NCBI GenBank assembly: GCA_028279705.1
Contig: JANQNF010000005.1
Coordinates: 2,688 to 66,687 of the forward strand
Reading direction: 5' to 3'
Origin: an archaeon
Lineage (GTDB): Archaea > Aenigmatarchaeota > Aenigmatarchaeia > QMZP01 > JAFGSV01
Length of the DNA stretch: 64,000 nt
Position 1 is the first letter of the stretch. Each line of letters begins with the position of its first letter. Positions 1 to 64,000 of this stretch are shown here, piece by piece. Both the position numbers and the translations under genes were made by a program. The notes beneath the pieces are model-generated. The model did no database searches and was not told the origin of the DNA. It was given only the letters and a program-made list of their open reading frames with translations.

Positions 1-2
1 GA

Positions 3-161
3 GACAACATAAAAATCGTGCTCCTAAGAATCACTGGCGGCGGAGTCCGCATCGGAATTGAAGCCCCTAAAGACCTTCCTATTATTCGTGCGGAGTTGAA
101 AGTGGGCGAGATTGAAACCTTAACAAACCTACCCAAGGAGTTAGGAAATGACCTTAACTAA
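3..161 (+). CDS. csrA: CsrA-family RNA-binding regulator; 5'-truncated at the window edge, C-terminal 52 codons present
   Basis: Frame-3 translation DNIKIVLLRITGGGVRIGIEAPKDLPIIRAELKVGEIET... matches the CsrA core (VRIGVNAPKEVSVHREEIY). Stop TAA at 159-161. Confidence 0.6.
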   Translation, partial: DNIKIVLLRITGGGVRIGIEAPKDLPIIRAELKVGEIETLTNLPKELGNDLN

Positions 162-1239
162 GACGGAAAGTTTATTCGTCAATGCCTTGAAGAAGAAGGC
201 ACCCGGTGCTCACAAGAACACTCGGGACAAAGAAGTTGTTATCAGGGGAGGTGGTCTTCCCGATGGTATCTCACGTGGAATTGCCAAGTTCGCTGACTAC
301 AAGACCGGCACGATTGCGAAAGGTAATGCGAAGGGAGCGCAATATATTTCCTTGACCGGCATCGTTTGTGAGCCGACTCAGTATAAGGGTCTCCGCGCGA
401 CCAAGACCATCTACTTCCGTGACACGGCCAACAAGACCGTCGCCGATCAGGTAGACGACTTTAATAACGAGTTGAAGAAACTCGGTTGCGACCTGTCCGG
501 TACGAACGAGGAAGACTGGTTCCGACTGTTGGCCGAAGTCAAGGCGAACGGGACGTACTTTTACTTTCACACCTGGAAAGGCGATCCCACGCCTCAGTTC
601 CCTAACCCGCAAGTCAATACCGAATTTGACGGCGGTGTTGCGGATCTTGCCGATTACGTTGATCCAAATGCGGGCGACGGGGTTGTGGACAACACTACGG
701 CTCCAGCCAGTTCTGGTGCTCAAGAGTTGTCACTCGCAGAACTCGGGGCCGCTGCGGATGCCGGAGACGAGGACGCCGAAGTCAAGCTGACCGAACTGGC
801 CAGCGAGGCTGGAATCGACCCGGCGGAAATCGAAACGTGGACGGAAGTAGCAACCATGTTGGAATCTGCTGATGGTGGATCCAGTAATGGTGAAGCTTCT
901 GTTGATGTCCATGCACTCGGTGCTGCTGCCGACGAAGGTGACGAAGACGCTGCAAGCCAACTCACTGAGATGGCCAAGGCGCAGGACATTGACCCAGACG
1001 CTGTTGAAACGTGGACTGAGGTTGCTACCATGCTCAACGGTGAAGCTGGTGGTGAAGAGTCGTCTGGTGAAATCGTGCCCGAGAAAGGCCAGATGTTCAA
1101 CTACCGAGCGCCAAGAGCTCAACAGGCCGAAACCTGTGAGATCACCGCTGTATTCGCAGGGACGCAGAAGTGCAACCTGAAACGAGTCAGCGATGACAAG
1201 TTGTTCAAGGGCATCCCTTGGGAAAAGTTGGAACGATAG
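148..1239 (+). CDS. Hypothetical acidic protein with an internal ~50-aa tandem repeat
   Basis: 363-aa ORF. Repeat LGAAAD(A/E)GDEDA...ETWTEVATML occurs twice. Start overlaps the CsrA stop. Confidence 0.55.
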   Translation: MTLTKTESLFVNALKKKAPGAHKNTRDKEVVIRGGGLPDGISRGIAKFADYKTGTIAKGNAKGAQYISLTGIVCEPTQYKGLRATKTIYFRDTANKTVADQVDDFNNELKKLGCDLSGTNEEDWFRLLAEVKANGTYFYFHTWKGDPTPQFPNPQVNTEFDGGVADLADYVDPNAGDGVVDNTTAPASSGAQELSLAELGAAADAGDEDAEVKLTELASEAGIDPAEIETWTEVATMLESADGGSSNGEASVDVHALGAAADEGDEDAASQLTEMAKAQDIDPDAVETWTEVATMLNGEAGGEESSGEIVPEKGQMFNYRAPRAQQAETCEITAVFAGTQKCNLKRVSDDKLFKGIPWEKLER

Positions 1240-1311
1240 TCCTCCGCTGAAGATAGGGAACAAACGAGGGAAGGTCTTTGTGACGTGCAATCCAGGGGCT
1301 GAAACTCGGAC

Positions 1312-1803
1312 GTGGATGCACCCACGTCGTTCCTTATCTTCATCTTTTTAGTAGGATCAATTATGGCCAAAACATTTTTTGAAAAAGCAGGAATAGGTTG
1401 TATCGCTAGCGGTATAGGGCTTTCTGTTTTTGTTGTGGTGATTTTCTTTGCTATCTTTGGAAGGTTCTTCCGTGAAGGTAGTAGGATCATTGACAAGACC
1501 ATTGACGCTGATAACGTAATCTATAACTACGAATGGTTCAAGCAGCGTCACCAGGATGTCCAAGCAATCGACACCAAGATCGAACAAGCCAACCAAGCCG
1601 TCAACCAATTCAAGGATGACAACGGTGAGCGTAGTGGTTGGGATATGTTTGACAAGCAGGAGTACGACCGTTTGAACTCGGTTGCTATCGGCCTGCAACA
1701 ACAGCGTGCGGATATTGTTGCTGAGTACAATGCGAGATCACGGATGGCGAACCGAAGTATTTTCAAAGCGGGAGATACTGAACTCCCCGAAACCATTAAC
1801 TAA
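1312..1803 (+). CDS. Hypothetical membrane protein
   Basis: Two N-terminal hydrophobic segments (FLIFIFLVGSIM, LSVFVVVIFFAIFG), then a soluble domain. Confidence 0.5.
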   Translation: MDAPTSFLIFIFLVGSIMAKTFFEKAGIGCIASGIGLSVFVVVIFFAIFGRFFREGSRIIDKTIDADNVIYNYEWFKQRHQDVQAIDTKIEQANQAVNQFKDDNGERSGWDMFDKQEYDRLNSVAIGLQQQRADIVAEYNARSRMANRSIFKAGDTELPETIN

Positions 1804-1816
1804 CCTGAGGAGTCTT

Positions 1817-2347
1817 ATGAAACCTTTAATTCCAGCTTTAATTGTTTGCATCCTATTGTGCGGGTGTGACAAACGAAGAGAAGCAAAGACGCAGATTCAA
1901 GAACAGAATCGTACTGAAGACCAGCAACGAGTACATCTAAAGACTTCACCTCCACCGAAGTTGACCCGTTCCCAAGAACGTCTTAACCTAATCGAAAGAC
2001 TAACCAGATTCAACACTGACTCAAAGGTCAGTTACATCTATCTGGTTAATTACGGAAAGGTGATGGCATTCTATACAGTCAAAGGAAAAGTGTCGTCAGT
2101 TAATTCACTATTGACCACCCCAGACCAGTTGATCAAGCCGAAGAACATATCAGAAAGGCATGTCATGGCTTCTCCTGATCTGGACGGTTCGTACGGTTCC
2201 AACGGGGACGCCGTGTTCTTTTTCACAACCGATGGTACATACGTTGAGTGGAGCGGTGATTACATGCTCTGCGACAAGCCGCTCAAGTTAACTACTCCCC
2301 CAGAGTTAACCATCGACGTTACAGACCAAACTACTGGAGGTCAGTAA
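1817..2347 (+). CDS. Putative lipoprotein
   Basis: ATG at 1817 after GAGG. MKPLIPALIVCILLCGCDK has a signal peptide with a lipobox-like LLCGC. Confidence 0.5.
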   Translation: MKPLIPALIVCILLCGCDKRREAKTQIQEQNRTEDQQRVHLKTSPPPKLTRSQERLNLIERLTRFNTDSKVSYIYLVNYGKVMAFYTVKGKVSSVNSLLTTPDQLIKPKNISERHVMASPDLDGSYGSNGDAVFFFTTDGTYVEWSGDYMLCDKPLKLTTPPELTIDVTDQTTGGQ

Positions 2348-2349
2348 GT

Positions 2350-4404
2350 ATGATTTCGGTTGACACGGAAACTACCGGTCTTGACTTTTATCATGGATGC
2401 GCACCGTTCCTCGTATCCATCTGTGATGAGGATCTCCAAGTTACGACATGGCAGTTTCCGGTCAACCCTCGTACTCGCATTCCCAAGGTTACTAAGCGTG
2501 ACCGGGATGAGATAGAATCCTATCTTGACCAGGACAAGGTCTTACAGAATAGTAAGTTTGACGTCCGTGCGTTACAGTCCATAGGCATCTGTATGGATTG
2601 GGACTGGGAACGCACAGAAGACACACTTATAGCAGGACACCTAGTAGCCAGTGGTGAATCCCACGAGTTGGGAAACATGGCGTTGAAGTACCTGGGAGTT
2701 GACATCAAACCGTTGGAGGAAAACCTACGGCAAGAAGTAATTAAGGCCAGAGCTCTAGCCAAGAAAAAGTATCCTGAATGGCGGCAAGCAAAGGAAGGCG
2801 ATCCGATGATGCCAAGCATGAAAGAAACTGCTTGGAAGGGGGATATGTGGTTACCTCAAGCCTTAGCAAACATGGAGGACTTACCCGAGGATCATCCTTG
2901 GTGGCATGTGCTGCCTGAGTACAACAACGGGGACAGTTCGGTAACCCTCAAATTGTGGGAAGTACAAAAAGAAATTCTACAAGAACGTGGGTTATGGGAA
3001 ATCTACCTAGAACGTAAGAAACTACTGAAGACCACCTACGATATGGAATCTATAGGGATTACCATGAACGTAGAACGGTTGAACGAACTCAATGACAGGT
3101 ATAGAGAAGAGAGTACAAAGGCTGAACAACTGTGTTTGAAACTAGCCGACGGGCACATAGATAAACTTCCAAAAGGCGGAACCAGCAAAGCTCTACGTAG
3201 TGTTATCTTCGATCACTTCAAACTACCTGTAGTAGTGAAGTCAAAGAAGACTCAGGAACCCTCAGTCAATAAAGTAGCAATAGAGCAGTGGATAGCTACT
3301 GTTCCAACAACAGAAAAGTCCTTCCATTTTATTAAAAACCTAAGGGACAAACGCAAGCGTGACACAGCCTCAGGTTATATGGAAGGTTACCTCAAAGTAG
3401 GATTACCCCTTTATGGCCCTTGGTACACTCTATTCCCCTACCTCAATATTACCGGGACTGATACCTTACGATTCAGTAGCAGCAATCCAAATGAGCAGAA
3501 TATTAGCAAACAAGAAGGGTTCAACCTCCGATACATTTTTGGTCCGCGCCCTGGAAGAGAGTGGTGGTCCGGCGATTATAAGAACATCGAGTTGCGGTTG
3601 CCAGCCTTCGAGTGCGGCGAAACTGAAATGGTCAACCTGTTCAACAATCCCGGCGAGCCACCCTATTACGGATCCTACCATTTACTTATCTGTGACGTTC
3701 TTCACCCAAAATGGTTCGGGCAACACGGAACAGACTTCAAAAACAAGTTCGCGTCGACGTGGTATCAGTGGACCAAGAATGGCAACTTTGCTGTCCAGTA
3801 TGGAGCCGTTGAATCTTCGGGTACAGCCGACTTGGCCTACCACGTTCCGGGGGCGCAAAGGAAGATTCAAGGGCGGTTCAAAAAGATCGCGCAGTTGAAT
3901 AAGGATATGATAGCTCATGCGGATGCTCACGGATATGTCACCACAATACCTTCCAAGGGTTTTGACCGCGGATACCCGTTACAATGTACACGAACCGAAT
4001 GGGGCAGAGTCAAACCAACTATCCCATTGAACTACCACGTTCAGGGAAGTGCGATGTGGGCTATGAGCTTAGCTATGAATCGATGTGACAACTTCCTAGA
4101 GCAGTGGAACCAGTCCGAGCTAGGGATAGCCAACACCAGCCAGATAATACAAGAACAGATGGAAGATCAAGCTTACTTCATGATTATGCAAATACATGAT
4201 GAGCTGGTCTTTGACTTCCCAGCCAAGCGTAGTAAGAACTGGGATCCTAAGAATCCAAAGGCTGAGCATCTAGGAAATGCACAGTTGGTACGTGAACTCA
4301 AACAACTCATGGAGCTCTCTGGAGAAGATATGAATACTCCTCTACCGGTCGGCTTCGATTATCACCCTGACACGTGGGACGTAGGCTATGGTATCAGTTT
4401 ATGA
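2350..4404 (+). CDS. Family-A (Pol I-type) DNA polymerase with 3'-5' exonuclease domain
   Basis: N-terminal Exo I motif VDTETTGL. Pol A motif B-like K..NGNFAVQYG and motif C QIHDELVFD. 684 aa. Confidence 0.85.
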   Translation: MISVDTETTGLDFYHGCAPFLVSICDEDLQVTTWQFPVNPRTRIPKVTKRDRDEIESYLDQDKVLQNSKFDVRALQSIGICMDWDWERTEDTLIAGHLVASGESHELGNMALKYLGVDIKPLEENLRQEVIKARALAKKKYPEWRQAKEGDPMMPSMKETAWKGDMWLPQALANMEDLPEDHPWWHVLPEYNNGDSSVTLKLWEVQKEILQERGLWEIYLERKKLLKTTYDMESIGITMNVERLNELNDRYREESTKAEQLCLKLADGHIDKLPKGGTSKALRSVIFDHFKLPVVVKSKKTQEPSVNKVAIEQWIATVPTTEKSFHFIKNLRDKRKRDTASGYMEGYLKVGLPLYGPWYTLFPYLNITGTDTLRFSSSNPNEQNISKQEGFNLRYIFGPRPGREWWSGDYKNIELRLPAFECGETEMVNLFNNPGEPPYYGSYHLLICDVLHPKWFGQHGTDFKNKFASTWYQWTKNGNFAVQYGAVESSGTADLAYHVPGAQRKIQGRFKKIAQLNKDMIAHADAHGYVTTIPSKGFDRGYPLQCTRTEWGRVKPTIPLNYHVQGSAMWAMSLAMNRCDNFLEQWNQSELGIANTSQIIQEQMEDQAYFMIMQIHDELVFDFPAKRSKNWDPKNPKAEHLGNAQLVRELKQLMELSGEDMNTPLPVGFDYHPDTWDVGYGISL

Positions 4405-5275
4405 TCTGGTTGAAATGAATGATAACCTTGTTAATGAATTCATCTATTGGGCAAAGGAACGTCACAGCATACACCTTAAAAGGGAAGCTGGTAAACCTAA
4501 GCCGTGGACCAAGGACCCGATACTCCAACGGTACTTCTTCACTAACCCTTACAGGGAGAATGACAAGACTACCGTATGGTTCCGGGAAACAGTACGAGAT
4601 CCAATTGCTGCCAAGCCTCAGGTCTTCTTTTCTACTGTGTGCTTCCGTTGGTTCAACTACATCCCAACAGGACAAGTACTCCATGATCTACAACTTCTGT
4701 ATGCGTGGGATTGTGAATTAGCTATTGCAAAACTGAACGACATCCTACGATCCGGGCGCAAGGTATTCACAGGGGCGTTTACCATCAGCCCTAGCGGAAG
4801 CACCAAGCCAAAGATCCAGCGTGTATGCGAAGACTACATCCAACCAGTATGGGACGACCTGTCAAGCATCGTTGGCCAACTGTACAAGGCCGACACACTG
4901 AAACGCGCATGGCAAGTTGTATCTTCTCTCCCAGGAATGGCTGGCGGAGGATTCATGGCCTATGAAGTAGTTTCAGACCTGCGGTATACTGAGTTCCTAA
5001 GAAACGCTGAAGACATCAATCTGTGGGCTAACCCCGGTCCTGGTGCCAAGCGAGGACTCAACCGTCTAATGATGAGAGAAATCAAAAGCCCAATCAACCA
5101 ACCATTGTGGGAAGACCAGACCCAGGAACTTCTTAAGATCGTTAATAAACGTCTACCCAAAAATATGCCACGGTTTGAGATGCGTGAAATTGAACACAGT
5201 CTGTGTGAGTTTGACAAGTACCTACGGGCGAGAACCAAGTCCGGCAGAATGAAAAGGAAATACGATGGTGTTTAA
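4388..5275 (+). CDS. Hypothetical protein; possible nucleotide/DNA-base modification enzyme (aGPT-Pplase-like, tentative)
   Basis: 295 aa, overlaps the polymerase stop. Motifs ILQRYFFTNPYRENDKTT, VSDLRYT and NPGPGAKRGL recall the thymine hypermodification pyrophosphorylase-like domain. Recognised from memory only. Confidence 0.45.
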   Translation: MVSVYDLVEMNDNLVNEFIYWAKERHSIHLKREAGKPKPWTKDPILQRYFFTNPYRENDKTTVWFRETVRDPIAAKPQVFFSTVCFRWFNYIPTGQVLHDLQLLYAWDCELAIAKLNDILRSGRKVFTGAFTISPSGSTKPKIQRVCEDYIQPVWDDLSSIVGQLYKADTLKRAWQVVSSLPGMAGGGFMAYEVVSDLRYTEFLRNAEDINLWANPGPGAKRGLNRLMMREIKSPINQPLWEDQTQELLKIVNKRLPKNMPRFEMREIEHSLCEFDKYLRARTKSGRMKRKYDGV

Positions 5276-5489
5276 TTGCAGGTTCCGTGAAGGTCCGTTG
5301 GATGGTAGATTAGCAGAAGTGTCCATTACTGAACCTTTCAAGGTTGGTATGTTCATCACTGTTGAAGGATGCACCTACGAAATCCTCAATGGTGCGGCTG
5401 CTCAACACCACGAGCAGAAACAAGAAGGACATCCTAACTTGGCTGTGAGTGCTAGTTATGTTGATGATAAGAACCTTTCTGGTGTCTGA
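5265..5489 (+). CDS. Hypothetical small protein
   Basis: 74-aa ORF in a co-directional array; overlaps the upstream stop. Confidence 0.3.
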   Translation: MVFNCRFREGPLDGRLAEVSITEPFKVGMFITVEGCTYEILNGAAAQHHEQKQEGHPNLAVSASYVDDKNLSGV

Positions 5490-5808
5490 TCTTCCTTTGG
5501 AGTTGTTCTGTAAGCAGTTGTGTACGTTCAATTCTAAAAAGCTAAAGAAGAGCAGGCGTCATTCTCTTTACTTGGAAAACGTGAAATGGTACAGAGAAGA
5601 CAATGGGTTATTCACAGTGACTGTGAAATTTCTCAGAGGAGAAAAATTCACTTACCGATTTATCAAGGCCGGAGGAACGTTCAGCTATTCTCCTTTCCGT
5701 GACTGCGATCACAGCAAACTGTTGAAAGTCCTAGCAGATAACCAGAGGAAGACCCGTGAAAATATTCAGGTGGAATCAAATCAGGGAAGCCGTAGCGTAT
5801 GCGGTTGA
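5449..5808 (+). CDS. Hypothetical protein
   Basis: 119-aa ORF; start uncertain (alternative ATG at 5458). Confidence 0.3.
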   Translation: MLVMLMIRTFLVSDLPLELFCKQLCTFNSKKLKKSRRHSLYLENVKWYREDNGLFTVTVKFLRGEKFTYRFIKAGGTFSYSPFRDCDHSKLLKVLADNQRKTRENIQVESNQGSRSVCG

Positions 5809-6088
5809 AGACCCTGATAACACCGCTTTGCATTTACATTACTTCATAACGCCTACAGCTCCTGCTTGCTTCAAGAGGGATGTAGGTAGGAGATTACCGA
5901 TTGCTCACTTGTTTGGACAGGACGCAAAACTATTGGAGGCAATAGCAAGACATGCTGGAGTGAACAAAATCGTTATCGAACGTACGAACACTCCTCGCCA
6001 GCACATTGATTTGTGTGGAGCTCCTTTACGTAGAGTGCTTGAGGAGTGTGGCGAGGATATAAACAACTACAGGTTGGAGGAGGACTGA
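5756..6088 (+). CDS. Hypothetical protein
   Basis: 110-aa ORF; overlaps its neighbours; stop overlaps the next start. Confidence 0.3.
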   Translation: MKIFRWNQIREAVAYAVEDPDNTALHLHYFITPTAPACFKRDVGRRLPIAHLFGQDAKLLEAIARHAGVNKIVIERTNTPRQHIDLCGAPLRRVLEECGEDINNYRLEED

Positions 6089-7221
6089 TGAAAGTAGCCA
6101 TAGTCAATTGGCCGATTAATGACGTAGGAGGCATCAACACCTACTGCGAAAACATGATAGCAGGGTTTAGAACTTTGGGAGGGTATGAAGTGGATCTAAT
6201 CCACGCCACACCACAACTCAAGTACAACAATGCGAAACATGGTGAACGGGTGAACCAGACTACCAAGCGAAGGTTCACAATCTTGGAAGGTTATCATTTC
6301 AGTTACAACGACCAGCACGTAACCGAAGCTGTAGATGCTTTGAATACTTACGATCTCGTGATATTCTTGCATCCTAGTCCACATCCTACCAAGGCTGTGA
6401 AAGAACATCCATGTCATTTGAATTGGCAAGCCTTATACAATGAGTTGACCGTTCCTGACTTGGTAATCTTCCACGACGCCAATTGGGCGAAGACGAACTC
6501 GTGGTTTGCTGACGTTGCTGACCGGGTAGATGCAGCACTAGGAGCCCAACATATATTCTTCCCAAGTATTGAGCAGTATCCAGCCAACTGCCCAAAGACC
6601 TGGGAATACTTTCCATTGAACTTAGAGCAGATGTTAAGTGACTCAGCAGAGGAGGACAAGGTAGAACAGGGGATTCTAGCTACTCAGTGGTTAAAGTGGA
6701 AGAACCATCACAAGTTCTTACCAGTCATGCCTCAGATCAAATACCCTATCATGGTGTTTGGTAGCGGTATGGAATATCACAACCTAGCCAAGACCCCGGA
6801 GTTCGCTGAGGCTTTCAACATCGACTACACAACAGACAAGGAGTACAACCCAGACTCTCCACACGAATACCATGGATACGTAGACTATGTGTACGTCATG
6901 GTGGAGATGGCTCGGTCTACCTTTAGTATCGATCTGTCAACTAAGGGTTACACGAACATGACCCATTGGGAGCCGATGGCCTGCGAGACCCTTAATTTAA
7001 TCCACGAAGATGTACTTGCTAACGAGTACTGTGAGATCCCAGACGATTGTTGTATGACATTCAACTTTGGGAATGTTGCCGACGTCATCAACGAAACGAT
7101 GGAAAATCCTGACTGGATTGACAAGCGTGTTACCAACGCTTCCAAGTTCATTACTAAGTGTGACAACGTTCAGGTTGTCAGCCGTATCATGTCCTGGTTA
7201 AAGAAAGAAGGTGTTGTATGA
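6088..7221 (+). CDS. GT-B fold glycosyltransferase; candidate DNA (hydroxymethyl-pyrimidine) glucosyltransferase
   Basis: RBS GGAGGAGG then ATG at 6088. The N-terminus MKVAIVNWPINDVGGINTY...GGYEVDLIHA is a typical GT-B Rossmann start and resembles the T4 alpha-glucosyltransferase N-terminus (MRICIFMARGLEGCGVTKF...GHEVTLVYA). Confidence 0.5.
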   Translation: MKVAIVNWPINDVGGINTYCENMIAGFRTLGGYEVDLIHATPQLKYNNAKHGERVNQTTKRRFTILEGYHFSYNDQHVTEAVDALNTYDLVIFLHPSPHPTKAVKEHPCHLNWQALYNELTVPDLVIFHDANWAKTNSWFADVADRVDAALGAQHIFFPSIEQYPANCPKTWEYFPLNLEQMLSDSAEEDKVEQGILATQWLKWKNHHKFLPVMPQIKYPIMVFGSGMEYHNLAKTPEFAEAFNIDYTTDKEYNPDSPHEYHGYVDYVYVMVEMARSTFSIDLSTKGYTNMTHWEPMACETLNLIHEDVLANEYCEIPDDCCMTFNFGNVADVINETMENPDWIDKRVTNASKFITKCDNVQVVSRIMSWLKKEGVV

Positions 7222-7622
7222 CTCACTATCATGTTACAAGCCTAATCCTAGGAGCGATTCTCACTGTTGGGATTTTCACAGGCTGTTGTGAACAGACTAA
7301 GATGGAACGTTCCCTCGAATACGAAGAAGGGATCAAAAGTCACAACACAGGTATGTCACTTCACGAGAATCCTTACAGCGATGCTGTTGGGAGAAAGGAA
7401 CGGGAACATAAAGCTTACTGGACAAACGGTTGGCTGGACGCCGAGCTCGAAGAACAAGAACACGACGAAGAGTACGAGTCAGAAAGAAACGTAGCTATCC
7501 TCGCTACCATACGTTTGAAACGGTTGGAGAAAGCAGAAGAACGTATTGAAGAGTTGGAAGCCCGTATCAACACTATGCAAGCGTTACAGGAGGAGTTCTA
7601 TGCAACGTTCCGTAACCGTTGA
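7218..7622 (+). CDS. Hypothetical protein, possible lipoprotein with C-terminal coiled coil
   Basis: MTHYHVTSLILGAILTVGIFTGCC has a signal-like segment with Cys. C-terminal acidic coiled coil. Confidence 0.45.
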   Translation: MTHYHVTSLILGAILTVGIFTGCCEQTKMERSLEYEEGIKSHNTGMSLHENPYSDAVGRKEREHKAYWTNGWLDAELEEQEHDEEYESERNVAILATIRLKRLEKAEERIEELEARINTMQALQEEFYATFRNR

Positions 7623-7797
7623 TTATATGTACGATGACAACGAGTGTGATCTTTTTGACAAACTCAAAGAAGTATTGGCAAGCATCGGAGTGGAGGTCGA
7701 GATGGTTGACCCCGATCCACCAGATCTGGAATCGTTAACCATGGAATTCACAAACACACTAGTCGAGGACAACCAGCAGATCGAGCCAGTCGGATGA
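7600..7797 (+). CDS. Hypothetical small acidic protein
   Basis: RBS AGGAGG 7 nt upstream of ATG 7600. 65 aa. Stop overlaps the next start. Confidence 0.35.
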   Translation: MQRSVTVDYMYDDNECDLFDKLKEVLASIGVEVEMVDPDPPDLESLTMEFTNTLVEDNQQIEPVG

Positions 7798-8690
7798 GAT
7801 TATTCAACACCCTATCCTTGGAAATCAACGCACAGTGTAATCGCAAGTGCAAGTTCTGTCCTGTAGCTTACAACACTAGACCTGATGAACGGATGGCTAT
7901 CGGGTTGGTCAACAAAGCAGCAGCGGAGCTTGCTCACCTTAACTACAAAGGGAGGATCGAACTCTACATATACAACGAACCGCTCAAGGACAAAACCTAT
8001 CTGCGACAAGTCACAAAGCTGTTGCGCAAGCACGTCCCTAAGTGTACTCTGATGATTGCCACTAACGGTGACTACATCCGGGACTACACAGACATCATGG
8101 AGATGTATGAGTGGGGGATGAACCAAGTCCTCATTAACTGCTACAGTCCTGGTCTGTATGAACGCCGACAAGTATGGTTCAGTGGATTACCTGCTGAAGT
8201 ACGTAGACACAAGAGCGTGTACGACCAAGGCTTCAAAGGCAAGTGCATACAGATGCTAGACAAGTCTTCTCCCCAGAAGTTTGGTACGGGAATCTTTTCC
8301 TTGACAAACCGTGCAGGTAATATAGACCAGTTCTTACCTGTAGTAGAAGAACCTTTGCAGAAGATGTGTGTGCGCCCGTTCAGGTTACTTAACATTAACT
8401 GGCTTGGACAAGCCTTAGTGTGCTGCCAAGATTACCACGCAGACGTTCCTATCGGGAATTTACAGGACAACACATTAGTAGAACTCTGGAATCATCCGGT
8501 GCTCAATACCTACCGAAAGCATTTATCCGAGAAGGACAGAACTTTACCTCTGTGCAACCAGTGCGACTGTCACTCCGGTGCGTATCCGGGAAATGTGGAC
8601 AAGAGTTTTGGAAAACCAGCCAGTCGCCATGAAATTGCTAACATCCATGCGACCAACGTAAGGAGAAGAAATCGTGCATCTAAAGTTTAG
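7794..8690 (+). CDS. Radical SAM enzyme with C-terminal SPASM/twitch-like Cys cluster
   Basis: CNRKCKFC (CxxxCxxC) at residues 15-22. C-terminal CCQDY...CNQCDC cluster. Start overlaps the upstream stop. Confidence 0.7.
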   Translation: MRLFNTLSLEINAQCNRKCKFCPVAYNTRPDERMAIGLVNKAAAELAHLNYKGRIELYIYNEPLKDKTYLRQVTKLLRKHVPKCTLMIATNGDYIRDYTDIMEMYEWGMNQVLINCYSPGLYERRQVWFSGLPAEVRRHKSVYDQGFKGKCIQMLDKSSPQKFGTGIFSLTNRAGNIDQFLPVVEEPLQKMCVRPFRLLNINWLGQALVCCQDYHADVPIGNLQDNTLVELWNHPVLNTYRKHLSEKDRTLPLCNQCDCHSGAYPGNVDKSFGKPASRHEIANIHATNVRRRNRASKV

Positions 8691-9825
8691 AAACGTTAAC
8701 GAAGCTTTTGATTTCATACTCAAGGGAGTCACAGACGGTAGTATTCCAACGATCGATTCAGGGTCTAGAAACGGAGATGTTGTTCAGATCCCTGAAGTAT
8801 TGACGATCACCTACCTACGTCCTTGGGAGCGAGTTCTGTTTAACAGCGGAAGGGATTGCAATCCGTTCTTTCACCTGTACGAAGCTATGTGGATGCTTGC
8901 CGGTCGGGAGGACGTAGCGTCGCTTGAGTACTTCAACAGCCAGATGGCTCAGTACAGTGACGATGGTAAAGTATTCAACGGTGCTTACGGTAACCGATGG
9001 CGCAACTGGAAAGTACCAAGATGGACTCAAGGACATAATATGTCCGATCCGGACCTACTCTATTGGGAAGGAATAGACCAACTAGAAGTCATTGCGAAGA
9101 ATCTGACCCGGGATAATAACAGCCGACGAGAGGTTCTAGAGATGTGGAGCGTTCACAGCGACCTCCTACGCAACCGTAGTAGTAAGGATGTCTGCTGTAA
9201 CCTTGTAGTCACGTTCCAGATCGTTGATGCGTTCGGGGCTAAGAAGTTGGACATGTCCGTGTTCAATCGTAGCAACGATACGATCTGGGGACTGCTCGGT
9301 GCCAACGTAGTACATTTCAGCTTTCTGCACGAGTGGATGGCTTCTATGTGTGGGGTCAAGATGGGCTTGTACAACCAGATCAGTGTCAATGCGCACTTCT
9401 ACGCTGACAAGTTCACACCCGAAAAATGGATTGGGGATACGACGCCGGATTTGTATCTGGATGCTCTTCCAATAAACCTCACACCCCTTATTGAGGATAA
9501 GAACCAGTGGGAGCGGGACGTACTGACGTTCTGTGAAAATCCATACAACTCAGACAACCCTGAACTGCCGTTCACCCGTAGTCTGAGTAAGAAGTTGTTG
9601 TACGACGAACCGTTCTTTACCAAGGTTGCTATTCCTGCTTGTAAAGCATTCCATGCGCACAAGAATCGGAAGTATGAAGATGCTTTCCGGTTTGCTTCAA
9701 CCATCGAATCAACAGATTGGCAGTTCGTGTGCACAGAATGGTTGATGAAGCGGGAAAGATGGTACAAAGAAAGGATCCGTAAGTCCGGCAACCCATACGC
9801 TAAACTTTCACAACAAGATCAATGA
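8674..9825 (+). CDS. Thymidylate synthase-family enzyme, probably a deoxypyrimidylate hydroxymethylase or methylase, with a ~120-aa C-terminal extension
   Basis: FHLYEAMWMLAG, NGAYGNRWRNW and VCCNLVVTFQ align with ThyA motifs ELLWFLKG, GPVYGKQWRAW and PCHAFFQFYV. The conserved substrate Asn is present in GLLGANVV. 383 aa versus ~264 for ThyA. Confidence 0.8.
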   Translation: MHLKFRNVNEAFDFILKGVTDGSIPTIDSGSRNGDVVQIPEVLTITYLRPWERVLFNSGRDCNPFFHLYEAMWMLAGREDVASLEYFNSQMAQYSDDGKVFNGAYGNRWRNWKVPRWTQGHNMSDPDLLYWEGIDQLEVIAKNLTRDNNSRREVLEMWSVHSDLLRNRSSKDVCCNLVVTFQIVDAFGAKKLDMSVFNRSNDTIWGLLGANVVHFSFLHEWMASMCGVKMGLYNQISVNAHFYADKFTPEKWIGDTTPDLYLDALPINLTPLIEDKNQWERDVLTFCENPYNSDNPELPFTRSLSKKLLYDEPFFTKVAIPACKAFHAHKNRKYEDAFRFASTIESTDWQFVCTEWLMKRERWYKERIRKSGNPYAKLSQQDQ

Positions 9826-10060
9826 GATGATTATCTTCTTGATAGTAATCTGTTGCCAGCTTGCAATAATCGCTTACTTGTTATACGAGATTGATAAATC
9901 AATAAACAGTAAACCCTGAGAGGATGAATAATGCCCTTAACCTCGGACCAGCAACGGGAATCTAAAGCCAAACTCGAAGTCTGGCAAGAACTTTCCAAAG
10001 CTTTGAAGAATCTCAACAAATTCCTAGACCTACTTATCAAAGAAGCGGAGAAGAAAGCTA

Positions 10061-11098
10061 ATGACAACTAGAACCGAACCAGACCTGCGACACCTAGACT
10101 TCCTAGAAAGGGTAGCAGGGCTCGACGTGAACCAAGTTGAAGAGAAGGACCGCAGCTACGGAGGTAGTTGGAAGCGTCGTGGCGGAGTCGGCGTCTTTAT
10201 GATGCTTGCTCGCAAGTGGGACCGGCTTGAAAACATGATGGCCAATCCTCAGGCTCTGGTAGCTGGTCCTAAACATCCAACCAAAGAACAAGGCGAACAC
10301 GAGTGCTTCCTATGGGACAAGTACGATATCATAGGGGCCATAGAATCCCAGATCACTAGAGGTCAAGTTCCTGGTGATGCCCCAGACGGTACGGTCCTGG
10401 CCGAAGTCCGCGACCTGCGCCGTTACCTGTTACTGTTGGAGGCCGAGCTACTCAGCCGCGACCATACTCAAAACGCCAATCCCCATGTCGTTCGAGCTAT
10501 GGAAAGATTAGAAAAGGAAGGCACTGTTGTAGGGGAGGATGCTGTCACCCTGATGCAAAGTCAAGCTGTTGGGAGAAGGGTAGAAGCAGTTCAAGCTTCA
10601 GGATCTAGAACCCATCAGACTGATCATCAATATCGGGTTCAGCAATTCATGGAAAAAGCAGGTCAGGAGATTCCTGACCAACCTACCATCCCTGACTTCG
10701 AAGTACGCAAGCTACGTGCAAGGCTGATCTTCGAAGAAGCAATGGAAACCATTGAGGCGATGGGAATTTCCATACGCCATCACATAGTCCACTCTAATAA
10801 CGAGATTTGGTTGGACTCATTCCATAGCACCTACCGGGTCGAGTTTCTCAATAAGGGGGAATGCGTTATCGAGGACGTTGCCGACGGTTGTGCGGATCTG
10901 TCTGTTGTCAACGAAGGTACGTTACTGGCCTTCGGTATCCGGGACAACCCACTACTACAAGAAGTGGACGAAGCCAACCTACGCAAGTTCCGGGGGGATG
11001 CTCACAGGGACGAAGGGGGTAAGTGGATCAAGCCTTCGGACTGGCAACCACCTAACATCGCCAAAGTATTGGAGGACCAAGGATATGACCCTACCTGA
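10061..11098 (+). CDS. Tandem MazG-like all-alpha NTP pyrophosphohydrolase
   Basis: Two MazG-like segments (SYGGSWKRRGGVGVFMMLARKWDRLE; EVRKLRARLIFEEAMETIEAM...EDVADGCADLSVV with the E..AD..L signature). Confidence 0.55.
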   Translation: MTTRTEPDLRHLDFLERVAGLDVNQVEEKDRSYGGSWKRRGGVGVFMMLARKWDRLENMMANPQALVAGPKHPTKEQGEHECFLWDKYDIIGAIESQITRGQVPGDAPDGTVLAEVRDLRRYLLLLEAELLSRDHTQNANPHVVRAMERLEKEGTVVGEDAVTLMQSQAVGRRVEAVQASGSRTHQTDHQYRVQQFMEKAGQEIPDQPTIPDFEVRKLRARLIFEEAMETIEAMGISIRHHIVHSNNEIWLDSFHSTYRVEFLNKGECVIEDVADGCADLSVVNEGTLLAFGIRDNPLLQEVDEANLRKFRGDAHRDEGGKWIKPSDWQPPNIAKVLEDQGYDPT

Positions 11099-11288
11099 TT
11101 CAAGTGATTTCGATCAAGCAGAAGCTGGAATGCGGATGATAGCAGGTTCCTGGGCAACCATGTATCTAGCTATTGTAGCTAAGGGAGTTCCTGCTGATCA
11201 CGCTATCCAGATGATAGTTGCTTACATCACAGCAATCAACAGCAAACCAAGTACCCCAGAACCACCCAAGTCGGAGGAAGATGAATGA
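11085..11288 (+). CDS. Hypothetical small protein
   Basis: 68-aa ORF bridging the MazG stop and the primase start with overlaps. Confidence 0.3.
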   Translation: MTLPDSSDFDQAEAGMRMIAGSWATMYLAIVAKGVPADHAIQMIVAYITAINSKPSTPEPPKSEEDE

Positions 11289-13480
11289 AGCTCAAGGATG
11301 CGCCAATCAAGTTACGACCGTACCTGTTTCACGGAGTAGAGATGACGTGGCAGGGCAACGACGATGCAATAGCAACCTGTCCATTCTGTACAAAGGAACA
11401 GAAGTACCACATCAGTCAAGCAACAGGCCAGTATCACTGCAAGGTCTGTGGCAAGAAGGGAAACGTATACACGTTCCTCAAACACTTTCACCAAGCTTGT
11501 GATGAGGTCACTGACCCCGACCAGCTACAGGACTTAGCTGAAGACCGAGGGGTCTCGGTTGAAGTCCTGGAGGAGTGGGGAGTGGTTATGTCTTATTTAC
11601 GCCAGGACTGGCTAGTCCCAACTTATAACGAAGAGGGGAAGGTAAATAACCTATATCGTTATACAGAGTTGGACGGTAAGATGAGGCTGCTCTCCACTCC
11701 TACTTTGAGTCACGGTATATTCGGTCTACAACATTACGATCCAACCAAACAGATGGTTGACATTTGTGAAGGACCGTGGGATGGGATGGCTTGGTACGAA
11801 GTGCTACGACGGTACAAGGAATCCCCTAGCGGGCTTCACCGCTGTATCGAAGTAGGAGATTCCTTGTGGGCAACGACCAACGTCATTGCTGTCCCAGGTT
11901 GTGAGGTGTTCCGTGACACTTGGATGCCGCTGTTCAAAGATAAGGACGTGAACTTCATCTATGACAACGACCATCCCCGTAATCTACCTAGTGGGCGCAT
12001 GGTTCCGCCTCCAAGTTACTCAGGTATGGAACGGGCTTGCAACATCTTGTGTCGTGAAGAAACTGCCAACCTCAGTATCATCCATTGGGGTACAGGAACT
12101 CACGACCCACTACGCAAGGACGGGTACGACCTGCGAGATCTTATTAACGACCGCGGATTACCAGCCGTGATTCACACGGTCAGGTCTATGTTATCTTCTC
12201 CCCCAGAAGACTGGGTGGATCCTGAGAATCCAAGCGTGTCTACAGGTGAGTTGCTAGAACCTACTCCTTGTGACAACTTTGTAGAACTCAGGGAGTACTG
12301 GAAGAAGGCACTCAAGTGGACCGATTCATTGGACACCACGTTGGCTGTGATGCTGGCTACAGCCGCGAGTACCAAGTTGCAAGGAGACCAGCTATGGCTC
12401 CGGGTAGTTGGTCCTCCGGGCAGTGCCAAGTCTACGCTCTGCGAAGCGTTAAGTGTAGATAAAGAACACGTACACTCTATCAGTATCCAGAAAGGGTTCC
12501 ACAGTGGTTACCGAGGATCAGGGGCACAGAAGGGGAAAGACTCAAGTCTCATACCCCGAATGGATGGTAAGACCGTCATCACTAAGGACGGGGATACCTT
12601 GCTCAACAGCGCTAATCGTGATCAAACACTTAGCGAGATGCGGGACTTCTACGACGGAACAAGTCGTGCAGAATATAAGAACTTTAAGAAGAGTTCATAT
12701 TCTGGGTTGCGTATCACTTTCATCCTTGCAGGGACGCGATCTCTCTATCGATTGAACAAGTCCTTCTTGGGTGATAGGTTCGTGGACTGTATTATCTACG
12801 ATCGCAAGACAGACTACGACCCTGAGCTCGAGGAGGAAATCCTAGACCGAGCAGCACTGAACGCTCTCAAACGTGTACGGCAGGAAAGTGATGGGACTGC
12901 TGAAAACACTTCAGACCCTAGATTGATTGATGCTATGAAGTATACTGCTGGATATGTTCAGTGGTTGCGCGAGCACGTACAGGAGCGGATCAACAAGGTC
13001 GAATGTCCTGATGATGTACTCCGCCGGTGCCGTGAACTCGGTGTGCTTACCAGTTACATGCGGGCTAGACCGGACAAGGAGCTTGACGATGAAGAACAAG
13101 AAGTCGAGTTGGCCACTAGACTCACCAGTCAATACGTTAGGTTGGCGAACTGTCTTGCCGTTGTACTTAACCGTGATGCCGTGGACAATGTGGTCATGGA
13201 CCAAGTCGTTAAGGTGGCCACTGATACGAGTAGAGGACTCAACCTTAGGATTACCGAGTTGCTCTACTACGCAGAAGACATGGGTATGGAAGCGTCCCGA
13301 ATCGCCCTTCGTCTTAACAAGGGTGATAGTACCGTGCGAAGAGCTTTGAAGTTCTTGCGGGAAATTGAGGTAGTCAAACCAATGTCAGTCAATAACAACA
13401 GTGGGAGTCGTGGTCGCAACCGGCATATGTGGACTCTCACTGATCAAGTCCGTCATTTATTTGAGGCATTACAAGTATGA
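11285..13480 (+). CDS. DNA primase-helicase (CHC2-type zinc finger + TOPRIM primase fused to a P-loop NTPase)
   Basis: CPFC...H...CKVCG zinc finger. TOPRIM motifs DICEGPWDG and YDNDHP. Walker A VVGPPGSAKST. 731 aa. Confidence 0.8.
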   Translation: MKLKDAPIKLRPYLFHGVEMTWQGNDDAIATCPFCTKEQKYHISQATGQYHCKVCGKKGNVYTFLKHFHQACDEVTDPDQLQDLAEDRGVSVEVLEEWGVVMSYLRQDWLVPTYNEEGKVNNLYRYTELDGKMRLLSTPTLSHGIFGLQHYDPTKQMVDICEGPWDGMAWYEVLRRYKESPSGLHRCIEVGDSLWATTNVIAVPGCEVFRDTWMPLFKDKDVNFIYDNDHPRNLPSGRMVPPPSYSGMERACNILCREETANLSIIHWGTGTHDPLRKDGYDLRDLINDRGLPAVIHTVRSMLSSPPEDWVDPENPSVSTGELLEPTPCDNFVELREYWKKALKWTDSLDTTLAVMLATAASTKLQGDQLWLRVVGPPGSAKSTLCEALSVDKEHVHSISIQKGFHSGYRGSGAQKGKDSSLIPRMDGKTVITKDGDTLLNSANRDQTLSEMRDFYDGTSRAEYKNFKKSSYSGLRITFILAGTRSLYRLNKSFLGDRFVDCIIYDRKTDYDPELEEEILDRAALNALKRVRQESDGTAENTSDPRLIDAMKYTAGYVQWLREHVQERINKVECPDDVLRRCRELGVLTSYMRARPDKELDDEEQEVELATRLTSQYVRLANCLAVVLNRDAVDNVVMDQVVKVATDTSRGLNLRITELLYYAEDMGMEASRIALRLNKGDSTVRRALKFLREIEVVKPMSVNNNSGSRGRNRHMWTLTDQVRHLFEALQV

Positions 13481-13779
13481 CTGAGAACAAAGTAACGATT
13501 CTTACGTGTATCCCAGTCAATTGGGACCAGTACACAGACCGAGTCAAGGAAGAGATGATGAGATTGGGTTATGTGGAAGGTAAACCAAAATACATGAATT
13601 CTATCAAGGGATCATGCGATGAGTGTTCGACCGAAGTATTTATTGGTCCCAGTCAACAGGATCTTCTGCCTTGTAAGATCCTGTGCGTAACTTGTGCGGT
13701 TACTCTTATGAACAACCATCCAGACCAATCAAGGATTAGATGTCTAGGAAATGACAACACTATTACAGGGAACAACTAA
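13477..13779 (+). CDS. Hypothetical protein with Cys cluster
   Basis: 100 aa; CDECSTE...CKILCVTC. ATGA overlap with the primase stop. Confidence 0.4.
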   Translation: MTENKVTILTCIPVNWDQYTDRVKEEMMRLGYVEGKPKYMNSIKGSCDECSTEVFIGPSQQDLLPCKILCVTCAVTLMNNHPDQSRIRCLGNDNTITGNN

Positions 13780-14081
13780 TGCCTAGAGTGAAATGCAAAC
13801 ACTGTGGACACCCTCGACCTGACGGGGTTACTACCTACAAGCACTGCGTGAAGTGTAATCAACAAACAGGTATACTGAAAGCAGGTATTACCGTGGACGA
13901 TTGGAAGGTGCCTATCTTCCGGGAGTTACTGGATGGGAACAGCTTTGATTACCAAGTCCACAACGGTCTTACCAAGAAGGACCGTATCATTGTGGTCTGG
14001 TTACAGAACAGTCTGGATGCGCAGACCCTCCACTACTTAACCAAGTCAGCACAGAGAAAGGCTGCTGAACTCAAAAACTAA
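13779..14081 (+). CDS. Hypothetical zinc-ribbon protein
   Basis: CKHCGHPRPDGVTTYKHCVKCNQ at the N-terminus (CxxC..CxxC). Confidence 0.4.
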   Translation: MPRVKCKHCGHPRPDGVTTYKHCVKCNQQTGILKAGITVDDWKVPIFRELLDGNSFDYQVHNGLTKKDRIIVVWLQNSLDAQTLHYLTKSAQRKAAELKN

Positions 14082-14139
14082 AAAGTCCAAACTCCCAAAA
14101 TTATTTTTTACCAATTTCGTTTCAGTAAAATGAAAAATC

Positions 14140-14598
14140 ATGGATAGCTTTCACGGTCTTAACGGGTTCAAGTTGGATTACTATCCGGCGTTTCAACCAC
14201 AGCAATATGCAAACTACACCCCTTCCTCAGCCTCATCTAGTGAGTTCTATGAATCGATGGAGAAGGCTAGAAGACGTATGCAAGAGTTGAAAGCAGGTGA
14301 GAGATACTACATTGAGAGCCACTGCTTCATGCTTCTTAATGAATCTACTATGAGATCCTGGCAGCTACGCATCCATCATCTTACACCAGAACCTAGATGT
14401 GCCTGTCCATTTAATTTCCTGAACGAATACGACAGATGGTTCGAGTGGCAGAAGTTGGTTCAGTTTGAAAGGATGAACACCTTGGAAGCAGCAGTTAAGG
14501 TGACCGGAGTTACCAGGATCTGGGTTATCGAACCTCCCAGGTTCGATCCCCTGTCCGTGATGAGACAACCTTTATGGAGCCCTAAGAATGATGACTGA
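14140..14598 (+). CDS. Hypothetical protein
   Basis: 152-aa ORF; ATGA overlap with the next gene. Confidence 0.45.
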   Translation: MDSFHGLNGFKLDYYPAFQPQQYANYTPSSASSSEFYESMEKARRRMQELKAGERYYIESHCFMLLNESTMRSWQLRIHHLTPEPRCACPFNFLNEYDRWFEWQKLVQFERMNTLEAAVKVTGVTRIWVIEPPRFDPLSVMRQPLWSPKNDD

Positions 14599-15082
14599 CT
14601 GTGAAATCCTTGCAGTCACTGGTCACAGACCTCCAAAGCTAGGGGGGTATGATCTTCTCCTATTTGATTGCCTAGTGCGCTTTGCTGTTACAGAACTCAA
14701 GCAAATCCAACCAGAGTACGTCCTTACAGGTATGGCGTTAGGTTGGGACCAAGCAATAGCGGAAGCCTGTGACAGGATTGGTATCCCGTTCATAGCCTGC
14801 TTACCGCACGACAATCCAGGAAGTAACTGGCCAGACCATAGCCGTGAGTACCTAGACCAGTTACTGAACAAAGCACATGACATCTGGTGGTGTCCGGGAG
14901 GACCGTACGAACCACAGAAGATGCAGATACGTAACGAAACAATGGTGGATGAGTGTGACACGTTGCTTGCCCTGTACGACGGAGAGCCACAAGGCGGAAC
15001 TCATAACTGTGTGAACTACGCACAAATGGAAAGCAACTGCCTAATCATCAACTGTTGGGAACGATGGGAACCCTTTATCTAA
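14588..15082 (+). CDS. SLOG-superfamily Rossmann protein (YpsA/DUF1273- or DprA-like)
   Basis: N-terminal ILAVTGHRPPKLGGYD matches the YpsA-type start (vTGyr..eLgif). A glycine-rich turn MALGWDQAIAEA follows. Confidence 0.4.
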   Translation: MMTDCEILAVTGHRPPKLGGYDLLLFDCLVRFAVTELKQIQPEYVLTGMALGWDQAIAEACDRIGIPFIACLPHDNPGSNWPDHSREYLDQLLNKAHDIWWCPGGPYEPQKMQIRNETMVDECDTLLALYDGEPQGGTHNCVNYAQMESNCLIINCWERWEPFI

Positions 15083-15102
15083 TTAACACTGAGGAAATAA
15101 AT

Positions 15103-15552
15103 ATGGGAATGATAACCGTGAGACTACCCGATACCAAGCACGAAGGTATCAAACTGGCAGCGGAGGACGCTGGCCTAAGTATGAATACTTGGTGCGTTCA
15201 AAAACTCTGCCAAGCCGCAGGAAAGTTTGTGCCTCCTGAACCCCAAGAGATCATTCTAGAAGGTGGTCCTCTGCACAACACTCTTCACCAGACCGAAGAC
15301 ATTGTCACTCATCTGGTACTAGACGAACCAGATCACTTGTACCAATTGAGGGCTGATGAAATTGCTAAGATCAGTCCCGTCCCACCGTTACGAAACCAGT
15401 ACACCTACAAAAGAAGTGGAGAACGCAAGCACAGGTATCCAGCAGAAGGTACAAGAGTTCTAACCCCCATTTTCAAATTCATCTCAGTGAACGTTATTAC
15501 CAATGATGCAGATCTTTCCCCACAAAGTAGTGAACAAGATTCACTGCGGTAA
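15103..15552 (+). CDS. Ribbon-helix-helix (HicB/Arc-like) DNA-binding protein with C-terminal extension
   Basis: RBS GAGGAA then ATG 15103. ITVRLPDTKHEGIKLAAEDAGLSMNTWCVQKL is an RHH signature. Confidence 0.5.
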   Translation: MGMITVRLPDTKHEGIKLAAEDAGLSMNTWCVQKLCQAAGKFVPPEPQEIILEGGPLHNTLHQTEDIVTHLVLDEPDHLYQLRADEIAKISPVPPLRNQYTYKRSGERKHRYPAEGTRVLTPIFKFISVNVITNDADLSPQSSEQDSLR

Positions 15553-16363
15553 CTGTGCCCACGTACTCCGTAAGATGGTCCCAGACCAAGTCATTGATCT
15601 CACAGTCACCAGCCCACCGTATGACGATCTCCGTGCTTACGAGGGGTTCAAGTTTGACTGGCGTAGTATCATCAAGCAACTATGGCGAATTACCAAGATC
15701 GGCGGAGTTGTGGTCTGGGTCGTGGCTGATCAAGTAGAAGACGGTAGTGAGACTGGAACCAGTTTCCAACAAGCTATCTTCTTCCAAGCTGTAGGCTTCA
15801 GACTCCACGACACTATGATCTATCGTCGGGCTCCCAGGTTCCCAGACGTTATCCGCTATCCTCAGTGGTTTGAGTATATGTTCGTGTTCAGTAAGGGACC
15901 ACCCAAAACGTTCAATCCTATTTGTGACCGCAAGAACACTACAGCCGGGACTAAGGGAGGCAACAGACGCCGCGATCCTAAGACCGGTGAAGTTGTAGGC
16001 ACAGGCCAAGAGAAGAACGTTCGTAAGGACTACGGAGCACGTGAGAATATATGGACTTACCTAGCAGGTAGTGCCGAGAGTGAAGACCTGGGACATCCAG
16101 CTAAGTTCCCTGATCAGCTTGCTATGGATCACATCCTAAGCTGGTCTGATCCTGGCGACCTTGTCCTAGATCCTATGTGTGGTAGCGGCACGACCTGTGC
16201 TATGGCCAAGAAAGCCGGGCGCGAATACGTAGGTATTGACATTAGTGAGAACTACTGCCAGATTGCTCGTGGTACAGTGGAGTCTCACCAACTAGCTGCC
16301 GAGTTCGAGACCGGCACACCTTCCTCCCAGAGAAAGCCAATAGGCGGAAAAGGATTACTATGA
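15503..16363 (+). CDS. Beta-class DNA methyltransferase (N6-adenine or N4-cytosine)
   Basis: Motif IV DLTVTSPPY precedes motif I DPMCGSGTT (permuted beta-class order). Confidence 0.8.
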   Translation: MMQIFPHKVVNKIHCGNCAHVLRKMVPDQVIDLTVTSPPYDDLRAYEGFKFDWRSIIKQLWRITKIGGVVVWVVADQVEDGSETGTSFQQAIFFQAVGFRLHDTMIYRRAPRFPDVIRYPQWFEYMFVFSKGPPKTFNPICDRKNTTAGTKGGNRRRDPKTGEVVGTGQEKNVRKDYGARENIWTYLAGSAESEDLGHPAKFPDQLAMDHILSWSDPGDLVLDPMCGSGTTCAMAKKAGREYVGIDISENYCQIARGTVESHQLAAEFETGTPSSQRKPIGGKGLL

Positions 16364-17199
16364 CGACCAGCACTAAAACAGTATGTGAATGTCTTGATTT
16401 GTTACTCCCTCTGATTCCAGAAGACGAACCCATGTACACTGAGTTGAAGTACATGAGGGATAATATCTTCATGGAACTACCTGAGAACACCTTCAGCTTG
16501 ATGCAAGAAACTTACAAGATCATGCAGGAGCACATAACTCCGGGTGGTGTAGAAGACCTGAAACAGTGGGAGCACGATCTATGTGTGCGGTGGAAAGAAT
16601 ACTGGAATCCAACAGGTCAGGAACCTGCTCCTACTCCACCTAACCGGACTGAACAGAAGTATCCGGGCATACATACGTGGATTGCAACGTCTATAGGTCA
16701 AGAGTTCGATCTCGCTGAACCTAACCCTAAGATTATCCACATCGATGACATCGCCCAAGGATTGAGCAACATCTGCCGGTACGCTGGTCAGTGCAACAAG
16801 TTCTACAGTGTAGCTCAACACAGCGTAATTGTTGCCAGGAATGTTCCTAAGGAGTTGCGTCTGCCTGCTTTACTACACGATGCGGCGGAAGCCTACATTG
16901 GGGACATCACAGCACCCCTCAAAAGGATGCTCGGTAACGTGTGGCACGAGATTGAGTGGTCTATTGACGTAGCAATCGCGGAGGCCTTTGATTTCTCCCC
17001 AGAGTTGTTTGACGCCCCCGAAATTGAGCTTGCTGATAAGCGAGCTATGATGGCCGAGGTCAGGGATCTGTTTAATCACAAACCAAACATACCTCCCTAC
17101 GCCGAACCTTTGGAAGAACGCATAAGCCCGATGATCCCGTTCGATGCCCGACATTTATTTTTGGGCGAGCTCAGCAAGTACAGGTGGGAATCAAAGTGA
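16360..17199 (+). CDS. HD-domain phosphohydrolase (YfbR-like 5'-deoxynucleotidase family)
   Basis: ALLHDAAEAYIGDI carries the H..HD...GD motif. ATGA overlap with the methyltransferase. Confidence 0.7.
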   Translation: MTTSTKTVCECLDLLLPLIPEDEPMYTELKYMRDNIFMELPENTFSLMQETYKIMQEHITPGGVEDLKQWEHDLCVRWKEYWNPTGQEPAPTPPNRTEQKYPGIHTWIATSIGQEFDLAEPNPKIIHIDDIAQGLSNICRYAGQCNKFYSVAQHSVIVARNVPKELRLPALLHDAAEAYIGDITAPLKRMLGNVWHEIEWSIDVAIAEAFDFSPELFDAPEIELADKRAMMAEVRDLFNHKPNIPPYAEPLEERISPMIPFDARHLFLGELSKYRWESK

Positions 17200-17249
17200 T
17201 TCCGGTGCTCAATGGCGCTATGTCCATTTTCTCTGAAGATAGTTGGAAA

Positions 17250-17265
17250 CCCCCTGTTAGGGGGG
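17250..17265 (+). terminator. C5-TGTTA-G6 hairpin immediately after the HD gene
   Basis: CCCCC TGTTA GGGGGG inverted repeat 51 nt after the 17199 stop. No T-tract follows, so it is not a classical intrinsic terminator. Confidence 0.3.
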
Positions 17266-17310
17266 TGGAGCTTGGTAACCCCCCGATGGTGGCAATACCG
17301 GGCCAAAACA

Positions 17311-17325
17311 CCCCCTATCGGGGGG
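17311..17325 (+). promoter_or_regulatory. Second C5-TATC-G6 hairpin
   Basis: CCCCC TATC GGGGGG. A twin of the hairpin at 17250. Confidence 0.3.
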
Positions 17326-17342
17326 CTCGTAGCAAACGGGCC

Positions 17343-17356
17343 AAATGTCGCACCTG
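17343..17356 (+). promoter_or_regulatory. Copy of the recurring 14-bp motif AAAT(G/A)TCGCACCTG
   Basis: aaatgtcgcacctg, followed by cgcgtttttcagac. Confidence 0.45.
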
Positions 17357-17472
17357 TATCGCGTTTTTCAGACCCGGCTGGTTATACCCCCCTGCCAAAA
17401 ACGCGAGCCACGTGCGACCCTCCGAGGCCGTGCCGCAACCCCTGTCAGCCAGCCAAAACGGGGGCAATATGG

Positions 17473-17485
17473 CCAACCCGCCAAA
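17473..17485 (+). promoter_or_regulatory. Copy of the recurring motif AAATATCGCACCT
   Basis: aaatatcgcacct, followed ~50 nt later by cgcatttttcagaaac (parallel to the first copy). Confidence 0.45.
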
Positions 17486-17640
17486 TATCGCACCTAACGC
17501 TCGCCCCAATTGGCCGATACCTAGTACGCATTTTTCAGAAACGCGATACACGGCCGATGCTGGCCTGCTAATTTCCGATATTTGCATTTAACCCCGTAAT
17601 ACAGGCCAACCAGCCAAAAGCCTAATGGAAGGAAGGAACC

Positions 17641-17931
17641 ATGGAAAGTAGGAAACCCCCTCAGTATGCAGACGTCGTGGAAGATCGACACTTCCAACAT
17701 AAGGGAGTACGGGTGCACGAACTGGTTGTAAACAACTGGTTCAATACTGGTACGTGTATGGTGATCTGGGCTCGTGAGGAGTTTACGCTTACGGAAGTAG
17801 AGCTTCCTGATGGGTCGGTGGTTCCAAACCCTGTAGCGTATAAAGAAATGCTTCTTCCTATGGGAGAACATTCGTTAGAGTTCGCTAAGAATCGTGTGAT
17901 GAATGCTTTCGATGACCATTGGAATCTGTAA
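17641..17931 (+). CDS. Hypothetical protein
   Basis: RBS AAGGAAGG then ATG 17641. 96 aa. Confidence 0.45.
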   Translation: MESRKPPQYADVVEDRHFQHKGVRVHELVVNNWFNTGTCMVIWAREEFTLTEVELPDGSVVPNPVAYKEMLLPMGEHSLEFAKNRVMNAFDDHWNL

Positions 17932-18131
17932 TGAAAAGGTTTGTCCTACAACACAGATACCAAGACGAAGGTTGGCAACGGTTGAACGGGGAAGAGTATG
18001 ATGAGGAAGCTGAAGCCATACTGGTAGCTGCTCAACTCAGTTGTGATGCTATCTGTTACGGAATGGTAAGAGTCGTGGATACTAAACTTCAACAAGTAGT
18101 AACAACATTTAGCGCAGGAGTGTCAGAATGA
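17931..18131 (+). CDS. Hypothetical small protein
   Basis: ATGA overlap with the upstream stop. MKRFVLQHRYQDEGWQ... Confidence 0.4.
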   Translation: MKRFVLQHRYQDEGWQRLNGEEYDEEAEAILVAAQLSCDAICYGMVRVVDTKLQQVVTTFSAGVSE

Positions 18132-18493
18132 ATTTTGAAGCCCATGTACAGAAGCTAAGACAGGATGCTGCCAAGCAGTTCCGTATGACCTACGGTATGA
18201 ACCTTGAGCAGTGGAATACCATGACCTGGGACGAGTGGCACAAGATCCCTGTCTTTGAGGCTATGCGCCTAGTTCCTCTGGGAGGTAGAATCAGGTTCAT
18301 GAATACTGAGTTGGAAGAATTGTCCTACAGCTATGCTGTGGCCAAGGGTGGAGTATTATTGGGGGTAGATATAGAAGCCCGACCAGACCACCTGTTCAGT
18401 GGAGCAGTCAGGGCAAGTGAAGGTGACGTTGATGATGCGGCACGGGAAGCCATAACGACCCTTATAGAACTCGCATACCTACGAGGTAAATAG
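18128..18493 (+). CDS. Hypothetical protein
   Basis: 121 aa; ATGA overlap. Confidence 0.5.
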   Translation: MNFEAHVQKLRQDAAKQFRMTYGMNLEQWNTMTWDEWHKIPVFEAMRLVPLGGRIRFMNTELEELSYSYAVAKGGVLLGVDIEARPDHLFSGAVRASEGDVDDAAREAITTLIELAYLRGK

Positions 18494-18494
18494 A

Positions 18495-18722
18495 ATGAAG
18501 TTAAAGAACCCAATAGGTTCCTTGAGGGATACTGAAGATGTTGTTGGTTATATGAGAGGGTTGAGGGACTTGGCTGTTAACATGACCGACAAAGCAGGTA
18601 TCACTATGGATAATGAAGCAGCAAATCAGAAACAGATTGAATGTGGAATCTGTCATTATTTAGATATCATCGCTGTAGGGATGATCACGATAGTAGAAAA
18701 TCTACCTGAGAAGAAGTCCTAA
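18495..18722 (+). CDS. Hypothetical small protein
   Basis: 75 aa; last gene of the rightward block. Confidence 0.45.
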   Translation: MKLKNPIGSLRDTEDVVGYMRGLRDLAVNMTDKAGITMDNEAANQKQIECGICHYLDIIAVGMITIVENLPEKKS

Positions 18723-18723
18723 A

Positions 18724-18741
18724 GGGGGTATAAATACCCCC
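18724..18741. terminator. Hairpin between convergent gene blocks (candidate bidirectional terminator)
   Basis: GGGGGTA TAAA TACCCCC lies between the 18722 stop (+) and the 18759 stop (-). Confidence 0.45.
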
Positions 18742-18758
18742 TCTAGGAATGGCGTGGG

Positions 18759-19154
18759 TTAGGATTGGCTAGGAGCAGGTTCCGGCGTTTCCGGTTGTGT
18801 CTCCTCCGGTTCGTACTTGGTCAGTTTGGAAAGATCAAACCCTGTGACCATAACAGCATTGTCAGGGATGCCATCCCATTCCAATGGTTGATCAACATTG
18901 TAATAAACTTCACCACCAACCTTAGCCATGTGCTGGTTCTTGCACAGCGCTAACGCTCCGCCTTCACCATCGATGGCTTCTTGGAGCGTCTTGAATCCTT
19001 CTGTGTGGTGCCCTTTGCTTTTCCAGCGCTCGGCATCACCTAGCTGGCCAGACGGGGGCGGTGCTTCCCAAAGCAAGATGGGATGGTACGTATCCTGTGC
19101 TTCATTGTGAAGTATTAGGATAACCGGGTTGTAAGGAATTGTCGGTACTATCAT
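18759..19154 (-). CDS. Hypothetical protein
   Basis: 131 aa; end of the leftward block. Confidence 0.5.
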   Translation of the reverse strand: MIVPTIPYNPVILILHNEAQDTYHPILLWEAPPPSGQLGDAERWKSKGHHTEGFKTLQEAIDGEGGALALCKNQHMAKVGGEVYYNVDQPLEWDGIPDNAVMVTGFDLSKLTKYEPEETQPETPEPAPSQS

Positions 19155-19423
19155 TTCAAATCCTTTGCTCTATAAACTTTGCCTTTGATTTCCAACCGTA
19201 CGATAGCCCGAAGGTTCACGTTACGGTACTCTTGGAGGTCTGTATCCCATACGGTTAACAGATCCTTATCTTCAGGATCATAGGGCTGTCCTTGCCCTGT
19301 GACCCCTTCCTTAACACCAAGCTGGCATGACATCCGTCTAAGCCTCCCGTTGGTGCGTTTTCTAAACGTACATACGAAAGGCTCATTACCAGCTTCCTTC
19401 CTGATAAATTCACCTACGTTCAT
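19151..19423 (-). CDS. Hypothetical protein
   Basis: 90 aa; ATGA overlap. Confidence 0.5.
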   Translation of the reverse strand: MNVGEFIRKEAGNEPFVCTFRKRTNGRLRRMSCQLGVKEGVTGQGQPYDPEDKDLLTVWDTDLQEYRNVNLRAIVRLEIKGKVYRAKDLK

Positions 19424-19425
19424 TT

Positions 19426-19884
19426 CTACCCCTTCGTGTACGAAACTGTATTAGAATAGAAATCCTCACTCCACTCCCAAACGTCGCGGACGAAACATTG
19501 GAATTCTGCAAAAGTCAAAGTCATCGTTTCCTCGACTTCCCACTGGGCGATGTCGATTGCCGCGTCGTACTCCTTGGAGTAGTTCCTCGGAACTGGTAAG
19601 TGGATCACTTCGGATTGGATCAACTCAATATAGTCTGAAGTTTTACTCTCCGGATCAAAGTCCTCGAGGTCGAGTTGAACTTTTTGGAAATTCTTCTCCA
19701 TACGGGCAAGAGCTGTCTCCTTGGCTTTCTGGAGTTTCGCCAATGCCTGTTCCTGGTATCCAGCAAGAGCTTCCTCATACTGCTGAATATGTTTCTCCCG
19801 GTTAGACTTCAATGTTTCGAGAAGCCGCTCTCGGTCAACTTTGACTTCACGTTTTTTCTGGTCTTGTCGTGCTTGGTTAGCCAT
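19426..19884 (-). CDS. Hypothetical coiled-coil protein
   Basis: 152 aa; charged, heptad-rich N-terminus. Confidence 0.5.
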   Translation of the reverse strand: MANQARQDQKKREVKVDRERLLETLKSNREKHIQQYEEALAGYQEQALAKLQKAKETALARMEKNFQKVQLDLEDFDPESKTSDYIELIQSEVIHLPVPRNYSKEYDAAIDIAQWEVEETMTLTFAEFQCFVRDVWEWSEDFYSNTVSYTKG

Positions 19885-19896
19885 CTAAATTCTCCT

Positions 19897-20097
19897 TTAT
19901 CCATTGTATAGTTCTTCCAGCCTTGCTTCAATCAGCTTGGCTAACTTGGTTTGTAGGGCAGCATCCTTAGTATCGCCGTCCCGGTGAGCAAGACCAGCCA
20001 GTTCATAGGCTTGATCCCGCTTACGTCTTAGGCGAACTACGTTGGTTGAGTTCTTAATTTGTTCCTCGTCCATACTACCTCCAAATATTACCATCAA
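19897..20097 (-). CDS. Hypothetical small protein
   Basis: 66 aa. Confidence 0.4.
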   Translation of the reverse strand: MMVIFGGSMDEEQIKNSTNVVRLRRKRDQAYELAGLAHRDGDTKDAALQTKLAKLIEARLEELYNG

Positions 20098-20422
20098 GGA
20101 TTTGATTAATTGTTACCGACGGGGCTTCCATTAACTCCATTGTATGACTGGCCAGACTGCCGTCATTGACAATAGAGCTAATGAACTGGGAAAATGAGGT
20201 TTCACCCCCTGCTGTAGCATCCTTGAACTTCTCGTGTAAGTCTTCCAGGATCTCAGCCCAATTAGCAGTGTCCTCGTCATCAAACTCCTTACCACCGTTA
20301 GTCACAAACTTATTTACTTCTTGCACCATTGTTTGTCTTTCCATTACCGTTGTGTTGTGGATTTGTTTTGTTAGACCGAACCGGTCTGTGTGCTGGCCGA
20401 CGTCACGTTCCGCCTGGGACAT
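20075..20422 (-). CDS. Hypothetical protein
   Basis: 115 aa. Confidence 0.45.
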   Translation of the reverse strand: MSQAERDVGQHTDRFGLTKQIHNTTVMERQTMVQEVNKFVTNGGKEFDDEDTANWAEILEDLHEKFKDATAGGETSFSQFISSIVNDGSLASHTMELMEAPSVTINQILDGNIWR

Positions 20423-20675
20423 GGCCTGCTCGTTGTATCTGCTGCTCCGCCAGTACCTCCACTAAGGCGTTGGCTCCTGCCCAAAAACAATTCCATAGGA
20501 CTTCCTTGCCCTCATCGTCAAGGTACGTCAGCCCCTCATCCTTCAGGTACTGCTCGAAGAATGGGCGCAGGTTCCCGCTACCCGTCTTCGGTGGTTGGGG
20601 TTGTTGATTCTTCATTTTCTTTCTCGCTTTCTTGCTGGTCCCGCATCTCCGATTGAACATTTGTAAACTCCTCAA
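20403..20675 (-). CDS. Hypothetical protein (start uncertain; alternative ATG at 20615)
   Basis: 90-aa ORF; overlaps the upstream ORF in another frame. Confidence 0.35.
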   Translation of the reverse strand: MRSLQMFNRRCGTSKKARKKMKNQQPQPPKTGSGNLRPFFEQYLKDEGLTYLDDEGKEVLWNCFWAGANALVEVLAEQQIQRAGHVPGGT

Positions 20676-20859
20676 TTGAACGTTGAACTTTGGCTCTACA
20701 AGCAGCTTCGTATAAGGTCTTACCTAGTACCTCACCAACGAACCCTCGCGAAGCATCAAAGTCAAGCTTATCAGTTAATACGAAGTCAGAGATTATGAGG
20801 CTGAAGTCCCCTTTGTACTTTCTTCGTAACTCTTCTCCACCAATAGTAGACATGGTCAC
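20578..20859 (-). CDS. Hypothetical acidic protein
   Basis: 93 aa. Confidence 0.4.
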   Translation of the reverse strand: MTMSTIGGEELRRKYKGDFSLIISDFVLTDKLDFDASRGFVGEVLGKTLYEAACRAKVQRSIEEFTNVQSEMRDQQESEKENEESTTPTTEDG

Positions 20860-21065
20860 CTCGGTCTCTTGGGTATAGCGTCTTCCTTAGGATAGACCCC
20901 ATACTTTGCGTAAAACTTCTTTCTGTACTTGTCCCTCCACTCTTCGTCTGTTTCCTTGGCATCGTTTTCTTCCATCCTACGCATACCCATAACAGTACCG
21001 TAGACAACACCACAGAAAACACAGAAGAAGAGGAATACACCAATTACCATATACACCAGGAACAT
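20856..21065 (-). CDS. Hypothetical small membrane protein
   Basis: FLVYMVIGVFLFFCVFCGVVYGTV is a single TM segment. ATGA overlap. Confidence 0.4.
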   Translation of the reverse strand: MFLVYMVIGVFLFFCVFCGVVYGTVMGMRRMEENDAKETDEEWRDKYRKKFYAKYGVYPKEDAIPKRPR

Positions 21066-21110
21066 TGTTATCTCCTCATGTAACTGACCAGCATAGCGGT
21101 GAAGATAATA

Positions 21111-21653
21111 CTACCCCCCGCTAGGATCAGAAGTACCAGAACGATCATCTTCAGTTCTCCCACTTAATTCGCCGACAACAAGATCCCACAGAGTGGTATC
21201 CCACTCATCCATGACATCATGGGCCAGATCGTTAAGCAGCTTTCCGCGCTGCTCACGGTCCGGGTGTTCTACATTGTTGGCAACGTTGTTGATACACAGT
21301 TGCAGTTCCTTACTCGGTGTCCAAGGACGTTTGAGGCTTTGCTTGATATCAAACTCCTGCACAATTAACATCACCATCGTCTGATAGGTGATCTCAATAC
21401 GCTCGTCAAGCCATGCCCAACGTTTCGCCTGTTTAACCAGAGCCTGTAGGAACTCCGTTTCGGCAGTTTCTTCAATGTAACCTAATAGCTTATCGAAGAT
21501 ACCAGCGACATCCCTGTCGTTAAGTAACTGATCCCACTCCTTAGGATCATCCACAAAGCTGGCCAACCATTCGGCGACCAGCTCACTTTCGGGGTTGTGG
21601 CCTTGAGCAGGACCACAACTAGGACAGTTCGTATCTCCACACATGCAAGGCAT
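21111..21653 (-). CDS. Hypothetical protein with N-terminal Cys cluster
   Basis: MPCMCGDTNCPSCGP. ATG at 21653 is preferred over the GTG at 21656. Confidence 0.5.
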   Translation of the reverse strand: MPCMCGDTNCPSCGPAQGHNPESELVAEWLASFVDDPKEWDQLLNDRDVAGIFDKLLGYIEETAETEFLQALVKQAKRWAWLDERIEITYQTMVMLIVQEFDIKQSLKRPWTPSKELQLCINNVANNVEHPDREQRGKLLNDLAHDVMDEWDTTLWDLVVGELSGRTEDDRSGTSDPSGG

Positions 21654-21656
21654 CAC

Positions 21657-21826
21657 TCATCCTCCTGTACTGTTTGAAACTCAGCAACCAACCGATTGCA
21701 CTCAGGTAGGAAACAGAATAGCTTCAGTATCCCACCCTCATGCATCTCGGCACGTAACGGAGCAGATGTGTGGCAGACTGACCTGAGATGTGCAGGAAAG
21801 TCACCACACAGTTCACAACCATCCAT
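21657..21826 (-). CDS. Small Cys-rich (zinc-ribbon-like) protein, absent from the ORF track
   Basis: 56-aa ORF MDGCELCGD...CFLPEC. Its ATG overlaps the upstream TGA (ATGA). RBS AGGAGG of the next gene lies at its 3' end. Confidence 0.35.
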
Positions 21827-22140
21827 CAATTGAACTCCTTCATGTCAATGGCTGACCCGTCAAAGTCGCTATCAACCTCAAGCAACTTGTGGGTCAAGCC
21901 TGCTATGAAACGGAGGCCAGCGTCAGTGATCTTTTGTGGACCAATGTGGGAAACCAGGACCGATGCTACAAACGATTCCAACAGCAGCATCTGTTCACCT
22001 AGTTCCCAGTCCTTGAACTCACCTTGCCGAACCTCATCAAGCCATGCCCTAACCTTGGGGATCAGGAACTCGTTGGCTTGCCGTGATCTTTCTTTACCTA
22101 TGCTTCCGTCTCTTTCCATTATTCTTCTCCTTTCGACCAA
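21826..22140 (-). CDS. Hypothetical protein
   Basis: 104 aa. Confidence 0.45.
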   Translation of the reverse strand: MVERRRIMERDGSIGKERSRQANEFLIPKVRAWLDEVRQGEFKDWELGEQMLLLESFVASVLVSHIGPQKITDAGLRFIAGLTHKLLEVDSDFDGSAIDMKEFN

Positions 22141-22934
22141 GTTGCTTCGTAGTCTTCTTCAGTGATACGCATGTTCTCGATGACCTCACCGTCCATCCAA
22201 GCATTCCAGGACTTCAGGAACCAATAGATCATTGTTGTAGATGTTACCTTCTCCTTAGCATTCTTGTTCTTAATCAATCTTTCACGGAGAAGGTAAATAG
22301 GTGAAGCTTTCTTCAGGTTGTCCCCCTTCAGTACTCCATGGTAAAACTCGTCAGCGAAGTCCCTGTCAATTCTTCGGCAGATAAGATACATACCTGCCAT
22401 GAGGCCTGGAGGACCCACTGAATTGTTAGCACACGCTGATGCTACAAACTTGACATCGCTCTTCATACGTCGGTACACCTTCAGTCCTTCAGTCAAGGAA
22501 ACCTTCTGTCTGCTGGCTTCCCCGGTTGCACCTTTGTGATACCGTGAATAGTTGTTCACCGCAGCAGCAGCGATAGCCCAATTAGAAACACCTTCAATGG
22601 CCAAGGCATCGGCAAGTGTTCTTCCCTTACCTTGGTCTAGTGAACGGAACGCATCAGGGTGAACGTTGTAGGCTGTGAAGAACGTCAACGGCTTACCAAG
22701 GGCAATCAGCATACCTAGTCGGTGCTGACCATCCACCAAGTTCCCTTCAGCATCAAACTTGAGGGTATCCCCATTGTCTTCTACCCACTCACCAGCACGG
22801 TAGTCTTTCACCAACGTAATAACCCATTTCTCCTTATAGGGTCGATTACAGTGATTGCGGTTGGCGAGGATATCCTTTGCCTCGCTTACGGTGTAGCGAA
22901 CTTTCTTCGCGTTGAGTTTACTACTCATCTTCAA
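22119..22934 (-). CDS. ParB/sulfiredoxin-superfamily protein with DGQHR motif (DndB-like / ParB-like nuclease domain)
   Basis: The LVDGQHRLGMLIA motif is characteristic of DGQHR/ParB-N-terminal domain proteins. 271 aa. Confidence 0.55.
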   Translation of the reverse strand: MKMSSKLNAKKVRYTVSEAKDILANRNHCNRPYKEKWVITLVKDYRAGEWVEDNGDTLKFDAEGNLVDGQHRLGMLIALGKPLTFFTAYNVHPDAFRSLDQGKGRTLADALAIEGVSNWAIAAAAVNNYSRYHKGATGEASRQKVSLTEGLKVYRRMKSDVKFVASACANNSVGPPGLMAGMYLICRRIDRDFADEFYHGVLKGDNLKKASPIYLLRERLIKNKNAKEKVTSTTMIYWFLKSWNAWMDGEVIENMRITEEDYEATWSKGEE

Positions 22935-23340
22935 ACCTCATAAGAGTAACGATTTCGTTTTCAACAATGGACCCCCAACCAAGCTTCTTAATAGAAACCA
23001 GTTCGTGAGCCCGAGCAACCCACTGTCCGTGTCCTTGAACAGCAGCGTCTCGGTTTTCGTAGCGTTGAACAGGATGAGCACCCTGCTTATCCACAATTGC
23101 AGTTTCGTACCCAACGTCGCTTGTAAGAACTGTTGAGACAACCAACCCTGAGGTAACGTCCTTCCCAACAACTTCCTTAGGACCCTGCAACATACGTTCC
23201 GATGTGTCTAGTAGCATCTCTAGACCCTCTTCAAACACAGTCCTATGCTCCTCTTCTGTTAGGTTTTCCTTTTTAGCTAGGTTCCCGTAGCTTTCTTCAT
23301 CCTTACGTTTACCTGACATAGACAAGCTCCTGTATTGCAC
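22921..23340 (-). CDS. Hypothetical protein
   Basis: 139 aa; acidic N-terminus. Confidence 0.45.
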   Translation of the reverse strand: MQYRSLSMSGKRKDEESYGNLAKKENLTEEEHRTVFEEGLEMLLDTSERMLQGPKEVVGKDVTSGLVVSTVLTSDVGYETAIVDKQGAHPVQRYENRDAAVQGHGQWVARAHELVSIKKLGWGSIVENEIVTLMRFEDE

Positions 23341-25168
23341 GGGTTCGTGCTACGTAAATAAGGTTCATCTCCTGTTCTTTCTGCCAGTCACTGGAAGCCA
23401 TTGGATGAGGCATCTCGGCACCTTTCGGTTCCAAGATAAATACCCTGTCCGCTTCCAACCCCTTAGCACGGTGAACACTACTCAACCGTATGCCATCAGT
23501 TTCATCAGTGAAAATAGCGTGAATGCTATCAATCACTTCCTGTATGCTGTTTACATCCCTGCAAAACACCAACAGACACTGATATCTATCCTGTAAGGAA
23601 ATCAACCGAGATTCCCTTGGAGTCTTACGTTCGTTTTCAGCCTTGACCTCAGCTTCGTACCATTCCTTGGCACGTACCTTGAGATCACCAACTCCTAGAG
23701 GTCTAAGGCTTTTCACTAGGTTAACCAAGCCATCACCGATATCCCTACCGATAATCCTGGCCTTTCGCTTCGCCCTAATAAACCTCAAGCACTGGCTGAC
23801 CAGTGGAGCATTCACCCTACTAAGGATCATGTCCTCCGGTCCAACGTTGCGGTGATACCTGTCCCCGTCGTACACATCCCCTGTAACGTTGCCTTCATGC
23901 GCATCCGGCATAGCATGAAAGTCTGGGACGATGTGAACTACTTCGCCCACGATACGCTTCCCACATCTGCGGGTAACGTTGAGCGGCAACACTTCACAAC
24001 CACGGTCGGTGGTTTCCAAGTAGCTTTGCATCCGCGGGATACTGGTAACGTCAGCACCAGCAAATCCATAGATGGCTTGCTTAGGATCACCACACAGGAT
24101 CAACCTTCGGCCTGCACGCTTGGCCAACTCCTGTTGGCACCGGTTCAGGTCTTGGGCTTCATCCACCAATAACAGGTCGAACGGATTAATCTTAAGATCC
24201 AGTACCACTGGTAACCAGATCATATCGTTGTAATCCATACGACCGTCAGCAGGATTCTTACACCGCTCAAGGATAATTGGCACCAACTCGTAGATGTCCC
24301 TTCGGTACTTACCGAGGTCCACATCGTAGTGAGCCACCAAGTTATCCAGCGCTGTGTAGAACGCTGGTGAAGTATAGTCAACCAAGTTCAGTTTACACAA
24401 CCGAACCAAGGATTCCGTACCTGTAACCAGATCGGGCTTACTACGGCGAAGGATGCGGATATCTTCTTCTAGCTCTTCGCTAATAAAATCCGCAACCCTA
24501 CCATTGTCAAGTTCCAACTGGCCAAAGGCTTTGACAATCGCCCTACGTCCAAGACTGTGCATGGTCATCGCAGCGCAGTTCTTCGGCACCTTGGCTTTCA
24601 ACTCCATAGCCACCGATTTGTTAAACGCCACGAACCCGGCACTACTAGACGCGGGCGACTTACACATTTCCTCCCAGATAGCAGCTTGCTGATCACTCGG
24701 AGTAATGCTGACAGGAAAGCCTTTCACCTTCTTCAACCCTTCGATGAGGGTAGTTGTTTTCCCCGTACCTGCACGGGCAACAACGATAAGGTGTGAGGCA
24801 TCATCCTTCTTCTGTTGACTGGCTTTCAGGTTAGCCAGCCATCTACTGTTAACATCCTCAACGTCCTCTTGAGTCATGTTAGCAGGTCTTTCCACAACAG
24901 GTTCTTCTTCCTTGTATACCTGCGAAAGGAGCAAGTCAACCACCTGATCCTTAAGTAGCCTGCCAGCACCACGAATACCGTGGAACGATACCAGCTTCTT
25001 AAGGTCCGCAGCAGTCTGCAATTCCAAGTACTCCTGAAGCTCGGCACGATTGGTAATCGTTTCGATGACCTCGTGGAGCTTCCTGCTCGCTGTGTGGCTC
25101 CTTACTCTTTGGATCTGCTTGGCCATTCGGTACCTCCTTTCTCCCCAAGAGCCTTGACGACTTGCCAC
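23309..25168 (-). CDS. UvrD/Rep-family SF1 DNA helicase
   Basis: Motifs I VVARAGTGKTTTL, II LLVDEAQD, III LCGDPKQAIYGFAGA, V HRAKGLEADRVFIL and VI YVARTRA. Confidence 0.85.
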   Translation of the reverse strand: MASRQGSWGERRYRMAKQIQRVRSHTASRKLHEVIETITNRAELQEYLELQTAADLKKLVSFHGIRGAGRLLKDQVVDLLLSQVYKEEEPVVERPANMTQEDVEDVNSRWLANLKASQQKKDDASHLIVVARAGTGKTTTLIEGLKKVKGFPVSITPSDQQAAIWEEMCKSPASSSAGFVAFNKSVAMELKAKVPKNCAAMTMHSLGRRAIVKAFGQLELDNGRVADFISEELEEDIRILRRSKPDLVTGTESLVRLCKLNLVDYTSPAFYTALDNLVAHYDVDLGKYRRDIYELVPIILERCKNPADGRMDYNDMIWLPVVLDLKINPFDLLLVDEAQDLNRCQQELAKRAGRRLILCGDPKQAIYGFAGADVTSIPRMQSYLETTDRGCEVLPLNVTRRCGKRIVGEVVHIVPDFHAMPDAHEGNVTGDVYDGDRYHRNVGPEDMILSRVNAPLVSQCLRFIRAKRKARIIGRDIGDGLVNLVKSLRPLGVGDLKVRAKEWYEAEVKAENERKTPRESRLISLQDRYQCLLVFCRDVNSIQEVIDSIHAIFTDETDGIRLSSVHRAKGLEADRVFILEPKGAEMPHPMASSDWQKEQEMNLIYVARTRAIQELVYVR

Positions 25169-25329
25169 AAACTGTCGAGAACACCAAGCATCCTTTTCTG
25201 TCTTTGGGTGTTCTCTACATCATTGTCTATAGCTTCCACATTAGCCCGCAAGGTATCTATGTCCCTGCGAGCGAAAGTCATGAGTTCCAACCCTTCCTTT
25301 TGCAGAAGCTCCTCTTTACGTTGATTCAT
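25102..25329 (-). CDS. Hypothetical small protein
   Basis: 75-aa ORF; overlaps the helicase 5' end by 66 nt; start uncertain. Confidence 0.3.
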   Translation of the reverse strand: MNQRKEELLQKEGLELMTFARRDIDTLRANVEAIDNDVENTQRQKRMLGVLDSLWQVVKALGEKGGTEWPSRSKE

Positions 25330-25646
25330 CGTATTCTAAACTCCTCTCCTTGTCTGGTGTCAAACAGTTCATAACACACCCAACAGGTCACGATGAGACA
25401 TGGTACTCCTCCGGGTATGATCATCACCACCCAACAGACGTACTTGAGCGGTATCTCAATCCATGTCTCATCGTAGTTAAGATGGACAAGGTTCCAGGCT
25501 GTGATGCCCAGAAAGATGGTGAACAAGCCAGCAAACAACAGGACAGAGTTAATCGCTATCCATTTGTAGTTGAACGGCTTGCCCGGTATCATTGACTTAT
25601 ACGTCATTACTCCTCTCCTAACGTGTTTGTAACCAAGGTTCAGCAA
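25326..25646 (-). CDS. Hypothetical membrane protein
   Basis: Two hydrophobic segments (AINSVLLFAGLFTIFLGI; VCWVVMIIPGGVPCLIV). Confidence 0.4.
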   Translation of the reverse strand: MLNLGYKHVRRGVMTYKSMIPGKPFNYKWIAINSVLLFAGLFTIFLGITAWNLVHLNYDETWIEIPLKYVCWVVMIIPGGVPCLIVTCWVCYELFDTRQGEEFRIR

Positions 25647-26643
25647 CAGTCTTCACGTAGTACGGTGCTTGGATCTTAATTCCGTTGAACTCGTACTCGT
25701 GTTCAGTCAGCGGCACGCTTCCATCATAATACTTGGCCAACGTCACATCGGTCAAGTCATCGATCTGGAAGTATCCACGACGCATCCACGGACAGTAGTG
25801 GTGATGAGTATGCTTCGCTGGAAGCGTACGATACCGTAACTTGAACGGGTTGCTAGGATCGCCTGGGACCGGGTGTTCAAAGGTAATGAACACGAACGGG
25901 TCTTTCGGTAGGTACAGCATATCCAACTCTTGCCGTGCTTTCACTCCGGCAAAGTAGATAGCCATCATTTCCAACCAATCTTCTCCGGGGTAGATCTTGG
26001 AGTACAGACTGGTATAGTGTTTGATCTGGTCCTCAGTAAACGGCTTCCAGATCAACTGGTTGTGCTGTTCACCCTGTAACAGATCCTTCATTGGACCTAC
26101 TCGTGCCGAGGCAGTACGGTAGAACTGAGTAAGATCATCACCGTAGTCCCCTTCGAAACATACGTACGAATCCTCAAGCATGGTTTCCACCAATACTCTT
26201 AAGGACAGCGCGTAGTGCTCCACGGCTTCTACCTCCGCTTCCATCAAATCCTTTTGGCCTCGGCCGAACAACCACACATCAGCTAGGTTCTCAGCACGGA
26301 ACGTGAACTCCGCCCTTACACCGTAGTCAGCCAGTGTTTGCTGGAGACACTGTAATTGACGAACGGCGAAGAACTCCAACAGGTCGATACCAGCACCTTC
26401 CTCTTGCTTGCGTGCTGCAAACGGAACAAAGAACCGTATGACCTCGTCGTTATCACGGATCACGTTTCTAATTTGTACCTGTACCTCCGGGACAGGCATC
26501 GGGCCGAACCGACGTTGCTTGGTTCCAATGATTTCCCCTGCGATGGCATCAAGCCGAACAGAGGTCTTCACCCCACTAACGGGGAACGCGCTGTATAGCG
26601 CCTGATCAACTAGATCCTCATAGGTACTACCCATTGTTCTCAC
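25618..26643 (-). CDS. Hypothetical protein, 341 aa (largest unknown in the early block)
   Basis: Long ORF with no recognisable motif; His cluster HTHHHYCPW near the C-terminus. Confidence 0.55.
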   Translation of the reverse strand: MRTMGSTYEDLVDQALYSAFPVSGVKTSVRLDAIAGEIIGTKQRRFGPMPVPEVQVQIRNVIRDNDEVIRFFVPFAARKQEEGAGIDLLEFFAVRQLQCLQQTLADYGVRAEFTFRAENLADVWLFGRGQKDLMEAEVEAVEHYALSLRVLVETMLEDSYVCFEGDYGDDLTQFYRTASARVGPMKDLLQGEQHNQLIWKPFTEDQIKHYTSLYSKIYPGEDWLEMMAIYFAGVKARQELDMLYLPKDPFVFITFEHPVPGDPSNPFKLRYRTLPAKHTHHHYCPWMRRGYFQIDDLTDVTLAKYYDGSVPLTEHEYEFNGIKIQAPYYVKTVAEPWLQTR

Positions 26644-27139
26644 TCCAGTGTTGATTTCTGATTTCCGGGTTAAAGCTCCCTACCTTCTTGGCATGGATAC
26701 GAACAAGTCCAGGAGATTCCGGACTAACTTCCCAAGGCTCATCCCACTCCGTAACCTGAGGAATCAGGTCTCTCATAGCCTGTAGCTCCTGCTCATTGGG
26801 CGCACGAACATACTCGCTCTGCTCAGCGCCGTCTCTCTGAACAGAACCGTTGACAGTCCAGATCAACTCATTGTTATCCCCAACTGGTTCCTTGCCAACC
26901 ATGACACGGAGTTGACCGTCGGGCACGTCACAGACATAACGTACTAGGAACGCACCACCGATTGTCATGTGTTGGAGGATCATTTCCGGCGGGGATGAGA
27001 TAGGATGTAGTACCACCCTACTCATCTCCTTCTGTGTGAGATCCTGGTACTTCCTGGCCAACAGCCGCAACGTGACAACGTTGCTAGTGTCGCGAATGGT
27101 TTCCTGGTCCTTGATAAATTCAGCATCACTGATCTTCAT
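26627..27139 (-). CDS. Hypothetical protein
   Basis: Start moved to the MKISDAEF ATG at 27139, which has an AGGAG RBS 7 nt upstream. Confidence 0.45.
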   Translation of the reverse strand: MKISDAEFIKDQETIRDTSNVVTLRLLARKYQDLTQKEMSRVVLHPISSPPEMILQHMTIGGAFLVRYVCDVPDGQLRVMVGKEPVGDNNELIWTVNGSVQRDGAEQSEYVRAPNEQELQAMRDLIPQVTEWDEPWEVSPESPGLVRIHAKKVGSFNPEIRNQHWSENNG

Positions 27140-27422
27140 GAATAGTCTCCTGTGTCCAAAATTGAGGAGGATTCTTACTTTGCCAGTCCTCCACCATATC
27201 TGAAAGCGCACCGTTCACCGCCGTGGTGAACTCCAACATACGCTCATTGTCAGGGGGTCCAACCTTACGTATCTGGTTGGATGTCATCCCGTGGTTTGCG
27301 AGATCAATAAACTCTACGAACTTACGGATCTCAATAATTGCCGGGTCTTCCTGGTACACGCTATGGTACAGATTCCACAACCATCTGGCAGTAGCCTTTG
27401 CATTGAGGGGGATCATGTTCAT
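27126..27422 (-). CDS. Hypothetical protein
   Basis: 98 aa. Confidence 0.45.
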   Translation of the reverse strand: MNMIPLNAKATARWLWNLYHSVYQEDPAIIEIRKFVEFIDLANHGMTSNQIRKVGPPDNERMLEFTTAVNGALSDMVEDWQSKNPPQFWTQETIHEDQ

Positions 27423-27721
27423 AGCTTACCCCTCAGGTTTTCCAAGAACTTGAGGATGCCGTGGGCCTCCCCAAAGTCCCCTTCACAAGCCTCAACCAAC
27501 TTGGCACCAACTTCCAGCCTGTCTTCGGTCAGGATGGCTTGCTGATAGATGGGATCACCACCTGTCTTCCTACGATGGTTGGACATGATGGTGCTGACGT
27601 ACTGAGGAGACACCTCCAGCCCTGCTTCAGTAGCAGCCTGTGCTACTTCCTTAGGTTTGGCATCTGGGTTGTCCTCCATGTAATCCCGTATCCACTCAGA
27701 CTTGTTCGTTTCGCTCATCAC
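27419..27721 (-). CDS. Hypothetical protein
   Basis: 100 aa; ATGA overlaps on both sides. Confidence 0.45.
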   Translation of the reverse strand: MMSETNKSEWIRDYMEDNPDAKPKEVAQAATEAGLEVSPQYVSTIMSNHRRKTGGDPIYQQAILTEDRLEVGAKLVEACEGDFGEAHGILKFLENLRGKL

Positions 27722-28005
27722 CGAGCTCCTGTAGCAAGCTTGGCAATCTCTGGGATAGATACCAATAGGTAATCAAGCGTGAAGAACAAGGCAACAGGTT
27801 CCCAGATTTCCTGTTGTGTTTCGACCAGGACTTCATAACCCTTGGCCGGTTTCCTACGTTCTACACGCACGGTCAACCCCAACAACTCTTCAAGGCTGTT
27901 GTGGTCGGGGGTCATTTCGTTAAGGATAACCAGTTCATCACTGGTCATGCTCTCGGGTGCCAACCCCAATACATGGCACACTTTTTCAAGGTCACCGACG
28001 TACAT
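27718..28005 (-). CDS. Hypothetical protein
   Basis: 95 aa. Confidence 0.45.
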   Translation of the reverse strand: MYVGDLEKVCHVLGLAPESMTSDELVILNEMTPDHNSLEELLGLTVRVERRKPAKGYEVLVETQQEIWEPVALFFTLDYLLVSIPEIAKLATGAR

Positions 28006-28007
28006 AG

Positions 28008-28253
28008 TCAGTCCCTCCTAAAATGGTTGTTGATCCAATACAAACCGAACACCAACAGGAGTATTGAGAATACAGCGTATGTCATTACATTCCCAATCTC
28101 CTGCGATGTCCAGTACTCAGCCAGCAGTATTCTCATCATCCCTTTCCTCCTTTTCTGGACACAACACCTGTACGAACAACAACAAGCACAAACATTGTAG
28201 GAACAACACGCTTGGTTCCCACGGCTCATGGGTCCAGGACCTAATTGTTCCAA
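28008..28253 (-). CDS. Hypothetical small membrane protein with Cys-rich N-terminus
   Basis: CCSYNVCACCCSYRCC, then the TM segment YAVFSILLLVFGLYWI. Confidence 0.4.
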   Translation of the reverse strand: MEQLGPGPMSRGNQACCSYNVCACCCSYRCCVQKRRKGMMRILLAEYWTSQEIGNVMTYAVFSILLLVFGLYWINNHFRRD

Positions 28254-28324
28254 TTAGAAAGTATGCGACTGCGCAGCTATTAACAAGTAGTTTACCTCCC
28301 ATATCAAACCACGCCTTCAATTCA

Positions 28325-28636
28325 TCATTCACTTAATTCCTCCTGTGCTTCTGTTGCTAGTTCCGTAATGGTCTTTACAAAACTGTTAACCAGATGTATC
28401 CTCTCCAAAAGAGGGATACCACATTTACCGAACCAGTCGTACATCTGTTGGCCCAACTCAGAGTCAAGCAGATTGAACATTCCGAAATGAACATCATGCT
28501 CCTGCATCTGGTTCTTACCGCTAGCTTCCACCTCAGACTTGACCTCGCCTATGTCCAGCAGGTTGCATCGGTGCTCAATAGGGTTGATTGATATGGCTAC
28601 CCATATCTCCGTAGGTTCAGGTCTGTTAGCTACCAT
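28325..28636 (-). CDS. Hypothetical protein
   Basis: 103 aa. Confidence 0.45.
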   Translation of the reverse strand: MVANRPEPTEIWVAISINPIEHRCNLLDIGEVKSEVEASGKNQMQEHDVHFGMFNLLDSELGQQMYDWFGKCGIPLLERIHLVNSFVKTITELATEAQEELSE

Positions 28637-29432
28637 CCGTTACTCCTTCCAATTTACGCCTCAATATATGAAGCTCGTGCTGTATGCTCTCACGGTCCTC
28701 AGCGTGCAGGTTAGGATCCCGCAGCTCACTGAGCATACTTTCCATTTCCTGGTGACCGTCGCACTTCCTACGTGCTGTACCGCGGATCACCTTACCATCG
28801 ATTCCGTTCTCACTACAAACACCGCACACCTTTCCATCGCTGTGTGACGTCATTCCACAATACGCACAATCCCTGTGCTTCTTAGGAAGTACACAACCAC
28901 AAGGAGCCTTCTCCTTTGCTAAGGCTTTCTTCTCCTCTTGGTCAGCAATCCATTCCGCCTGACGCTTGGACTCACCATCCACCAACGTTCGGCCACTCGG
29001 CTTATGATATACCTCCCAGGAATACAGGTCGTCGCCGTATCCTCTTCGTACACCATAATGCTTCCTTACTGGTTTACGTGGTTTCCTGTTCTTGCTAACG
29101 CGCCCTAGCCTTGGTCGTGCCAGCGCTGCCTCCTTACGTGTCTTACAAGGACCAGCCACAACTTCCCACAACAAGCCTTTCCGCTTGTCCTTGGGATCAC
29201 GCTTGGTTCCTGCAATCTTGTACCACTCTCCGCGCTTGCCAGCAATACGGCACATCATCTTCATACGGGGTCGGCCTGCAAGGTGCGATACCACGTAGTA
29301 GCCGATTACCCTATACACATCATACACGTTGACAAACCGCCGGTCACTCTTGCTGATGCTCTTCGCCCTGTGAGGCTGTAAGAACTTCAGTTCAATCTTC
29401 TTGTGTGGTAGTAACGTCATGGCCCACCTCAT
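28626..29432 (-). CDS. Arg/Lys-rich protein with C-terminal multi-Cys zinc-binding region; possible degenerate GIY-YIG-like nuclease
   Basis: NVYDVYRVIGYYVV...R...E is reminiscent of the GIY-(10)-YIG..R..E layout. C-terminal CGC...C..C...CGVC...C..H cluster. Confidence 0.4.
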   Translation of the reverse strand: MRWAMTLLPHKKIELKFLQPHRAKSISKSDRRFVNVYDVYRVIGYYVVSHLAGRPRMKMMCRIAGKRGEWYKIAGTKRDPKDKRKGLLWEVVAGPCKTRKEAALARPRLGRVSKNRKPRKPVRKHYGVRRGYGDDLYSWEVYHKPSGRTLVDGESKRQAEWIADQEEKKALAKEKAPCGCVLPKKHRDCAYCGMTSHSDGKVCGVCSENGIDGKVIRGTARRKCDGHQEMESMLSELRDPNLHAEDRESIQHELHILRRKLEGVTDGS

Positions 29433-29772
29433 TACTTACATAGTAAATTCTAGTTTCATCCCAAGTGAATTCAATCCTATATCGGTGCTCGTACATAAAA
29501 CTGAATTCCTGATCACTTATATAAGTGTCCGCACCTTGATGCAACCACCATAAGTTCTTTTCTTTATTCGTATTACTCAACATGCTGATCAAGGCTGTGT
29601 AGTCAATGATCATGTTATCCATGTTTTTCAGACGCTCTTCAGCACCTTCACCCGAACGGTACACATTGAACAACGCTTGCCAGATCTTACGCATACGTTG
29701 TTCAAAGCTTCCATCACGTGTGTGGGAAATGACCAAGTAGATCACCCCCTTCTTAATCGGTTTCATTTTCAT
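29392..29772 (-). CDS. Hypothetical protein
   Basis: 126 aa. Confidence 0.45.
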   Translation of the reverse strand: MKMKPIKKGVIYLVISHTRDGSFEQRMRKIWQALFNVYRSGEGAEERLKNMDNMIIDYTALISMLSNTNKEKNLWWLHQGADTYISDQEFSFMYEHRYRIEFTWDETRIYYVSNEVGHDVTTTQED

Positions 29773-30007
29773 TCCCCCGTAAATGTGCTTGGAGTTCTTC
29801 TACGACCTCAGGTCCAAGGTCGTGAAAGTATAGTTCACACATAATAACCACCAAAGCTTCCAGCTTGGTCTGATCACGTATTAGATCCCTGATGAGATCT
29901 ATTGTTGCTTCGTTGGCCTTCCTCTGTTGGATCCCTTGGTGGACAGTCATCAACTGCTGAGTCATAGGGAACACCAACATAACCAGGATCAATACCCACA
30001 GCATCAC
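29753..30007 (-). CDS. Hypothetical small membrane protein
   Basis: N-terminal TM segment MMLWVLILVMLVFPM. Confidence 0.4.
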   Translation of the reverse strand: MMLWVLILVMLVFPMTQQLMTVHQGIQQRKANEATIDLIRDLIRDQTKLEALVVIMCELYFHDLGPEVVEELQAHLRGNENETD

Positions 30008-30252
30008 ATCACCTCGTGATACATCCAGTAGATGGCTTCTTCAAAATCACGTGCCGTGAACTCCCTACCCGACTCTTTCAAATCAGGGATAAGGGTGTTC
30101 TGTAAGTACGCAATAAACGCCTCCATACTTTCAAACTCAGGCACCCTTAACGGGTCCTCAGCCTCAGCAGCATGGATACTTTCTGCGACCTCGCCAAACG
30201 GCACATCACGCAATTGTTCGCGCTTACGCATTCCACGGTTACTACTCATCAC
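30004..30252 (-). CDS. Hypothetical small protein
   Basis: 82 aa; ATGA overlap. Confidence 0.4.
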   Translation of the reverse strand: MMSSNRGMRKREQLRDVPFGEVAESIHAAEAEDPLRVPEFESMEAFIAYLQNTLIPDLKESGREFTARDFEEAIYWMYHEVM

Positions 30253-30612
30253 TCACTCCGGGATTGGAATAAAGGGGAGCTTCTCGTTGATCAGCAAACA
30301 GATCCTACAATGGGTCATGTTGCACGGTTCATGTAAGGCAGATAGCTCCTTACGAAGGTCACGGATGAGCAGGTACGCTCTCCACAGTATTTCGGCGTCG
30401 GCTAATTCCCCACCCCAAGGAGAAGGAGGATCGGTCTCCCATATAACCTCCTCGTGGCGAGCATCCATCATCCCTAACCAAGCACTCTCATCCCCGTATA
30501 TTTCCTTACATAGGTCTTCAATATTTGTTGACATGTCAGTCCTCAAAGAGTTGGGTGTAGTTGTTGATTTGAGTTGCTGCAACGTGCAGGTTCTCTTCAC
30601 TCCAGTCCGCAC
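30253..30612 (-). CDS. Hypothetical protein
   Basis: 119 aa. Confidence 0.45.
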   Translation of the reverse strand: MRTGVKRTCTLQQLKSTTTPNSLRTDMSTNIEDLCKEIYGDESAWLGMMDARHEEVIWETDPPSPWGGELADAEILWRAYLLIRDLRKELSALHEPCNMTHCRICLLINEKLPFIPIPE

Positions 30613-30907
30613 CTGCCATCAGGTATTGATGCCAGTGTGTTCGGTGAGCCTTCCTCAGCAAATCCCCTTTGCCTTGGAACACGATCCACGCCTTGGTTGC
30701 ACCAACAACGTGGATTTCGTCGGATGGCAAATTCTTCAACTCCTGCACACCCAACGTAGGCATCTGCTCAAGGAACTTTGCCTTGATGGTTTTGACCTGG
30801 ATTAGCTCACGGTCATCCACAGCCGTTACAACACGAACACCGGTTTTGGTTTTGATATCACTACTCATTATCTTCCTCCCAGAAAAGGGTATGGTACTCG
30901 TTTTCAC
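30536..30907 (-). CDS. Hypothetical protein
   Basis: 123 aa; overlaps the downstream gene by 77 nt, so the start may be later. Confidence 0.4.
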   Translation of the reverse strand: MKTSTIPFSGRKIMSSDIKTKTGVRVVTAVDDRELIQVKTIKAKFLEQMPTLGVQELKNLPSDEIHVVGATKAWIVFQGKGDLLRKAHRTHWHQYLMAGADWSEENLHVAATQINNYTQLFED

Positions 30908-30943
30908 TTACGATCGTTTCAATGGGTGCTTTCTGGGGAGAAG

Positions 30944-31276
30944 CTACATGGAGCGTACTTCAGTACTGAACCCCAGTGCCCACATCCCCCGAACAGTAAC
31001 AGGAGGTGAAATCCCGTTGATAAAGATGCCAGCAGCCATTGCGTTAGGGAATTGAATCCCCATTGTGCCCACTTCCCATTCATCCGGCCACTTATCGCCG
31101 TTGAGGTGTATCTCCACCCCATGTGCGTCACACACAATTAACGTCTGCTCATCCACGATACGGAATATAGGGTCGTCTCCATTAGGGAACCTTTCAGCCC
31201 CTTGGAACCCATCCCACATACCATCCGTAAACGGAGTTGCTTCTGCGTGCAAATGATTTCCACTACTCATTTTCAT
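30944..31276 (-). CDS. Hypothetical protein; first gene of the leftward early block
   Basis: 110 aa. RBS GGAAGGAG upstream of the ATG at 31276. Confidence 0.45.
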   Translation of the reverse strand: MKMSSGNHLHAEATPFTDGMWDGFQGAERFPNGDDPIFRIVDEQTLIVCDAHGVEIHLNGDKWPDEWEVGTMGIQFPNAMAAGIFINGISPPVTVRGMWALGFSTEVRSM

Positions 31277-31354
31277 TCTCCTTCCAACACGGAATCTAAA
31301 ACGAAATCAAAACCGAATACAAAAATAAAGTCTTCAACACCAACACGATATTGA

Positions 31355-31402
31355 AAACACAAAATCCAAAATCTTCAATCCAAAAACCCAATTCCAAAAA
31401 TG
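31355..31402. repeat. Phased A-tract repeats (A)ATCCAAAA(A) x3
   Basis: aatccaaaatc / aatccaaaaac / attccaaaaat at ~13-nt phasing, just upstream of the leftward operon. A curved-DNA / UP-element-like region. Confidence 0.5.
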
Positions 31403-31476
31403 ACTTCCGGTGCTCAAAACTGGGTATTCCATTTTCTCAGAGTTCCTCTACCTACCCCTCACAAGGGGGTGTGCAC

Positions 31477-31569
31477 TTCCGCACAGTGCCCTTCCGCACA
31501 CCACCTCATCGGGGGGTGTCAATTCCGCACATGTGCTCCACACGCACACTTCCGTGCCAATACCGCACG
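31477..31569. repeat. Iteron cluster TTCCGCACA x3 plus two variants
   Basis: ttccgcaca at 31477, 31492 and 31523. Variants ttccgtgcc at 31550 and accgcacg at 31562. Confidence 0.5.
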
Positions 31570-31692
31570 TTTCCATTGTGGGCTCCATATTTCCATTTTG
31601 CCGCTATGTGGAAAAATCTGCTCACTATAACTATTCATTTCCAGCGCGCGCCATCCACAAGCGATTTTAGCGGTTAGCAAAGGGAAAACTCC

Positions 31693-31706
31693 ATATATCG
31701 CACCTG
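31693..31706 (+). promoter_or_regulatory. Copy of the 14-bp motif (ATATATCGCACCTG)
   Basis: Matches the copies at 17343 and 17473. Confidence 0.45.
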
Positions 31707-31926
31707 CCGCGCTTTACAGCCAAACGGGGTATATAGCAGGCCAGCCAGTACAGGCCACTAGGGGCGATATTTGCCCTGCCAGCGACCGGGCTGTTGGCCA
31801 GCCACTAGGCCAGCACAGCCAGCCAGCGCAACCCCTAGCAGGTTGCCAGCGTAATATCGTACAGGCTTGCGCACAGTCGCACAGCTATCGCGTTTTTTGC
31901 GCCCCTGTACTTTGTATCGGCTGGCC

Positions 31927-31951
31927 AAAAATCGCACCACGTGCGATATTT
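31927..31951. promoter_or_regulatory. Inverted pair of the 14-bp motif (aaaatcgcacc-acgt-gcgatattt)
   Basis: The two half-sites are reverse complements. A degenerate minus-oriented copy lies at 31764-31775. Confidence 0.45.
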
Positions 31952-31978
31952 GCTGGCCTGTTGCCAGCGCATAAAAAT

Positions 31979-31997
31979 AGCCCGGTAAAACCGGGCT
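31979..31997 (-). terminator. Rho-independent terminator for the 32021..32323 gene (possibly bidirectional)
   Basis: AGCCCGG-tAAAA-CCGGGCT stem-loop. On the minus strand it is followed by a UUUUUA run. 23 nt downstream of the gene. Confidence 0.6.
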
Positions 31998-32020
31998 AAT
32001 GGGCTATTTTTCGTTTTTTC

Positions 32021-32323
32021 CTATTTTCCACAATTGGGGCAAGCGCTTTGGCACCCGGTTTGCAAGGGCAATTCCACGCGCCCACAATGCGGGCAAAGGT
32101 TTTCCAACCAGCCTGTTAGGCTGGCCAATGTGTTAGCCTGTTTGGCTTGCCGTGCTGTTAGGCCAGTACGCAATTCCATAGCCTGTAGGCTTGCGCTATA
32201 CCCGTTAAGCATTTCCAGCAAGTTTTCCAACGCGCTGTACTGGTTGGGGGGTGCTACTTGGTTTTCAATAGCGCCTAGCAATACCTGTGCAAAGTGCTTT
32301 GCAATGTTATTGGTGTTGGCCAT
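32021..32323 (-). CDS. Small protein with C-terminal zinc ribbon (CPHCG...CPNCG)
   Basis: ATG at 32323 (MANTNNIAKHF); a longer alternative start exists at 32374. Has its own terminator. Located in the control region. Confidence 0.5.
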   Translation of the reverse strand: MANTNNIAKHFAQVLLGAIENQVAPPNQYSALENLLEMLNGYSASLQAMELRTGLTARQAKQANTLASLTGWLENLCPHCGRVELPLQTGCQSACPNCGK

Positions 32324-32417
32324 GTTTTGCCCTTGTGTTAGGGGGTGTTGTGGTTGCCTGTTACGTACATACATTTTAGCAACCTGTTAGCCCCTTGCAA
32401 GGCCAGCCAACACGTAA

Positions 32418-32434
32418 TTTCCACTTTGTGGAAA
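32418..32434. promoter_or_regulatory. Perfect palindrome TTTCCAC-TTT-GTGGAAA (candidate operator)
   Basis: 17-bp perfect inverted repeat. Related TGGAAA/TTTCCA sites recur across 31570-31620 and 33614-34520. Confidence 0.5.
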
Positions 32435-32497
32435 ATAGTTGGCTACTAGCATTTTCCATACCAATAGCAAACAATTTTCAACAAAGCACATAAAAAT

Positions 32498-32520
32498 AGC
32501 CCGGTTTTCCTAACCGGGCT
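32498..32520 (-). terminator. Rho-independent terminator for the 32547..32873 gene (bidirectional shape)
   Basis: AGCCCGG-ttttcctaa-CCGGGCT, flanked by ataaaaat and gttttgg. Confidence 0.6.
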
Positions 32521-32546
32521 GTTTTGGTTAATTGGTTGGCTGGCTA

Positions 32547-32873
32547 CTAGCTTTCCTCGCCACCGCGTAAATCGTACCCGCCGTTTTTGTTGGCATGGGC
32601 AATGGTTTTCCGCCCTTGTGGCGTAATGCTGTAGTAGGTTGGGCTGTCCGCACCGCTTTCCAATTCGTATGCGGCGTCCGCCATATTGCCCAATTCCACT
32701 TCCTCGTCGCAAGTTGGCTTGCAACCGTGGCTTAGGTTAATGCCATCGCGTATTTCGCTGGCAGTGCTTTCGCCGTTTTTGGCCACAAATTCCAAAATAC
32801 GCAAGCGTACGGTTTTGGCCTTGGCCTTGGGTGCGGTGGACTTTTTGGCGGTTTTGCTTTTTGCTGTTTTGGC
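32547..32873 (-). CDS. Lys/Ala-rich (histone H1-like tail) winged-helix DNA-binding protein
   Basis: RBS GAGGAG 7 nt before ATG 32873. N-terminus AKTAKSKTAKKSTAPKAKAK, then RLRILEFVAKNGESTASEIRDGI...YYSITPQGRKTI (wHTH-like). Confidence 0.6.
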   Translation of the reverse strand, partial: AKTAKSKTAKKSTAPKAKAKTVRLRILEFVAKNGESTASEIRDGINLSHGCKPTCDEEVELGNMADAAYELESGADSPTYYSITPQGRKTIAHANKNGGYDLRGGEES

Positions 32874-33117
32874 CATTGTTTGGCTCCTCAATAAAACAGG
32901 TGTAACGGGTTGGCCTTTTGCGGCCTAGCTGCCAACAACGTGTTGGCCACTGTTAACCAATATAGGATAAAAACGGCTGTAGGCAATAGCAGGCTACACC
33001 CATTTATCCATTTTTGCCAAAGTATTTTGGATAGCTGGACCTAAGTGCTGTTATAGCAATAGGTTAGGCGCATAGATTATTTTTGCCCTGTACTGGCCAG
33101 CCAGCCAATTTCTACCA

Positions 33118-33344
33118 CTAGCAGGGGGTGTGTAAGCACCGCAAGCCAGCGCTAGCCAGTGGATTTTGATAGGATTTTTCCTTACTGTTAGTAGTTTGGA
33201 AATTGTTATAGTAGGTTTCCAGCGCAGTAAATTCCTGCTCCAGCACCCAACCAAGCGCGTTATTTTCTTTTCCATAACTACGGGTTGCAACTACGGTCCA
33301 TCCATTACGCGCTGTTATGCGTACACCTTTTTCACTAGTGGCCA
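33118..33344 (-). CDS. Hypothetical small protein (weak)
   Basis: 75-aa ORF from the MATSEKGVRITARNGW ATG; weak RBS; within the non-coding-rich control region. Confidence 0.25.
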
Positions 33345-34153
33345 TTTGTACACCTATACCCAACACGGGCGCTAAAGGTTTATCCAACACGGAAAACAAA
33401 CGTTAGCGCGCTAATGCCATTGCAACTATACAAACGTACACTAGCGCGTTGAACAATTGTTTTCACAAACTGTTAACCACCGCTACACTTTGCCGCACAC
33501 ATACCCGCGCTCATTGTATTGTTAGTTGGCAGTGCGCTCCATACTGGTTTTGCGCGTAGCACTTGTGTTCCATTTTACCCGGCAAAACACGGGGTAAAAT
33601 CAACACCAATTAAGTATGGAAAACATAGCGGTTAGGTTACTTAACCACAAACAACAGTACGCATTGAAAACCGTTTGGCCAAACAAGCGTAGGCCAGCAC
33701 TGTTCCCGCAGTGCGCGTAACGGTTGCGCTGTTGTTAATGGGTTGCAATGTTCCTGTGCCATTGCTCCGCATAGTAGGTTGTGTGTTACCTGTTCGCTAT
33801 GCGTTAAGCACCTACACTGTAAGCGGGTATTGAAACCAACTAACCGTATGCAACATGGTTTTCAATAACCACTGGTTGCAACTAAAGCTTTACTGGCTGT
33901 TTTACGCTTTCCACGTGTAGCCTGTATACCAACACCAACACGGCGCAGCATACGTTTCCCCGTATAGCCACGGGGTAGGGTTAGTAGGTTGCCAAAGAGC
34001 AGCATAACATTATAGGTATAACACCCCCTATAGCAAGGCCAGCACGGCAATATAGCAAGCCAGTACAATATCGGATAAAAGGGGCCAAATATCGGATTTA
34101 AGCTACTTTAGCGGCAAATACGGGGTTACCACGGCTTTTTGGTTAGCACGCAC

Positions 34154-34168
34154 CAGGTGCGATATTTA
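34154..34168 (-). promoter_or_regulatory. Minus-oriented copy of the 14-bp motif (rc: TAAATATCGCACCTG)
   Basis: caggtgcgatattta. Confidence 0.45.
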
Positions 34169-34190
34169 CCCCCTTGTTGTCGGTTTTGCC

Positions 34191-34236
34191 TGTATATGTA
34201 TATATAATATATATTTACCATTAAATCCGCTAACCG
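34191..34236. promoter_or_regulatory. AT-rich element (candidate DNA-unwinding element)
   Basis: tgtatatgtatatataatatatatttaccattaaat; about 85 percent AT, against ~48 percent for the window. Confidence 0.4.
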
Positions 34237-34627
34237 TATAGGACCTAAGTTGTTGATAATAAAGTACTTACAGCTACAAGTGGAACATTGTATAGCATAC
34301 TAGCGCCTTCCATATGGAAAAGTGGATACTTGTTATCCTGTAGGGAAAAGTGTTATATGGAAATGGAAAACATACTAACTTCCACATAGTATACTAATGG
34401 AAAACGATATAACTACTTTCCATAGGTGGTGTGCGTTTACAAATCCAAAGCTCAATTTCCACGTGTGGAGCGCAGGGTAAAGTATTTTTCATATAGGGAA
34501 TCCTACACATGAAACACGTATGGAAGTAGTAGTTCAATACTTTTGTTCCATACAGCTAATAACTGTTATGCTTTCGGTTAGGTTTGATGCGATATGTACG
34601 TTATTCACGGGAGTTTTACCCGAACAC

Positions 34628-34656
34628 TTGCCAAGCCTGTCCAGATAGGGTATTAT
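34628..34656 (+). promoter_or_regulatory. Sigma70-like promoter for the rightward late block
   Basis: -35 TTGCCA, 17-nt spacer, -10 TATTAT. 52 nt upstream of ATG 34708. Confidence 0.4.
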
Positions 34657-34707
34657 TTTGACTGTTTTGGTTTCAGCCGATTAATCCCGTTAATCCCGGA
34701 GTAACAG

Positions 34708-34920
34708 ATGGCTAAGAAGGAAAAAGTCAAGATCGCAGTCAACGCTGATACCGTGAGGAATGGTATCTATGCAGCAACCGATATCGGTCGTAAGGATGTC
34801 AAGCATGTCACAGGTACTATCCTGGAGGATATGGGAGACACTATTGCCAAGGTCAAACTCGACAGGGATGGGGATGATCTGGCCAACACATACAATCTAC
34901 GAAAGGAGTGGCTGATCTAA
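34708..34920 (+). CDS. Hypothetical protein
   Basis: RBS GGAG. 70 aa. First rightward gene. Confidence 0.5.
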   Translation: MAKKEKVKIAVNADTVRNGIYAATDIGRKDVKHVTGTILEDMGDTIAKVKLDRDGDDLANTYNLRKEWLI

Positions 34921-35216
34921 TGTTACCACGCAAAGGTGATCCATTTCCAGGAGAAACAAACATGATGCCAAAAGAAGGACAACCGTCCAACCAAGAAGCC
35001 CTCGATGCAGCAGCCCAACAAGGAGCCTGTTGTATGGGACAAGATCCTGCTTGTAAGAATGGGGATAAGCTGGTACTCAGCCTCAACCTTGTACCCGATC
35101 TCAGCAAGCCTGTCAGTTACATGGATGTCAAGAAGCAGCTATTGGAGCAAGCAGCGGCGGCAATTGAGGAGTTCGTTAACAAACACGTTCATCTACAACC
35201 AATCAACGATGGCTGA
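34908..35216 (+). CDS. Hypothetical protein
   Basis: 102 aa. Confidence 0.5.
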   Translation: MADLMLPRKGDPFPGETNMMPKEGQPSNQEALDAAAQQGACCMGQDPACKNGDKLVLSLNLVPDLSKPVSYMDVKKQLLEQAAAAIEEFVNKHVHLQPINDG

Positions 35217-35442
35217 GTTTACCCTCATCAAGTGGCTAGACAGCGCAGGCAAGGACGGGTGGCAACACGAAGATGAGCTACCTGAGCCTTGTGAGATTAC
35301 CACCCTGGGATTCCTGGTGAAAGAAACAGATGACGCTGTCTGGGTGAGTTGTTCCAAAGTAACTAATGGGGAACAGTGGGCTCAGGTGATGGTGATTCCT
35401 ACCTACTGCATCCTAGAACGTTGGGAGGTACAAATCAAGTGA
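35209..35442 (+). CDS. Hypothetical protein
   Basis: MAEFTLIKWLD... start preferred over the longer ORF 35005. Confidence 0.45.
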   Translation: MAEFTLIKWLDSAGKDGWQHEDELPEPCEITTLGFLVKETDDAVWVSCSKVTNGEQWAQVMVIPTYCILERWEVQIK

Positions 35443-35654
35443 CGACCAGCAAGATTATACTCCACGGAAGTGTCCATGACGGTAATGAGCTTACCACAGA
35501 AGCCAGCTTGGAGCACTTCAGAGAATTACCCGATGATCTATACATTCGGATGCAAGGAGTGTATTTCAAGTGTGTGGATGTTGAGGGTAACGATTTTCAC
35601 TTCGAAGTAATACCACCGGATGAGATCCATGATTGTTATTCCGACCGACAGTGA
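35439..35654 (+). CDS. Hypothetical protein (GTG start)
   Basis: GTG at 35439 overlaps the upstream TGA (GTGA). GGGAGG lies upstream. Confidence 0.4.
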   Translation: MTTSKIILHGSVHDGNELTTEASLEHFRELPDDLYIRMQGVYFKCVDVEGNDFHFEVIPPDEIHDCYSDRQ

Positions 35655-35820
35655 CTTCTGGGAATGGCTTGAATCCAACAGAGTGGTTTATTTTGGGAAG
35701 GAGGTGTGCTTTCAAATATCTGATATAGAGGAACCGTTCGAAGACCGTTTGAGAAAGTGTTGCGAGCTGAGGGGAGTACCCTACGTTCCATCTGATCACC
35801 CTGATAGACAGTCCCGATAA
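35620..35820 (+). CDS. Hypothetical small protein
   Basis: 66 aa. Confidence 0.35.
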   Translation: MRSMIVIPTDSDFWEWLESNRVVYFGKEVCFQISDIEEPFEDRLRKCCELRGVPYVPSDHPDRQSR

Positions 35821-35837
35821 AGTAGAAGGAGAACCTT

Positions 35838-36992
35838 ATGTTCAAGAAGTTTATTATTTCAGCGTTGATGGTGTTGGGAGGCCTGTACTCTCTCCCAGAG
35901 AATCATGCGCAGGTAATCGGAGAACCAGGAGTTCACGTTGAGTACCAAGCAGCAGAAGTCAACCTAGCCGAAGGGATGGTATTTCCCCATAAAGCCGGTG
36001 GACAAATCCTGGGAGCAGGTACTGGACCAGCAATCAAGAACAACAATCTGAAGGGGAACACTACTCAGTTCTATTGGCAGGGTGCTACGGGACCTATGAT
36101 GAAGGTGTACGGTTCCCACTACCTCATTGACGGGTTTTCCTTACATGGCCAGTATTGGCAGAACAAGGAGTTAGTTGGTGAGAAAGCTGATATAGGACTT
36201 CTTATTGCCAAGAAGCCGGGTCTAGGGACAGGGAAACACGATATCCGCCGGTTGTATATTTCCAATACAAAGGTTGGGATGCAGTTTGGAGAAACAGAGA
36301 ACGACCACAACTGCGATGAATGCCAGATAGGCTTCTACCAATCCCATCAAAACGATGTAGGTGTCAAGCTGAAAAACAGCATGGCAATGGGACATCACTT
36401 TGAACGGTACATTGGGAAAGGCACCCCAATCCACTTTCAGATAGATGCTGGAGGTAAGGTATCCGTCGATAAGGTATTCATTGTCAAAGGAACCCTGTTA
36501 CACTTCTCAGACGATAACGAGAACAAGTTCACAGGACCTAACAACGGTTCCTTCTGGTTCAGAAGCCTACACGCTGACCAGCAGAGTGGGAGTGATATGA
36601 GGTATCTGGTGATGGAGAGATCCTTACCGCTTCATGTTACCTTTGACGGTGGGCACATTTCCTACGACAAGTATTACCAAGAAGATGCTAGGCTATGTGT
36701 AGCCAAGGGGCCAGCCGTTATCATCTTACGGGATATCAATAATCTTCAACGTGGTATGTTAGGGGGAACCCCAGAGGATAGACCTGGGAATTGGCCTGAT
36801 ACACATCCTACTTATATTGTTGAAAACTGCCGGTTGGCAGGAATGTCGAGTGTAGCGGAGTTGGCAGCACCCGGTTCCACTATTACCATCATAGGTCGGA
36901 GTAATATCCGCCACTGGACTAACGAACTTCTACCAGATGGTACGTTTCACATAGTCCCACCTGAACCCTTTACACCGGGAGGAACAAACTAA
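35838..36992 (+). CDS. Secreted protein, likely right-handed beta-helix (pectate-lyase-like) fold
   Basis: Signal peptide MFKKFIISALMVLGGLYSLPENHAQ. Gly/Asn-rich repetitive beta-type sequence. 384 aa. Confidence 0.55.
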   Translation: MFKKFIISALMVLGGLYSLPENHAQVIGEPGVHVEYQAAEVNLAEGMVFPHKAGGQILGAGTGPAIKNNNLKGNTTQFYWQGATGPMMKVYGSHYLIDGFSLHGQYWQNKELVGEKADIGLLIAKKPGLGTGKHDIRRLYISNTKVGMQFGETENDHNCDECQIGFYQSHQNDVGVKLKNSMAMGHHFERYIGKGTPIHFQIDAGGKVSVDKVFIVKGTLLHFSDDNENKFTGPNNGSFWFRSLHADQQSGSDMRYLVMERSLPLHVTFDGGHISYDKYYQEDARLCVAKGPAVIILRDINNLQRGMLGGTPEDRPGNWPDTHPTYIVENCRLAGMSSVAELAAPGSTITIIGRSNIRHWTNELLPDGTFHIVPPEPFTPGGTN

Positions 36993-37264
36993 TGCAACGT
37001 CGAGAGTTTCTCAGAAACCTGAGAGATGGAATTGCGGGTGTCGCGATCGGCGGACCTGCGGTCCTTACGATCATTTCGTCGAACTCGGGAACAACGACAA
37101 TCACGCAAAGCTACGAAGAATACTGCATTGAACAGTACGGTCATCCCTGTACCACGACCCTCCCACCGGAGTACTTCAAAGATCCTAACTTTGCGGAGTG
37201 GTACGATAACGTAAAAAGAGGAGGAATCAGCTTTGATCGACAGAATCAGAACGATCGTCAATAA
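36992..37264 (+). CDS. Small protein with twin-arginine (Tat) signal peptide
   Basis: MQRREFLRNLRDGIAGVAIGGPA carries the S/T-RR-x-F-L consensus. Confidence 0.55.
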   Translation: MQRREFLRNLRDGIAGVAIGGPAVLTIISSNSGTTTITQSYEEYCIEQYGHPCTTTLPPEYFKDPNFAEWYDNVKRGGISFDRQNQNDRQ

Positions 37265-37721
37265 CTTCCTGGTCGTGGGCTTGTGGCTGACTCTGTTAGT
37301 CTTTGGCTTTACAATCCATGGAAGACCGTACATAGATGCTCTCAATACGCACTTGGCCAATCAGGAGTTCTTCTACTTCTTTGGTGACCTTGCTGTGGGA
37401 GCATTTTGTTTTACCCCGTCTAATATGTTCCTGGTATCTGTGTTATCCTGTTTCATAGGAGCAGAGCTTGCCAGACGTACTGAAGAGGGTGAGATACCTG
37501 TAGAAGAACATCCTAACTATCCACTACTTTGGAAAGACGCTCTGATGCGCGGGTTCGTTTGCTTCTTCAGTGTATTCTTCGTCATAGGTTGGATGGATGC
37601 TCAGAAACTGCTTAACGCTGGCCAAGAGGATTACTTCAAGGCCGTCGGGATGGTAGTCCCAGTCAGTCTCGGAGCCGGGTTCAACCCCAAGAAAATCCCA
37701 GCATTGATTTTTAGGAGTTAA
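37233..37721 (+). CDS. Hypothetical polytopic membrane protein (TTG start)
   Basis: AGGAGGA RBS before TTG 37233. At least four hydrophobic helices. Confidence 0.45.
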   Translation: MIDRIRTIVNNFLVVGLWLTLLVFGFTIHGRPYIDALNTHLANQEFFYFFGDLAVGAFCFTPSNMFLVSVLSCFIGAELARRTEEGEIPVEEHPNYPLLWKDALMRGFVCFFSVFFVIGWMDAQKLLNAGQEDYFKAVGMVVPVSLGAGFNPKKIPALIFRS

Positions 37722-37723
37722 CT

Positions 37724-38536
37724 GTGCCTCCAAAGGAAAACAAAATCAAGGAAGGTGGTAGGGTGAAGAAACCGAAGAAACGCGGTTACGAACCTAAGAG
37801 TCCAGCCGGTAAGAAGCGTGTGATGGAGCGCCGTCGCCGGCGAGGTATTGTTCGTAGGGAGATCCTCAAGGGTAACACCAACGTTACAGAGCTGGCTGAA
37901 AAGCTGGGAGTATCCCGTGGAACTATAAGTAAGGATATGCGTTGGGTATTCCAGCAATGGAAATTTGCTGACGAGAAAATGTTCGTCAACGATCAAACTC
38001 GCCGTGCTGCCCGCGTTCAACAACTTATGGACACCATCAACCGTGCTGTGGAAGCTTTCGAAGACAGTCAGGAGGATGCGGAAAAGGTAGTTACCCACAA
38101 AGTCAACAAGAAGTGCTTCGCCTGCAACGGTACAGGCCTCAAGAGGCTAAACGGGCAGAAAGTACAGAAAAACGGGAGTGCGCAGCGAGAGACTTGTCAG
38201 GAGTGCAGTGGTAAGCGTACAATTGCGGTCGTAACAGAAACTCGTGAAACCAGAGGACAAGCAGGTGATGCAGCATTTCTAAACGTCATTAGATCGTGTG
38301 TAAGGGACATCGCGGACCTTGAAGGACTCCGTACTACGAAGCATGAACATAGTGGCGCTGTGACAACAGATCTGCTTATCCGCTTGGTAGCTGAGTTGGA
38401 AAATACAGGAGACCAAATGATCACTGATGATGCGATAGATGCTATTGCGTACAAGGCTCTAGCCCATCAAAAGTCTCAGGAGGAGGAAGATGAGTTCACT
38501 ACAGAGCAAATCACGGAAGCAGCCGAGAGTCCGTAG
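37724..38536 (+). CDS. Putative terminase small subunit (HTH DNA-binding protein)
   Basis: GTG start with AGGAG RBS. HTH VTELAEKLGVSRGTISKDM. Basic N-terminus; central CxxC..CxxC. Confidence 0.5.
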   Translation: MPPKENKIKEGGRVKKPKKRGYEPKSPAGKKRVMERRRRRGIVRREILKGNTNVTELAEKLGVSRGTISKDMRWVFQQWKFADEKMFVNDQTRRAARVQQLMDTINRAVEAFEDSQEDAEKVVTHKVNKKCFACNGTGLKRLNGQKVQKNGSAQRETCQECSGKRTIAVVTETRETRGQAGDAAFLNVIRSCVRDIADLEGLRTTKHEHSGAVTTDLLIRLVAELENTGDQMITDDAIDAIAYKALAHQKSQEEEDEFTTEQITEAAESP

Positions 38537-38712
38537 GAAAGCATACCTACAAGGACAGGACGCTGCTCGGAACCAGGAACCGGATTCCATTTGTCCTTAC
38601 CGTTCCAAGAATTCTAAGAACCAAGTAGGTAGTTCATTGGAAAGTGAAAATCGACAACTATGGTTCGACGGATATTTGGATTACATATTCCAACAGAAAT
38701 ATGGAGACTAAT

Positions 38713-39033
38713 ATGGAAGTTAGTAGCAGCAAATTCCATGAGTTGATTACTTTCGCCTTGTCAGAGTGTATGGGCGCGAACCCGTTTGACGGGGAACATC
38801 GCCTTGCTATTATGGACGAAGCGGGTGAAGAATTGCTCATCAGCATACCACTAGGACCCGCAGTAAGTTCAATCAAGTGTATTGCTGACTGTCTCCTACA
38901 TTCCCACAGCACAGGAACTATCAAACTAGCAGAGGACTGTAAGATTGCTTTGGAGAACGTTTCCTTCCAGTTGTCCGAGATAGTTGACTACGATGTTTTT
39001 GAACCACCAAGCGACCAGGATGATGAAACGTAG
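38713..39033 (+). CDS. Hypothetical acidic protein
   Basis: GGAGA RBS then ATG 38713; longer alternatives exist from 38644. Confidence 0.4.
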   Translation: MEVSSSKFHELITFALSECMGANPFDGEHRLAIMDEAGEELLISIPLGPAVSSIKCIADCLLHSHSTGTIKLAEDCKIALENVSFQLSEIVDYDVFEPPSDQDDET

Positions 39034-39121
39034 GTAAGGCTCCTCAGGTTTTGGCCTCGTTCGGCTGCCTCCGTGCCGGTTAACAGTCTGGAGTAAATCC
39101 AGCCTACGGAGTTATTTTATT

Positions 39122-40723
39122 ATGGGACTAGACAATACCAGCAAGAAGCTCCAGGAAATCCTGGCAGATCCAGTACGTTTCACAAAGATGTGCTGGCCAA
39201 AGATCAAGCTCTACGATCGTCAGCAAGAAGTTCTTTATTCTGTACGAGACAATATTGAAACGTTCGTACACGCTGCTAATGAAGTGGGTAAGGACTTTAT
39301 TGCCAGTATCGCGGTCGTGTGGTTCTATGCCAGCCGGACTCCATGCAAAGTCGTAACCAGCAGTTCTGGTGAAACCCAACTCAAGTCAATTCTCTGGGGA
39401 GAAATAAACGAGCGCATAGAAACCAGCCGGTTTGAGTTTCCTTTTGAAGTCAAAGACCTACGCATCTACAAGGTTAATTCAGAAGGAAAGAGAGATCCCA
39501 GGTCGTATGTTATTGGGCAAGTGACCAAGGTAGTTGAAAACTTCCAAGGACATCACTTACCTCATGACAAGCCCAGAGTCCTTGCTGTGTTTGATGAAGC
39601 CTCTGGTATTGCTGACCCGTTCTATGAAGCTTGTGAATCATGGGCACACAGGAAGTTGATTATTGGTAACCCGCTCAGCACAACCAACTTCTTTTTCCGA
39701 GGTTGCAAGAAAGGTGATGAGGAAGACCCTGCTGAAAGCGGTGGATTGCTGAAGAAGGTAATTCATATTGACGGCTTAGATAGTCCGAATGTCAAGGTCG
39801 GTAAGAAATGTGAGGAGCTCGGTGTTAAACGGCCTCACCCGATTGTTGTTCCTGGTGTGCTCAGCTACGATGAATACCTACGACGTTCACACAAGTGGGA
39901 TCACGTCAAACGAACCATGCGACTGGATGGACACTTCTACGAAGGTGAAGGAGCCTTACTATTCCCACCTGACTGGTTAGACCTGTGTGAAGAACTGTAC
40001 AAGATCCTCAACCCTTATGGCTACGATACACCCTACAGGAGAGTCATCAACGGCGAAACCCGGAAAGCCAAAGGTATGGGAGTTGACACCGGTGCTGGAC
40101 GTGACTTATCCTGCTGGAGTATTGTTGACAAGCTGGGACTAATTGAACAGATAACGTTAGAAACACCCAACACAATGGAAGTCGCGTCACAGACCATCAG
40201 CCTGATGAGGGACTACGATTTGGAACCCCATGAAATCGTGTTTGATGCTGGTGGTGGAGGTAAGCAGATATCCGACCGGCTAATTGAACAAGGATATAAC
40301 GTTCGTGCTGTGTACTTCGCTGGTTCCCCAAGTCCAGAACGTACCAAGAAGAAGTTATCCACGGCCGAAAAGAAGGATGATGACCAGACCAAACAGGTGT
40401 ACAAGAACAAGCGAGCTGAGCTGTACGGTATAGCCAGCGAACTGTGTGATCCGGGATTGTGCGAAGAATACAATCGTCCTGTGTTTACAATCCCAGAAGA
40501 CCTATACCATTTGCGCCAAGAACTTGCTATAATGCCGAAGCAATACGACAGCGAAGGCAGAATGTTTTTACCACCGAAAGAACGACCTCCCGGTAACAAG
40601 AACCCTGATCTGGTTGTTATTAAGGAAATACTTGGAAGAAGTCCAGACCGTGCAGACAGTCTTTGTTTAGGAATGTATGCTATGGAAGAGTCTGGAGCAC
40701 CACGAGTAGCAGGAGCAGTGTAA
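39122..40723 (+). CDS. Terminase large subunit (ATPase + RNase H-like nuclease)
   Basis: Walker B-like VLAVFDEASGI. C-terminal nuclease segment VFDAGGGGKQ. 533 aa; follows the small subunit. Confidence 0.85.
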   Translation: MGLDNTSKKLQEILADPVRFTKMCWPKIKLYDRQQEVLYSVRDNIETFVHAANEVGKDFIASIAVVWFYASRTPCKVVTSSSGETQLKSILWGEINERIETSRFEFPFEVKDLRIYKVNSEGKRDPRSYVIGQVTKVVENFQGHHLPHDKPRVLAVFDEASGIADPFYEACESWAHRKLIIGNPLSTTNFFFRGCKKGDEEDPAESGGLLKKVIHIDGLDSPNVKVGKKCEELGVKRPHPIVVPGVLSYDEYLRRSHKWDHVKRTMRLDGHFYEGEGALLFPPDWLDLCEELYKILNPYGYDTPYRRVINGETRKAKGMGVDTGAGRDLSCWSIVDKLGLIEQITLETPNTMEVASQTISLMRDYDLEPHEIVFDAGGGGKQISDRLIEQGYNVRAVYFAGSPSPERTKKKLSTAEKKDDDQTKQVYKNKRAELYGIASELCDPGLCEEYNRPVFTIPEDLYHLRQELAIMPKQYDSEGRMFLPPKERPPGNKNPDLVVIKEILGRSPDRADSLCLGMYAMEESGAPRVAGAV

Positions 40724-40929
40724 TGACCGGACCACGTCCAAGCGTAGGTAGCGCTGAAGAGACTTCTAGGACTTGCCTCAAGTGCTTGAATTCCTTCATG
40801 AGCAATCTACCAAAATCAGAGAAGCGTATATGCCCAACGTGCGAGAGATCCAACAAGCGCATCGTTGGGAACTCACATGAGCCAAGATCTAAAGTGGTCC
40901 TAGGCTCCAAAACTAATCTTCCTACATAA
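40723..40929 (+). CDS. Hypothetical zinc-ribbon protein
   Basis: CLKC...CPTC. Confidence 0.4.
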   Translation: MTGPRPSVGSAEETSRTCLKCLNSFMSNLPKSEKRICPTCERSNKRIVGNSHEPRSKVVLGSKTNLPT

Positions 40930-40940
40930 GGAACTTACAG

Positions 40941-41195
40941 ATGGCCAAGGATATCGACCTCCGTCCTACCAAGGACAAAGCCGATAATGAACTTTCAACC
41001 AAGCAGCGCAAGATCCGTGAGCAAGAACAGGAAGCTGCCAGCCGGTTGAAGGGCATGAAGTTCACCGTTGAAATCGAAGTACCACCGCAAGAAGGTGGTC
41101 GTATGTGCAATTTCCACCAGATCGCTGCGTGCTGCACTGCTCAATTCAACAAGGTGATGTCAGAGAAAGTCAACGACTACCTGTCGCAAGAGTAA
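40941..41195 (+). CDS. Hypothetical protein
   Basis: 84 aa. Confidence 0.45.
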   Translation: MAKDIDLRPTKDKADNELSTKQRKIREQEQEAASRLKGMKFTVEIEVPPQEGGRMCNFHQIAACCTAQFNKVMSEKVNDYLSQE

Positions 41196-41199
41196 CGTC

Positions 41200-41895
41200 A
41201 TGGGAATGGTACATAAATTCGGCGCTAATGATGATGTTGACACTGGTTCAGACCCTGAAGATATTTGGGATGTCGGTGGACTGTATTCGTTTCTTAGTGC
41301 CGCGAGTACTTCTTTTGAAGTCTCGTCCGACGATGCTAACGACACGGCTGCTGGAAGTGGAGCTCAGTCAGTCTGTGTAGTAGGGTGTGATGAAAACTAT
41401 CAGCAGGTGACGGAGACCGTTGCTACAAATGGAGTTACTCCTGTCAGTCTGTCTTCTAGTTTTTACAGAGTCTTCAGAGCTTACGTTATTGACGTAGGAG
41501 CTGGTGGAGTCAATGCTGGTAATATTGACATCGCAATCGGTGCTACTGTGTACGCCAGGATTTCGGCAGGTAAAGGTCAAACCCTTATGGCGATTTACAC
41601 TGTTAGCGAAAAAGGTGGATTACTCAAAAACTATCACGCCTCGCTCGCCCGGCAAAGTAATGGAGCAGCAACGATCGATCTTATGACCCGCGAACCTGGG
41701 AAGTCTTGGCGAGTACGGGACGAAGTTGGGTTGCATTCTTCCGGTGGACCTTGGTCTTATGACTTTGGTGAACCAAGTGATCAGGAAGGGATTGTACTTC
41801 CTGCGGGCACAGACGTCAAACTCACCGTAGCAGAAGTCACTGCTAATAACACAACCGTAGCGGCAGGATTTAAGATACGGGAACATTATAGGTAG
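41200..41895 (+). CDS. Hypothetical protein
   Basis: 231 aa; Gly/Ala/Ser-rich beta-type sequence. Confidence 0.5.
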   Translation: MGMVHKFGANDDVDTGSDPEDIWDVGGLYSFLSAASTSFEVSSDDANDTAAGSGAQSVCVVGCDENYQQVTETVATNGVTPVSLSSSFYRVFRAYVIDVGAGGVNAGNIDIAIGATVYARISAGKGQTLMAIYTVSEKGGLLKNYHASLARQSNGAATIDLMTREPGKSWRVRDEVGLHSSGGPWSYDFGEPSDQEGIVLPAGTDVKLTVAEVTANNTTVAAGFKIREHYR

Positions 41896-41901
41896 TTTAC
41901 C

Positions 41902-43539
41902 ATGAGTGAACAAGAAACCAAACGAATGGCTGAAGCTCTCTTAAATGAGGACAGTTACGTTAATGGGGCGTCCAATGGACACGTTCAAGAAGAGCCTGCG
42001 CTGAACATGCGTGATATGGCTTTTCTTTTGAATGAGGTCTTCACATCCCGAACCAAGCTCATGGATAACCTGTTCGACTCCCGTCGAGACATTGATACTG
42101 AGTGCGGTTACCCAAAAACAATCACAGCCGAACAGTTCCGTACTATGTACGAGCGGAACGGTATTGCTGAGCGGGTGGTCAATGTATACCCTGAGGAAAC
42201 TTGGGGGATGGATCCCGTTGTCAAAGAAAATGACAAGGTCAAGGAAACGGACTTTGAGAAAAGCTGGCGCGAGTTAGAGGAAGAGCTTGGCCTGTATGCT
42301 TTTATGGAACGGGCTGACGAACTCAGCGGTATCGGCCGATACGGGGTGATGTTGTTAGGCTTCGACGACGGTCGTGACCTTAAGGAACCGCTACCAGGAC
42401 TCAAGAAAGATGGAACGTTCAGGGAAAACAACAAACCGTTGAAGCTTCTATATGTGCGTACCTTCGATGAAGAATCAGCCAAGGTCAGTAAGTTCAATTC
42501 TGACAAGAACAATCCTCGGTACGGATATCCTGAGGAATACGATATCAAGTTCTTGGAGTACAGTGCTGAACAAACTTCAGAAGGCGGAGAGGCTGTTACA
42601 ACCCAACAGAAAGTCCACTGGAGTCGTATCATCCATATAGCAGACAACCGCAAGAATAGCGAAGTGTTTGCTACCCCCCGACAACAGCCTGTATGGAACC
42701 GGCTGTACGATATTCGTAAGATGTTGGGCGGTTCGGGTGAGATGTACTGGCGTGGAGCATTCCCAGGCATCAGTCTAGAAACGATGCCCGGCTTTGAAGA
42801 TGCTAAGATCGATACAACCACGACCAAGGAACGTATGCAAGACTATATGAACGGTCTTCAGCGTTATATGCTCAATATCGGTATGACTGCCAAGTCACTA
42901 CCCCCGCAAGTGGAAAGTCCTCGAGACTTCTTACTGGTACAACTCCAAGCCATCACAATCACAATCAAAGTTCCGTTGCGTATCTTCTTGGGTAGCGAGG
43001 CCGCGCAATTAGCTTCAGGGCAGGATACCCGTAACTTCAATCGGAGGATTAAACGACGTCAACACAAATACGTAAGCCCGTTTATCATCAAACCATTTGT
43101 TGAACGGCTTATCCAAGTCAAAGCAATTATTGCTCCTTCCGAAACAACAGAGGGAGGCCGACCTAAATTTGAAGTAGACTGGCCTGATATTGATGTTCCT
43201 ACTGAAAAGGACCAAGCAGAGATTGGTGACAAGTGGGCAGCAGCTTTGCAGAAGTACGTTACTTCAGGAATTGAAAAACTCGTGCCCCCACTCGAGTTCC
43301 TTACAATGTTCCTCGGTGTTCCTAAAGACCGGGCCAAAGTCATTGTAGACACGGCTAAGAAGAACAAAGAAAAAGACAAATTAACTGTTGATCCTGCGCC
43401 GGACCCTTCTAACGAGGGTGGTCAGTTTGATCCAGATGGAAACAAAGCTGCAAACATGGGTCAGCGAAACGACAAGAAGAATGCAAGCAAGAAAGATGTA
43501 AGCAAACTTCCTGGCGACAAGAAAGTAGACGCAACATAA
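41902..43539 (+). CDS. Putative portal protein
   Basis: 545 aa; position after the terminase; acidic/basic C-terminal tail. No motif-level proof. Confidence 0.55.
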   Translation: MSEQETKRMAEALLNEDSYVNGASNGHVQEEPALNMRDMAFLLNEVFTSRTKLMDNLFDSRRDIDTECGYPKTITAEQFRTMYERNGIAERVVNVYPEETWGMDPVVKENDKVKETDFEKSWRELEEELGLYAFMERADELSGIGRYGVMLLGFDDGRDLKEPLPGLKKDGTFRENNKPLKLLYVRTFDEESAKVSKFNSDKNNPRYGYPEEYDIKFLEYSAEQTSEGGEAVTTQQKVHWSRIIHIADNRKNSEVFATPRQQPVWNRLYDIRKMLGGSGEMYWRGAFPGISLETMPGFEDAKIDTTTTKERMQDYMNGLQRYMLNIGMTAKSLPPQVESPRDFLLVQLQAITITIKVPLRIFLGSEAAQLASGQDTRNFNRRIKRRQHKYVSPFIIKPFVERLIQVKAIIAPSETTEGGRPKFEVDWPDIDVPTEKDQAEIGDKWAAALQKYVTSGIEKLVPPLEFLTMFLGVPKDRAKVIVDTAKKNKEKDKLTVDPAPDPSNEGGQFDPDGNKAANMGQRNDKKNASKKDVSKLPGDKKVDAT

Positions 43540-43549
43540 GGAGCTTTTT

Positions 43550-43834
43550 GTGGCAGTAATCCTTGACACACCAAACAGTGAGGATCAAGTATCCTCCACT
43601 GTGACTATGACCGGACCTGCAACGTTTCAAGTATCTGGTACGTTTGCAGGATCGGAAGAAATCATTGCCGAGTGTCGTAAGACATCAGGCTCAGTAACTG
43701 ATTGGTATCCAATTGCTGAGTTGTCGTTGATCAATGGTCCTGGTCCTGTTAATATCACGTTGTACGGGATGGACCTCCGATTCAGACTAAACGACTTTGT
43801 AAGCGGGACCACGGAAGTTAAAATAGAGGATTAG
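43550..43834 (+). CDS. Hypothetical protein
   Basis: 94 aa. Confidence 0.45.
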   Translation: MAVILDTPNSEDQVSSTVTMTGPATFQVSGTFAGSEEIIAECRKTSGSVTDWYPIAELSLINGPGPVNITLYGMDLRFRLNDFVSGTTEVKIED

Positions 43835-43836
43835 TA

Positions 43837-44307
43837 ATGTCAAACGACTTATATATTCCTCGGTCATCGATCAACCCACCAATCAGGATGCCGGTGATAA
43901 GAACCTGTCGTTGCAATCCCGCAGCGTTTTCGCCGATAGGACCTGAATTAATCACCAACGGAACTTTCGATGGACAGAGTTCTTCAGGTTGGACGTTACA
44001 AGCTACGTGGTCGGTGAGTGTTTCTGATAAACTTTCAGGCTTGACTGACTTCATTTCAACCTATTATGCAACCCACGATACAGTCCAGTTCGTTGCTGGA
44101 CGTTTGTACAAAGTGCAGTTTGATGTGGATGCAATAGGTGGTGGAGGATTCAACCTACAAATAGGTGGATCCACCGTTTACTCTTTTGCATCAACAGGAA
44201 CTCACACACAGAACATTGTGCCAACCGTAACCGGAGTTCTCCGGTTTGAAAAACTCAGTAATCGAAATATCACACTGGATAATATTTCAGTTCGAGAACT
44301 GTTTTAA
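43837..44307 (+). CDS. Hypothetical protein with carbohydrate-binding-module-like segment
   Basis: ITNGTFDGQSSSGWTLQ is a CBM4/9-type opening. Confidence 0.45.
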   Translation: MSNDLYIPRSSINPPIRMPVIRTCRCNPAAFSPIGPELITNGTFDGQSSSGWTLQATWSVSVSDKLSGLTDFISTYYATHDTVQFVAGRLYKVQFDVDAIGGGGFNLQIGGSTVYSFASTGTHTQNIVPTVTGVLRFEKLSNRNITLDNISVRELF

Positions 44308-44373
44308 CAAGGAACCGAGTAGAAGACCGTCCCCCCTTCTCTCACCGTAAACAAAAGAAGGGAATCACCAACT

Positions 44374-44649
44374 ATGCTGATAGGAGAAATCACCGTGGCA
44401 GAAACCATTCAAGCGGTGATGCTGGTCATAATGACCATTATCTGTGGTAGTGGGATTCCTTGGGCGTTTCAGGTAGGCAAGAGACTAGCTAGTATCGAAG
44501 CCACAATAAAGGAAGGTATCGAACAGAAATTTGCCAACGTTGAAAACCGTCTGGAATCGCACAGTAACAAACTCAACAAACTACACGAAGAACACACCGA
44601 TTTGAAAGTCGAACTAGCAAAAATCGGTAAAGGAGAAAAAGATGTTTAG
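44374..44649 (+). CDS. Small membrane/coiled-coil protein (holin-like candidate)
   Basis: One TM segment AVMLVIMTIICGSGI, then a charged coiled coil. Confidence 0.4.
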   Translation: MLIGEITVAETIQAVMLVIMTIICGSGIPWAFQVGKRLASIEATIKEGIEQKFANVENRLESHSNKLNKLHEEHTDLKVELAKIGKGEKDV

Positions 44650-44854
44650 AAAAGCAATTGTTAATTGGAAAACAACCGTAGGGGGCATAATTGCCGCCGT
44701 GGCTGTTATCCTAAACGAAGTCAATCTGTTTTTCGACAATGATGCTGCCACCAACCCGGACTGGAACATTGTTGTCGCCGCAGTCGCTGCCATCTGGGTA
44801 GCGTTGAATATTCGGGATGCTGACAAATCATCCCAAGACAACGAGATTCGTTAA
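44642..44854 (+). CDS. Small two-TM protein (holin-like candidate)
   Basis: TM segments GGIIAAVAVILN and VVAAVAAIWVAL. Confidence 0.4.
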   Translation: MFRKAIVNWKTTVGGIIAAVAVILNEVNLFFDNDAATNPDWNIVVAAVAAIWVALNIRDADKSSQDNEIR

Positions 44855-44898
44855 TGTCTCGTTAAATTGTTTCTCATTAACTTTGGAAGGAGAGTAAC

Positions 44899-45459
44899 GT
44901 GAGAAATCTGTTTGTTGCGATTATCGCAAGTTTGATGTTCGTTCCGTGTGTAAGCGGTCAAGATGATCTACTGGCAAAAGAACTCGACAGTATTGAAGCT
45001 CAATACAACGAGAGCCAGGAACAGTCCAAGGAAGATAACTCAACCCTCAAGAAAGTCAGTACACCAATCCCACAGGAGGAAGCCGCTCAAGGTACGTTCC
45101 ACCGTACTGTGATCAAAGCAGCTAGGAACAAAGTCAAGTCCGGCGAACTCAGCCGACGGGACTTCATGCGCCTTCGTATTGCCATGATGTCTCCGGCCTT
45201 CCGGGCGCACGCGGAAGACTTTGCCGTCATCCAAATGGCGTTTTCCGATTCGGAGAATGTTCCTGTTACAGAAGACGGTGGAGTTGACCGGACTGCAATT
45301 GACTGGGACGCAATTATTGCGTTCATTGAGAAGTTGATCCCACTGCTGATTCAGATCATCGACATATTTTCACAGATGGGAATGGACACGTCCCACCTGT
45401 ATGACACGCTTCATGCTTGTCTTTTCACTTTGGATCACGCTAAGGCACAGCAAGGATGA
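44899..45459 (+). CDS. Secreted hypothetical protein (GTG start)
   Basis: Signal peptide MRNLFVAIIASLMFVPCVSG. RBS GGAAGGAG. Confidence 0.5.
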   Translation: MRNLFVAIIASLMFVPCVSGQDDLLAKELDSIEAQYNESQEQSKEDNSTLKKVSTPIPQEEAAQGTFHRTVIKAARNKVKSGELSRRDFMRLRIAMMSPAFRAHAEDFAVIQMAFSDSENVPVTEDGGVDRTAIDWDAIIAFIEKLIPLLIQIIDIFSQMGMDTSHLYDTLHACLFTLDHAKAQQG

Positions 45460-46481
45460 TCATCATGTGTAACGAACGTTTAACAATTGAGGAGCTCACA
45501 CAAGACCAGCTCCTACGTGTAAGAACGTGGGAAGACCAGTCTGGTGTACAGGTCCTGGAACTTGAGCGCAACGAAAATGATAAGCTCAGACCTACCCTTA
45601 TCAACGGAAGACAAGTTGATCGTGACGGGTGGCGCGAGGTTGTCAGAATCGGTAATCGTTCTTGCACAGGAACTATTGTCGGCCGGAATGCAGTAATCAC
45701 TGCTGCTCATTGTGGTCGTAATAACAGCCGGAGCACTCTAGAAGTGTTCAAGGACGGTTCACTAGTCCGGTACAACTACCGAATGTTCCATCATCCCCGT
45801 TATCGTGGGCAATCGAACTGGGACATTGCAGTGTTAGCGCTGGACAACGATATCGAGGACGTCTTCTACGCGATTGCTGGAGTCAACTACAACTTCAGGC
45901 AAGGAGCAGAAGTTGACATTCTCGGTTACGGGTGTACGCGACCAGGAGGTGGAGGAGGAAACGATGGCATCCTTCGCTTCGGTGAATCACGAGTTGTGAA
46001 TTTCACTGGAACGGATGTTATCACATCCCACCGTCCTAGCGGAGCGGCTCTTTGCTTTGGTGACAGCGGTGGTCCAATGTTCGCGGACACGTCCGACGCT
46101 TCATTGGAAGACCACAATACGCTAATTGCGGTCAACAGCAAAGGTAACATCCGTGACACGAACTACAATCTACGGCTAGACTATGATGGTGTCGGTGAAT
46201 GGTTGGAGTCAATTGCGAATGCCCGTGATCTGGAAATCTACGGGGTCAATGCTCAACCTGATGAGCCAGATCCCAACCCGGATCCAGACCCAGATCCTGA
46301 TCCAAACCCAGATCCACAGGACCCGTGCGAAGTCTGGGCTCAACTCGCCAAGCAACACCGGGAAACTGCTTTGTACTGGGAGCGTCAAGCTGAGAAGTAC
46401 GAACAGATGTCCGGCAATGGTTGCGGCGGCGACAAACCAAATCCACCGAACGATCCAAGTGATGATCTGTTCGGGCTTTAA
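45456..46481 (+). CDS. Trypsin-like (S1 family) serine protease with C-terminal Pro-Asp-rich linker
   Basis: His motif TAAHCG, Ser motif GDSGGPMF, then a PDEPDPNPDPDPDPDPNPDP run. Ends in DDLFGL. Confidence 0.75.
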   Translation: MIIMCNERLTIEELTQDQLLRVRTWEDQSGVQVLELERNENDKLRPTLINGRQVDRDGWREVVRIGNRSCTGTIVGRNAVITAAHCGRNNSRSTLEVFKDGSLVRYNYRMFHHPRYRGQSNWDIAVLALDNDIEDVFYAIAGVNYNFRQGAEVDILGYGCTRPGGGGGNDGILRFGESRVVNFTGTDVITSHRPSGAALCFGDSGGPMFADTSDASLEDHNTLIAVNSKGNIRDTNYNLRLDYDGVGEWLESIANARDLEIYGVNAQPDEPDPNPDPDPDPDPNPDPQDPCEVWAQLAKQHRETALYWERQAEKYEQMSGNGCGGDKPNPPNDPSDDLFGL

Positions 46482-46494
46482 CAAGGAGGAGAAG

Positions 46495-47166
46495 ATGAGA
46501 ACCTTCTACACTTTGATCACACTTGTGATCTTCGCTCTGTGTCTTGGTCCACAAGCGCAGGGCACTGAACTGTACGGTTTGGGTGATGAACCCGAATCAG
46601 TAACAACTGTTGAACCTCAACCTGATCTGTTCGGTCTTGAAGATCAAGGCTCAGACCAGTTCCTGGGTTACTTGTTTCAACAGCAATGTACCGACCTCAA
46701 CGGTGACGGTATTTGTGACCAGACTGGTCAACCTATGTTTCGCTCACGCATTCTTTCTCCCAGAAGGACGTTCAGTAACAACGATCTTTTTGGAATGAAT
46801 GGCGTAGTGGTTACTAGGATTGAACCAATTCCGGAAGCTAATATCTTTCCTGTTAGGTCTGTGGTCAACCAGTGGGTGTGCCCTTCGGGTAGGCACCTGC
46901 ACACAGAATGGTCTGACGGAAGTAAAACGGTCCAAGACCGATCAGTGGTTACGAGTAGAACCTGGAGTAACGTGAACTCATGGGACACCGGATGGACGCC
47001 TACGAGTTCGTGGGATATGGATGGTGAAGAGTATACTCGTACTCGAAGGAACGCAGTCTACAGCAAAGAGACTGGTAGGTTCCATAGGCGTAACGGTCGG
47101 GCAGTCCTGTTCGACGGTCAGGGTTGGTGGTTAGGAAAAGCCTTCGGGCTTGCTCCACGCCGCTAA
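46495..47166 (+). CDS. Secreted hypothetical protein
   Basis: RBS AAGGAGGAG. Signal peptide MRTFYTLITLVIFALCLGPQAQG. Contains PDLFGLED, echoing the protease C-terminus. Confidence 0.5.
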   Translation: MRTFYTLITLVIFALCLGPQAQGTELYGLGDEPESVTTVEPQPDLFGLEDQGSDQFLGYLFQQQCTDLNGDGICDQTGQPMFRSRILSPRRTFSNNDLFGMNGVVVTRIEPIPEANIFPVRSVVNQWVCPSGRHLHTEWSDGSKTVQDRSVVTSRTWSNVNSWDTGWTPTSSWDMDGEEYTRTRRNAVYSKETGRFHRRNGRAVLFDGQGWWLGKAFGLAPRR

Positions 47167-47263
47167 CCATAGCGAATCAGGGAAGAGTGATGTTATTGGA
47201 GCAACATCATTCGTGAGAGTTCTGGGGACAGGGATGGTCCCCTCCCCCACCGGGAGTGATTGA

Positions 47264-48565
47264 ATGGGTATTAAAGTAGGATCTTTTAATAAGTCCATCC
47301 TACCGGCAACCACGACTAATGTCATAACCGGTCTAGGGTTCGAGCCAGAGTCCTTGATTATTATGATGACAGGTGTTGTTGCTGGAAGTGAAAATGCTCC
47401 TCAAGGAGAAGATGTTCTTCAGTGTGTAGGTTTTAGTGACGGAACAAACCATAGATGTGTTTTTGGTGGATCAGAAGACGGACAACTTACGTCGGACACA
47501 AACCGATACAAGGACCCAGACCAAGTTCTTGCTCTTTATGATCTGGCTGATAATTTAATCTGTGAAGGAACTGTGGCCTTTGATTCTGACGGATTCACAA
47601 TTACTTGGACCACCAATGATGCTAATGCCTATGTCATCAAATATTGGGCTTCGTCTCTTGGGTGCGAAGTAGGAACTCTAGTTCTATCATCCGGAACAGG
47701 TTCTATAACGAAGTCAACAACTAATGTTCCTAAAGCTTTGATGTTTCTTACAGGTAGGAGTACTACTGAGAATTCAATTCTTAGTAATAACTACACGAAT
47801 CTAGGATTTGCCACTGGTACAGCTAATGAAACAGCCCTAACTTCTAGGGATCGAAGTGGTAGAACTTCCATGGACTGTGAACGGTCTTTTTATAACAGTC
47901 GTTGTATTGTGTGTCAGGATTTAGCAGGAACCGCTCTAGATCACGCTGTGGAGTTTACTAGCTTTGATAGTGGCCCAAATGGATTCACGCTTAATAAAGT
48001 TCAATCTGATGCTGAAATAGACGTTTACTATATCGCCTTCTATGAAGGTACTTGGGAAGCAGGATCTGGTACTTCACCGACATCAGCAGGAACAAAAGCT
48101 TTTACGACCAGCTTTGAACCCGACGCCTTATTGGTGTTCGGGAATCATTTGAATACAGTAAACAGCAATGCTACTGGTGGAGGCCCGTTCCTTGGTATGA
48201 TGGATGGTACTACTCAAGGAGCTATTGTATGGTCTTCTCGTCATGCAGCAGGGACTAGTGAAGTCTGGGAGGGAACTTATAACGATGCTGTGTACGTATC
48301 TATTGCAGGTAATGGAGGAGCGGAACAAGTAGTAGCTGACTGGGATTCGTTCAACGCAACGGATTTCACCTTAGACTTTACGACTGTTGATGCTTCAGCT
48401 AGATACTTCGGTTGGCTTGCAGTTAAAGATGAAGACGTGCCGGTACTAGGGACACAACACAAAGCAGGGGAGCTTGTCCCCTACTGCCTATCACCTATGG
48501 GTGGAGGCACTGTACATCCAATTGGGCGCAATAATCGCGCAGAGGAACACATCAAAGCTCTTTAG
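47264..48565 (+). CDS. Hypothetical Thr/Ser/Gly-rich beta protein (possible virion protein)
   Basis: 433 aa. Confidence 0.55.
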   Translation: MGIKVGSFNKSILPATTTNVITGLGFEPESLIIMMTGVVAGSENAPQGEDVLQCVGFSDGTNHRCVFGGSEDGQLTSDTNRYKDPDQVLALYDLADNLICEGTVAFDSDGFTITWTTNDANAYVIKYWASSLGCEVGTLVLSSGTGSITKSTTNVPKALMFLTGRSTTENSILSNNYTNLGFATGTANETALTSRDRSGRTSMDCERSFYNSRCIVCQDLAGTALDHAVEFTSFDSGPNGFTLNKVQSDAEIDVYYIAFYEGTWEAGSGTSPTSAGTKAFTTSFEPDALLVFGNHLNTVNSNATGGGPFLGMMDGTTQGAIVWSSRHAAGTSEVWEGTYNDAVYVSIAGNGGAEQVVADWDSFNATDFTLDFTTVDASARYFGWLAVKDEDVPVLGTQHKAGELVPYCLSPMGGGTVHPIGRNNRAEEHIKAL

Positions 48566-48577
48566 TGGGGTTTATAA

Positions 48578-48898
48578 ATGGGCGCTGTATGGACTGCACA
48601 AACATCAGACGCTACTTCGTCTGAATTTGATATGGATGCCAGCCCTAAGCAAATCCAATTCGTTGGTGATCTTAAGGCTAATGGCGTTCTACAATGTCAA
48701 CGATCCACACGGACTAGTCAGTGGGTTGTTGTACGTGAGTGGAAAGCAGACAACACCGGGGACGGGACTCTTGCCGTTGATGAGTTGTTATACGGGGAAG
48801 TTGTTTCTCCTAACAACAACAAAGTCAGGTTCGTAGTCACAGGTATAACAGGGGTCAGCGGAGCCACTGTTACCGGGGATTTTGGCGGGAACTATTAA
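48578..48898 (+). CDS. Hypothetical protein
   Basis: 106 aa. Confidence 0.45.
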   Translation: MGAVWTAQTSDATSSEFDMDASPKQIQFVGDLKANGVLQCQRSTRTSQWVVVREWKADNTGDGTLAVDELLYGEVVSPNNNKVRFVVTGITGVSGATVTGDFGGNY

Positions 48899-49016
48899 CC
48901 CCCAAAATTTTTAGGATTACCCCCTTGTTTTCTGACCAGACCCCTCGTACAATGTCCCAGGACCAAATTCGTGGGAAACGAGGGTTTTCAAAACGAAGGC
49001 ACTATGGAGGCCAAAC

Positions 49017-50516
49017 ATGGCTTTAAGCACATTTACCTTCAATCTTTCCAATGCCAATCTTCGATACGAAGTATTGGACGGGAAGGAATACCTTGTAGCA
49101 CCTATGGCGATGTTAACCGTAGGTGTCCACAATGGCAGTCAAGGACCTCTGATGTATACAGAGGCAGAACTTTCCAAAGCACCATCGGTGTGGAACATGA
49201 AACCAATTGTGGTTTACCACCCGGAACGAGATGGAAAGGGAATATCAGCCTGTGATCAGGTCATCATCAACAATCGCGGGATTGGTCTGGTGATGAACGC
49301 CAAGTTCGACGGTAAACTTCGTGCCGAAGCTTGGTTGGATGTGAACAAAATGAAGCAGGTTGATGAACGGGTTCTTGTTGCCGTATTGAACAATCAGATG
49401 ATGGAAGTATCTACTGGCCTGTTCAGAGACGAGGATTCCACACCTGGGAAATTTGGCGGGAAGCAATTTGTAGGACACGCCCGGAATATCAAACCGGACC
49501 ACCTTGCTATCCTCCCAGACAAGATTGGAGCATGTTCCATCGCAGATGGAGCAGGACTACTTCAATTGAATGAGTTGGTTGAGAACGCTGAAAGATATGC
49601 GATCAACGCTGAAAGACAACTGGAAACAGCGTTCAGACAAGCCTTGCGGAGGAGTGGGCTTGTTGATAACCAGATGTCTCACGGTAATATCCGTTCAGCC
49701 TTAGCAATGGCTGTTCGGGAGCGTTACACGGACGAGACGTGGATTGAAGATGTCTACGACGATTTTATAATTGTTGAAAACGACGGCGATCTGCTACGAG
49801 TGGATTATTCAGCAGAAGAAACAGCCGTCACGTTAAGTAGCGAGCAACCGGAGAAGGTTGTTCGAGTTACTGAGTACAGAACTGTTGACGGTGCCTTCGT
49901 TGGCAACTCAACAAACGATCCCCCTAACCCAAAGGAGAAAGACATGGGTAAGGAACAGTTGGTAGAAGACCTCATTGCCAACGAAGGGACCAAGTGGACT
50001 GAAGATCACCGGGAGTTCCTGATGGAGACCGATGAAAGTTTGCTTGATAACTTCATTCCTGTGGTCAAGAACGATTCTACCGAACCTTCAAAGAAGCCGG
50101 AAGAAACCGTTGAGGATTCGCCTGCGAACAACAACGAACCGACCGGCCAAGAAGAACCGAAAGTTGTTTCGCTGAATGAGTACATTGAAGGTGCTCCAGT
50201 TGAACTGCAAGACGTTCTACGAAACGGTATCGAAGCTCACCAAAACGAAAAGGAAGCTTTGATCGCCAAGATCACTGCGAACAAGAAGAACAAGTTCGCC
50301 GCTGATACGTTGCAGAACATGGCAATCGCAGACCTCCGCAACCTCGCCCTGTTGGCTGAGGACGAAGAGGAAGGCGGACAAGGTCGTCCTAACTACGCTG
50401 GCCAAGCTGGTTCCACACCTGCGGCCAACCAACAGGACTCGTCCATGCCCGGAGCTATCGTGGACAACGAAGAGCCTTTGAAAATGCCCGAACTGACGTT
50501 TGGCTCCAAGTCGTAA
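49017..50516 (+). CDS. Putative prohead protease/scaffold protein (DUF2213-like)
   Basis: 499 aa immediately upstream of a small protein and the capsid gene. Long acidic coiled-coil C-terminus. Family assignment from memory. Confidence 0.45.
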   Translation: MALSTFTFNLSNANLRYEVLDGKEYLVAPMAMLTVGVHNGSQGPLMYTEAELSKAPSVWNMKPIVVYHPERDGKGISACDQVIINNRGIGLVMNAKFDGKLRAEAWLDVNKMKQVDERVLVAVLNNQMMEVSTGLFRDEDSTPGKFGGKQFVGHARNIKPDHLAILPDKIGACSIADGAGLLQLNELVENAERYAINAERQLETAFRQALRRSGLVDNQMSHGNIRSALAMAVRERYTDETWIEDVYDDFIIVENDGDLLRVDYSAEETAVTLSSEQPEKVVRVTEYRTVDGAFVGNSTNDPPNPKEKDMGKEQLVEDLIANEGTKWTEDHREFLMETDESLLDNFIPVVKNDSTEPSKKPEETVEDSPANNNEPTGQEEPKVVSLNEYIEGAPVELQDVLRNGIEAHQNEKEALIAKITANKKNKFAADTLQNMAIADLRNLALLAEDEEEGGQGRPNYAGQAGSTPAANQQDSSMPGAIVDNEEPLKMPELTFGSKS

Positions 50517-50570
50517 CAGCCATTCCGGTTGTATTAAATTCCAAAGCCATGATATAAGGAGTTACTCTAA

Positions 50571-51020
50571 ATGGCTGACAACAGAAGAATCGTCCTGCGA
50601 GGCCGTGACGAAGGTTACGGAGAAGGTCGCTGCGATGAGGCTATGAGCCCTGGGATGGCAATTGAATTGGCTGCCGATGGTGATTATGACCAAGTGCAAG
50701 CCACTCAAGCTGAAGCATTGAAGGGTGTCGCTGGCCTGATTATCCTCATCGAAGATTCGATGCAAGGAAAAACGGTTGATGACGCTTACGCTGCTGACGA
50801 CGTCATCTTTTTCTATCACCCGGTAAACGGTGAAATCATCAACATCCTGGTCAAGTCAGGTGAAGCGATTGCGGTCGGTGACACCCTTGTGGTGGAAGCC
50901 GCCGGTTCCGGTTTGTTCGTTGAAGCCGCCGGTACTGAAACCCGCTACTGCTTCGAAGCAATGGAAGGACCAGGAACACTTGCCGCCAACGATCACGTGA
51001 AGTGCCGTTGCGTCTGGTAA
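50571..51020 (+). CDS. Hypothetical capsid-associated protein (DUF2190-like position)
   Basis: 149 aa between the scaffold and capsid genes. Confidence 0.45.
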   Translation: MADNRRIVLRGRDEGYGEGRCDEAMSPGMAIELAADGDYDQVQATQAEALKGVAGLIILIEDSMQGKTVDDAYAADDVIFFYHPVNGEIINILVKSGEAIAVGDTLVVEAAGSGLFVEAAGTETRYCFEAMEGPGTLAANDHVKCRCVW

Positions 51021-51066
51021 CCTGTGATTCCGTCATTTCCAATCACACACTACAAGGAAAGGTGAA

Positions 51067-52137
51067 ATGGACTATATCTTGAATGGTCAAGGTTATGGGG
51101 GAGTCGCCCAGACTTTGATGAACAGCGGCTTTGACGTGAACGCACTGCGTCCGTGGAAGTCCAATGAGTGGGATCCTGAGGATCCTAATACTGACCAAAG
51201 AACGTTCCAGACTGTGACTCGTAACGGTAAACCACAAACGATCGTTACGAACGCGCCTGCAACGTTGAGAAAGGACGAGTGGAAACAACTCGACGAGGCA
51301 ATCGTTGAAGCCGCTCAGAAAGAAATGCGTGCCTATGGTGACTTGCTTGCCAACGGCTTGACCTATACCATCCCGAACGGACTTGGAAAGACCGTACTGG
51401 AAACGGAACGTCAAAGCGACCTGACCGATGCTGAAATGAGCATGGACGGTATCCGACGATCGGATGCGGACCGACCTCACTTCGACTTGGTCAACTTGCC
51501 CCTTCCGATTACCCACAAGGATTTCCACTTCACCGCTCGCCAACTTGCAACGTCCCGCGAACGCGGTGCGCCGCTGGATACGTCCACGGCTTCCCTCGCT
51601 GGTCGTAAGGTTGCTGAGTCCATTGAGAAACTGTATCTCGGTGAACTTTCCACCTACGCTTTCGGCGGCGGAACCATCTCGGGTCTGACGAACTTTGCCA
51701 GCCGATTGACCAAGACGCTGACTGCACCAACTTCGGCCAATCACGCTGTGACTGTGAACGAAGTCCTGGACATGCGTGATCTGGCCTACTTGGATAATCA
51801 CTACGGTCCGTTCATGCTTTACTGCTCTCCCGGCTGGGACCAGTACATGGACGAGGACTACTCCACGGCGAAGGGAAGCAACACCCTGCGAGAACGGCTG
51901 AAAGCCATTGACCAAATCCAGGATGTGCGAACCTTGCACTTCCTCAGTGACACTACGTTGCTGCTGGTCCAAATGACTTCGGACATTGTTCGTGCCGTTC
52001 GTGGTATGTCAATCACCACCGTCCAATGGCCAACGGAAGGTGGAATGATGCTGAACTACAAAGTCATGGCCATCGAGGTTCCACAACTTCGGGCAGACTT
52101 CAACAGTAACACTGGTATCGTCCACGGTTCTGTCTAA
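51067..52137 (+). CDS. Putative major capsid protein
   Basis: 356 aa. Position after the scaffold; strong terminator hairpin downstream (52601). Size fits an HK97-fold capsid protein. No motif proof. Confidence 0.55.
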   Translation: MDYILNGQGYGGVAQTLMNSGFDVNALRPWKSNEWDPEDPNTDQRTFQTVTRNGKPQTIVTNAPATLRKDEWKQLDEAIVEAAQKEMRAYGDLLANGLTYTIPNGLGKTVLETERQSDLTDAEMSMDGIRRSDADRPHFDLVNLPLPITHKDFHFTARQLATSRERGAPLDTSTASLAGRKVAESIEKLYLGELSTYAFGGGTISGLTNFASRLTKTLTAPTSANHAVTVNEVLDMRDLAYLDNHYGPFMLYCSPGWDQYMDEDYSTAKGSNTLRERLKAIDQIQDVRTLHFLSDTTLLLVQMTSDIVRAVRGMSITTVQWPTEGGMMLNYKVMAIEVPQLRADFNSNTGIVHGSV

Positions 52138-52170
52138 CCAACAGTTGGACATTAGCTAAAGGAGATTACC

Positions 52171-52578
52171 ATGAGTAGATCTGTTCAAGAACCTGCATCC
52201 CATTCTCCGTTTAAGAATTGGGCGTTCGATAACGCTACGTTCGTCATCGGGGCTGAAGCTGCCAACGTAATTAACGTAGGTATTCAACTCCGATACGGTG
52301 GCGCTGACATCGCAGAACGTTCTGCGGTGCGAATGTATCTTTCAGACGATGCGAATGGGGATTCAATTTCCGCTGCCCCTGATTCAGTAGCAATCGGGAC
52401 CGACGGGGTCATCATTGATCCTTATGCAGCAAGCCAGAGTTTCATGGCAGTATCCGAGTCGGACGGGGATATCGACATTGATATCACCGAAGCTGGTGGT
52501 GCTGACACGTTCTATCTGGTCGTTATCCTACCGGACGGAAGTCTGGTGGTGAGTAGCGCAATTACATTCGCTGCCTAA
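52171..52578 (+). CDS. Hypothetical protein (possible Ig-like decoration protein)
   Basis: 135 aa. Confidence 0.5.
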   Translation: MSRSVQEPASHSPFKNWAFDNATFVIGAEAANVINVGIQLRYGGADIAERSAVRMYLSDDANGDSISAAPDSVAIGTDGVIIDPYAASQSFMAVSESDGDIDIDITEAGGADTFYLVVILPDGSLVVSSAITFAA

Positions 52579-52600
52579 TCCGCGCTGGTCGCACGGGCTT

Positions 52601-52640
52601 GGGGGACTGGGCCGAGCTGGAGTTCAGTCCCCCTTCATTT
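52601..52640 (+). terminator. Rho-independent terminator after the capsid genes
   Basis: GGGGGACTG-15nt-CAGTCCCCC followed by TTCATTTCAT. Confidence 0.5.
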
Positions 52641-52657
52641 CATAAGGAGCCTATCAA

Positions 52658-53017
52658 ATGGCAAAGAAAGAAGCGACAACGGCTGTAGCTGACAAAGCTG
52701 CTCCTGTGTCCAAAACCAAAGCGTATCGGCTTGTGGAAGGAGCCGGAGCGCATAAAGAACTTGACGGAACTGTTTTCCGTCGAGGAGAAGTCATCGAGTC
52801 GGAAGAAAACCTTGTTGAAAAGTACAAGGGAAAATTCGTCGAGGTTGATTCCCAGGCTTGGAACGATGCTCTGGAAGCTGCTGCTGCCAAGCACGTTGAA
52901 AAAGAAAAAGCACGTGAAAAAGCAGCCGCTGATGCTGCCAAAGAACGAGCTCAGCGCGAAGCCGGCGGAAGTAAGCCAGCTACCACGAACAAGCCCAATG
53001 TGGGAAGTGGATCCTAA
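52658..53017 (+). CDS. Hypothetical Lys/Ala/Glu-rich protein
   Basis: 119 aa; RBS AAGGAG. Confidence 0.5.
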   Translation: MAKKEATTAVADKAAPVSKTKAYRLVEGAGAHKELDGTVFRRGEVIESEENLVEKYKGKFVEVDSQAWNDALEAAAAKHVEKEKAREKAAADAAKERAQREAGGSKPATTNKPNVGSGS

Positions 53018-53047
53018 TTCAATTCGCCTGATTGCAGGAGTTGGGTC

Positions 53048-53470
53048 ATGGGTAGGACAACGTACCTAGCGGTAAGTAAGATCACTAAGATCAATACCAG
53101 TATTACTACGGATGCAGCTCCGTTCATAGAAGCGGCTAACTTCCTGGTGACTAAACTGTGTTCCACTGCCACCGACGAAGACGGTGACCTATACCATGAC
53201 GCGACTTCCCTAGAACTTGTTGAACGTTGGCTCGCTGCTCACTTCTATCGTATCCGCGACCCGGAAGCTGATACGAAGAAAGCCGGGCCTGTCACAAAGA
53301 AGGACCAGTACAAAGTGGACCTAGCCCTAGACCAGACCCGATACGGTCAACAAGCAATGGCAATCGACATCAGCGGAGAATTGGCTTCCTGGAATGAGGA
53401 CGTCAAAAGCGGCGATGCTGGTAAGGAAGCCATATTCCACTGGATTGGTACTGACCCGGATGATCTGTAA
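53048..53470 (+). CDS. Hypothetical head-tail joining region protein
   Basis: 140 aa; positional. Confidence 0.5.
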   Translation: MGRTTYLAVSKITKINTSITTDAAPFIEAANFLVTKLCSTATDEDGDLYHDATSLELVERWLAAHFYRIRDPEADTKKAGPVTKKDQYKVDLALDQTRYGQQAMAIDISGELASWNEDVKSGDAGKEAIFHWIGTDPDDL

Positions 53471-53832
53471 TGGTGGAAATAAAACTACCGCTGATGGACA
53501 TTCCCAACAGGGATCAGAAAGCTACGTGGTGGCAAAAGAAGTCTGTCACACAAGGCGGACAGTTCACCTATGAGAATCCTGTCGAAATAGATTGCAGGTG
53601 GGACGATGAGATTATGGAGTTCGTGGATGCCAACAACACCAAGCAATTCAGCAAGGCTGTTGTTTATCCTGACCGTTACATGGAAAACGGTGATATCCTA
53701 ATTTTGAAAGCTCCCCACTTGCTAGACTTCCCCAACGATCCTAAAAAGAACCTGGGATACAGCGAGATACGGAATTTCCAACAGATCCCAGACTACGATC
53801 AGGGTGAAGTCCTGTTCATAGCGATGCTGTAA
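53470..53832 (+). CDS. Hypothetical head-tail joining region protein
   Basis: ATGG overlap; 120 aa. Confidence 0.5.
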   Translation: MVEIKLPLMDIPNRDQKATWWQKKSVTQGGQFTYENPVEIDCRWDDEIMEFVDANNTKQFSKAVVYPDRYMENGDILILKAPHLLDFPNDPKKNLGYSEIRNFQQIPDYDQGEVLFIAML

Positions 53833-54206
53833 TGGCTAAGACCAAATCATTCGTAGAAGTTCTTAACGTCGGTAAGATTAAGAAGCAACTACGTGACCAG
53901 GAAGTCAAATGGTCAAAGCAAAAACTGGCAAAGGGAATGAAAGCCGGTGCCGAGTACCTCAAGGAAAGAAGTCAGGAAGTTGTTCCAATTGCTTCAGGCA
54001 CGCTACACGACAGCGCTTTCACAAGAGTTGAACCAGACTTCCTAGATGTTATTGTTGGTTACACCGCTCACTACGCTGTATTCGTGCACGAAATGCCGCA
54101 GAGTTCTATCAAGGTAAAAGGCAGACGGGCCAAGTTCCTTGAAGAACCTGCAAGAAAACACAAACGACAAATTGCTAAGATCGTTGCGAAGAAGGCACAG
54201 GAATGA
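53832..54206 (+). CDS. Hypothetical head-tail joining region protein
   Basis: 124 aa. Confidence 0.5.
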   Translation: MAKTKSFVEVLNVGKIKKQLRDQEVKWSKQKLAKGMKAGAEYLKERSQEVVPIASGTLHDSAFTRVEPDFLDVIVGYTAHYAVFVHEMPQSSIKVKGRRAKFLEEPARKHKRQIAKIVAKKAQE

Positions 54207-54664
54207 TCCACAGCCCTGCTCAAATCTTAGCCCAACACCTGATTGATCAGGGGATAGGGACTACTCACACTACGACCAGCGACTGGTCAGTGTTTGTGGA
54301 CCATGCTCCAACCCCTGATGACCTTGTGCCAAAGAAGATAATTTCTGTCATCAACCAGACTGCAATCATCCAAGGAAGATACCACAGCAACCGATCAGGG
54401 CAGCAAGGGAAGACAGTAAAGCAAGAAGGGATCCAGTGCGTCATACGATCAGACGATCCCAATGATGCTTGGACCAAGGCTAACGACATAGCAAATAGGT
54501 TTGACGCCATCCTAAGGACCAACGTGACGGTTGAAAAGAGAGATTATCTGGTCCAAAGCGTCACTCTGGTGACTTCAATTGTTTCACTTGGAGAAGACCC
54601 AGAACTGCGGTTGCGTAACTTTTCATTGAACGCAACTGCATCCATTAGACAGAAACCAATATAG
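54203..54664 (+). CDS. Hypothetical tail-completion region protein
   Basis: 153 aa; ATGA overlap. Confidence 0.5.
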   Translation: MIHSPAQILAQHLIDQGIGTTHTTTSDWSVFVDHAPTPDDLVPKKIISVINQTAIIQGRYHSNRSGQQGKTVKQEGIQCVIRSDDPNDAWTKANDIANRFDAILRTNVTVEKRDYLVQSVTLVTSIVSLGEDPELRLRNFSLNATASIRQKPI

Positions 54665-54687
54665 AACATTACTGAAAGGAGAAGTCC

Positions 54688-55110
54688 ATGGCTATCATGG
54701 AAGACGGATTTAGTACAATCATAGCTTTTCCGTCGCACCCATCTGTCGCATTTGAAGAAAAGACCGTAACTCCACCTGGAGTTTCGGGTGGTGGTCAGAA
54801 CGACGTCACCACGATGCGGAATACGACCTGGCGCACGATGGCTCCCAAGAAGCTGAAGACCTTAACGGAATCCACCTTCGAAGCTGCCTACGATCCAGCC
54901 GTTTTCGATGACATCGTGGCGATGGTCAATGACAATCAGTTGATCACGATTACGTTCCCGGATGCTTCGACGCTGGCCTTTTATGGCTGGCTTGATGATT
55001 TCATCCCGAACGCTAACGAGGAAGGAAGTCAGCCCACGGCTAACTGCACCATCCAGATCAGTAACAGAACCGACGCTGGTGTTGAAACAGCACCCGTCTA
55101 CACCCCATAA
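54688..55110 (+). CDS. Hypothetical protein
   Basis: 140 aa. Confidence 0.5.
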   Translation: MAIMEDGFSTIIAFPSHPSVAFEEKTVTPPGVSGGGQNDVTTMRNTTWRTMAPKKLKTLTESTFEAAYDPAVFDDIVAMVNDNQLITITFPDASTLAFYGWLDDFIPNANEEGSQPTANCTIQISNRTDAGVETAPVYTP

Positions 55111-55127
55111 TTGAAGGAGTCTAATAA

Positions 55128-55634
55128 ATGGCTGTAACCCTAACACTTGGTTACCACCTTCAATTCCTGCAAAGGAAGGTTGTAGAAGGTGCTAACGTTG
55201 ACGCCGAGCCGAGGTTTGACCAAAACCTGACACTAGAGTCAGGGACGGTCGTCAATGAACAGGACTTGTTGTGGTATGACATCGGCCGGACACTAGCTGC
55301 ATCGGCCAGTGAGAACCTGGACTTAGCAGGATCTCTCAGTGATCCATTCGGCGACACCATCACGATGGCGAAGCTGAAAGGTATTTACATCCACAACAAG
55401 AACACAACTGCTGGTGACGTTCTACAGTTTGGAAACAATGCGGCCCACGTCCCACTGTTCAGCGCAGTAACTACTTCGTTTGATATTGGACCTGGAGCTA
55501 CGTTCTTCTGGCTTGATCCATCACTGGCTGGAGTGACTGTCACCGCTGGAACAGGGGATATCATATCCCTTGCCGAAACCGGTGCTGCAAACACACTAAC
55601 GTTTGACATCGCTATCTGGGGCACGTCCGCATAG
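55128..55634 (+). CDS. Putative major tail (tube) protein
   Basis: 168 aa; followed by a strong terminator; lies before the chaperone pair and the tape measure gene. Confidence 0.45.
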   Translation: MAVTLTLGYHLQFLQRKVVEGANVDAEPRFDQNLTLESGTVVNEQDLLWYDIGRTLAASASENLDLAGSLSDPFGDTITMAKLKGIYIHNKNTTAGDVLQFGNNAAHVPLFSAVTTSFDIGPGATFFWLDPSLAGVTVTAGTGDIISLAETGAANTLTFDIAIWGTSA

Positions 55635-55644
55635 TGATTTACCT

Positions 55645-55700
55645 AGCCGCACCTGCACCGGGTCGTAGACCTCCCGGTGTGGGAGCGCGGCTATTATTTT
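55645..55700 (+). terminator. Rho-independent terminator after the putative tail tube gene
   Basis: Long imperfect hairpin AGCCGC..CACCGGG-tcgtagacc-CCCGGTG..GCGGCT followed by ATTATTTT. Confidence 0.5.
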
Positions 55701-55741
55701 GGTTGTACCTTCTCCCCAGAAGGTAATTGGAAGGAGTTGAA

Positions 55742-56128
55742 ATGAACGACGTAGCAACTGAACAGGAAGAAGTACTTGAGTTTTCTCTAGTACTCGAAGA
55801 AAAGAAAATTCGCCTGTTTGATGAAAACAAGGAACCACAAGATTTTATCTTGCGGGAACTTACTGGCAAAGAACGAGACAAGTGGATGACCAGTATGGCC
55901 ACTAAGGTCAGCATCGGTAAAGAATCCTCAGTCTCCAACTTTGACGGTATCCAAGCTAACCTGTTAGCCCTCGCCATGCGGTACTCTGGAGGGGAAAGAT
56001 CAGGTGAGGCGCTTTCAGTCACAACGATCCAAAGCTGGCCATCCAAAGTTCAAACCGAACTATTCAAACTGTGTCAAGAAATGTCTGGTCTCGGTGAAGA
56101 TGCAGATGAGAAGGAGGGGGAAGACTAA
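55742..56128 (+). CDS. Putative tail assembly chaperone
   Basis: RBS AAGGAG 5 nt before ATG 55742. Acidic C-terminus. Lies between the tube and tape measure genes. Confidence 0.45.
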   Translation: MNDVATEQEEVLEFSLVLEEKKIRLFDENKEPQDFILRELTGKERDKWMTSMATKVSIGKESSVSNFDGIQANLLALAMRYSGGERSGEALSVTTIQSWPSKVQTELFKLCQEMSGLGEDADEKEGED

Positions 56129-56172
56129 AAGGGGAGGAAGGTTTTTGGTATGACCTTGCTTCCCACCTTAAG

Positions 56173-56481
56173 ATGTCCCCTCAACGTTGTAAGAGGGAAC
56201 ACACGTCCCGGGAGTTTGTTCGTTGGCGTATCTGGTTCAGTAAGAACATTGAAAAAGATACCAAGGAAGATTACCGGGCGGCATCAATTGTAGCTGAAAT
56301 AAGAAGAGGTCAAGTAAAGAATCCCAGAGCCGTTAAACTGGAAGACTGTTTGGTTAAAGTAGGTTACGAAGACGATAAGCGTAAAGGACCTACTTCAACC
56401 ATGTCACCTGAACAAAGGATAGCAGCTTCCAAGGCTAAGTGGTTAGGATTTGCTGGCCTGCAATTGAGTAAGGAAAGTTAG
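56173..56481 (+). CDS. Hypothetical protein in the chaperone position, in the -1 frame relative to the upstream ORF
   Basis: Frame 1 is open from 56110 while the upstream ORF is in frame 2; the overlap is only 19 nt. Confidence 0.4.
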   Translation: MSPQRCKREHTSREFVRWRIWFSKNIEKDTKEDYRAASIVAEIRRGQVKNPRAVKLEDCLVKVGYEDDKRKGPTSTMSPEQRIAASKAKWLGFAGLQLSKES

Positions 56482-59187
56482 ATGGCATTCGAACTTGAAA
56501 AGCTGATCATCCGCCTTCACGGGGATACCAAGCAGTTCAAGACTGAGATGCGTAAAGCTTCGCGCATCATGGACCAAGCTGCGGATTCCTTCGTAGCTGC
56601 TGGTAAGAGAATGACCATCGCCGTATCAGCTCCTCTAGTAGCTATCGGCGCTGCATCCACAAAAGCCTTTGCTGACTTCGATTCTAACATGACGAAGTCG
56701 GCTGCTATCATGCGTGGGCTTACAGGTGAGATGCGTCAGGATATGGAAGATCTGGCCACGGTCATGTCTGATCAAGGCATCCGGTCTGCTTCAGAATTGG
56801 CCGAGGCCTACTTCTTCCTGACATCTGCTGGTTTGAGTACTGAAGAGTCTTTGGCTGCTTTGCCATTGATGACTGAATTCTCAACCGCTGGTATGTTCAG
56901 TCTAGCCCATTCCACTGACTTGGTCACTGACGCCTTTTCAGCTTTGGGCTTCAAGACTGGAACCACAGCAGAGCAAATGGAAAAGATGCGTCGCGTAGCT
57001 GATACGCTTACTGAAGCTAACATGCTCGCGAATGCTACGGTTGAACAATTCTCCATCGCGCTTACCACGAGAGCGGGAGCCGCGATGAAAGCATATAATA
57101 TCGAGGTTGAGGAAGGAGTAGCCGTTCTAGCGGCTATGGCTGACCAAGGGGTTAAGGCTCAACGTGCTGGTACTGAGTTTGACCGCCTTTTGAGGTTGAT
57201 GGCTAAATCAACACTCAAGAATACTGAAGCCCACAGGAAGTACGGCTTTGCTGTATTTGATGAGACGACTGGTAAGATCCGCAAGATGGCAGACATTGTT
57301 GCCAACCTTGAACAGATTACATCCAAGTTGTCAGACACTCAACGTACAGCAGCGCTGGATGCTATGGGCTTCGATGCACGTGTCCAACAAGTGATTCTTC
57401 CACTGTTGGGAACCAGCGAGGCTATCCGTGAGTATCACTCTGAGATGGTTCGTATGCAGGATACGACCCGTGAAGTTTCTGAGAAACAATTAACTTCATT
57501 CGCATCTCAAATGAAGATCCTCCGGAACCAGATACAAAATACCGGAAGAGTTGTAGGGGAAGTTCTGGCCCCATTCCTACAACAACTTACCAAACTCTTA
57601 GCCGACGCAGGGAACGAGTTCCGTAAACTACCTAGATGGATCCAAACCGTATTCATAGCTCTAGGTGTGATCGTAGCTACTGTAGGTCCGCTCCTAGTTA
57701 TGTTGGGAGCTCTAGGAGGAATCATTGCAGGCGTATCAGCAGGACTCAATGTGCTGGCTGTAATCCTTGGTGGTCCTCTGGCCATAGCGTTCCGCACCGC
57801 TGCAATTGCTAACGCGCTATTTAATTCTTCTCTTCGTACTACTGCGGTTCTTCTAGCTGCTTTCGTAGCATTCAAAGTAGGGGAAAGAATCGGTAAGGAA
57901 CTGGCAGAAGCTTTCTTTGGAGCTGAAAGCGGTGCCCGTGCTTTACAGGATCGCATAGACAGACTCAAAGGATTGAACGTAGGTACTATCGCGTTCCAAG
58001 AACGTAACAACATGATAACCAAAACTAATTTGGACCAGATCAAAGACCTTGAAAGGAGAACTGTAGAATACGCAGAAGCAATCAAGTTGGCTGAAAGCAA
58101 CCTTAGAGGACTGGAGTCTAGAGCTAGTGGTACTGCAAGGATGATCGAAGACATGCAGACCTACCAAGGACCTCCGGGTGGTATCTTCTCCTTGCTAGGT
58201 TTGGAAGACTGGTTGGTTAAGACCACCAAACTCCACCGCACAACCGCCGACTTTGAAGCAGAACTTCAAGCACTTAACCAGCAAATCATAAGCCAACAAA
58301 CAGATGTTGAAGGGTTGAAGGATGAGTACTCGAGACTCCAAAATCAGTTGGCTATGCTCGAAGAGCTGATTGACCAAGAGTTGAAGGAAGACATAGAACA
58401 ACTGACCCTTCGTATGAAGGACCAGATTGCAACCTTTGGTATGTCTTCCAATGCTGCTGAAATCTATAGGTTGCAACAGCGAGAGGCTGGTAAGGCTGAT
58501 ATCTTACGACTGCAAGCCTTGAACCTGATGATCGAAGCCCAAGAACGAAATCAGAAAGCTATGGAGGATGCGGCTGAAAAGACCGCAATGATAAACAAGG
58601 AAGGCCGCGACCAAGTAAAACAAATGGAACAACAGGTAAGGTTCTTCCACCTTACAGCCCGACAAGCTCGTATTGCTGAACTCGCTGAAAAGGGAGTGCG
58701 TAGAAGCCGTATCGAAGCGATGAAGCAATTAGACAGAGAGCTAACTCTGTTGGAAAAACGTAAGCAACTAATGGAACGAGGTAAGCAACTCACCAAGCAG
58801 ATGCTGACCCCAACAGAACAGCTCAGAGCCCTACAACAAGAACTCAAGGAACTACTAGAAGCTGGAGCAATCAACTGGACTACCGCTGAACGAGCTGTGC
58901 GTGACTTCGTAGAAAACATGCAGGACGAAGAAATCAAACTCAAAGTTTCTGTAGAAGGTGTTGAAGCTGTTGAAGCTGGTTCAATCGAAGCCTTGACCCG
59001 TTTGCAAGGATTCCAAATCAATGCTCCTGGCGCTACTACAGGAACCGCAAGTAAGACTACAAATGTTAGCGACGACCCACAGTACAAAGAAACTATGAAG
59101 AACCTGTTTGAGTCTGTGGAAGAAGCCGTACAGGAAATGGTAGCTAACGGAACATTGTTAACTGTTGCTGGATTGTCGAGGTTCTAA
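56482..59187 (+). CDS. Tail tape measure protein
   Basis: 901 aa, alpha-helical and Ala/Leu/Gln-rich. Central hydrophobic segment VFIALGVIVATVGPLLVMLGALGGIIAGV. Confidence 0.8.
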   Translation: MAFELEKLIIRLHGDTKQFKTEMRKASRIMDQAADSFVAAGKRMTIAVSAPLVAIGAASTKAFADFDSNMTKSAAIMRGLTGEMRQDMEDLATVMSDQGIRSASELAEAYFFLTSAGLSTEESLAALPLMTEFSTAGMFSLAHSTDLVTDAFSALGFKTGTTAEQMEKMRRVADTLTEANMLANATVEQFSIALTTRAGAAMKAYNIEVEEGVAVLAAMADQGVKAQRAGTEFDRLLRLMAKSTLKNTEAHRKYGFAVFDETTGKIRKMADIVANLEQITSKLSDTQRTAALDAMGFDARVQQVILPLLGTSEAIREYHSEMVRMQDTTREVSEKQLTSFASQMKILRNQIQNTGRVVGEVLAPFLQQLTKLLADAGNEFRKLPRWIQTVFIALGVIVATVGPLLVMLGALGGIIAGVSAGLNVLAVILGGPLAIAFRTAAIANALFNSSLRTTAVLLAAFVAFKVGERIGKELAEAFFGAESGARALQDRIDRLKGLNVGTIAFQERNNMITKTNLDQIKDLERRTVEYAEAIKLAESNLRGLESRASGTARMIEDMQTYQGPPGGIFSLLGLEDWLVKTTKLHRTTADFEAELQALNQQIISQQTDVEGLKDEYSRLQNQLAMLEELIDQELKEDIEQLTLRMKDQIATFGMSSNAAEIYRLQQREAGKADILRLQALNLMIEAQERNQKAMEDAAEKTAMINKEGRDQVKQMEQQVRFFHLTARQARIAELAEKGVRRSRIEAMKQLDRELTLLEKRKQLMERGKQLTKQMLTPTEQLRALQQELKELLEAGAINWTTAERAVRDFVENMQDEEIKLKVSVEGVEAVEAGSIEALTRLQGFQINAPGATTGTASKTTNVSDDPQYKETMKNLFESVEEAVQEMVANGTLLTVAGLSRF

Positions 59188-60158
59188 TGGCTGGCAAAAT
59201 AGAAGGACGAACAGGCTGGTCAGTCCGTAGAACGGATAACGGTCATCGTAATTACTCAGTCAAGCACAAGATTGAAACGACTGATGAAGAAGACGGTCCA
59301 GCAATTGTACTATCAACAGTTGGATTACCCACTGTTGGAAGTGTCTGGGGTTACGGTAACGACCTAGACTCATGGGCATTCTGTCTACCTGAAGCCGAAG
59401 TTAAATTCCTTGGTAAACAAGAAGCCTCTTGCTGGTGGGAAGTGACAAACCACTTCTCAACAGAACCGCAGGAACGATGCCAAACAACTGAGATTGAAAA
59501 CCCGTTAGATGAACCTGACCGGGTTGGTGGAAGTTTTACCAAACTCAAAAAGCAAGCTAAGGTTGACCGCAATGATAAACCCATTGCAAACAGCAGCCAT
59601 GAACTATTCACAGGCTCGGCAACCGAGGTTGATGATAGCCGACCTACGGTGTTAATTGGGAAAAACGTCAGCAGTCTTCCACTAGTCACATTTGCATCTA
59701 TGATTGACACGGTGAACGATGCGACACTGTGGGGTATGGCAGCTAGAACAATCAAGCTGACCAACGTCAACTGGCAAAGAAAACTGTATGGAGTTTGTAC
59801 CTACTACTATATCGTCGAGTATGAGTTTGAAATAAACGCCAACACGTTTGACAAGACTTTGCTAGACATTGGTACAAGGGTTCTAAAGGGGAAGTGGGTT
59901 GATAACAGTTGGGTTGGTCTAGACCCTGATGAAGTCCCAACTGAGAATAACCCGAAGAACCTTAAGAACAGCCAGATCGCAAGCAACTTCATTCAGTACA
60001 AAGACGAAACCGGTCAATTCGGTGGAGACGGAAAGGTGCTTCTCGATGGGAAAGGAAGGCCGCTACAGGATCCGAACGACGACGCTATCACCCTTGGCCC
60101 TTTTGAATACTATCCAGAATCAAACTTCCTGCTGCTCAACATCCCAACCAGCTTATAG
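59187..60158 (+). CDS. Hypothetical distal tail protein
   Basis: 323 aa; ATGG overlap with the tape measure gene. Confidence 0.55.
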   Translation: MAGKIEGRTGWSVRRTDNGHRNYSVKHKIETTDEEDGPAIVLSTVGLPTVGSVWGYGNDLDSWAFCLPEAEVKFLGKQEASCWWEVTNHFSTEPQERCQTTEIENPLDEPDRVGGSFTKLKKQAKVDRNDKPIANSSHELFTGSATEVDDSRPTVLIGKNVSSLPLVTFASMIDTVNDATLWGMAARTIKLTNVNWQRKLYGVCTYYYIVEYEFEINANTFDKTLLDIGTRVLKGKWVDNSWVGLDPDEVPTENNPKNLKNSQIASNFIQYKDETGQFGGDGKVLLDGKGRPLQDPNDDAITLGPFEYYPESNFLLLNIPTSL

Positions 60159-60168
60159 TGAGTCAGAC

Positions 60169-60636
60169 ATGATCGCCAAGATATCAGGTCCGCCAACAAG
60201 AGAACGTGATAGGATTACTCTCAATCTTAATTTCTACCACGAACGAATAGGGGAAAGCCCAACCCCTCACCAAATCAGCTTTGCACAACTGCTTGAAGGG
60301 ACCGACCAGCCATACTCCCGTGAATACAAAATCACAAAGGAATGGAAATCGCTTCCAATCCCTCTAGAGAAGGTTGGTTACATCATCGTCCAAAACTTGG
60401 TAGGCACCAACTACGAAACAATCCCGAGTGATGCTCAAATCGCCACTGACGACAAACGAATTGTTGAACTTACCAGTTCACGAGACGGCGGGTTCTTACC
60501 AAACGATCCCGGAGGCACGCAGCTTATTCCTCCCAGAGGATTGTACGTGGGACAGATGAGTGCTGATTGGGAAGACGTTATGTTCCGCACCCAAGAAGGT
60601 ACAGCGATAATCAACCTTTCTGTGTATCCAAAGTAA
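60169..60636 (+). CDS. Hypothetical tail protein
   Basis: ATG 60169 (MIAKISGPP); 155 aa. Confidence 0.5.
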   Translation: MIAKISGPPTRERDRITLNLNFYHERIGESPTPHQISFAQLLEGTDQPYSREYKITKEWKSLPIPLEKVGYIIVQNLVGTNYETIPSDAQIATDDKRIVELTSSRDGGFLPNDPGGTQLIPPRGLYVGQMSADWEDVMFRTQEGTAIINLSVYPK

Positions 60637-60637
60637 G

Positions 60638-62617
60638 ATGCCATCAAAACTCTATGCTCTTTCCGAAGCGGAACGGGATCTCGTTGAAAAGGCGCTACAG
60701 AAGTTAGCCAAGATCCCTGAGCCTCAGGATACAGAACCAACTCAGCCGCAACCTGGGATTAAGGCAGATGATGTTTATCTAGCCTATCCTCCTTGCGACC
60801 AGTCTATCCCTGCGATGATAGGCGAAGTCCCAGGAGCTATGGAATGTTGTATCTTCCTACTGCACTACGGTGATGATCCCAATGACCCAGAGCAGAGGGA
60901 AATCACACCTATTCTGCTAGGTAAGGACGAAGATGGTAAACCTATTCATATGCGTGAGTGGGTTTATAACATCTATCCTGTTCCCTCGGATCGTAACCGT
61001 TACTTCCAAGTATGGCGTAGTAAGGGTGGATTTTTCTTCTGTGAACGTCCTTCAGGACATAACCAGGAACAAGACACTACTACAACCACAACGTCAACGA
61101 CCACAACTACAATAGAACCGGAACCACAATCATGTGAGGGATTCTGTGAATGGCAATGGAACGACTCCACGAGGACGTGGAATAAGATCGATGATAATTG
61201 CAGCACGACCACATCAACTACTACCACGTCCACCACGATTATCGGTTCCACAACGACGACTACTGAATGCCCTTGTCCGGTTGAGGATAAGTCAACATCG
61301 ACGACGACCACAACAACGTTAGCTCCTCCACCTGAGTGTAACTGCTTGTGGCCTGACTTCTGCGGAACAAACAACGGAGAGATCACATACACGAACTGTG
61401 CTTACGATGCAGATACCGATCCTCCAATTTGCACCACGACAACGACTACATCATGTAACTGCAATACAACCACAACCAGTGAAGTACCTAACTGTGATCC
61501 AGCTTGTGAATGGGTTTGGATTCCACCGGGGCGATGGTGGCCTGTACCTGGGACTCTTCAGTGCCGTAACAAGATTCACTGTAATCCTTGCCCACAGCCT
61601 TCAACGGCTGGTGGTTTCTACTGTGATGAAGACACTACAAATTGTACCATAAAGGATGATCCGCCCCCTCCACCACAGCGATGTAACGATTCTTGCGAAT
61701 GGTGGTGGATACCACAAGTGCAGTCCTGGATTAGGATGACTAACAATTGCAACCCTGCATTGATCAATTGCTATTGTGATCCACCTAGTGACCCACCATC
61801 CAACAACAATGATTGTGTTCCAACTCACACACCTTGCACACTGCACGGCGGAGGGACAACTACTACTCAGGATCCATGCCATCCTTGTTATTCAACAACC
61901 ACGACAACCACTACTGGTGAACCTTCTTGCCAAGCTGAGTGTCGCTGGTTCTGGAACGGAGTAACATGGAACCTGATCACCAACGACTGCCCTACTCGTT
62001 GTCCATGTCCAGACCCTGTGTGGAATGGTACAGTATTCGGGGAAACCACAACCACTGAATGTAGCGATTTTCCAACTACTAGCACAAGTTCAACAACCAC
62101 TACAGCAACTCCAACCGGAGCCTGCTGTGTGCCTGAAATCAAGGATCCATTCAGATGCTTGGATAATATTACCCAGACAAGCTGTGAAGATGTTCTGGGA
62201 GGAACATATCAAGGCGATGGTAGCACATGTCCTGCTGACTGTGGACCTACCTGTGATCCACGACCTTGTAGGTGGGAGTGCATCAACGGACGATGGATAG
62301 AAAATCCACAAGACCAATGTGGAACGTTTGTACCGTGTCACTGTAAGCAACCTCCTGGATTCCCAATATGCCTAGACAATGGTTCTGAGATCTGGATGAC
62401 CTGTGAAGACGGGTTCGGATCCTACGCATCAACGTATGGAGGTTCGGGAACCAAAGCAATCCGTAAAGTTCCTAGGATCATTGTCACCAACAAGATTAAG
62501 ACTCCGGGTGTTCTTAATCAAGACATCACAGTTACGGTTCCTGCGATATCTGTACAACCGATAACCGTTATTCCACCTACTGTACTAGGCGGTGGACAAC
62601 AAGTAGGAGGAAGCTAA
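60638..62617 (+). CDS. Tail fibre / receptor-binding protein with poly-Thr linkers and repeated Cys/Trp-rich modules
   Basis: 659 aa. Modules CEWQWN, CEWVWIPPGRWW, CEWWWIPQVQSW, CRWFWNGVTWN and CRWECINGRWIE, separated by Thr/Ser runs such as TTTTTSTTTTT. Confidence 0.7.
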   Translation: MPSKLYALSEAERDLVEKALQKLAKIPEPQDTEPTQPQPGIKADDVYLAYPPCDQSIPAMIGEVPGAMECCIFLLHYGDDPNDPEQREITPILLGKDEDGKPIHMREWVYNIYPVPSDRNRYFQVWRSKGGFFFCERPSGHNQEQDTTTTTTSTTTTTIEPEPQSCEGFCEWQWNDSTRTWNKIDDNCSTTTSTTTTSTTIIGSTTTTTECPCPVEDKSTSTTTTTTLAPPPECNCLWPDFCGTNNGEITYTNCAYDADTDPPICTTTTTTSCNCNTTTTSEVPNCDPACEWVWIPPGRWWPVPGTLQCRNKIHCNPCPQPSTAGGFYCDEDTTNCTIKDDPPPPPQRCNDSCEWWWIPQVQSWIRMTNNCNPALINCYCDPPSDPPSNNNDCVPTHTPCTLHGGGTTTTQDPCHPCYSTTTTTTTGEPSCQAECRWFWNGVTWNLITNDCPTRCPCPDPVWNGTVFGETTTTECSDFPTTSTSSTTTTATPTGACCVPEIKDPFRCLDNITQTSCEDVLGGTYQGDGSTCPADCGPTCDPRPCRWECINGRWIENPQDQCGTFVPCHCKQPPGFPICLDNGSEIWMTCEDGFGSYASTYGGSGTKAIRKVPRIIVTNKIKTPGVLNQDITVTVPAISVQPITVIPPTVLGGGQQVGGS

Positions 62618-62619
62618 TC

Positions 62620-63087
62620 ATGGCCAGCTTGGTATACACACAAGCTCTAATGGAGATGATGGATGGGACCATCGATATTGATACAGACACCATCAAGTGT
62701 ATGTTGGTTGAAGATGGTTACGTCCCAGACCAGGATGACACTGTAATCGATGACGGGGGCGGTAATGACCCCATTGATCACGAGATCAGCGTCTCAGGAT
62801 ACACCGGAGGATTTGGTGGAGCCGGTCGTAAGACTGTGTCCATTGCTCTCACAGCTAACGATACCAACAACAGAGTTGACATTGGTATTGAAGCCGATCT
62901 CACTTGGTCATCGTTGGGCGCAGGAGCCACAATCGCCGGTGCAATTCTGGTCAAAGAAATCACAAACGATACGCTATCAAGGCTTATCGCTTACTTCGAT
63001 GTTAACGACTTTGCTACTACGGGTGGAGACTACACGTTAGATTTCACACCGTCAGCCAGCGGAGGCAATATTCAATTCCCGCTTTAA
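62620..63087 (+). CDS. Hypothetical protein
   Basis: 155 aa; Asp/Gly/Thr-rich. Confidence 0.5.
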   Translation: MASLVYTQALMEMMDGTIDIDTDTIKCMLVEDGYVPDQDDTVIDDGGGNDPIDHEISVSGYTGGFGGAGRKTVSIALTANDTNNRVDIGIEADLTWSSLGAGATIAGAILVKEITNDTLSRLIAYFDVNDFATTGGDYTLDFTPSASGGNIQFPL

Positions 63088-63138
63088 TCTAGATGCGAAC
63101 TGGATGGTTGGCCAGTTCTAAAACTAATTGGAGGACAT

Positions 63139-64000
63139 TATGAAACTCACAATAGGTATGGCAACCTATCAGGACTACGACGGTCTTCACTTCACCGTCC
63201 AAAGTCTTAGGATGCACAGTAAGATCCACGAGGATGACAACGTTGAGTTGTTAGTCGTGGACAACTGTCCATCTCACAAGGATGCCTCACGCATCAAGCA
63301 ACTCACTGAGTGTACTAATCACGGAGGAAAAATCCGTGGCCGGTACATTCCAATGGAAACACCCGTCGGAACTTCTGCGCCTCGGCAAAGAATTTTCGAT
63401 GAAGCTGAAGGAGACGTGGTGCTCTGTATGGACAGCCATGTCCTCCTTCCAACCGATACACCATCGCGTCTCCTTCACTTCTTTAGTGAGAACCCAGACA
63501 CCCCGAACCTGTATACCGGTCCAATGATCTATGACGGAATGGGTATGATGTCTACCCACTTCGATATGATCTGGCGGTCCGAGATGTGGGGGATCTGGGC
63601 ACATGCTTGGAGATGCAAGTGTGGTCATCCTTTCACAGTGATTAACCCTGAAGATATTGGCAAAGACGATGACAAGCCAATACAATTCCACAGCCTGGAG
63701 TTTGAGGTTAAAAACCACAGACGCAAACGCTGTGCCGAATGTTACCAGCCGTTCCCTGTCAACATCCGTTGGCCAGGACACCAACAAATCCTGAAGCAGA
63801 AGTTCGGGTACACACAAGCTGGTTGGACCGACGACGAACCTATCTTTAAGATCCCTGCTATGGGGTTAGGTTTATTCACCTGCCGGAAAGACGCTTGGCT
63901 CGGGTTCCTTGAAGGTCACAGAATGTTCGGTGGTGAAGAAGGGTACATACATGAGAAGTATGAACAAGCCGGGCACTCTACATTCTGTTTACCGTGGCTC
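63139..64000 (+). CDS. GT2-family (GT-A fold) glycosyltransferase; 3'-truncated by the window end
   Basis: RBS GGAGGA then ATG 63139. KLTIGMATYQDYDGLHFTVQSL start, VVDNCPSHKD and CMDSHV (DxD-like) motifs. Open to the end of the window. Not in the ORF track. Confidence 0.65.

What the first reader, a model, noticed from the sequence alone, without database searches (positions are those of the whole stretch)
7794..8690. Radical SAM / SPASM-like enzyme translationally coupled to the TS homolog
A CxxxCxxC cluster near the N-terminus and an extra C-terminal Cys cluster (CCQDY...CNQCDC) suggest auxiliary Fe-S clusters. The stop overlaps the TS-homolog start by 17 nt, implying co-expression and a shared pathway. 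Radical SAM enzymes are required in some thymidine hypermodification routes, for example in Pseudomonas phage M6-type systems.
Basis: partly seen in the sequence, partly recalled or inferred. Interest (0 to 1): 0.65.

Follow-up and report, generated by a model that had tools for sequence, protein, structure and literature searches.

The report
BtrN-like radical SAM in phage DNA-glycosylation operon
This is a real radical SAM gene in an uncultured phage, but rather than the known M6-type enzyme it is a relative of the sugar-oxidising enzyme BtrN that always travels with a DNA glycosyltransferase, which suggests that it tailors a sugar placed on 5-hydroxymethyluracil in the phage DNA, a kind of DNA modification not yet described.

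Summary
ORF 7794..8690 (298 aa) has CNRKCKFC at residues 15-22 and a C-terminal Cys cluster, and its stop overlaps the GTG start of a thymidylate-synthase homolog by 17 nt.

The enzyme is not SPASM with two auxiliary clusters. Only C-x12-G-x4-C...C-x2-C is conserved, which is a Twitch domain with one auxiliary cluster.

It is unrelated to the M6 gp53 isomerase. It is a full-length homolog of BtrN, the radical SAM 2-deoxy-scyllo-inosamine dehydrogenase (E 1.8e-22 alone, 7e-38 as a family profile, and the top Foldseek match).

The window has no P-loop 5-hmdU kinase, amino-acid:DNA transferase or PLP enzyme.

The next large gene upstream in the same overlapping gene chain (6088..7221) folds like T4 alpha-glucosyltransferase. 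In 25 of 25 related loci the radical SAM gene lies within 1 kb of a glycosyltransferase, either this GT-B type or a TAGT type. Most loci also carry a source of 5-hydroxymethylpyrimidine, either a TS homolog or ParB plus TET/JBP.

Best reading: a radical, BtrN-type tailoring step, probably CHOH to C=O, on the sugar destined for or already attached to 5-hmdU.

The clade is phage-only, has no cultured member, and I found no paper describing it.

The parts
7794..8690 (+). BtrN-like Twitch radical SAM enzyme, 298 aa (the finding)
   Evidence: ORF. Pfam SPASM E 8e-12. BtrN 4M7S E 1.8e-22 for the single sequence and 7e-38 for the family profile. AF2 pLDDT 84.6 and Foldseek top match BtrN at E 1e-16. 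126 homologs.
7836..7859 (+). Codons for C15-x3-C19-x2-C22, the ligands of the SAM-binding [4Fe-4S] cluster
   Evidence: Nearly invariant in alignment A1. Aligns to BtrN C16/C20/C23 (PMC9012708).
8367..8564 (+). Twitch (half-SPASM) domain: C192-x12-G205-x4-C210(C211) ... C254-x2-C257, one auxiliary [4Fe-4S] site
   Evidence: These five Cys are invariant in 39 sequences and C259 is not. They align to the BtrN auxiliary ligands C169, C188, C232 and C235. The Pfam SPASM match covers aa 192-258.
8674..9825 (+). Thymidylate-synthase homolog, predicted dUMP hydroxymethylase (makes 5-hmdUMP); GTG start overlaps the rSAM stop by 17 nt
   Evidence: Pfam Thymidylat_synt E 1.4e-19 and phrog_5131 E 3e-94. 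Best phage matches are M6-like TS/dUMP hydroxymethylases at 37% identity.
6088..7221 (+). GT-B glycosyltransferase with the fold of T4 alpha-glucosyltransferase; predicted 5-hmdU DNA glycosyltransferase
   Evidence: No Pfam hit for the window protein alone. Family members hit Glyco_transf_4 and Glyco_trans_1_2. AF2 pLDDT 94.8. Foldseek top eight matches are T4 AGT-DNA complexes, E 4e-13, TM 0.72. Conserved next to the rSAM gene in L003, L006, L019 and L027.
4388..5275 (+). HMUDK_hel (formerly aGPT-Pplase1) protein, homolog of M6 gp55; function unknown; no P-loop kinase partner in the window
   Evidence: Pfam PF18723 E 9e-51. tblastn with M6 gp55 gives E 5e-51. M6 gp55 was dispensable in reconstitution (PMC8989533).
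7218..7622 (+). 134-aa ORF in the overlapping gene chain; its N-terminus looks like a lipoprotein signal (…GIFTGC); probably not part of the chemistry
   Evidence: No Pfam or PHROG hit. Not conserved in other loci.
7600..7797 (+). 65-aa acidic ORF whose stop overlaps the rSAM start (ATGA)
   Evidence: No family hit.
10061..11098 (+). MazG-like nucleotide pyrophosphohydrolase (predicted dTTP/dUTP clearance for replacing T by hmU)
   Evidence: Pfam PRA-PH E 1e-6 and phrog_671 E 5e-25. Role inferred by analogy with the dTTPase/dUTPase of hmU phages (PMC13458397).
2350..4404 (+). Family A DNA polymerase at the head of the same co-directional gene block (context)
   Evidence: Pfam DNA_pol_A E 1e-30. 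The order PolA - HMUDK_hel - GT - rSAM - TS is conserved in L003, L019 and L027.

Best explanation
The gene encodes a phage-specific, BtrN-like radical SAM enzyme with two [4Fe-4S] clusters: the SAM cluster on C15/C19/C22 and one Twitch auxiliary cluster on C192/C210/C254/C257. It is one step of a pathway that glycosylates 5-hydroxymethyl-deoxyuridine in DNA.

Proposed pathway:
1. The TS homolog (8674..9825) makes 5-hmdUMP. With the MazG-like pyrophosphatase, hmU replaces T in phage DNA. (Inferred from homology to the M6 family.)
2. The T4-alpha-glucosyltransferase-like GT (6088..7221) puts a sugar on the hydroxymethyl group. (Inferred from fold and context.)
3. The radical SAM enzyme cleaves SAM and the 5'-deoxyadenosyl radical abstracts a hydrogen from a sugar carbon. 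As in BtrN, an invariant Arg (R173, equivalent to BtrN R152) takes the hydroxyl proton and the auxiliary cluster takes the electron, turning a CHOH into C=O. (Inferred from BtrN homology.)

Whether it acts on the sugar already on DNA or on the nucleotide-sugar donor before transfer is not resolved; I favour the DNA-linked sugar slightly.

Shown: domain architecture, homology, and gene linkage. Inferred: substrate, reaction and order of steps.
For: - Identity: CX3CX2C plus a Twitch Cys pattern invariant in 39 homologs.
- BtrN is the only strong solved relative. It matches full-length at E 1.8e-22 and 7e-38, and is the Foldseek top match at E 1e-16. Next in structure space are anSME, DesII and SpeY, which all carry out radical oxidation or tailoring of alcohols and sugars.
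- The BtrN auxiliary ligands and R152 map onto invariant residues.
- BtrN is a two-electron alcohol-to-ketone dehydrogenase with a Cys4 auxiliary cluster (PMC9012708, PMC10337720).
- Linkage: in 25 of 25 loci of the close clade that have flanking sequence (about 19 after collapsing near-duplicates), a glycosyltransferase lies within 1 kb. It is either the GT-B family, whose model matches T4 AGT, or the TAGT family PF20691.
- The hydroxymethyl source varies. It is a TS homolog plus HMUDK_hel in about 10 arrangements. It is ParB plus TET/JBP, a T-dioxygenase context (PMC13229309), in about 6. It is a dCMP-type TS homolog with a C5-methylase in L016. The sugar-transfer step is therefore the only constant partner.
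- More distant viral relatives (22-28% identity) sit among GT1, GT2, GT11 and GT15 genes and GDP-mannose-dehydratase-type genes. Carbohydrate linkage therefore holds across the wider family.
- In the window the GT, rSAM and TS genes form one chain of overlapping ORFs with no + strand terminator-like site.
Against: - No experiment and no ligand-level evidence exist. The sugar, the carbon attacked and the reaction outcome are all unknown.
- No aminotransferase or reductase that would use a keto-sugar is encoded in the window. BtrN and SpeY products are normally transaminated (from memory).
- Closely related rSAMs pair with two unrelated GT folds, and these are interspersed in the rSAM tree. This fits action before transfer, or far from the anomeric carbon, as well as action on DNA.
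- An extra invariant Cys (C211), as in Cys-dependent radical epimerases, leaves epimerisation open. The CC pair is also present in most non-DNA relatives.
- The protein is no more basic than its non-DNA relatives.
- The AF2 model is poor (pLDDT < 50) for residues 164-188, which contain the NRAGN motif.
- L007/L022 show GT plus rSAM with no hydroxymethyl source in the fetched flanks.
Confidence: 0.55

Rival explanations
1. Same pathway and substrate class, but the outcome is redox-neutral. The enzyme would be a radical sugar epimerase (or dehydratase/rearrangement enzyme). After H-abstraction, a cysteine thiol returns a hydrogen to the opposite face, converting the attached hexose into a rarer epimer.
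For: An additional invariant cysteine (C211) sits next to the auxiliary ligand C210, where BtrN has Phe. The two-gene GT plus rSAM module (L007/L022) needs no downstream enzyme if the product is an epimer. Twitch and SPASM relatives include epimerases: YydG is the second-best sequence hit, and NeoN is another (from memory).
Against: The best and only full-length relative is a dehydrogenase. The Arg proposed to deprotonate the hydroxyl is invariant. The CC pair is not specific to the DNA-linked clade.
Confidence: 0.2
2. The enzyme acts on the base, not the sugar. It would oxidise the primary alcohol of 5-hmdU (or 5-hmdC) in DNA to the aldehyde, as anSME does with serine, or otherwise remodel the C5 substituent.
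For: It is always found with a source of 5-hydroxymethylpyrimidine. anSME-type alcohol-to-aldehyde oxidation is among the structural relatives. M6 gp53 shows that rSAM enzymes can work at C5 substituents in DNA (PMC8989533).
Against: Oxidising the hydroxymethyl group would remove the acceptor needed by the glycosyltransferase that is present in every locus. Distant relatives are in pure glycan clusters with no DNA-modification genes. L007/L022 have a GT but no hydroxymethyl source nearby.
Confidence: 0.1
3. One reading: an M6-type thymidine hypermodification radical SAM that rearranges an amino-acid adduct on thymine.
For: Same type of locus (TS homolog and M6 gp55 homolog). One related locus (L028) does carry AADT and a P-loop kinase upstream.
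Against: No sequence similarity to M6 gp53, which is related to spore-photoproduct lyase and has no Twitch domain. The window has no P-loop 5-HMUDK, AADT or PLP enzyme. Even L028 has a TAGT glycosyltransferase directly next to the rSAM gene.
Confidence: 0.03
4. A function unrelated to DNA modification, with only accidental gene linkage. Examples: a peptide (RiPP) maturase typical of SPASM proteins, or a cofactor, queuosine or RNR-activase type housekeeping enzyme.
For: The Pfam SPASM hit and weak NCBIfam hits to maturases.
Against: All NCBIfam scores are far below their cut-offs (38 against 380 bits and similar). Only one auxiliary cluster site is present. No precursor-peptide or housekeeping context. 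Linkage to a GT holds in 25 of 25 loci across different genome backbones. The clade is absent from 185,579 cellular species genomes, where the best match is 32% identical.
Confidence: 0.04

Closest known systems
BtrN (Bacillus circulans butirosin pathway; PDB 4M7S/4M7T), radical SAM 2-deoxy-scyllo-inosamine dehydrogenase, founding Twitch enzyme
   Same: Full-length homology and best fold match. N-terminal CX3CX2C at the same position. Four auxiliary-cluster cysteines, the NR(G/A)G arginine and the TNGD motif all align. Compact size of about 250-300 aa.
   Different: Only about 22-23% identical. The phage protein has an insertion of about 25 residues before the NRAGN loop and a C-terminal extension of about 40 residues (helix 278-297). 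It has an extra invariant Cys211. Its context is a phage DNA-modification operon, not an aminoglycoside cluster, and no partner aminotransferase is present. The substrate cannot be DOIA.
M6 gp53, radical SAM glycinyl-thymine isomerase of Pseudomonas phage M6 (Lee et al., NAR 2021/2022, PMC8989533)
   Same: A radical SAM enzyme encoded in a phage 5-hmdU hypermodification locus beside a TS-homolog dUMP hydroxymethylase and an aGPT-Pplase1/HMUDK_hel gene.
   Different: No detectable sequence similarity. gp53 is 480 aa, related to spore-photoproduct lyase, and has no Twitch or SPASM domain. It works after a P-loop kinase and an AADT and before a PLP decarboxylase, all of which are absent here.
T4 alpha-/beta-glucosyltransferase systems, base J, and phage TET/TAGT glycosylation clusters (Burke 2021, PMC8256090; Pyle 2024, bioRxiv 10.1101/2023.12.21.572611; T-dioxygenases, PMC13229309)
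   Same: A 5-hydroxymethylpyrimidine in DNA is glycosylated by a phage GT. The neighbour gene has the T4 AGT fold, and related loci use TAGT with TET/JBP.
   Different: None of these described systems includes a radical SAM enzyme. The term is absent from the three papers checked. Here an rSAM gene is an obligate neighbour of the GT, which implies a tailored sugar.
SpeY, DesII and anSME (radical SAM sugar, cyclitol and alcohol oxidising or tailoring enzymes)
   Same: Same fold neighbourhood, with radical H-abstraction next to a hydroxyl or amino group. SpeY is also a Twitch dehydrogenase.
   Different: Much weaker similarity (SpeY profile E 0.018). anSME has a full SPASM domain with two auxiliary clusters. 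DesII has none.

Membership tests
Radical SAM superfamily | CX3CX2C motif ligating the SAM-binding [4Fe-4S] cluster near the N-terminus | tested here: met
   C15-NRK-C19-KF-C22. Nearly invariant in 39 homologs. Aligns to BtrN C16/C20/C23.
Radical SAM superfamily | Pfam PF04055 score above the gathering threshold | tested here: inconclusive
   The window protein scores 23.7 bits against a cut-off of 29.5. Most homologs carry a precomputed PF04055 hit.
Radical SAM superfamily | Partial TIM-barrel core fold | tested here: met
   AF2 model with pLDDT 84.6 and pTM 0.85. All top-50 Foldseek matches but one are radical SAM enzymes.
Radical SAM superfamily | Reductive cleavage of SAM to 5'-deoxyadenosine | not testable with these tools
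   Needs anaerobic biochemistry.
SPASM domain (two auxiliary clusters) | Seven-Cys motif CX9-15GX4C ... CX2CX5CX3C ... C | tested here: not met
   Only C192-x12-G205-x4-C210 and C254-x2-C257 are conserved. There is no Cys at +5/+9 after C257, C259 is variable and no later Cys exists. The Pfam SPASM model still matches because it covers the shared half.
Twitch subclass / BtrN-like dehydrogenases | Single auxiliary [4Fe-4S] site with four Cys, equivalent to BtrN C169/C188/C232/C235 | tested here: met
   C192/C210/C254/C257 align to these positions and are invariant.
Twitch subclass / BtrN-like dehydrogenases | Significant full-length sequence and fold similarity to BtrN | tested here: met
   E 1.8e-22. 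Profile E 7e-38 over positions 2-267. Foldseek E 1.4e-16, TM 0.83 normalised to the target.
Twitch subclass / BtrN-like dehydrogenases | Active-site Arg (BtrN R152) near the substrate hydroxyl | tested here: met
   Invariant R173 in the NRAGN motif aligns to BtrN N151-R152. The catalytic role of R152 is recalled from Goldman et al. 2013, which could not be read here.
Twitch subclass / BtrN-like dehydrogenases | Two-electron oxidation of a secondary alcohol on a sugar or cyclitol | not testable with these tools
   Inferred only.
BtrN orthologs (aminoglycoside 2-deoxystreptamine pathway) | Context of 2-DOI synthase and aminotransferase genes | tested here: not met
   None in the window. The context is phage replication and DNA modification.
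M6 gp53-type glycinyl-thymine isomerase | Sequence similarity to gp53 (spore-photoproduct-lyase-like rSAM) | tested here: not met
   BLASTP E = 2.5.
M6 gp53-type glycinyl-thymine isomerase | Co-occurrence with P-loop 5-HMUDK, AADT (aGPT-Pplase2) and a PLP decarboxylase | tested here: not met
   tblastn of M6 gp51, gp52, gp53 and gp54 against the whole window gives no hit better than E 0.38.
Housekeeping rSAM (QueE, anaerobic RNR activase, MoaA) | NCBIfam or Pfam equivalog match | tested here: not met
   No such hit. The best NCBIfam scores are 38 bits or less against cut-offs of 170-400.
Phage 5-hmdU (thymidine) hypermodification loci | dUMP hydroxymethylase (TS homolog with Asn at the uracil-reading position) and aGPT-Pplase1/HMUDK_hel | tested here: met
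DNA hydroxymethylpyrimidine glycosyltransferase (T4 AGT-like), for the partner gene 6088..7221 | GT-B fold closest to T4 alpha-glucosyltransferase | tested here: met
   AF2 pLDDT 94.8. Foldseek ranks 1-8 are T4 AGT, E 4e-13 to 2e-11, TM about 0.7. Sequence identity is only 12-14%, and the activity is untested.

The most novel reading that the evidence does not exclude
A phage-only clade of BtrN-like radical SAM enzymes works on DNA itself. After a DNA glycosyltransferase puts a hexose on 5-hydroxymethyluracil (or hydroxymethylcytosine), the enzyme oxidises or epimerises that sugar by radical chemistry, creating a previously unknown keto- or rare-sugar DNA base. This would be the first radical carbohydrate tailoring on a DNA polymer and only the second radical SAM family shown to install a DNA hypermodification.
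Probability: 0.3. Interest if true: 0.8.

Novelty: new variant of a known kind. Interest (0 to 1): 0.68.

Why it matters
Phage DNA hypermodifications decide whether restriction enzymes, CRISPR nucleases and type IV systems can cut a phage. They have also supplied tools such as the T4 glucosyltransferases used for 5hmC mapping.

Known sugar modifications of phage DNA are made by glycosyltransferases alone or with nucleotide-sugar enzymes. The only radical SAM enzyme so far tied to a DNA hypermodification is M6 gp53.

A conserved GT plus BtrN-like rSAM module has three notable properties. It is spread over at least three routes to hydroxymethylpyrimidine and two GT folds. It is found only in uncultured phages. 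It predicts a new class of tailored-sugar bases.

The prediction is directly testable with two or three recombinant proteins and hmU-DNA. It would also widen the known substrate range of Twitch radical SAM dehydrogenases from small cyclitols to nucleic-acid glycoconjugates or their donors.

Tried and rejected
- Megablast of 4300-11200 against 50,697 phage records gave no match. tblastn of the GT and of PolA against the same records also gave no match. No cultured relative therefore exists to borrow annotation from.
- Direct comparison with M6 gp53 showed no similarity. A search of the window for the M6 P-loop kinase, AADT, PLP enzyme and Nmad5 found none.
- For the GT, single-sequence Pfam, NCBIfam and PHROG searches and a PDB sequence-profile search gave nothing. 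It was resolved only by scanning family members and by AF2 plus Foldseek.
- I compared pI and net charge of the DNA-linked clade with the wider BtrN-like family, to look for a DNA-binding signature. Both are basic (median pI 8.9 against 9.1), so this is uninformative.
- Promoter and terminator scans were at or below shuffle expectation. The only use was to show that there is no + strand terminator-like site between 2000 and 13143.
- I looked for an aminotransferase, reductase or nucleotide-sugar gene elsewhere in the window and found none.
- A conserved 302-aa gene between rSAM and TAGT in the TET/JBP loci could not be assigned.
- Literature searches for radical SAM with 5mYOX, SPASM with 5-hmdU, TAGT with radical SAM, and BtrN with phage all returned zero papers.
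- Goldman 2013 (BtrN structure) and Iyer 2013 (TAGT/aGPT-Pplase prediction) are not held. Statements about the role of BtrN R152 and about NeoN therefore rest on memory.
- The Campylobacter phage 'BtrN protein' hits (23% identity) lie in a cluster of five rSAM genes with no GT or TS, which is a different system.
Full report
**1. The observation**

The ORF is real and sits where stated: 7794..8690, + strand, ATG start, 298 aa. It was called identically on the 74.8-kb source contig.

Residues 15-22 read C-NRK-C-KF-C. The C-terminal third carries C192, C210, C211, C254, C257 and C259.

The stop (TAG, 8688-8690) overlaps by 17 nt the GTG start (8674) of a 383-aa thymidylate-synthase homolog. That start is preceded by AAGGAG at 8660-8665. 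Its N-terminus aligns with those of homologs.

The overlap is the last link of a chain of overlapping genes:
- GT 6088-7221
- 134-aa ORF 7218-7622
- 65-aa ORF 7600-7797
- rSAM 7794-8690
- TS 8674-9825

No + strand terminator-like site occurs between 2000 and 13143.

The gene has 126 homologs at 40-62% identity over more than 90% of its length, mostly on phage-sized metagenomic contigs. It is therefore under selection and not a chance ORF.

**2. What kind of radical SAM enzyme it is**

Pfam gives SPASM (45.7 bits, above cut-off) and a sub-threshold Radical_SAM hit. NCBIfam gives only very weak hits to assorted maturases.

In an alignment of 39 family members (A1) the invariant cysteines are the CX3CX2C triad plus C192, C210, C211, C254 and C257. 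C259 varies.

The pattern C192-x12-G205-x4-C210 ... C254-x2-C257 is the first half of the SPASM motif. The second half (x5-C-x3-C ... C) is missing. This is a Twitch domain with one auxiliary [4Fe-4S] cluster, not a two-cluster SPASM domain.

A profile of the family matches one solved protein strongly: BtrN, E 7e-38 over positions 2-267. The window protein alone gives E 1.8e-22. The next hit, YydG, is at 5e-4.

An AF2 model (pLDDT 84.6, pTM 0.85) has BtrN as its top Foldseek match (E 1.4e-16). It is followed by CteB, anSME, BlsE, viperins, DesII and SpeY.

From the printed alignments, the BtrN residues map as follows:
- C16/C20/C23 map to C15/C19/C22.
- C169, C188, C232 and C235 map to C192, C210, C254 and C257.
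- N151-R152 map to the invariant N172-R173 of the 'NRAGN' motif.

[quoted passage not shown] Its Cys4-ligated auxiliary cluster is thought to accept the electron (PMC9012708, PMC10337720). The proposed base role of R152 is from memory, because the structure paper is not held.

The phage protein differs from BtrN in three ways:
- an insertion before the NRAGN loop
- an extra invariant Cys211
- a C-terminal extension of about 40 residues

**3. It is not the M6 enzyme**

The TS homolog's best cultured relatives are indeed the M6/YuA-type dUMP hydroxymethylases, at 37% identity. The 295-aa gene at 4388..5275 is a homolog of M6 gp55 (HMUDK_hel, formerly aGPT-Pplase1).

M6 gp53 is different. It is a 480-aa rSAM related to spore-photoproduct lyase, and it isomerises N-alpha-glycinyl-thymine (PMC8989533). 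It shows no similarity to the window protein (E 2.5).

The proteins gp53 depends on are the P-loop 5-hmdU kinase gp54, the amino-acid:DNA transferase gp51 and the PLP decarboxylase gp52. None has a counterpart anywhere in the 64-kb window.

**4. The surroundings**

The window is a phage genome. It has no tRNAs and about 48% GC, with structural genes downstream.

The + strand block reads as follows:
- PolA (2350..4404)
- HMUDK_hel (4388..5275)
- small ORFs
- a 377-aa protein (6088..7221)
- two small ORFs
- rSAM
- TS homolog
- MazG-like pyrophosphatase (10061..11098)
- primase-helicase
- an N6/N4 DNA methylase

The 377-aa protein has no Pfam hit on its own. Its family (46 homologs) shares at least 16 contig lengths with the rSAM family list. 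Members hit Glyco_transf_4 and Glyco_trans_1_2.

The AF2 model of the 377-aa protein (pLDDT 94.8) is a GT-B fold. Its eight best PDB matches are all T4 alpha-glucosyltransferase, several in complex with HMU-containing DNA (E 4e-13, TM 0.72). This is very probably a DNA 5-hydroxymethylpyrimidine glycosyltransferase.

The TS homolog carries Asn at the position of E. coli N177, like M6 gp58 and unlike the Asp of T4 dCMP hydroxymethylase.

**5. Related loci**

I fetched loci through exact-protein look-ups and a scan of IMG/VR. I then searched their ORFs with sequences and profiles of the candidate partners and checked key neighbours with Pfam.

In all 25 loci of the close clade that have flanking DNA (about 19 after collapsing near-duplicates), a glycosyltransferase lies within 1 kb of the rSAM gene. 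It is either the AGT-like GT-B family or a TAGT (PF20691, TET-associated glycosyltransferase) family member.

The rest of the locus varies:
- TS homolog plus HMUDK_hel (window, L003, L009, L011, L019, L020, L023-27)
- The same plus AADT and P-loop kinase (L028)
- ParB plus TET/JBP, the context of the recently described phage T-dioxygenases (PMC13229309), in L004, L012-15 and L017-18
- A TS homolog with Asp at the N177 position, beside a C5-cytosine methylase and a dCMP deaminase (L016)
- GT plus rSAM alone, within the flanks available (L007/L022)

A neighbour-joining tree of the rSAMs interleaves GT-B-linked and TAGT-linked members. The GT fold has therefore been swapped repeatedly while the rSAM stayed.

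Direct adjacency to TS, as in the window, recurs only in L027 and L028.

More distant viral relatives (22-28% identity) have no DNA-modification neighbours. They sit among GT1, GT2, GT11 and GT15 genes and GDP-mannose-dehydratase/epimerase genes.

A scan of one genome from each of 185,579 bacterial and archaeal species found no relative above 32% identity. The few I looked at appear to lie in glycan loci, judged by N-terminal sequence only and not verified.

An exhaustive HMM search shows a large BtrN-like family (834 50%-identity clusters at E <= 1e-30). The phage clade occupies the top of the list, with roughly 40 clusters.

**6. Mechanism**

The one constant partner of this rSAM is a sugar transferase, across three ways of making the hydroxymethyl acceptor. 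Its nearest characterised relatives oxidise or tailor hydroxyl-bearing carbons of sugars and cyclitols.

The best-supported model is therefore a radical tailoring step on the sugar of glycosyl-5-hmdU:
- SAM cleavage at the C15/C19/C22 cluster
- H-abstraction from a sugar CH(OH)
- deprotonation by R173
- electron transfer to the Twitch cluster
- a keto-sugar as product

Shown: the architecture, the homology and the gene linkage. Inferred: the substrate, the reaction and the order of steps.

Two points stay open.

First, timing. The interchangeability of a (probably retaining) AGT-like GT-B with TAGT enzymes fits two cases equally well. One is action on the nucleotide-sugar before transfer. The other is action on a part of the DNA-linked sugar remote from the anomeric carbon.

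Second, outcome. No enzyme that would use a ketone is encoded, and there is an extra invariant cysteine. Epimerisation is therefore a serious rival.

Oxidation of the hydroxymethyl group itself is unlikely, because it would destroy the acceptor of the GT. M6-type chemistry, RiPP maturation and housekeeping roles are essentially excluded.

**7. Comparison with what is known, and novelty**

The protein works like BtrN and belongs to the Twitch, BtrN-like branch of radical SAM enzymes. It is not a BtrN ortholog: the identity is 22-23%, the context is different, and DOIA cannot be the substrate.

The locus belongs to the known class of phage 5-hydroxymethylpyrimidine hypermodification. It resembles the glycosylation systems of T4, base J and the TET/TAGT phages.

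None of the papers on those systems that I could search mentions a radical SAM component. Four targeted full-text searches found nothing. No cultured phage carries the module.

I rate it a new variant of a known kind. It is a conserved GT plus Twitch-rSAM module that predicts an undescribed tailored-sugar DNA base.

**8. Verdict**

- Observation: confirmed.
The class of enzyme and the general pathway theme are right. The subfamily, the cluster count, the model system and the true partner are wrong.
- Confidence in the sugar-tailoring model: 0.55.
- Interest: 0.68.

Noticed in passing
window 4388..5275: An HMUDK_hel / aGPT-Pplase1 gene (M6 gp55 homolog) is present without any P-loop 5-hmdU kinase or AADT in 64 kb. 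In related loci it accompanies every dUMP-type TS homolog but none of the TET/JBP loci. Its function is unknown; M6 gp55 was dispensable in vitro (PMC8989533). Here it cannot be a kinase accessory.
   Followed up: partly
window 7218..7622: A 134-aa ORF is embedded by overlaps between the GT and the rSAM gene. It has a lipoprotein-like N-terminus (LILGAILTVGIFTGC) and a coiled-coil-looking C-terminus, no family hit, and is not conserved in related loci. It may be a moron or a superinfection-exclusion gene inside the modification operon.
   Followed up: partly
L012:2599-3507 (also L013, L014, L015, L017): A conserved gene of about 302 aa sits between the rSAM and the TAGT gene in the ParB + TET/JBP loci. 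It has no Pfam, PHROG or PDB sequence match and may be a further tailoring enzyme of this pathway.
   Followed up: partly
L016:1120-6033: Here the rSAM + TAGT pair sits with a C5-cytosine DNA methylase, a P-loop kinase, a dCMP deaminase and a TS homolog that has Asp at the N177 position (like T4 dCMP hydroxymethylase). This suggests the module also serves a cytosine-based modification.
   Followed up: partly
L007:8929-13930 (= L022; contig binned as 'Candidatus Asgardarchaeum' MAG): The family A DNA polymerase is split by inteins and carries an N-terminal UDG-like domain, next to TAGT + rSAM. The 61.8-kb contig looks like a phage mis-binned into an archaeal MAG.
   Followed up: no
L144 (Campylobacter phage CPt10, NC_027996.1 73874-79429): The weak 'BtrN protein' hits in Firehammervirus phages lie in a run of five radical SAM genes plus a putative amidinotransferase. 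This is a separate, unexplained rSAM cluster.
   Followed up: no
window 18700..33000: A block of minus-strand genes, with GC skew switching sign at about 20 kb and 32 kb. It includes a UvrD-like helicase (23309..25168). Most other ORFs there have no family hit.
   Followed up: no
window 14588..16363 and L002:2165-2368: YpsA-like, HicB-like and N6/N4 DNA methyltransferase genes lie downstream of the primase. A phage-encoded CsrA homolog lies just upstream of the window start on the source contig.
   Followed up: no
L010:8219-9052, L011:697-1779, L016:1-1017: A lysine/alanine-rich, histone-H1-like repeat protein (KPAAK / PKAT repeats) is conserved immediately upstream of the TAGT + rSAM pair in three loci. 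It may be a DNA-binding protein.
   Followed up: no

What the first reader, a model, noticed from the sequence alone, without database searches (positions are those of the whole stretch)
8674..9825. Thymidylate-synthase homolog with altered catalytic-site dipeptide and a ~120-aa C-terminal extension
Core TS motifs are present and the substrate-specifying Asn is retained (GLLGANVV), which points to a dUMP-type substrate rather than dCMP. The canonical P-C-H catalytic stretch reads V-C-C-N here. The protein is 383 aa against ~264 for ThyA. The last ~120 residues (from about the ADKFTPEKW segment) have no TS counterpart and could dock partner enzymes. This is typical of hydroxymethylases and unusual for housekeeping ThyA.
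Basis: partly seen in the sequence, partly recalled or inferred. Interest (0 to 1): 0.7.

Follow-up and report, generated by a model that had tools for sequence, protein, structure and literature searches.

The report
Phage dUMP hydroxymethylase, not ThyA
This phage gene encodes a thymidylate-synthase-fold enzyme that most likely makes 5-hydroxymethyl-dUMP, the precursor phages use to chemically disguise thymine in their DNA; it is an ordinary member of a large, already described family.

Summary
The ORF at 8674-9825 (+, 383 aa, GTG start with a good Shine-Dalgarno) is real. It is a thymidylate-synthase (TS) superfamily protein but not a ThyA: it scores far below all NCBIfam ThyA cut-offs.

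It carries the hydroxymethylase pattern: Asp172 where ThyA has Leu143 (T4 dCMP hydroxymethylase has Asp145), Asn176 for His147, and no Trp80. The ThyA C-terminal lid is replaced by a five-helix domain. Asn211 (ThyA Asn177), Ser200 and Arg151 point to dUMP as substrate.

Its closest phage relatives are the predicted dUMP hydroxymethyltransferases of M6/YuA-like Pseudomonas phages (37% identity, full length). The best solved relative is the CMP hydroxymethylase MilA, which also has a five-helix C-terminal domain.

The gene sits in the published arrangement for thymidine hypermodification: family-A DNA polymerase, 5-hmdU DNA kinase, a variable cassette, the TS homolog, a MazG-like pyrophosphatase and a primase.

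The V-C-C-N motif and the long C-terminus are family norms (CCN in 205 of 256 relatives; median length 386 aa), not peculiarities of this gene.

Verdict: a new member of a known kind. The more unusual feature is the neighbouring cassette, a T4-AGT-like glycosyltransferase plus a BtrN-like radical-SAM enzyme with no amino-acid:DNA transferase.

The parts
8674..9825 (+). Complete CDS of the TS-superfamily protein (383 aa, GTG start, stop included); predicted dUMP hydroxymethylase
   Evidence: ORF list; Pfam PF00303 E=1.4e-19; PHROG 5131 E=2.8e-94 over residues 3-368; the identical protein is in the public collection, unnamed (P0001)
8660..8665 (+). Shine-Dalgarno AAGGAG, 8 nt upstream of the GTG start
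   Evidence: Sequence read; the start overlaps the stop of the upstream radical-SAM gene (8690) by 17 nt, which suggests co-translation
8674..9405 (+). TS-fold catalytic core (residues 1-244), with R32, E70, Y105, R151/R152, R199, S200, D202, H241 and Y243 at ThyA ligand-binding positions
   Evidence: Residue table; HMMER alignments to E. coli ThyA and MilA; AF2 pLDDT mostly above 90
9187..9201 (+). Active-site strand D172-V-C174-C175-N176. C175 is the nucleophile (Ec C146), D172 aligns with T4 dCH D145 / Ec L143, and N176 aligns with Ec H147
   Evidence: D172, C175 and N176 are invariant in 63 aligned relatives; CCN in 205/256, PCN in 23, ACN in 14
9289..9306 (+). G206-L-L-G-A-N211 loop; N211 aligns with ThyA N177, the uracil/cytosine specificity residue
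   Evidence: G-x-x-G-A-N in 120/120 nearest homologs; the role of N177 is described in PMC8670742
9406..9822 (+). C-terminal all-helical domain (residues 245-383; helices 249-253, 276-288, 313-330, 334-342, 347-371; disordered loop 292-306). It replaces the ThyA C-terminal lid
   Evidence: AF2 model; MilA aligns over 358-370 columns versus about 255 for ThyA; invariant E312, F314, P321, A337, W356, R360; no profile-level relative in PDB or Pfam
4388..5275 (+). Context: 5-hmdU DNA kinase (5-HMUDK)
   Evidence: Pfam PF18723 E=9.4e-51; 36% identical to M6 gp55
2350..4404 (+). Context: family-A DNA polymerase with 3'-5' exonuclease
   Evidence: Pfam and PHROG hits
6088..7221 (+). Context: GT-B glycosyltransferase-like protein resembling T4 alpha-glucosyltransferase
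   Evidence: AF2 pLDDT 95.8; Foldseek best hits are T4 AGT 1xv5/1y6f/1y8z, E=8.6e-14, TMq 0.70-0.73
7794..8690 (+). Context: radical-SAM/SPASM protein, BtrN-like
   Evidence: Pfam SPASM E=8e-12; PDB BtrN 4m7s E=1.8e-22
10061..11098 (+). Context: MazG-like nucleotide pyrophosphohydrolase (C-terminal half); candidate dUTP/dTTP pyrophosphatase supplying dUMP
   Evidence: Pfam PRA-PH E=1e-6; PHROG 671 E=5e-25; PDB DR2231 E=3e-8; a MazG gene follows the TS homolog in relatives

Best explanation
The gene encodes a phage dUMP hydroxymethylase (dUMP hydroxymethyltransferase), probably a homodimer with the thymidylate-synthase fold.

Inferred mechanism, by analogy with ThyA and T4 dCMP hydroxymethylase:
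1. Cys175 adds to C6 of dUMP. Asn211 reads the uracil face. Ser200, Arg32, Arg151/152, Arg199, His241 and Tyr243 hold the deoxyribose phosphate.
2. The methylene of 5,10-methylene-tetrahydrofolate is transferred to C5, using the Glu70, Asp202 and Tyr105 network.
3. The exocyclic-methylene intermediate is hydrated by water instead of being reduced by hydride from the folate. This gives 5-hydroxymethyl-dUMP plus tetrahydrofolate.

Hydration rather than reduction is attributed to a more open, polar active site: Asp172 in place of ThyA Leu143, Asn176 in place of His147, no Trp80, and no C-terminal lid. The product is then phosphorylated to 5-hmdUTP and incorporated by the phage's own family-A polymerase. 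In DNA it is further modified by the neighbouring 5-hmdU DNA kinase, glycosyltransferase-like protein and radical-SAM enzyme. The C-terminal five-helix domain is most likely a structural domain, as in MilA.

Shown here: fold, residue identities, family placement and gene context. Inferred: substrate, product and every chemical step.
For: - Family: Pfam TS domain E=1.4e-19. Full-length match to PHROG 5131 at 2.8e-94, against 6e-29 for the general TS PHROG 160.
- Not ThyA: all seven NCBIfam ThyA equivalog models score 24-65 bits against cut-offs of 108-427.
- Closest proteins: M6 gp58-type TS homologs at 37% identity over 95% of the length, several annotated deoxyuridylate hydroxymethyltransferase. 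The SPO1-type gp29 dUMP hydroxymethyltransferase gives 36% identity over the core, E=1e-43, against 24% and 8e-14 for E. coli ThyA. An NJ tree groups the query with M6-, ViI- and SPO1-type enzymes, away from T4 gp42 and ThyA.
- Best solved relative by sequence and by fold is the hydroxymethylase MilA.
- Residues: D172 = T4 D145 = Ec L143; Y94 = T4 V85 = Ec W83; W80 has no counterpart. PMC6400193 identifies these positions as controlling solvent access and hydride transfer versus hydroxylation.
- N176 replaces H147 in all dUMP hydroxymethylase references and all relatives.
- N211 = N177, which gives uracil specificity (PMC8670742). S200 and R151 are retained, where the ribo-specific MilA has Ala176 and Lys133 (PMC5175136).
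- Context: 5-HMUDK at 4388-5275 (E=9e-51), PolA upstream and MazG-like downstream. The same order occurs in four related contigs. PMC5889632 and PMC8989533 report that 5-HMUDK co-occurs with a dUMP hydroxymethyltransferase and a phage polymerase.
- The neighbouring AGT-like glycosyltransferase also implies a hydroxymethyl-pyrimidine in the DNA.
- This is the only TS-like gene in the window.
Against: - No enzymology exists for this protein. In the papers I could search, I found no direct assay of any M6-clade member. Activity is established for SPO1 gp29, and in vivo for phage SH-Ab 15599 (cited in PMC5175136, PMC13458397).
- The role of the Asp at the L143 position comes from a cytosine-specific enzyme and is partly hypothesis in that paper.
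- I could not inspect model coordinates, so the placement of N211 (which sits after a one-residue insertion relative to ThyA), D172 and the C-terminal domain relative to the active site rests on alignments.
- No dCMP deaminase, dCTP deaminase or dNMP kinase was found in the window with the probes used.
- The tree contains a single bona fide ThyA.
Confidence: 0.85

Rival explanations
1. It is a genuine thymidylate synthase that makes dTMP for phage replication, with a decorative C-terminal domain.
For: The TS fold and all nucleotide- and folate-binding residues (E70, Y105, D202, N211, R199, H241, Y243) are kept. Most public records label relatives 'thymidylate synthase'.
Against: Scores are far below every ThyA equivalog cut-off. 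The positions linked to hydride transfer and solvent exclusion are changed (L143 to D, H147 to N, W80 absent, W83 to Y, no C-terminal lid; PMC6400193). The gene sits next to a kinase whose substrate is 5-hmdU in DNA. It clusters with dUMP hydroxymethylases.
Confidence: 0.05
2. It is a cytosine-nucleotide enzyme, either a dCMP/CMP hydroxymethylase like T4 gp42 or MilA, or a dCMP methylase.
For: MilA is the best solved match by sequence and fold. Some relatives are annotated 'dCMP hydroxymethylase'.
Against: The specificity position is Asn (N211), invariant in the family, whereas T4 gp42 (D179) and MilA have Asp (PMC8670742). Residue +1 after the catalytic Cys is Asn as in dUMP hydroxymethylases, not Thr as in T4 gp42 and MilA. 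The neighbouring kinase is a 5-hmdU kinase. S200 and R151 favour deoxyribose (PMC5175136).
Confidence: 0.03
3. It is a TS-fold enzyme with chemistry that departs from plain hydration. It might release a mixture of dTMP and 5-hmdUMP, or trap the exocyclic methylene with a nucleophile other than water. The conserved vicinal Cys174 or the conserved C-terminal domain might take part, for example by channelling to partner enzymes.
For: The Cys-Cys dyad is conserved in about 80% of relatives and its role is unknown. The C-terminal domain has six invariant residues and no known relatives by sequence. M6-type phages replace only part of their thymidine (PMC8989533).
Against: Relatives with Pro or Ala instead of Cys174 sit in the same gene context (M6), so the first Cys is not essential. 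The MilA C-terminal domain is remote from the active site (PMC5175136). No evidence here calls for a non-water nucleophile.
Confidence: 0.07

Closest known systems
M6/YuA-like (Yuavirus) phage TS homolog, e.g. Pseudomonas phage M6 gp58 (YP_001294566); predicted dUMP hydroxymethyltransferase of the 5-NedU pathway
   Same: 37% identity over residues 3-367, including the C-terminal helical domain. Same PHROG 5131. Same KD-x-x-C-N-L and G-x-x-G-A-N motifs. Also encoded near a 5-HMUDK (M6 gp55) and a family-A polymerase.
   Different: M6 has Pro before the catalytic Cys where this protein has Cys. M6 lacks the ~17-residue beta-hairpin insertion at about 113-131. M6's tailoring genes (aGPT-Pplase, PLP enzyme, SPL-like radical SAM) have no homologs in the window.
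SPO1-type gp29 deoxyuridylate hydroxymethylase (here Bacillus phage Goe9 gp29, QMV48439), the biochemically characterised dUMP hydroxymethylase lineage
   Same: Same length (383 aa). 36% identity over the catalytic core, E=1e-43. Same D-x-x-C-N and G-x-x-G-A-N motifs. Same predicted reaction.
   Different: The C-terminal regions align only weakly: BLAST stops at residue 275 and the PHROG is different. SPO1 leaves 5-hmdU unmodified in its DNA, whereas this phage encodes downstream modification enzymes.
MilA, CMP 5-hydroxymethylase of Streptomyces rimofaciens (PDB 5B6D, 5JNH, 5JP9)
   Same: Best solved match by sequence (E=1.3e-14) and by fold (E=1.5e-16, 366 columns, TMt 0.81). Asp three residues before the catalytic Cys. 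An extra C-terminal domain of five helices in place of the ThyA lid (PMC5175136).
   Different: MilA has Asp at the specificity position and Ala176/Lys133 for ribose, whereas this protein has Asn211, Ser200 and Arg151. MilA has Thr after the catalytic Cys where this protein has Asn. The C-terminal domains show no profile-level sequence relationship. MilA is a bacterial secondary-metabolism enzyme, not a phage DNA-precursor enzyme.
T4 gp42 dCMP hydroxymethylase (PDB 1B5E and the ternary complex in PMC6400193)
   Same: Hydroxymethylase chemistry. Asp145 corresponds to D172, and the solvent-gating Trp is absent. No ThyA C-terminal lid (PMC6400193).
   Different: T4 gp42 is cytosine-specific (D179). 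It is only 246 aa with no C-terminal helical domain. Sequence similarity is very low (E=0.036 pairwise).
E. coli ThyA (thymidylate synthase, PF00303 / NCBIfam TIGR03284 and the PRK01827 models)
   Same: Same fold over about 255 columns (TMt about 0.72). Catalytic Cys, E58, Y94, R126/R127, R166, S167, D169, N177, H207 and Y209 are all conserved.
   Different: L143 becomes D, P145 becomes C, H147 becomes N, W80 is absent and W83 becomes Y. The C-terminal lid is replaced by a helical domain. Scores fall far below the equivalog cut-offs. The predicted product is hydroxymethyl rather than methyl.

Membership tests
Thymidylate synthase superfamily (Pfam PF00303) | HMM score above the Pfam gathering threshold | tested here: met
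   70.8 bits against a cut-off of 24.3, E=1.4e-19
Thymidylate synthase superfamily (Pfam PF00303) | Catalytic Cys nucleophile, phosphate-binding Arg residues, the Glu/Tyr/Asp catalytic network, and the TS fold | tested here: met
   C175, R32, R151/R152, R199, E70, Y105 and D202 align with Ec C146, R21, R126/R127, R166, E58, Y94 and D169. AF2 model pLDDT 91.3 with TS/MilA as top folds
Bona fide ThyA (dTMP-forming thymidylate synthase; NCBIfam equivalogs) | Score at or above the curated equivalog cut-off | tested here: not met
   Best is 65 bits against 174.55 (TIGR03283). The others score 24-51 bits against cut-offs of 108-427
Bona fide ThyA (dTMP-forming thymidylate synthase; NCBIfam equivalogs) | Residues that exclude solvent and support hydride transfer: Leu143, Trp80/Trp83, His147, and a C-terminal tail that closes over the folate | tested here: not met
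   D172, no W80 counterpart, Y94 and N176. The C-terminus is a five-helix domain. The roles of these residues are from PMC6400193 and PMC5175136
Pyrimidine nucleotide hydroxymethylases (T4 gp42, MilA, SPO1 gp29 type) | Polar Asp at the position of T4 dCH Asp145 (three residues before the nucleophile), and loss of the gating Trp | tested here: met
   D172 is invariant in 63 relatives and present in M6-, SPO1- and ViI-type enzymes, T4 gp42 and MilA
Pyrimidine nucleotide hydroxymethylases (T4 gp42, MilA, SPO1 gp29 type) | The product is the 5-hydroxymethyl nucleotide and tetrahydrofolate, not the methyl nucleotide and dihydrofolate | not testable with these tools
   Requires an enzyme assay
dUMP-specific hydroxymethylase (as opposed to dCMP/CMP) | Asn, not Asp, at the ThyA N177 specificity position | tested here: met
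   N211, within G-x-x-G-A-N found in 120/120 homologs. Rule from PMC8670742. The position follows a one-residue insertion, so the structural equivalence is inferred from alignment
dUMP-specific hydroxymethylase (as opposed to dCMP/CMP) | Deoxyribose-preferring Ser and Arg (ThyA S167, R126), in contrast to MilA Ala176 and Lys133 | tested here: met
   S200 and R151 (PMC5175136)
dUMP-specific hydroxymethylase (as opposed to dCMP/CMP) | Clusters with characterised dUMP hydroxymethylases rather than with ThyA or dCMP hydroxymethylase | tested here: met
   NJ tree and pairwise scores. Sampling of ThyA was minimal, with only one sequence
5-hmdU-based thymidine hypermodification gene cluster (Lee/Weigele 2018, 2021) | 5-hmdU DNA kinase encoded nearby, together with a phage DNA polymerase | tested here: met
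   PF18723 E=9.4e-51 at 4388-5275 and PolA at 2350-4404. Same order in L007-L010
5-hmdU-based thymidine hypermodification gene cluster (Lee/Weigele 2018, 2021) | An amino-acid:DNA transferase (AADT / aGPT-Pplase) that displaces the phosphate | tested here: not met
   No Pfam ADDT hit in any cassette ORF. tblastn with two ADDT and three TAGT proteins and with M6 gp51 found nothing. A very divergent transferase cannot be excluded

The most novel reading that the evidence does not exclude
The enzyme itself is conventional, but the 5-hmdU it supplies may feed an uncharacterised, sugar-based thymidine hypermodification. In this window, and in a set of related metagenomic phages, the cassette between the 5-hmdU DNA kinase and the TS homolog holds no amino-acid:DNA transferase. 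It holds a T4-alpha-glucosyltransferase-like GT-B enzyme and a BtrN-like radical-SAM/SPASM enzyme, and relatives add a TET-associated glycosyltransferase. This could yield a base-J-like glycosylated or phospho-glycosylated hydroxymethyluracil whose sugar is oxidised by radical chemistry. Within the enzyme, the conserved Cys-Cys dyad and the conserved C-terminal domain might have regulatory or docking roles.
Probability: 0.35. Interest if true: 0.65.

Novelty: new member of a known kind. Interest (0 to 1): 0.27.

Why it matters
For the gene itself the result is mainly a correct annotation. Public records call this family 'thymidylate synthase', or leave it unnamed, while the evidence points to dUMP hydroxymethylase. 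That flags the phage as one whose DNA probably carries modified thymidine. Such DNA resists restriction enzymes and is harder to sequence or clone.

The residue set compiled here separates dUMP hydroxymethylases from ThyA in metagenomes: Asp at the ThyA L143 position, Cys-Asn at the nucleophile, G-x-x-G-A-N, and a helical C-terminal domain in place of the ThyA lid.

The wider interest lies next door. A kinase, an AGT-like glycosyltransferase and a BtrN-like radical-SAM enzyme, with no amino-acid transferase, form a combination that none of the thymidine-hypermodification papers I could read describes. It may specify a new DNA base.

Tried and rejected
- Nucleotide search of 7500-11500 against 50,697 phage records found no match, so the genome is not a close relative of any cultured phage.
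- A profile of the C-terminal domain alone (A4) against PDB found only noise (imelysin E=0.43, TINF2 E=0.81) and did not find MilA. The single sequence against Pfam at E<=10 found nothing. Homology of this domain with MilA's helices is therefore not shown by sequence, only by the full-length fold alignment.
- tblastn with TAGT and ADDT proteins from related contigs and with M6 gp51, gp52 and gp53 found no hit in the window. I had suspected that a disrupted TAGT gene lay in the 5275-6088 gap. The three-frame translation shows no similarity, so I dropped that idea.
- tblastn with a dCMP deaminase, dCTP deaminase, NT5C, NUDIX, and MazG proteins from relatives found no hit.
- BLASTP of the 377-aa neighbour against the 357-aa protein at the same position in L008 was not significant, although both show glycosyltransferase features.
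- The promoter/terminator scan of 4000-11500 gave counts at or below shuffled expectation and no + strand terminator, so it adds nothing beyond compatibility with co-transcription.
- The 130-aa and shorter ORFs on the opposite strand inside the gene were ignored as by-products of the coding frame.
- Iyer et al. 2013 (PMC3763556) could not be read.
- I considered that the first Cys (C174) might be the nucleophile. I rejected this because only C175 is universal.
Full report
**1. The observation**

The window has an ORF at 8674-9825 on the + strand, 383 aa, starting with GTG. An AAGGAG Shine-Dalgarno lies 8 nt upstream. The alignment of 63 relatives starts at the same residue with the same N-terminal consensus, so the start is credible. 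It overlaps the stop of the upstream gene by 17 nt. Similarity to thymidylate synthase (TS) is far beyond chance: Pfam PF00303 at E=1.4e-19 and PHROG 5131 at E=2.8e-94 over residues 3-368. The identical protein is already in public collections (NCBI and Logan), unnamed, on a ~74.8-kb metagenomic contig.

**2. What kind of TS-fold protein it is**

It is not a ThyA. All seven NCBIfam ThyA equivalog models score 24-65 bits against cut-offs of 108-427.

- The best solved relative by sequence is the CMP hydroxymethylase MilA (E=1.3e-14), ahead of E. coli ThyA (about 3e-8).
- The closest phage proteins are the TS homologs of M6/YuA-like Pseudomonas phages and Bordetella FP1/CN2. They show 37% identity over 95% of the length, and several are annotated deoxyuridylate hydroxymethyltransferase.
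- In pairwise BLAST, M6 gp58 gives 229 bits, SPO1-type gp29 145, the ViI-type enzyme 100, E. coli ThyA 59 and T4 gp42 23.5.
- A distance tree puts the query with the M6-, ViI- and SPO1-type enzymes, away from T4 gp42 and ThyA. Only one ThyA was included, so this tree is indicative only.
- The family is large: 919 hits at E<=1e-5 in the 90% clusters, and 1,412 clusters at 50% identity with E<=1e-30.

**3. Residue-level reading (consistent)**

Kept from ThyA:

| This protein | E. coli ThyA |
|---|---|
| C175 | C146 (nucleophile) |
| E70 | E58 |
| Y105 | Y94 |
| R32 | R21 |
| R151/R152 | R126/R127 |
| R199, S200, D202 | R166, S167, D169 |
| N211 | N177 |
| H241, Y243 | H207, Y209 |

Changed from ThyA:

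| This protein | E. coli ThyA |
|---|---|
| D172 | L143 |
| C174 | P145 |
| N176 | H147 |
| no counterpart | W80 |
| Y94 | W83 |

The T4 dCMP hydroxymethylase ternary-complex study identifies the ThyA gating Trp and Leu143 as controlling solvent access for hydride transfer. It notes that T4 has Val85 and Asp145 there, and proposes that Asp145 helps rotate the pterin and attract the water that hydrates the exocyclic methylene (PMC6400193). D172 occupies that Asp position. It is invariant in 63 relatives and present in all hydroxymethylase references, including MilA.

Asn at the N177 position specifies uracil, and Asp there specifies cytosine (PMC8670742). N211 lies in a G-x-x-G-A-N loop found in 120/120 nearest homologs. 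MilA's ribose preference depends on Ala176 and Lys133 in place of the Ser and Arg of TS and T4 dCH (PMC5175136). This protein keeps S200 and R151. Together these residues predict dUMP as substrate and hydroxymethyl as product.

**4. The 'V-C-C-N' motif**

Cys-Asn is universal in the clade and is shared by M6 (P-C-N), SPO1-type (P-C-N) and ViI-type (I-C-N) enzymes. T4 gp42 and MilA have C-T, and ThyA has C-H. The additional Cys before the nucleophile occurs in 111 of the 120 nearest homologs and in 205 of 256 fetched relatives. Pro occurs in 23 and Ala in 14. So it is a conserved majority state, not a peculiarity or an error. Because only the second Cys is universal, C175 is the nucleophile. 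The role of C174 is unknown.

**5. The C-terminal region**

AlphaFold2 with a 63-sequence alignment gives pLDDT 91.3 and pTM 0.91. After the last core strand (240-243) come five helices (249-253, 276-288, 313-330, 334-342, 347-371) and one disordered loop (292-306).

Foldseek against the PDB puts MilA first (E=1.5e-16, 358-370 aligned columns, TMt about 0.8). ThyA structures align over only about 255 columns. [quoted passage not shown] Truncating it gives insoluble protein. ThyA instead has a short C-terminal segment that closes over the folate, and T4 dCH lacks both (PMC5175136).

The tail here therefore replaces the ThyA lid (about 55 residues) with a helical domain (about 138 residues). Long C-termini are normal for dUMP hydroxymethylases: SPO1-type gp29 is 383 aa, the ViI-type enzyme 352 aa and M6 gp58 351 aa, and the median of 256 relatives is 386 aa.

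A profile of the C-terminal domain alone finds nothing in PDB or Pfam. The link to MilA's domain is therefore fold-level only. The domain has six invariant residues. A role beyond folding is possible but untested.

**6. Gene context**

The surrounding genes, all on the + strand, are:

- family-A DNA polymerase, 2350-4404
- 5-hmdU DNA kinase, 4388-5275 (Pfam PF18723, E=9.4e-51; 36% identical to M6 gp55)
- small ORFs
- a 377-aa protein, 6088-7221
- a 134-aa ORF
- a radical-SAM/SPASM protein, 7794-8690
- the TS homolog
- a MazG-like pyrophosphohydrolase, 10061-11098, whose C-terminal half resembles DR2231
- a primase, 11285-13480

Four related contigs show the same frame: PolA, 5-HMUDK, a variable cassette, the TS homolog, then MazG or NUDIX and a primase. 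This is the arrangement described for thymidine-hypermodifying phages, in which 5-HMUDK co-occurs with a dUMP hydroxymethyltransferase and the phage polymerase (PMC5889632, PMC8989533). In that pathway dUMP hydroxymethylase makes 5-hmdUMP, which is incorporated as 5-hmdU and then modified in the DNA. This is the only TS-like gene in the window.

**7. The cassette (outside the finding's coordinates)**

Among relatives of this TS homolog there are two cassette types.

- The published type has an amino-acid:DNA transferase (Pfam ADDT) plus an FAD, PLP or acetyltransferase enzyme (L007, L009).
- A second type has a TET-associated glycosyltransferase (TAGT), a ~360-380-aa protein and a radical-SAM/SPASM enzyme (L008, L010, L011).

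The window belongs to the second type but lacks TAGT and ADDT altogether. Its 377-aa protein has no hit in Pfam, PHROGs or NCBIfam, and none by PDB sequence search. It models at pLDDT 95.8, and its best structural matches are T4 alpha-glucosyltransferase entries, some of them crystallised with HMU-containing DNA. These score E=8.6e-14 and TMq 0.70-0.73, ahead of GT4 enzymes. The radical-SAM protein is most similar to BtrN, a radical-SAM dehydrogenase (E=1.8e-22). It is 26% identical to the radical-SAM/SPASM enzyme of L008 and unrelated to M6's SPL-like isomerase.

An association of GT-B-like enzymes with phage TS homologs has been noted in a metagenomic survey (bioRxiv 10.1101/2023.12.21.572611). 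Phospho-sugar thymidine modifications exist in SP-15-like phages (PMC12686479). I found no description of a 5-HMUDK, AGT-like and BtrN-like combination. What it makes is open. It reinforces the conclusion that the TS homolog supplies a hydroxymethyl pyrimidine.

**8. Verdict**

The features it found striking are family norms, and the family is large and already described. The gene is a new, unnamed member of the known dUMP hydroxymethylase kind, with confidence about 0.85. The residual uncertainty comes from the absence of any assay and from my inability to inspect model coordinates. Interest for the gene itself is low to moderate, and the neighbouring cassette deserves separate follow-up.

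Noticed in passing
window 6088-7221 (+): A 377-aa protein with no hit in Pfam, PHROGs or NCBIfam, and none by PDB sequence search. Its high-confidence model (pLDDT 95.8) best matches T4 alpha-glucosyltransferase, the DNA hydroxymethyl-pyrimidine glucosyltransferase (E=8.6e-14, TMq 0.70-0.73). 46 metagenomic homologs exist, usually next to a 5-HMUDK.
   Followed up: partly
window 7794-8690 (+): A radical-SAM/SPASM protein (CNRKCKFC cluster motif) most similar to the radical-SAM dehydrogenase BtrN (E=1.8e-22). It is unlike the SPL-like radical-SAM isomerase of phage M6. Homologs recur in the same cassette position in related contigs L008 and L010.
   Followed up: partly
window 4388-8690 (+): The hypermodification cassette has a 5-hmdU DNA kinase but no detectable amino-acid:DNA transferase (ADDT) or TET-associated glycosyltransferase (TAGT). 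Relatives have one or the other. What uses the kinase's phosphorylated intermediate here is unexplained.
   Followed up: partly
window 10061-11098 (+): A 345-aa protein whose C-terminal half is MazG-like (PHROG 671; PDB DR2231, E=3e-8). Its N-terminal ~185 residues match nothing. It is a candidate dUTP/dTTP pyrophosphatase feeding dUMP to the hydroxymethylase, and a MazG gene follows the TS homolog in relatives.
   Followed up: partly
window 9193-9198 (+), codons C174-C175: A vicinal Cys-Cys at the active site is conserved in about 80% of 256 relatives. Cultured-phage homologs (M6, SPO1 type) have Pro-Cys. The function of the extra Cys is unknown.
   Followed up: partly
window 14588-16363 (+): A YpsA/SLOG-family protein (14588-15082), a HicB-like protein (15055-15552) and an N6/N4 DNA methyltransferase (15503-16363, PF01555 E=2e-33). 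The last is a second, independent DNA-modification function in the same early region.
   Followed up: no
window 16360-17199 (+): A 279-aa ORF with only a very weak, sub-threshold hit to YfbR-like 5'-deoxynucleotidase (E=0.0095). If real, it could be the dTMP-depleting nucleotidase of the pathway.
   Followed up: no
window 18759-33399 (- strand block): A block of minus-strand genes with a marked negative GC skew. It includes a UvrD-like helicase (23309-25168), and most of the other ORFs match no Pfam family.
   Followed up: no
L002 1285-1488 (just upstream of, and cut by, the window start); also L011 2036-2239: A CsrA-family protein gene is encoded in this phage contig and again in a related contig carrying the same glycosyltransferase family.
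   Followed up: no
window 9010-9066 (+), residues ~113-131 of the TS homolog: A ~17-residue beta-hairpin insertion (PRWTQGHNMSDPDLLYWEG; strands 112-118 and 128-134 in the model). It is absent from M6 gp58 and ThyA, and of variable length among relatives.
   Followed up: no

What the first reader, a model, noticed from the sequence alone, without database searches (positions are those of the whole stretch)
17343..34168. Conserved 14-bp motif AAATATCGCACCTG confined to the two non-coding regions
Copies lie at 17343, 17473, 31693, 31764 (degenerate, minus), 31927/31941 (an inverted pair forming a palindrome around ACGT) and 34154 (minus). Orientation matches the direction of downstream genes in several cases. 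This fits a phage-specific promoter or the operator of a phage regulator. The inverted pair suggests dimer binding.
Basis: seen in the sequence. Interest (0 to 1): 0.6.

Follow-up and report, generated by a model that had tools for sequence, protein, structure and literature searches.

The report
Phage regulatory DNA-binding sites, paired
A short DNA word repeated seven times, only in the gene-free control regions of an uncultivated 75-kb phage, is most likely the docking site of a DNA-binding regulator; this is an ordinary kind of feature, and its one unusual trait is that the sites sit in mirror-image pairs about 55 bp apart.

Summary
AAATATCGCAC(CTG) occurs at 17343+, 17483+, 31693+, 31759-, 31927+, 31938- and 34154-. 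With up to 2 mismatches there are 6 matches against 0.39 expected. I rebuilt the complete 74,782-bp circular genome. All seven strong sites lie in three non-coding stretches and none in coding DNA. Conservation is sharply bounded (ggcCAAATATCGCACCTg).

New anatomy: only 31927-31951 is a true palindrome. The other sites are strong half-sites arranged as convergent pairs. Each has a partner 54-56 bp away: A1 17355/17410, B1 31705/31760 and C1 34099/34155 are supported, and A2 17495/17549 is weak. A conserved central GGGGT(A/T)TA lies between the partners.

I found no phage RNA polymerase or sigma factor, two sites point straight into a terminator, and the 40-kb structural region has none. A promoter reading is therefore unlikely. 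Operator-like binding sites for a sequence-specific protein, controlling three transcription units, is the best reading (about 0.5).

The binder is unidentified. A PadR-like winged-helix gene sits between the site clusters. Its close homologue in a related phage comes without this motif. No related phage shares the motif, so conservation across phages could not be tested.

Verdict: a real but ordinary cis-regulatory motif, a new member of a known kind.

The parts
17343..17356 (+). Site 1, AAATGTCGCACCTG; left arm of composite A1
17409..17422 (-). Weak partner site GAGGGTCGCACGTG; right arm of composite A1. Dyad centres 17355/17410 are 55 bp apart. It also forms a 22-nt inverted repeat with 17347-17368.
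17483..17496 (+). Site 2, AAATATCGCACCTA; left arm of composite A2
17548..17563 (-). Degenerate partner of site 2 (CACGGCCGATGCTGG), about 54 bp from its centre. A further degenerate copy AAATATCGGAA lies at 17573-17583 (minus).
31693..31706 (+). Site 3, ATATATCGCACCTG; left arm of composite B1
31726..31736 (.). Central element GGGGTATATAG, exactly midway between sites 3 and 4. Counterparts are GGTTATAC at 17380-17387 and GGGGTTAC at 34122-34129.
31759..31772 (-). Site 4, AAATATCGCCCCTA; right arm of composite B1 (centres 31705/31760, 55 bp apart)
31927..31951 (.). Sites 5 and 6: the only full 25-bp palindrome, AAAAATCGCAC-CAC-GTGCGATATTT, lying about 15 bp from the terminator-like hairpin (31966-32000)
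34087..34097 (+). Degenerate site AAATATCGGAT; left arm of composite C1. A second degenerate copy lies at 34066-34076.
34143..34167 (-). Site 7, the exact 14-mer at 34154-34167, with a partial dyad CGCAC-CAG-GTGCG; right arm of composite C1 (centres 34099/34155, 56 bp apart)
34184..34223 (.). (TA)-rich stretch, tied for the most AT-rich 40 bp of the genome (GC 0.17), 17 bp from site 7. It contains the promoter-like TTGCCT-N18-TATATT.
32547..32876 (-). Candidate (unproven) binder: 109-aa protein with a Lys/Ala-rich tail and a PadR/MarR-like winged helix, encoded between site clusters B and C
32021..32374 (-). Small gene with a C-terminal CxxC...CxxC zinc ribbon, its own promoter-like site and a terminator; second candidate regulator in the island
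15055..15552 (+). Protein with an N-terminal ribbon-helix-helix (Pfam HicB, E 5e-6); third candidate DNA binder, 1.8 kb upstream of region A
17200..17266 (+). About 65-bp module, TTCCGGTGCTCAA-N10-TCCATTTTCTCWGA-N13-CCCC..GGGGG hairpin, that opens region A. Its only other copy opens region B at 31405-31471.

Best explanation
The motif is the recognition sequence of a sequence-specific DNA-binding protein, so the sites are operator-like cis-regulatory sites.

Shown:
- There are seven strong copies of an 11-14-bp half-site (ggcC-AAATATCGCAC-CTG). They lie only in the three non-coding control regions of a 74.8-kb phage.
- One copy pair forms a perfect 25-bp dyad and one forms a partial dyad.
- The rest form convergent pairs whose centres are 54-56 bp apart, around a conserved GGGGT(A/T)TA core.

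Inferred:
- A dimeric or cooperatively binding protein occupies the dyad and bridges the paired sites. That geometry would need the intervening DNA to bend or loop.
- In doing so it controls three units: (i) the four small genes from 17641; (ii) the 12.5-kb leftward replication/helicase operon that starts at 31276 and has no good sigma70-type promoter of its own; (iii) the divergent promoters around 34.0-34.2 kb.
- At 34.1 kb the pair sits exactly between two outward-facing sigma70-like promoters (34036 minus, 34186 plus), at upstream rather than overlapping positions. Activation or architectural control is therefore at least as likely as simple steric repression.

The binder is not identified. 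Candidates are the PadR-like winged-helix protein (32547-32876), the zinc-ribbon protein (32021-32374) and the RHH protein (15055-15552).
For: - Non-random frequency and strict restriction to non-coding DNA across the whole genome. Seven of seven sites fall in the 8.8% of the genome that is non-coding.
- Information content drops to background within 4 nt on the 5' side. On the 3' side only a weak GC(g), a degenerate second half-site, persists. This is selection on the word itself, not decay of a duplication.
- Dyad at 31927-31951 and partial dyad at 34143-34167.
- Partner-site scores peak uniquely at an offset of 55-56 bp. Partner scores are 17.0/17.0, 9.4 and 2.9, where the per-position chance of such scores is 1.5e-4 and 1.4e-3 for the last two. 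The four composites align end to end.
- The B and C clusters, 2.2 kb apart, flank an island of three small, separately promoted and terminated genes. One of these is a confidently modelled PadR/MarR-like dimeric winged helix: pLDDT 80, Foldseek hits to PadR Rv3488, AspA and MarR.
- No sigma or RNA polymerase gene was found (Pfam lists).
- RNA-hairpin stability is not conserved among the composites: z = -4.5, -1.6, -0.6 and -2.3. Sequence is conserved where pairing is impossible, which points to DNA-protein recognition.
Against: - There is no experimental or comparative support. The nearest relatives (75% TerL identity, 48% helicase identity) lack the motif. It is absent as a palindrome from IMG/VR and occurs at chance level in 185,579 genomes.
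- Only one of six sites is a real dyad, which is unusual for a classical dimeric repressor.
- No strong site overlaps a good sigma70-like -35/-10 pair.
- The best candidate binder has a 47%-identical homologue with a near-identical recognition helix in the related phage, which has no such sites in the 33 kb examined. Another homologue sits inside a thymidine-hypermodification cluster. This suggests a general DNA-binding role for that protein.
- The 55-bp spacing (5.2 helical turns) does not put the two sites on the same face of the helix.
Confidence: 0.5

Rival explanations
1. The sites are replication-origin or other non-transcriptional assembly sites. An initiator (or terminase or partition protein) binds the half-sites. 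The paired sites with a bendable centre nucleate a wrapped complex next to an AT-rich unwinding element.
For: - Site 7 lies 17 bp from a stretch tied for the most AT-rich 40 bp in the genome.
- The cumulative GC-skew minimum is at about 34 kb.
- The region holds many other short repeat families: TATGGAA x11, TTCCGCACA x3, CCAACACG x7.
- Inverted sites about 50 bp apart around a bend site recall lambda cosB R3-I1-R2 (my own knowledge).
- Single sites plus one inverted repeat recall iteron/operator duality in Rep plasmids (my own knowledge).
Against: - The sites are dispersed over 17 kb in three loci, not in a tandem array at about 22-bp spacing.
- The GC-skew turn coincides with the switch of gene strand, so it is confounded.
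- No initiator, ParB or adjacent terminase gene was found; TerL is 5 kb away.
- A cos or pac site would be a single locus.
Confidence: 0.17
2. The motif is a promoter core. One version is a phage-specific promoter read in the forward sense. The other reads the reverse complement as an extended -10 promoter (caGG-TG-c-GATATT-tGGcc) for the host sigma70-type polymerase.
For: - Five of seven sites point at downstream genes in the forward sense.
- The reverse complement matches TGnTATAAT at TG plus 4 of 6 positions, with the key A-11 and T-7.
- The degenerate copy at 34087 has lost the TG but has a TTGCCG -35 placed 18 nt upstream.
- The leftward operon from 31276 has no other recognisable promoter.
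Against: - No phage sigma or RNA polymerase was found.
- The motif is absent from all other operon starts and from the 40-kb late region.
- Conservation covers 16-17 contiguous bases, including positions a -10 element does not need.
- In the extended -10 sense, both strong sites of region A fire away from the genes and into terminator-like hairpins (17311-17324). In the forward sense, 31927+ fires into a terminator.
- No -10-like element lies at a fixed distance downstream of the forward motif.
Confidence: 0.12
3. The roughly 85-bp composites are copies of a small inverted-repeat element (MITE-like or REP-like), or remnants of duplicated regulatory cassettes. The 14-mer is then its terminal inverted repeat, with no dedicated binding factor today.
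For: - Four units of about 80-85 bp are bounded by inverted 14-16-bp termini.
- Regions A and B share a further 65-bp module found nowhere else.
- An extended 31-nt version of the motif occurs three or four times.
Against: - The interiors of the units are almost unrelated while the termini are about 90% conserved. This is the opposite of recent transposition or neutral decay.
- There are no target-site duplications, no transposase and no copies in any other sequence collection.
Confidence: 0.1
4. The motif is an RNA-level signal. The inverted copies pair in the leader transcripts to form processing sites (RNase III-type), antitermination signals or sRNA hairpins.
For: - Region B folds far better than shuffles on both strands (z = -4.7 and -5.0).
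- Composite A1 forms a 22-bp stem (z = -4.5).
- Boxed CGCG(C)TTT(A) stretches follow several sites.
Against: - Stability is not conserved in B1, A2 or C1.
- The sequence is conserved where the partner cannot pair.
- The elements are symmetric and occur in both orientations.
- There is no Rfam match.
Confidence: 0.06
5. The motif is a host alternative-sigma promoter. Read in reverse it is either sigma54 (GG-N10-GC) or sigma28/SigD (-10 GCCGATAT).
For: - The reverse complement CAGGTGCGATATTTGC places GG and GC 12 nt apart, as in TGGCACG-N4-TTGC.
- The degenerate copies read TCCGATAT, a 7 of 8 match to GCCGATAT.
The two consensus sequences are from my own knowledge.
Against: - The invariant -12 GC is present in only 2 of 7 sites and the -24 GG is missing in one.
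- The 'spacer' CGATAT is the best-conserved part.
- No TAAA -35 lies at the required 15 nt.
- No enhancer-binding protein is encoded.
Confidence: 0.03

Closest known systems
Lambda-type immunity region (OL and OR operator clusters, 2.4 kb apart, flanking cI/rex; CI octamer loop)
   Same: Two site clusters 2.2 kb apart (31.7-31.95 kb and 34.1 kb) flank small regulator-like genes and lie at the heads of divergent operons. The sites are about 17-25 bp with dyad character. Paired sites suggest cooperative or looped binding.
   Different: - Only one site is a true dyad.
- The sites are not tandem triplets overlapping -35/-10 elements.
- A third cluster lies 14 kb away.
- No integrase or lysogeny genes were found, and the phage carries thymidine-hypermodification genes typical of lytic phages.
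- There is no sequence or protein homology to CI or Cro.
pLS20 Rco switch: two operator clusters bridged by DNA looping between overlapping divergent promoters (PMC4207663)
   Same: Multiple copies of a short asymmetric motif occur in two nearby clusters between divergent promoters. Regulation there depends on spacing and looping.
   Different: - It is a different host range and a plasmid, not a phage.
- The motif and spacing differ.
- Binding and looping are demonstrated for pLS20 and only inferred here.
Lambda cosB (gpNu1 sites R3 and R2 in inverted orientation around the IHF site I1)
   Same: Two inverted sites of about 16 bp lie roughly 50 bp apart with a conserved central element that could be a bend site. 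gpNu1 is a winged-helix protein, like the candidate here.
   Different: cosB is a single locus next to the terminase genes. Here there are four composites at three loci, 5-22 kb from TerL, and no IHF consensus (WATCAANNNNTTR) in the centre.
T4 MotA boxes and T7-type phage promoters
   Same: A phage-specific conserved word confined to intergenic DNA ahead of some operons.
   Different: - No cognate activator, sigma or polymerase gene was found.
- There is no fixed -10 partner.
- Both orientations occur, including a palindrome.
- The word is absent from most operon starts.
Iteron plasmids (Rep monomers on iterons, Rep dimers on an inverted-repeat operator)
   Same: Asymmetric single sites coexist with one inverted repeat made of the same word. 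A winged-helix candidate protein is present. An AT-rich block lies next to one site.
   Different: The sites are not in a tandem array of about 22-bp period, no Rep-like gene was found, and the sites are spread over 17 kb.
Correia/MITE-type small inverted-repeat elements
   Same: Units of 80-85 bp bounded by 14-16-bp inverted termini in intergenic DNA.
   Different: The interiors are not conserved. There are no target-site duplications, no transposase and no copies outside this genome.

Membership tests
Dimeric-repressor operators (lambda/434/P22 CI-Cro type; PadR/MarR palindromic operators) | Each site has two-fold (dyad) symmetry | tested here: not met
   The dyad PWM scan finds one full dyad (31927-31951, L16.7/R19.2) and one half dyad (34143-34167). 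The other four sites have second-arm scores of -4.5 to -7. Only a weak nnGCG trace remains there.
Dimeric-repressor operators (lambda/434/P22 CI-Cro type; PadR/MarR palindromic operators) | Sites overlap the -35/-10 of the promoters they control | tested here: inconclusive
   No strong site overlaps a good sigma70-like promoter. Site 7 lies between two divergent promoter-like sites, at about -67 and beyond -150. One weak leftward candidate would put site 3 at about -41. The host promoter rules are unknown.
Dimeric-repressor operators (lambda/434/P22 CI-Cro type; PadR/MarR palindromic operators) | A cognate DNA-binding protein is encoded in or beside the operator region | tested here: inconclusive
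   A PadR-like winged-helix protein is encoded between clusters B and C. Its close homologue in a relative occurs without the motif.
Phage-specific promoters (T7-like single-subunit RNAP; T4 middle/late) | The phage encodes the cognate RNA polymerase, sigma or activator | tested here: not met
   No RNAP, sigma or MotA-like hit in the PHROGs/Pfam scans of the ORFs submitted or in the precomputed Pfam lists covering most of the genome. Apart from the tape-measure protein, no ORF exceeds about 730 aa.
Phage-specific promoters (T7-like single-subunit RNAP; T4 middle/late) | All copies point in one direction towards genes and are spread over a temporal class of operons | tested here: not met
   Five of seven sites point at genes and two point into a terminator or no gene. 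There is none in 34.7-74.8 kb or 0-17 kb.
Sigma54-dependent promoters | Near-invariant GG at -24 and GC at -12, with a non-conserved spacer | tested here: not met
   GC at -12 is present in 2 of 7 sites and GG is missing in 31938-. The spacer CGATAT is the most conserved part.
Iteron-type replication origin | Tandem direct repeats with a period of about 22 bp beside an AT-rich unwinding element and an initiator gene | tested here: not met
   The sites are convergent pairs 55 bp apart and are dispersed over three loci. An AT-rich block lies next to site 7 only. No initiator gene was recognised.
MITE / Correia-like elements | Terminal inverted repeats together with overall similarity between copies, target-site duplications, and copies elsewhere | tested here: not met
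   Inverted termini are present, but the interiors are unrelated. No flanking direct repeats are seen in the sequence. There are no multi-copy hits in IMG/VR or GTDB genomes.
Known RNA families (Rfam 15) | Match to a covariance model at gathering score | tested here: not met
   No hit at gathering score in the window. Only sub-threshold terminator-like hits in 31-35 kb and none in 17.0-17.8 kb.

The most novel reading that the evidence does not exclude
The unit of function is not the 14-mer but an ~85-bp composite. It consists of two convergent half-sites at a fixed 55-56 bp around a conserved GGGGT(A/T)TA core, present four times. It would be a previously undescribed phage nucleoprotein cassette in which a winged-helix/H1-like protein wraps or hairpins hypermodified DNA. 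Such a cassette might act as a combined origin and bidirectional-promoter switch. A related phage carries an analogous pair with a different word (TCAGATCGCAT, cores 69 bp apart). That would mean the geometry is conserved while the specificity drifts.
Probability: 0.1. Interest if true: 0.55.

Novelty: new member of a known kind. Interest (0 to 1): 0.3.

Why it matters
If correct, the motif marks the control points of an otherwise unannotatable, uncultivated 75-kb phage. Three transcription units, including the helicase/replication operon, would answer to one regulator. The sites give a concrete probe (the 25-bp palindrome) with which to fish out that regulator.

The phage appears to hypermodify its thymidines, and the motif has five to six T·A pairs per half-site. 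It would therefore be a convenient natural test of how sequence-specific proteins read modified DNA.

Beyond this, it is a routine example of phage cis-regulation and does not open a long-standing question.

Tried and rejected
Comparative approaches that gave nothing
1. Megablast and blastn of both non-coding regions against 50,697 phage records found no match. Phylogenetic footprinting was therefore impossible.
2. Relatives found through the helicase (L001/L002, 48% identity) and TerL (L017-L021, 54-75% identity) do not carry the motif, nor the large non-coding region.
3. The exact 16-mer in IMG/VR gave 11 single hits. One that I inspected lies inside a 1165-aa ORF, so these are chance.
4. 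The palindrome ATATCGCAC-N3-GTGCGATAT gave 0 hits in IMG/VR. In GTDB genomes it gave 11 scattered hits against about 9 expected by my estimate, so it is not a host regulon.

RNA checks
5. tRNA and Rfam searches found nothing.
6. A sliding-window RNA z-score script timed out.

Promoter readings, rejected on sequence (see rival explanations)
7. Sigma54, sigma28/SigD, extended -10, MotA-box-like and SPO1-late-like (GATATT) readings.
8. DnaA boxes (TTWTNCACA): 7 in the genome, 4 of them non-coding, not clustered.
9. The CIRCE, parS, NrdR and LexA consensus sequences, recalled from memory, do not match.

Other ideas considered and dropped
10. Coding explanations: the ORFs across regions A and B have negative codon scores in every frame.
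11. The idea that the 14.2-kb block between the two 65-bp direct-repeat modules is an inserted or invertible element: no recombinase was found and the composition is the same.

Candidate binder
12. Single-sequence AF2 of the winged-helix protein was useless (pLDDT 45). It was repeated successfully with a 25-sequence alignment.
13. Four exact look-ups of window proteins failed or were uninformative.

Full report
**Check of the observation**

The exact 14-mer AAATATCGCACCTG occurs once, at 34154-34167 on the minus strand. With up to 2 mismatches there are six copies against 0.39 expected, and no shuffle out of 100 reached six. The 11-mer AAATATCGCAC with up to 1 mismatch has eight copies against 0.60 expected.

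The true positions are 17343+, 17483+, 31693+, 31759-, 31927+, 31938- and 34154-.

The inverted pair is real: AAAAATCGCAC-CAC-GTGCGATATTT at 31927-31951.

**What the window is**

PHROGs and Pfam annotation shows a tailed phage. It has DNA polymerase A, primase, helicase, large terminase, portal, a tape-measure protein and a DNA methylase.

An exact protein look-up placed the window on a 74,812-bp Logan contig whose ends overlap by 30 bp. From three overlapping loci I rebuilt the 74,782-bp circle.

There is no close relative in 50,697 deposited phages. The nearest TerL in 5.8 billion clusters, apart from the window's own TerL (100%), is 75% identical.

- A PWM scan of the whole circle gives the seven sites (19.8 or more), then a gap to 10.9. 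Three of the next four hits fall in the same non-coding stretches.
- Non-coding DNA is 8.8% of the genome, and seven of seven strong sites lie in it.
- ORFs that overlap the sites are not coding by codon usage: -0.16 to -0.21 in frame, against +0.16 to +0.32 for small control genes.
- Conservation is sharply bounded, with mean information 1.06 bits per column over ggcC-AAATATCGCACCTG against 0.35-0.40 in the flanks.

- Only one site is a true dyad. 34143-34167 is a half dyad (CGCAC-CAG-GTGCG). The rest are strong single half-sites followed by a faint nnGCG.
- The sites form convergent pairs. I define each site's centre as the middle base of the 3-nt spacer that follows the 11-nt arm. Partner half-site scores then peak uniquely at an offset of 55-56 bp.
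  - A1: 17355/17410.
  - B1: 31705/31760.
  - C1: 34099/34155.
  - A2: 17495/17549, weaker.
- The four roughly 85-bp units align end to end, with a conserved centre GGGGT(A/T)TA and otherwise unrelated interiors.
- 31927-31951 is the same pair collapsed to zero spacing.
- A longer version of the word occurs three or four times: GGCCAAATGTCGCACCTGTATCGCGTTTTTC. Here TRTCGCR repeats after 11 bp.
- A degenerate sub-family AAATATCGGA has three copies, at 17573-, 34066+ and 34087+.

**Setting**

Genes run rightward from 34.7 kb, around the circle, to 18.7 kb. They run leftward from 31.3 to 18.8 kb.

Between 31.3 and 34.7 kb about 2.9 kb is non-coding. Embedded in it are three small leftward genes with weakly positive codon scores. 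Two of them have their own sigma70-like promoters and two have near-identical terminators.

Site clusters B (31.69-31.95 kb) and C (34.07-34.17 kb) flank this island. Cluster A lies in a 441-bp gap just before the last four genes of the rightward replication operon.

Good sigma70-like promoters exist elsewhere, for example TTGCAT-N18-TATAAT at 73.6 kb and TTGCTA-N16-TATAAT at 34036 on the minus strand. None carries the motif. Composite C1 sits exactly between two outward-facing promoter-like sites, 34036 minus and 34186 plus. Site 7 lies 17 bp from a stretch tied for the most AT-rich 40 bp in the genome.

**Mechanism**

The pattern is what a sequence-specific DNA-binding protein's sites look like. 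The word is sharply bounded, restricted to intergenic DNA and found in both orientations. There is one dyad, and there are fixed-geometry pairs at the heads of transcription units.

I take the motif to be an operator-like site set (confidence 0.5). It would control the 17641-18722 genes, the leftward helicase operon and the divergent promoters at 34 kb. The leftward operon has no recognisable sigma70 promoter in 31277-32020. The upstream rather than overlapping positions at 34 kb make activation or architectural action as likely as repression. These functional steps are inference.

**Candidate binders**

- ORF 32547-32876 has a Lys/Ala-rich tail followed by a domain that models confidently (pLDDT 80 with a 25-sequence alignment). 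The model matches PadR, MarR, AspA and Sso10a winged helices (weak profile hits).
- Two facts weaken this candidate. Its 47%-identical homologue in the 75%-TerL relative has an almost identical recognition helix, and that phage shows no AAATATCGCAC-like site in the 33 kb examined. A second homologue lies inside a thymidine-hypermodification cluster, which hints at a general DNA-binding role.
- Other candidates are a zinc-ribbon protein and an RHH protein.

**Rivals**

- A promoter reading is weakened on four counts. No polymerase or sigma gene was found. The motif is absent from the late region. Orientation matches downstream genes in only five of seven cases. Two copies aim into a terminator or at no gene.
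- The reverse complement does resemble an extended -10 (TGcGATATT). In region A, however, those copies would fire away from the genes into hairpins, and conservation extends well beyond what a -10 element needs.
- The sigma54 and sigma28 readings fail on their invariant positions.
- An origin or packaging role cannot be excluded (0.17). The AT-rich block and the GC-skew minimum at 34 kb fit it. The dispersed, non-tandem layout and the confounding with gene strand do not.
- A MITE-like or duplication-remnant reading is contradicted by conserved ends with unconserved interiors and by the absence of copies elsewhere.
- An RNA-structure reading is contradicted by non-conserved stability and by the lack of any Rfam match.

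**Comparison with known systems and verdict**

The layout works most like a lambda-type immunity region, or the pLS20 Rco looping switch (PMC4207663). The pair-plus-centre geometry recalls lambda cosB.

It is not a demonstrable member of any of these families. Dyad symmetry, promoter overlap, tandem iteron structure and the MITE criteria were each tested and either not met or left inconclusive.

It is a real feature of an ordinary kind: a lineage-specific cis-regulatory motif. Its modest twist is the fixed spacing of the pairs. I rate it a new member of a known kind, with interest 0.3.

Noticed in passing
window 4388-11098, plus the genome part missing from the window (L016 1-9853): The phage carries a thymidine-hypermodification gene set: 5-HMUDK (PF18723), a ThyA-like dUMP hydroxymethylase, a SPASM radical-SAM enzyme, a MazG-like pyrophosphatase, a UDG-like protein and a GT2 glycosyltransferase (compare PMC5889632 and PMC8989533). 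Its DNA is therefore probably heavily modified at T, which bears on how any protein reads the T-rich motif.
   Followed up: partly
window 32547-32876 (-); homologues P0127-P0156; L038 2279-2731: This is a small protein family that combines a histone-H1-like Lys/Ala-rich tail with a PadR-like winged helix. There are about 30 remote members, and one sits inside a thymidine-hypermodification cluster. It may be a TF1-like architectural protein for modified phage DNA.
   Followed up: partly
window 1-161 (+), continuing 43 nt upstream of the window: A canonical CsrA homologue of 67 aa (MLVLSRKIGEQIHIGDNIKIVLL...) is encoded by the phage.
   Followed up: partly
window 31277-31700 (minus-strand sense): The presumed leader of the leftward operon carries 12 GGAA on the sense strand against 2.7 expected (GCGGAAG x4, AUGGAAA x3). 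This is a possible CsrA-binding leader or CsrA sponge.
   Followed up: partly
window 34290-34560: There is a dense cluster of TATGGAA(A)/TTCCATA words, 11 hits on both strands in 270 bp. It lies between the AT-rich block and the first rightward gene (34708) and is a second, separate putative binding-site array.
   Followed up: no
window 17200-17266 and 31405-31471: A module of about 65 bp (TTCCGGTGCTCAA-N10-TCCATTTTCTCWGA-N13-CCCC..GGGGG hairpin) occurs exactly twice as direct repeats. The two copies bracket the 14.2-kb segment that holds the genome's main leftward gene block (18759-31276). Its meaning is unknown.
   Followed up: partly
window 31284, 31340, 32407, 33360, 33384, 33935 (+) and 32939 (-): CCAACACG has 7 of its 8 genomic copies in non-coding DNA, and six of those share one orientation. 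On the leftward sense strand it reads CGUGUUGG, just upstream of the ribosome-binding sites of the genes starting at 31276 and 33345.
   Followed up: no
window 31477-31531: Three direct copies of TTCCGCACA, plus degenerate ones, are spaced 15 and 31 bp apart. They share the CGCAC core with the 14-bp motif.
   Followed up: no
window 33906-33920 and 34456-34470: There are two copies of TTTCCACGTGTRG with a CACGTG centre. They are vaguely parS/NBS-like but not palindromic enough to call.
   Followed up: no
window 31966-32000 and 32485-32520: Two near-identical intrinsic terminators (AAAAATAGCCCGG-loop-CCGGGCTATTTTT) end two separate small leftward genes. ACACCCCC-loop-GGGGGTGT hairpins recur at 17311, 31452, 34020 and 18717, and also in the related contig L038.
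   Followed up: partly
L034 7654-7671 (+) and 7723-7740 (-): The 75%-TerL relative has its own convergent pair, TCAGATCGCATYTGARGC. These hold the only two ATCGCA in 12.4 kb. The pair lies in the non-coding gap downstream of its primase operon, with cores 69 bp apart (66 bp in the window) and a GGGGTATCTAAG between them. It is possibly the same architecture with a drifted specificity.
   Followed up: partly
L002 4236-4258 and 4610-4632: A more distant relative (48% helicase identity) has two copies of CTATYTACASTATAGMCTACGAT in its 866-bp divergent non-coding region. They resemble SP6/T7-type promoters (..ACACTATAG..).
   Followed up: no
window 15503-16363 (+): An N6/N4 DNA methyltransferase (PF01555, E 2e-33) is encoded 0.8 kb upstream of region A. 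Its target sequence is unknown.
   Followed up: no
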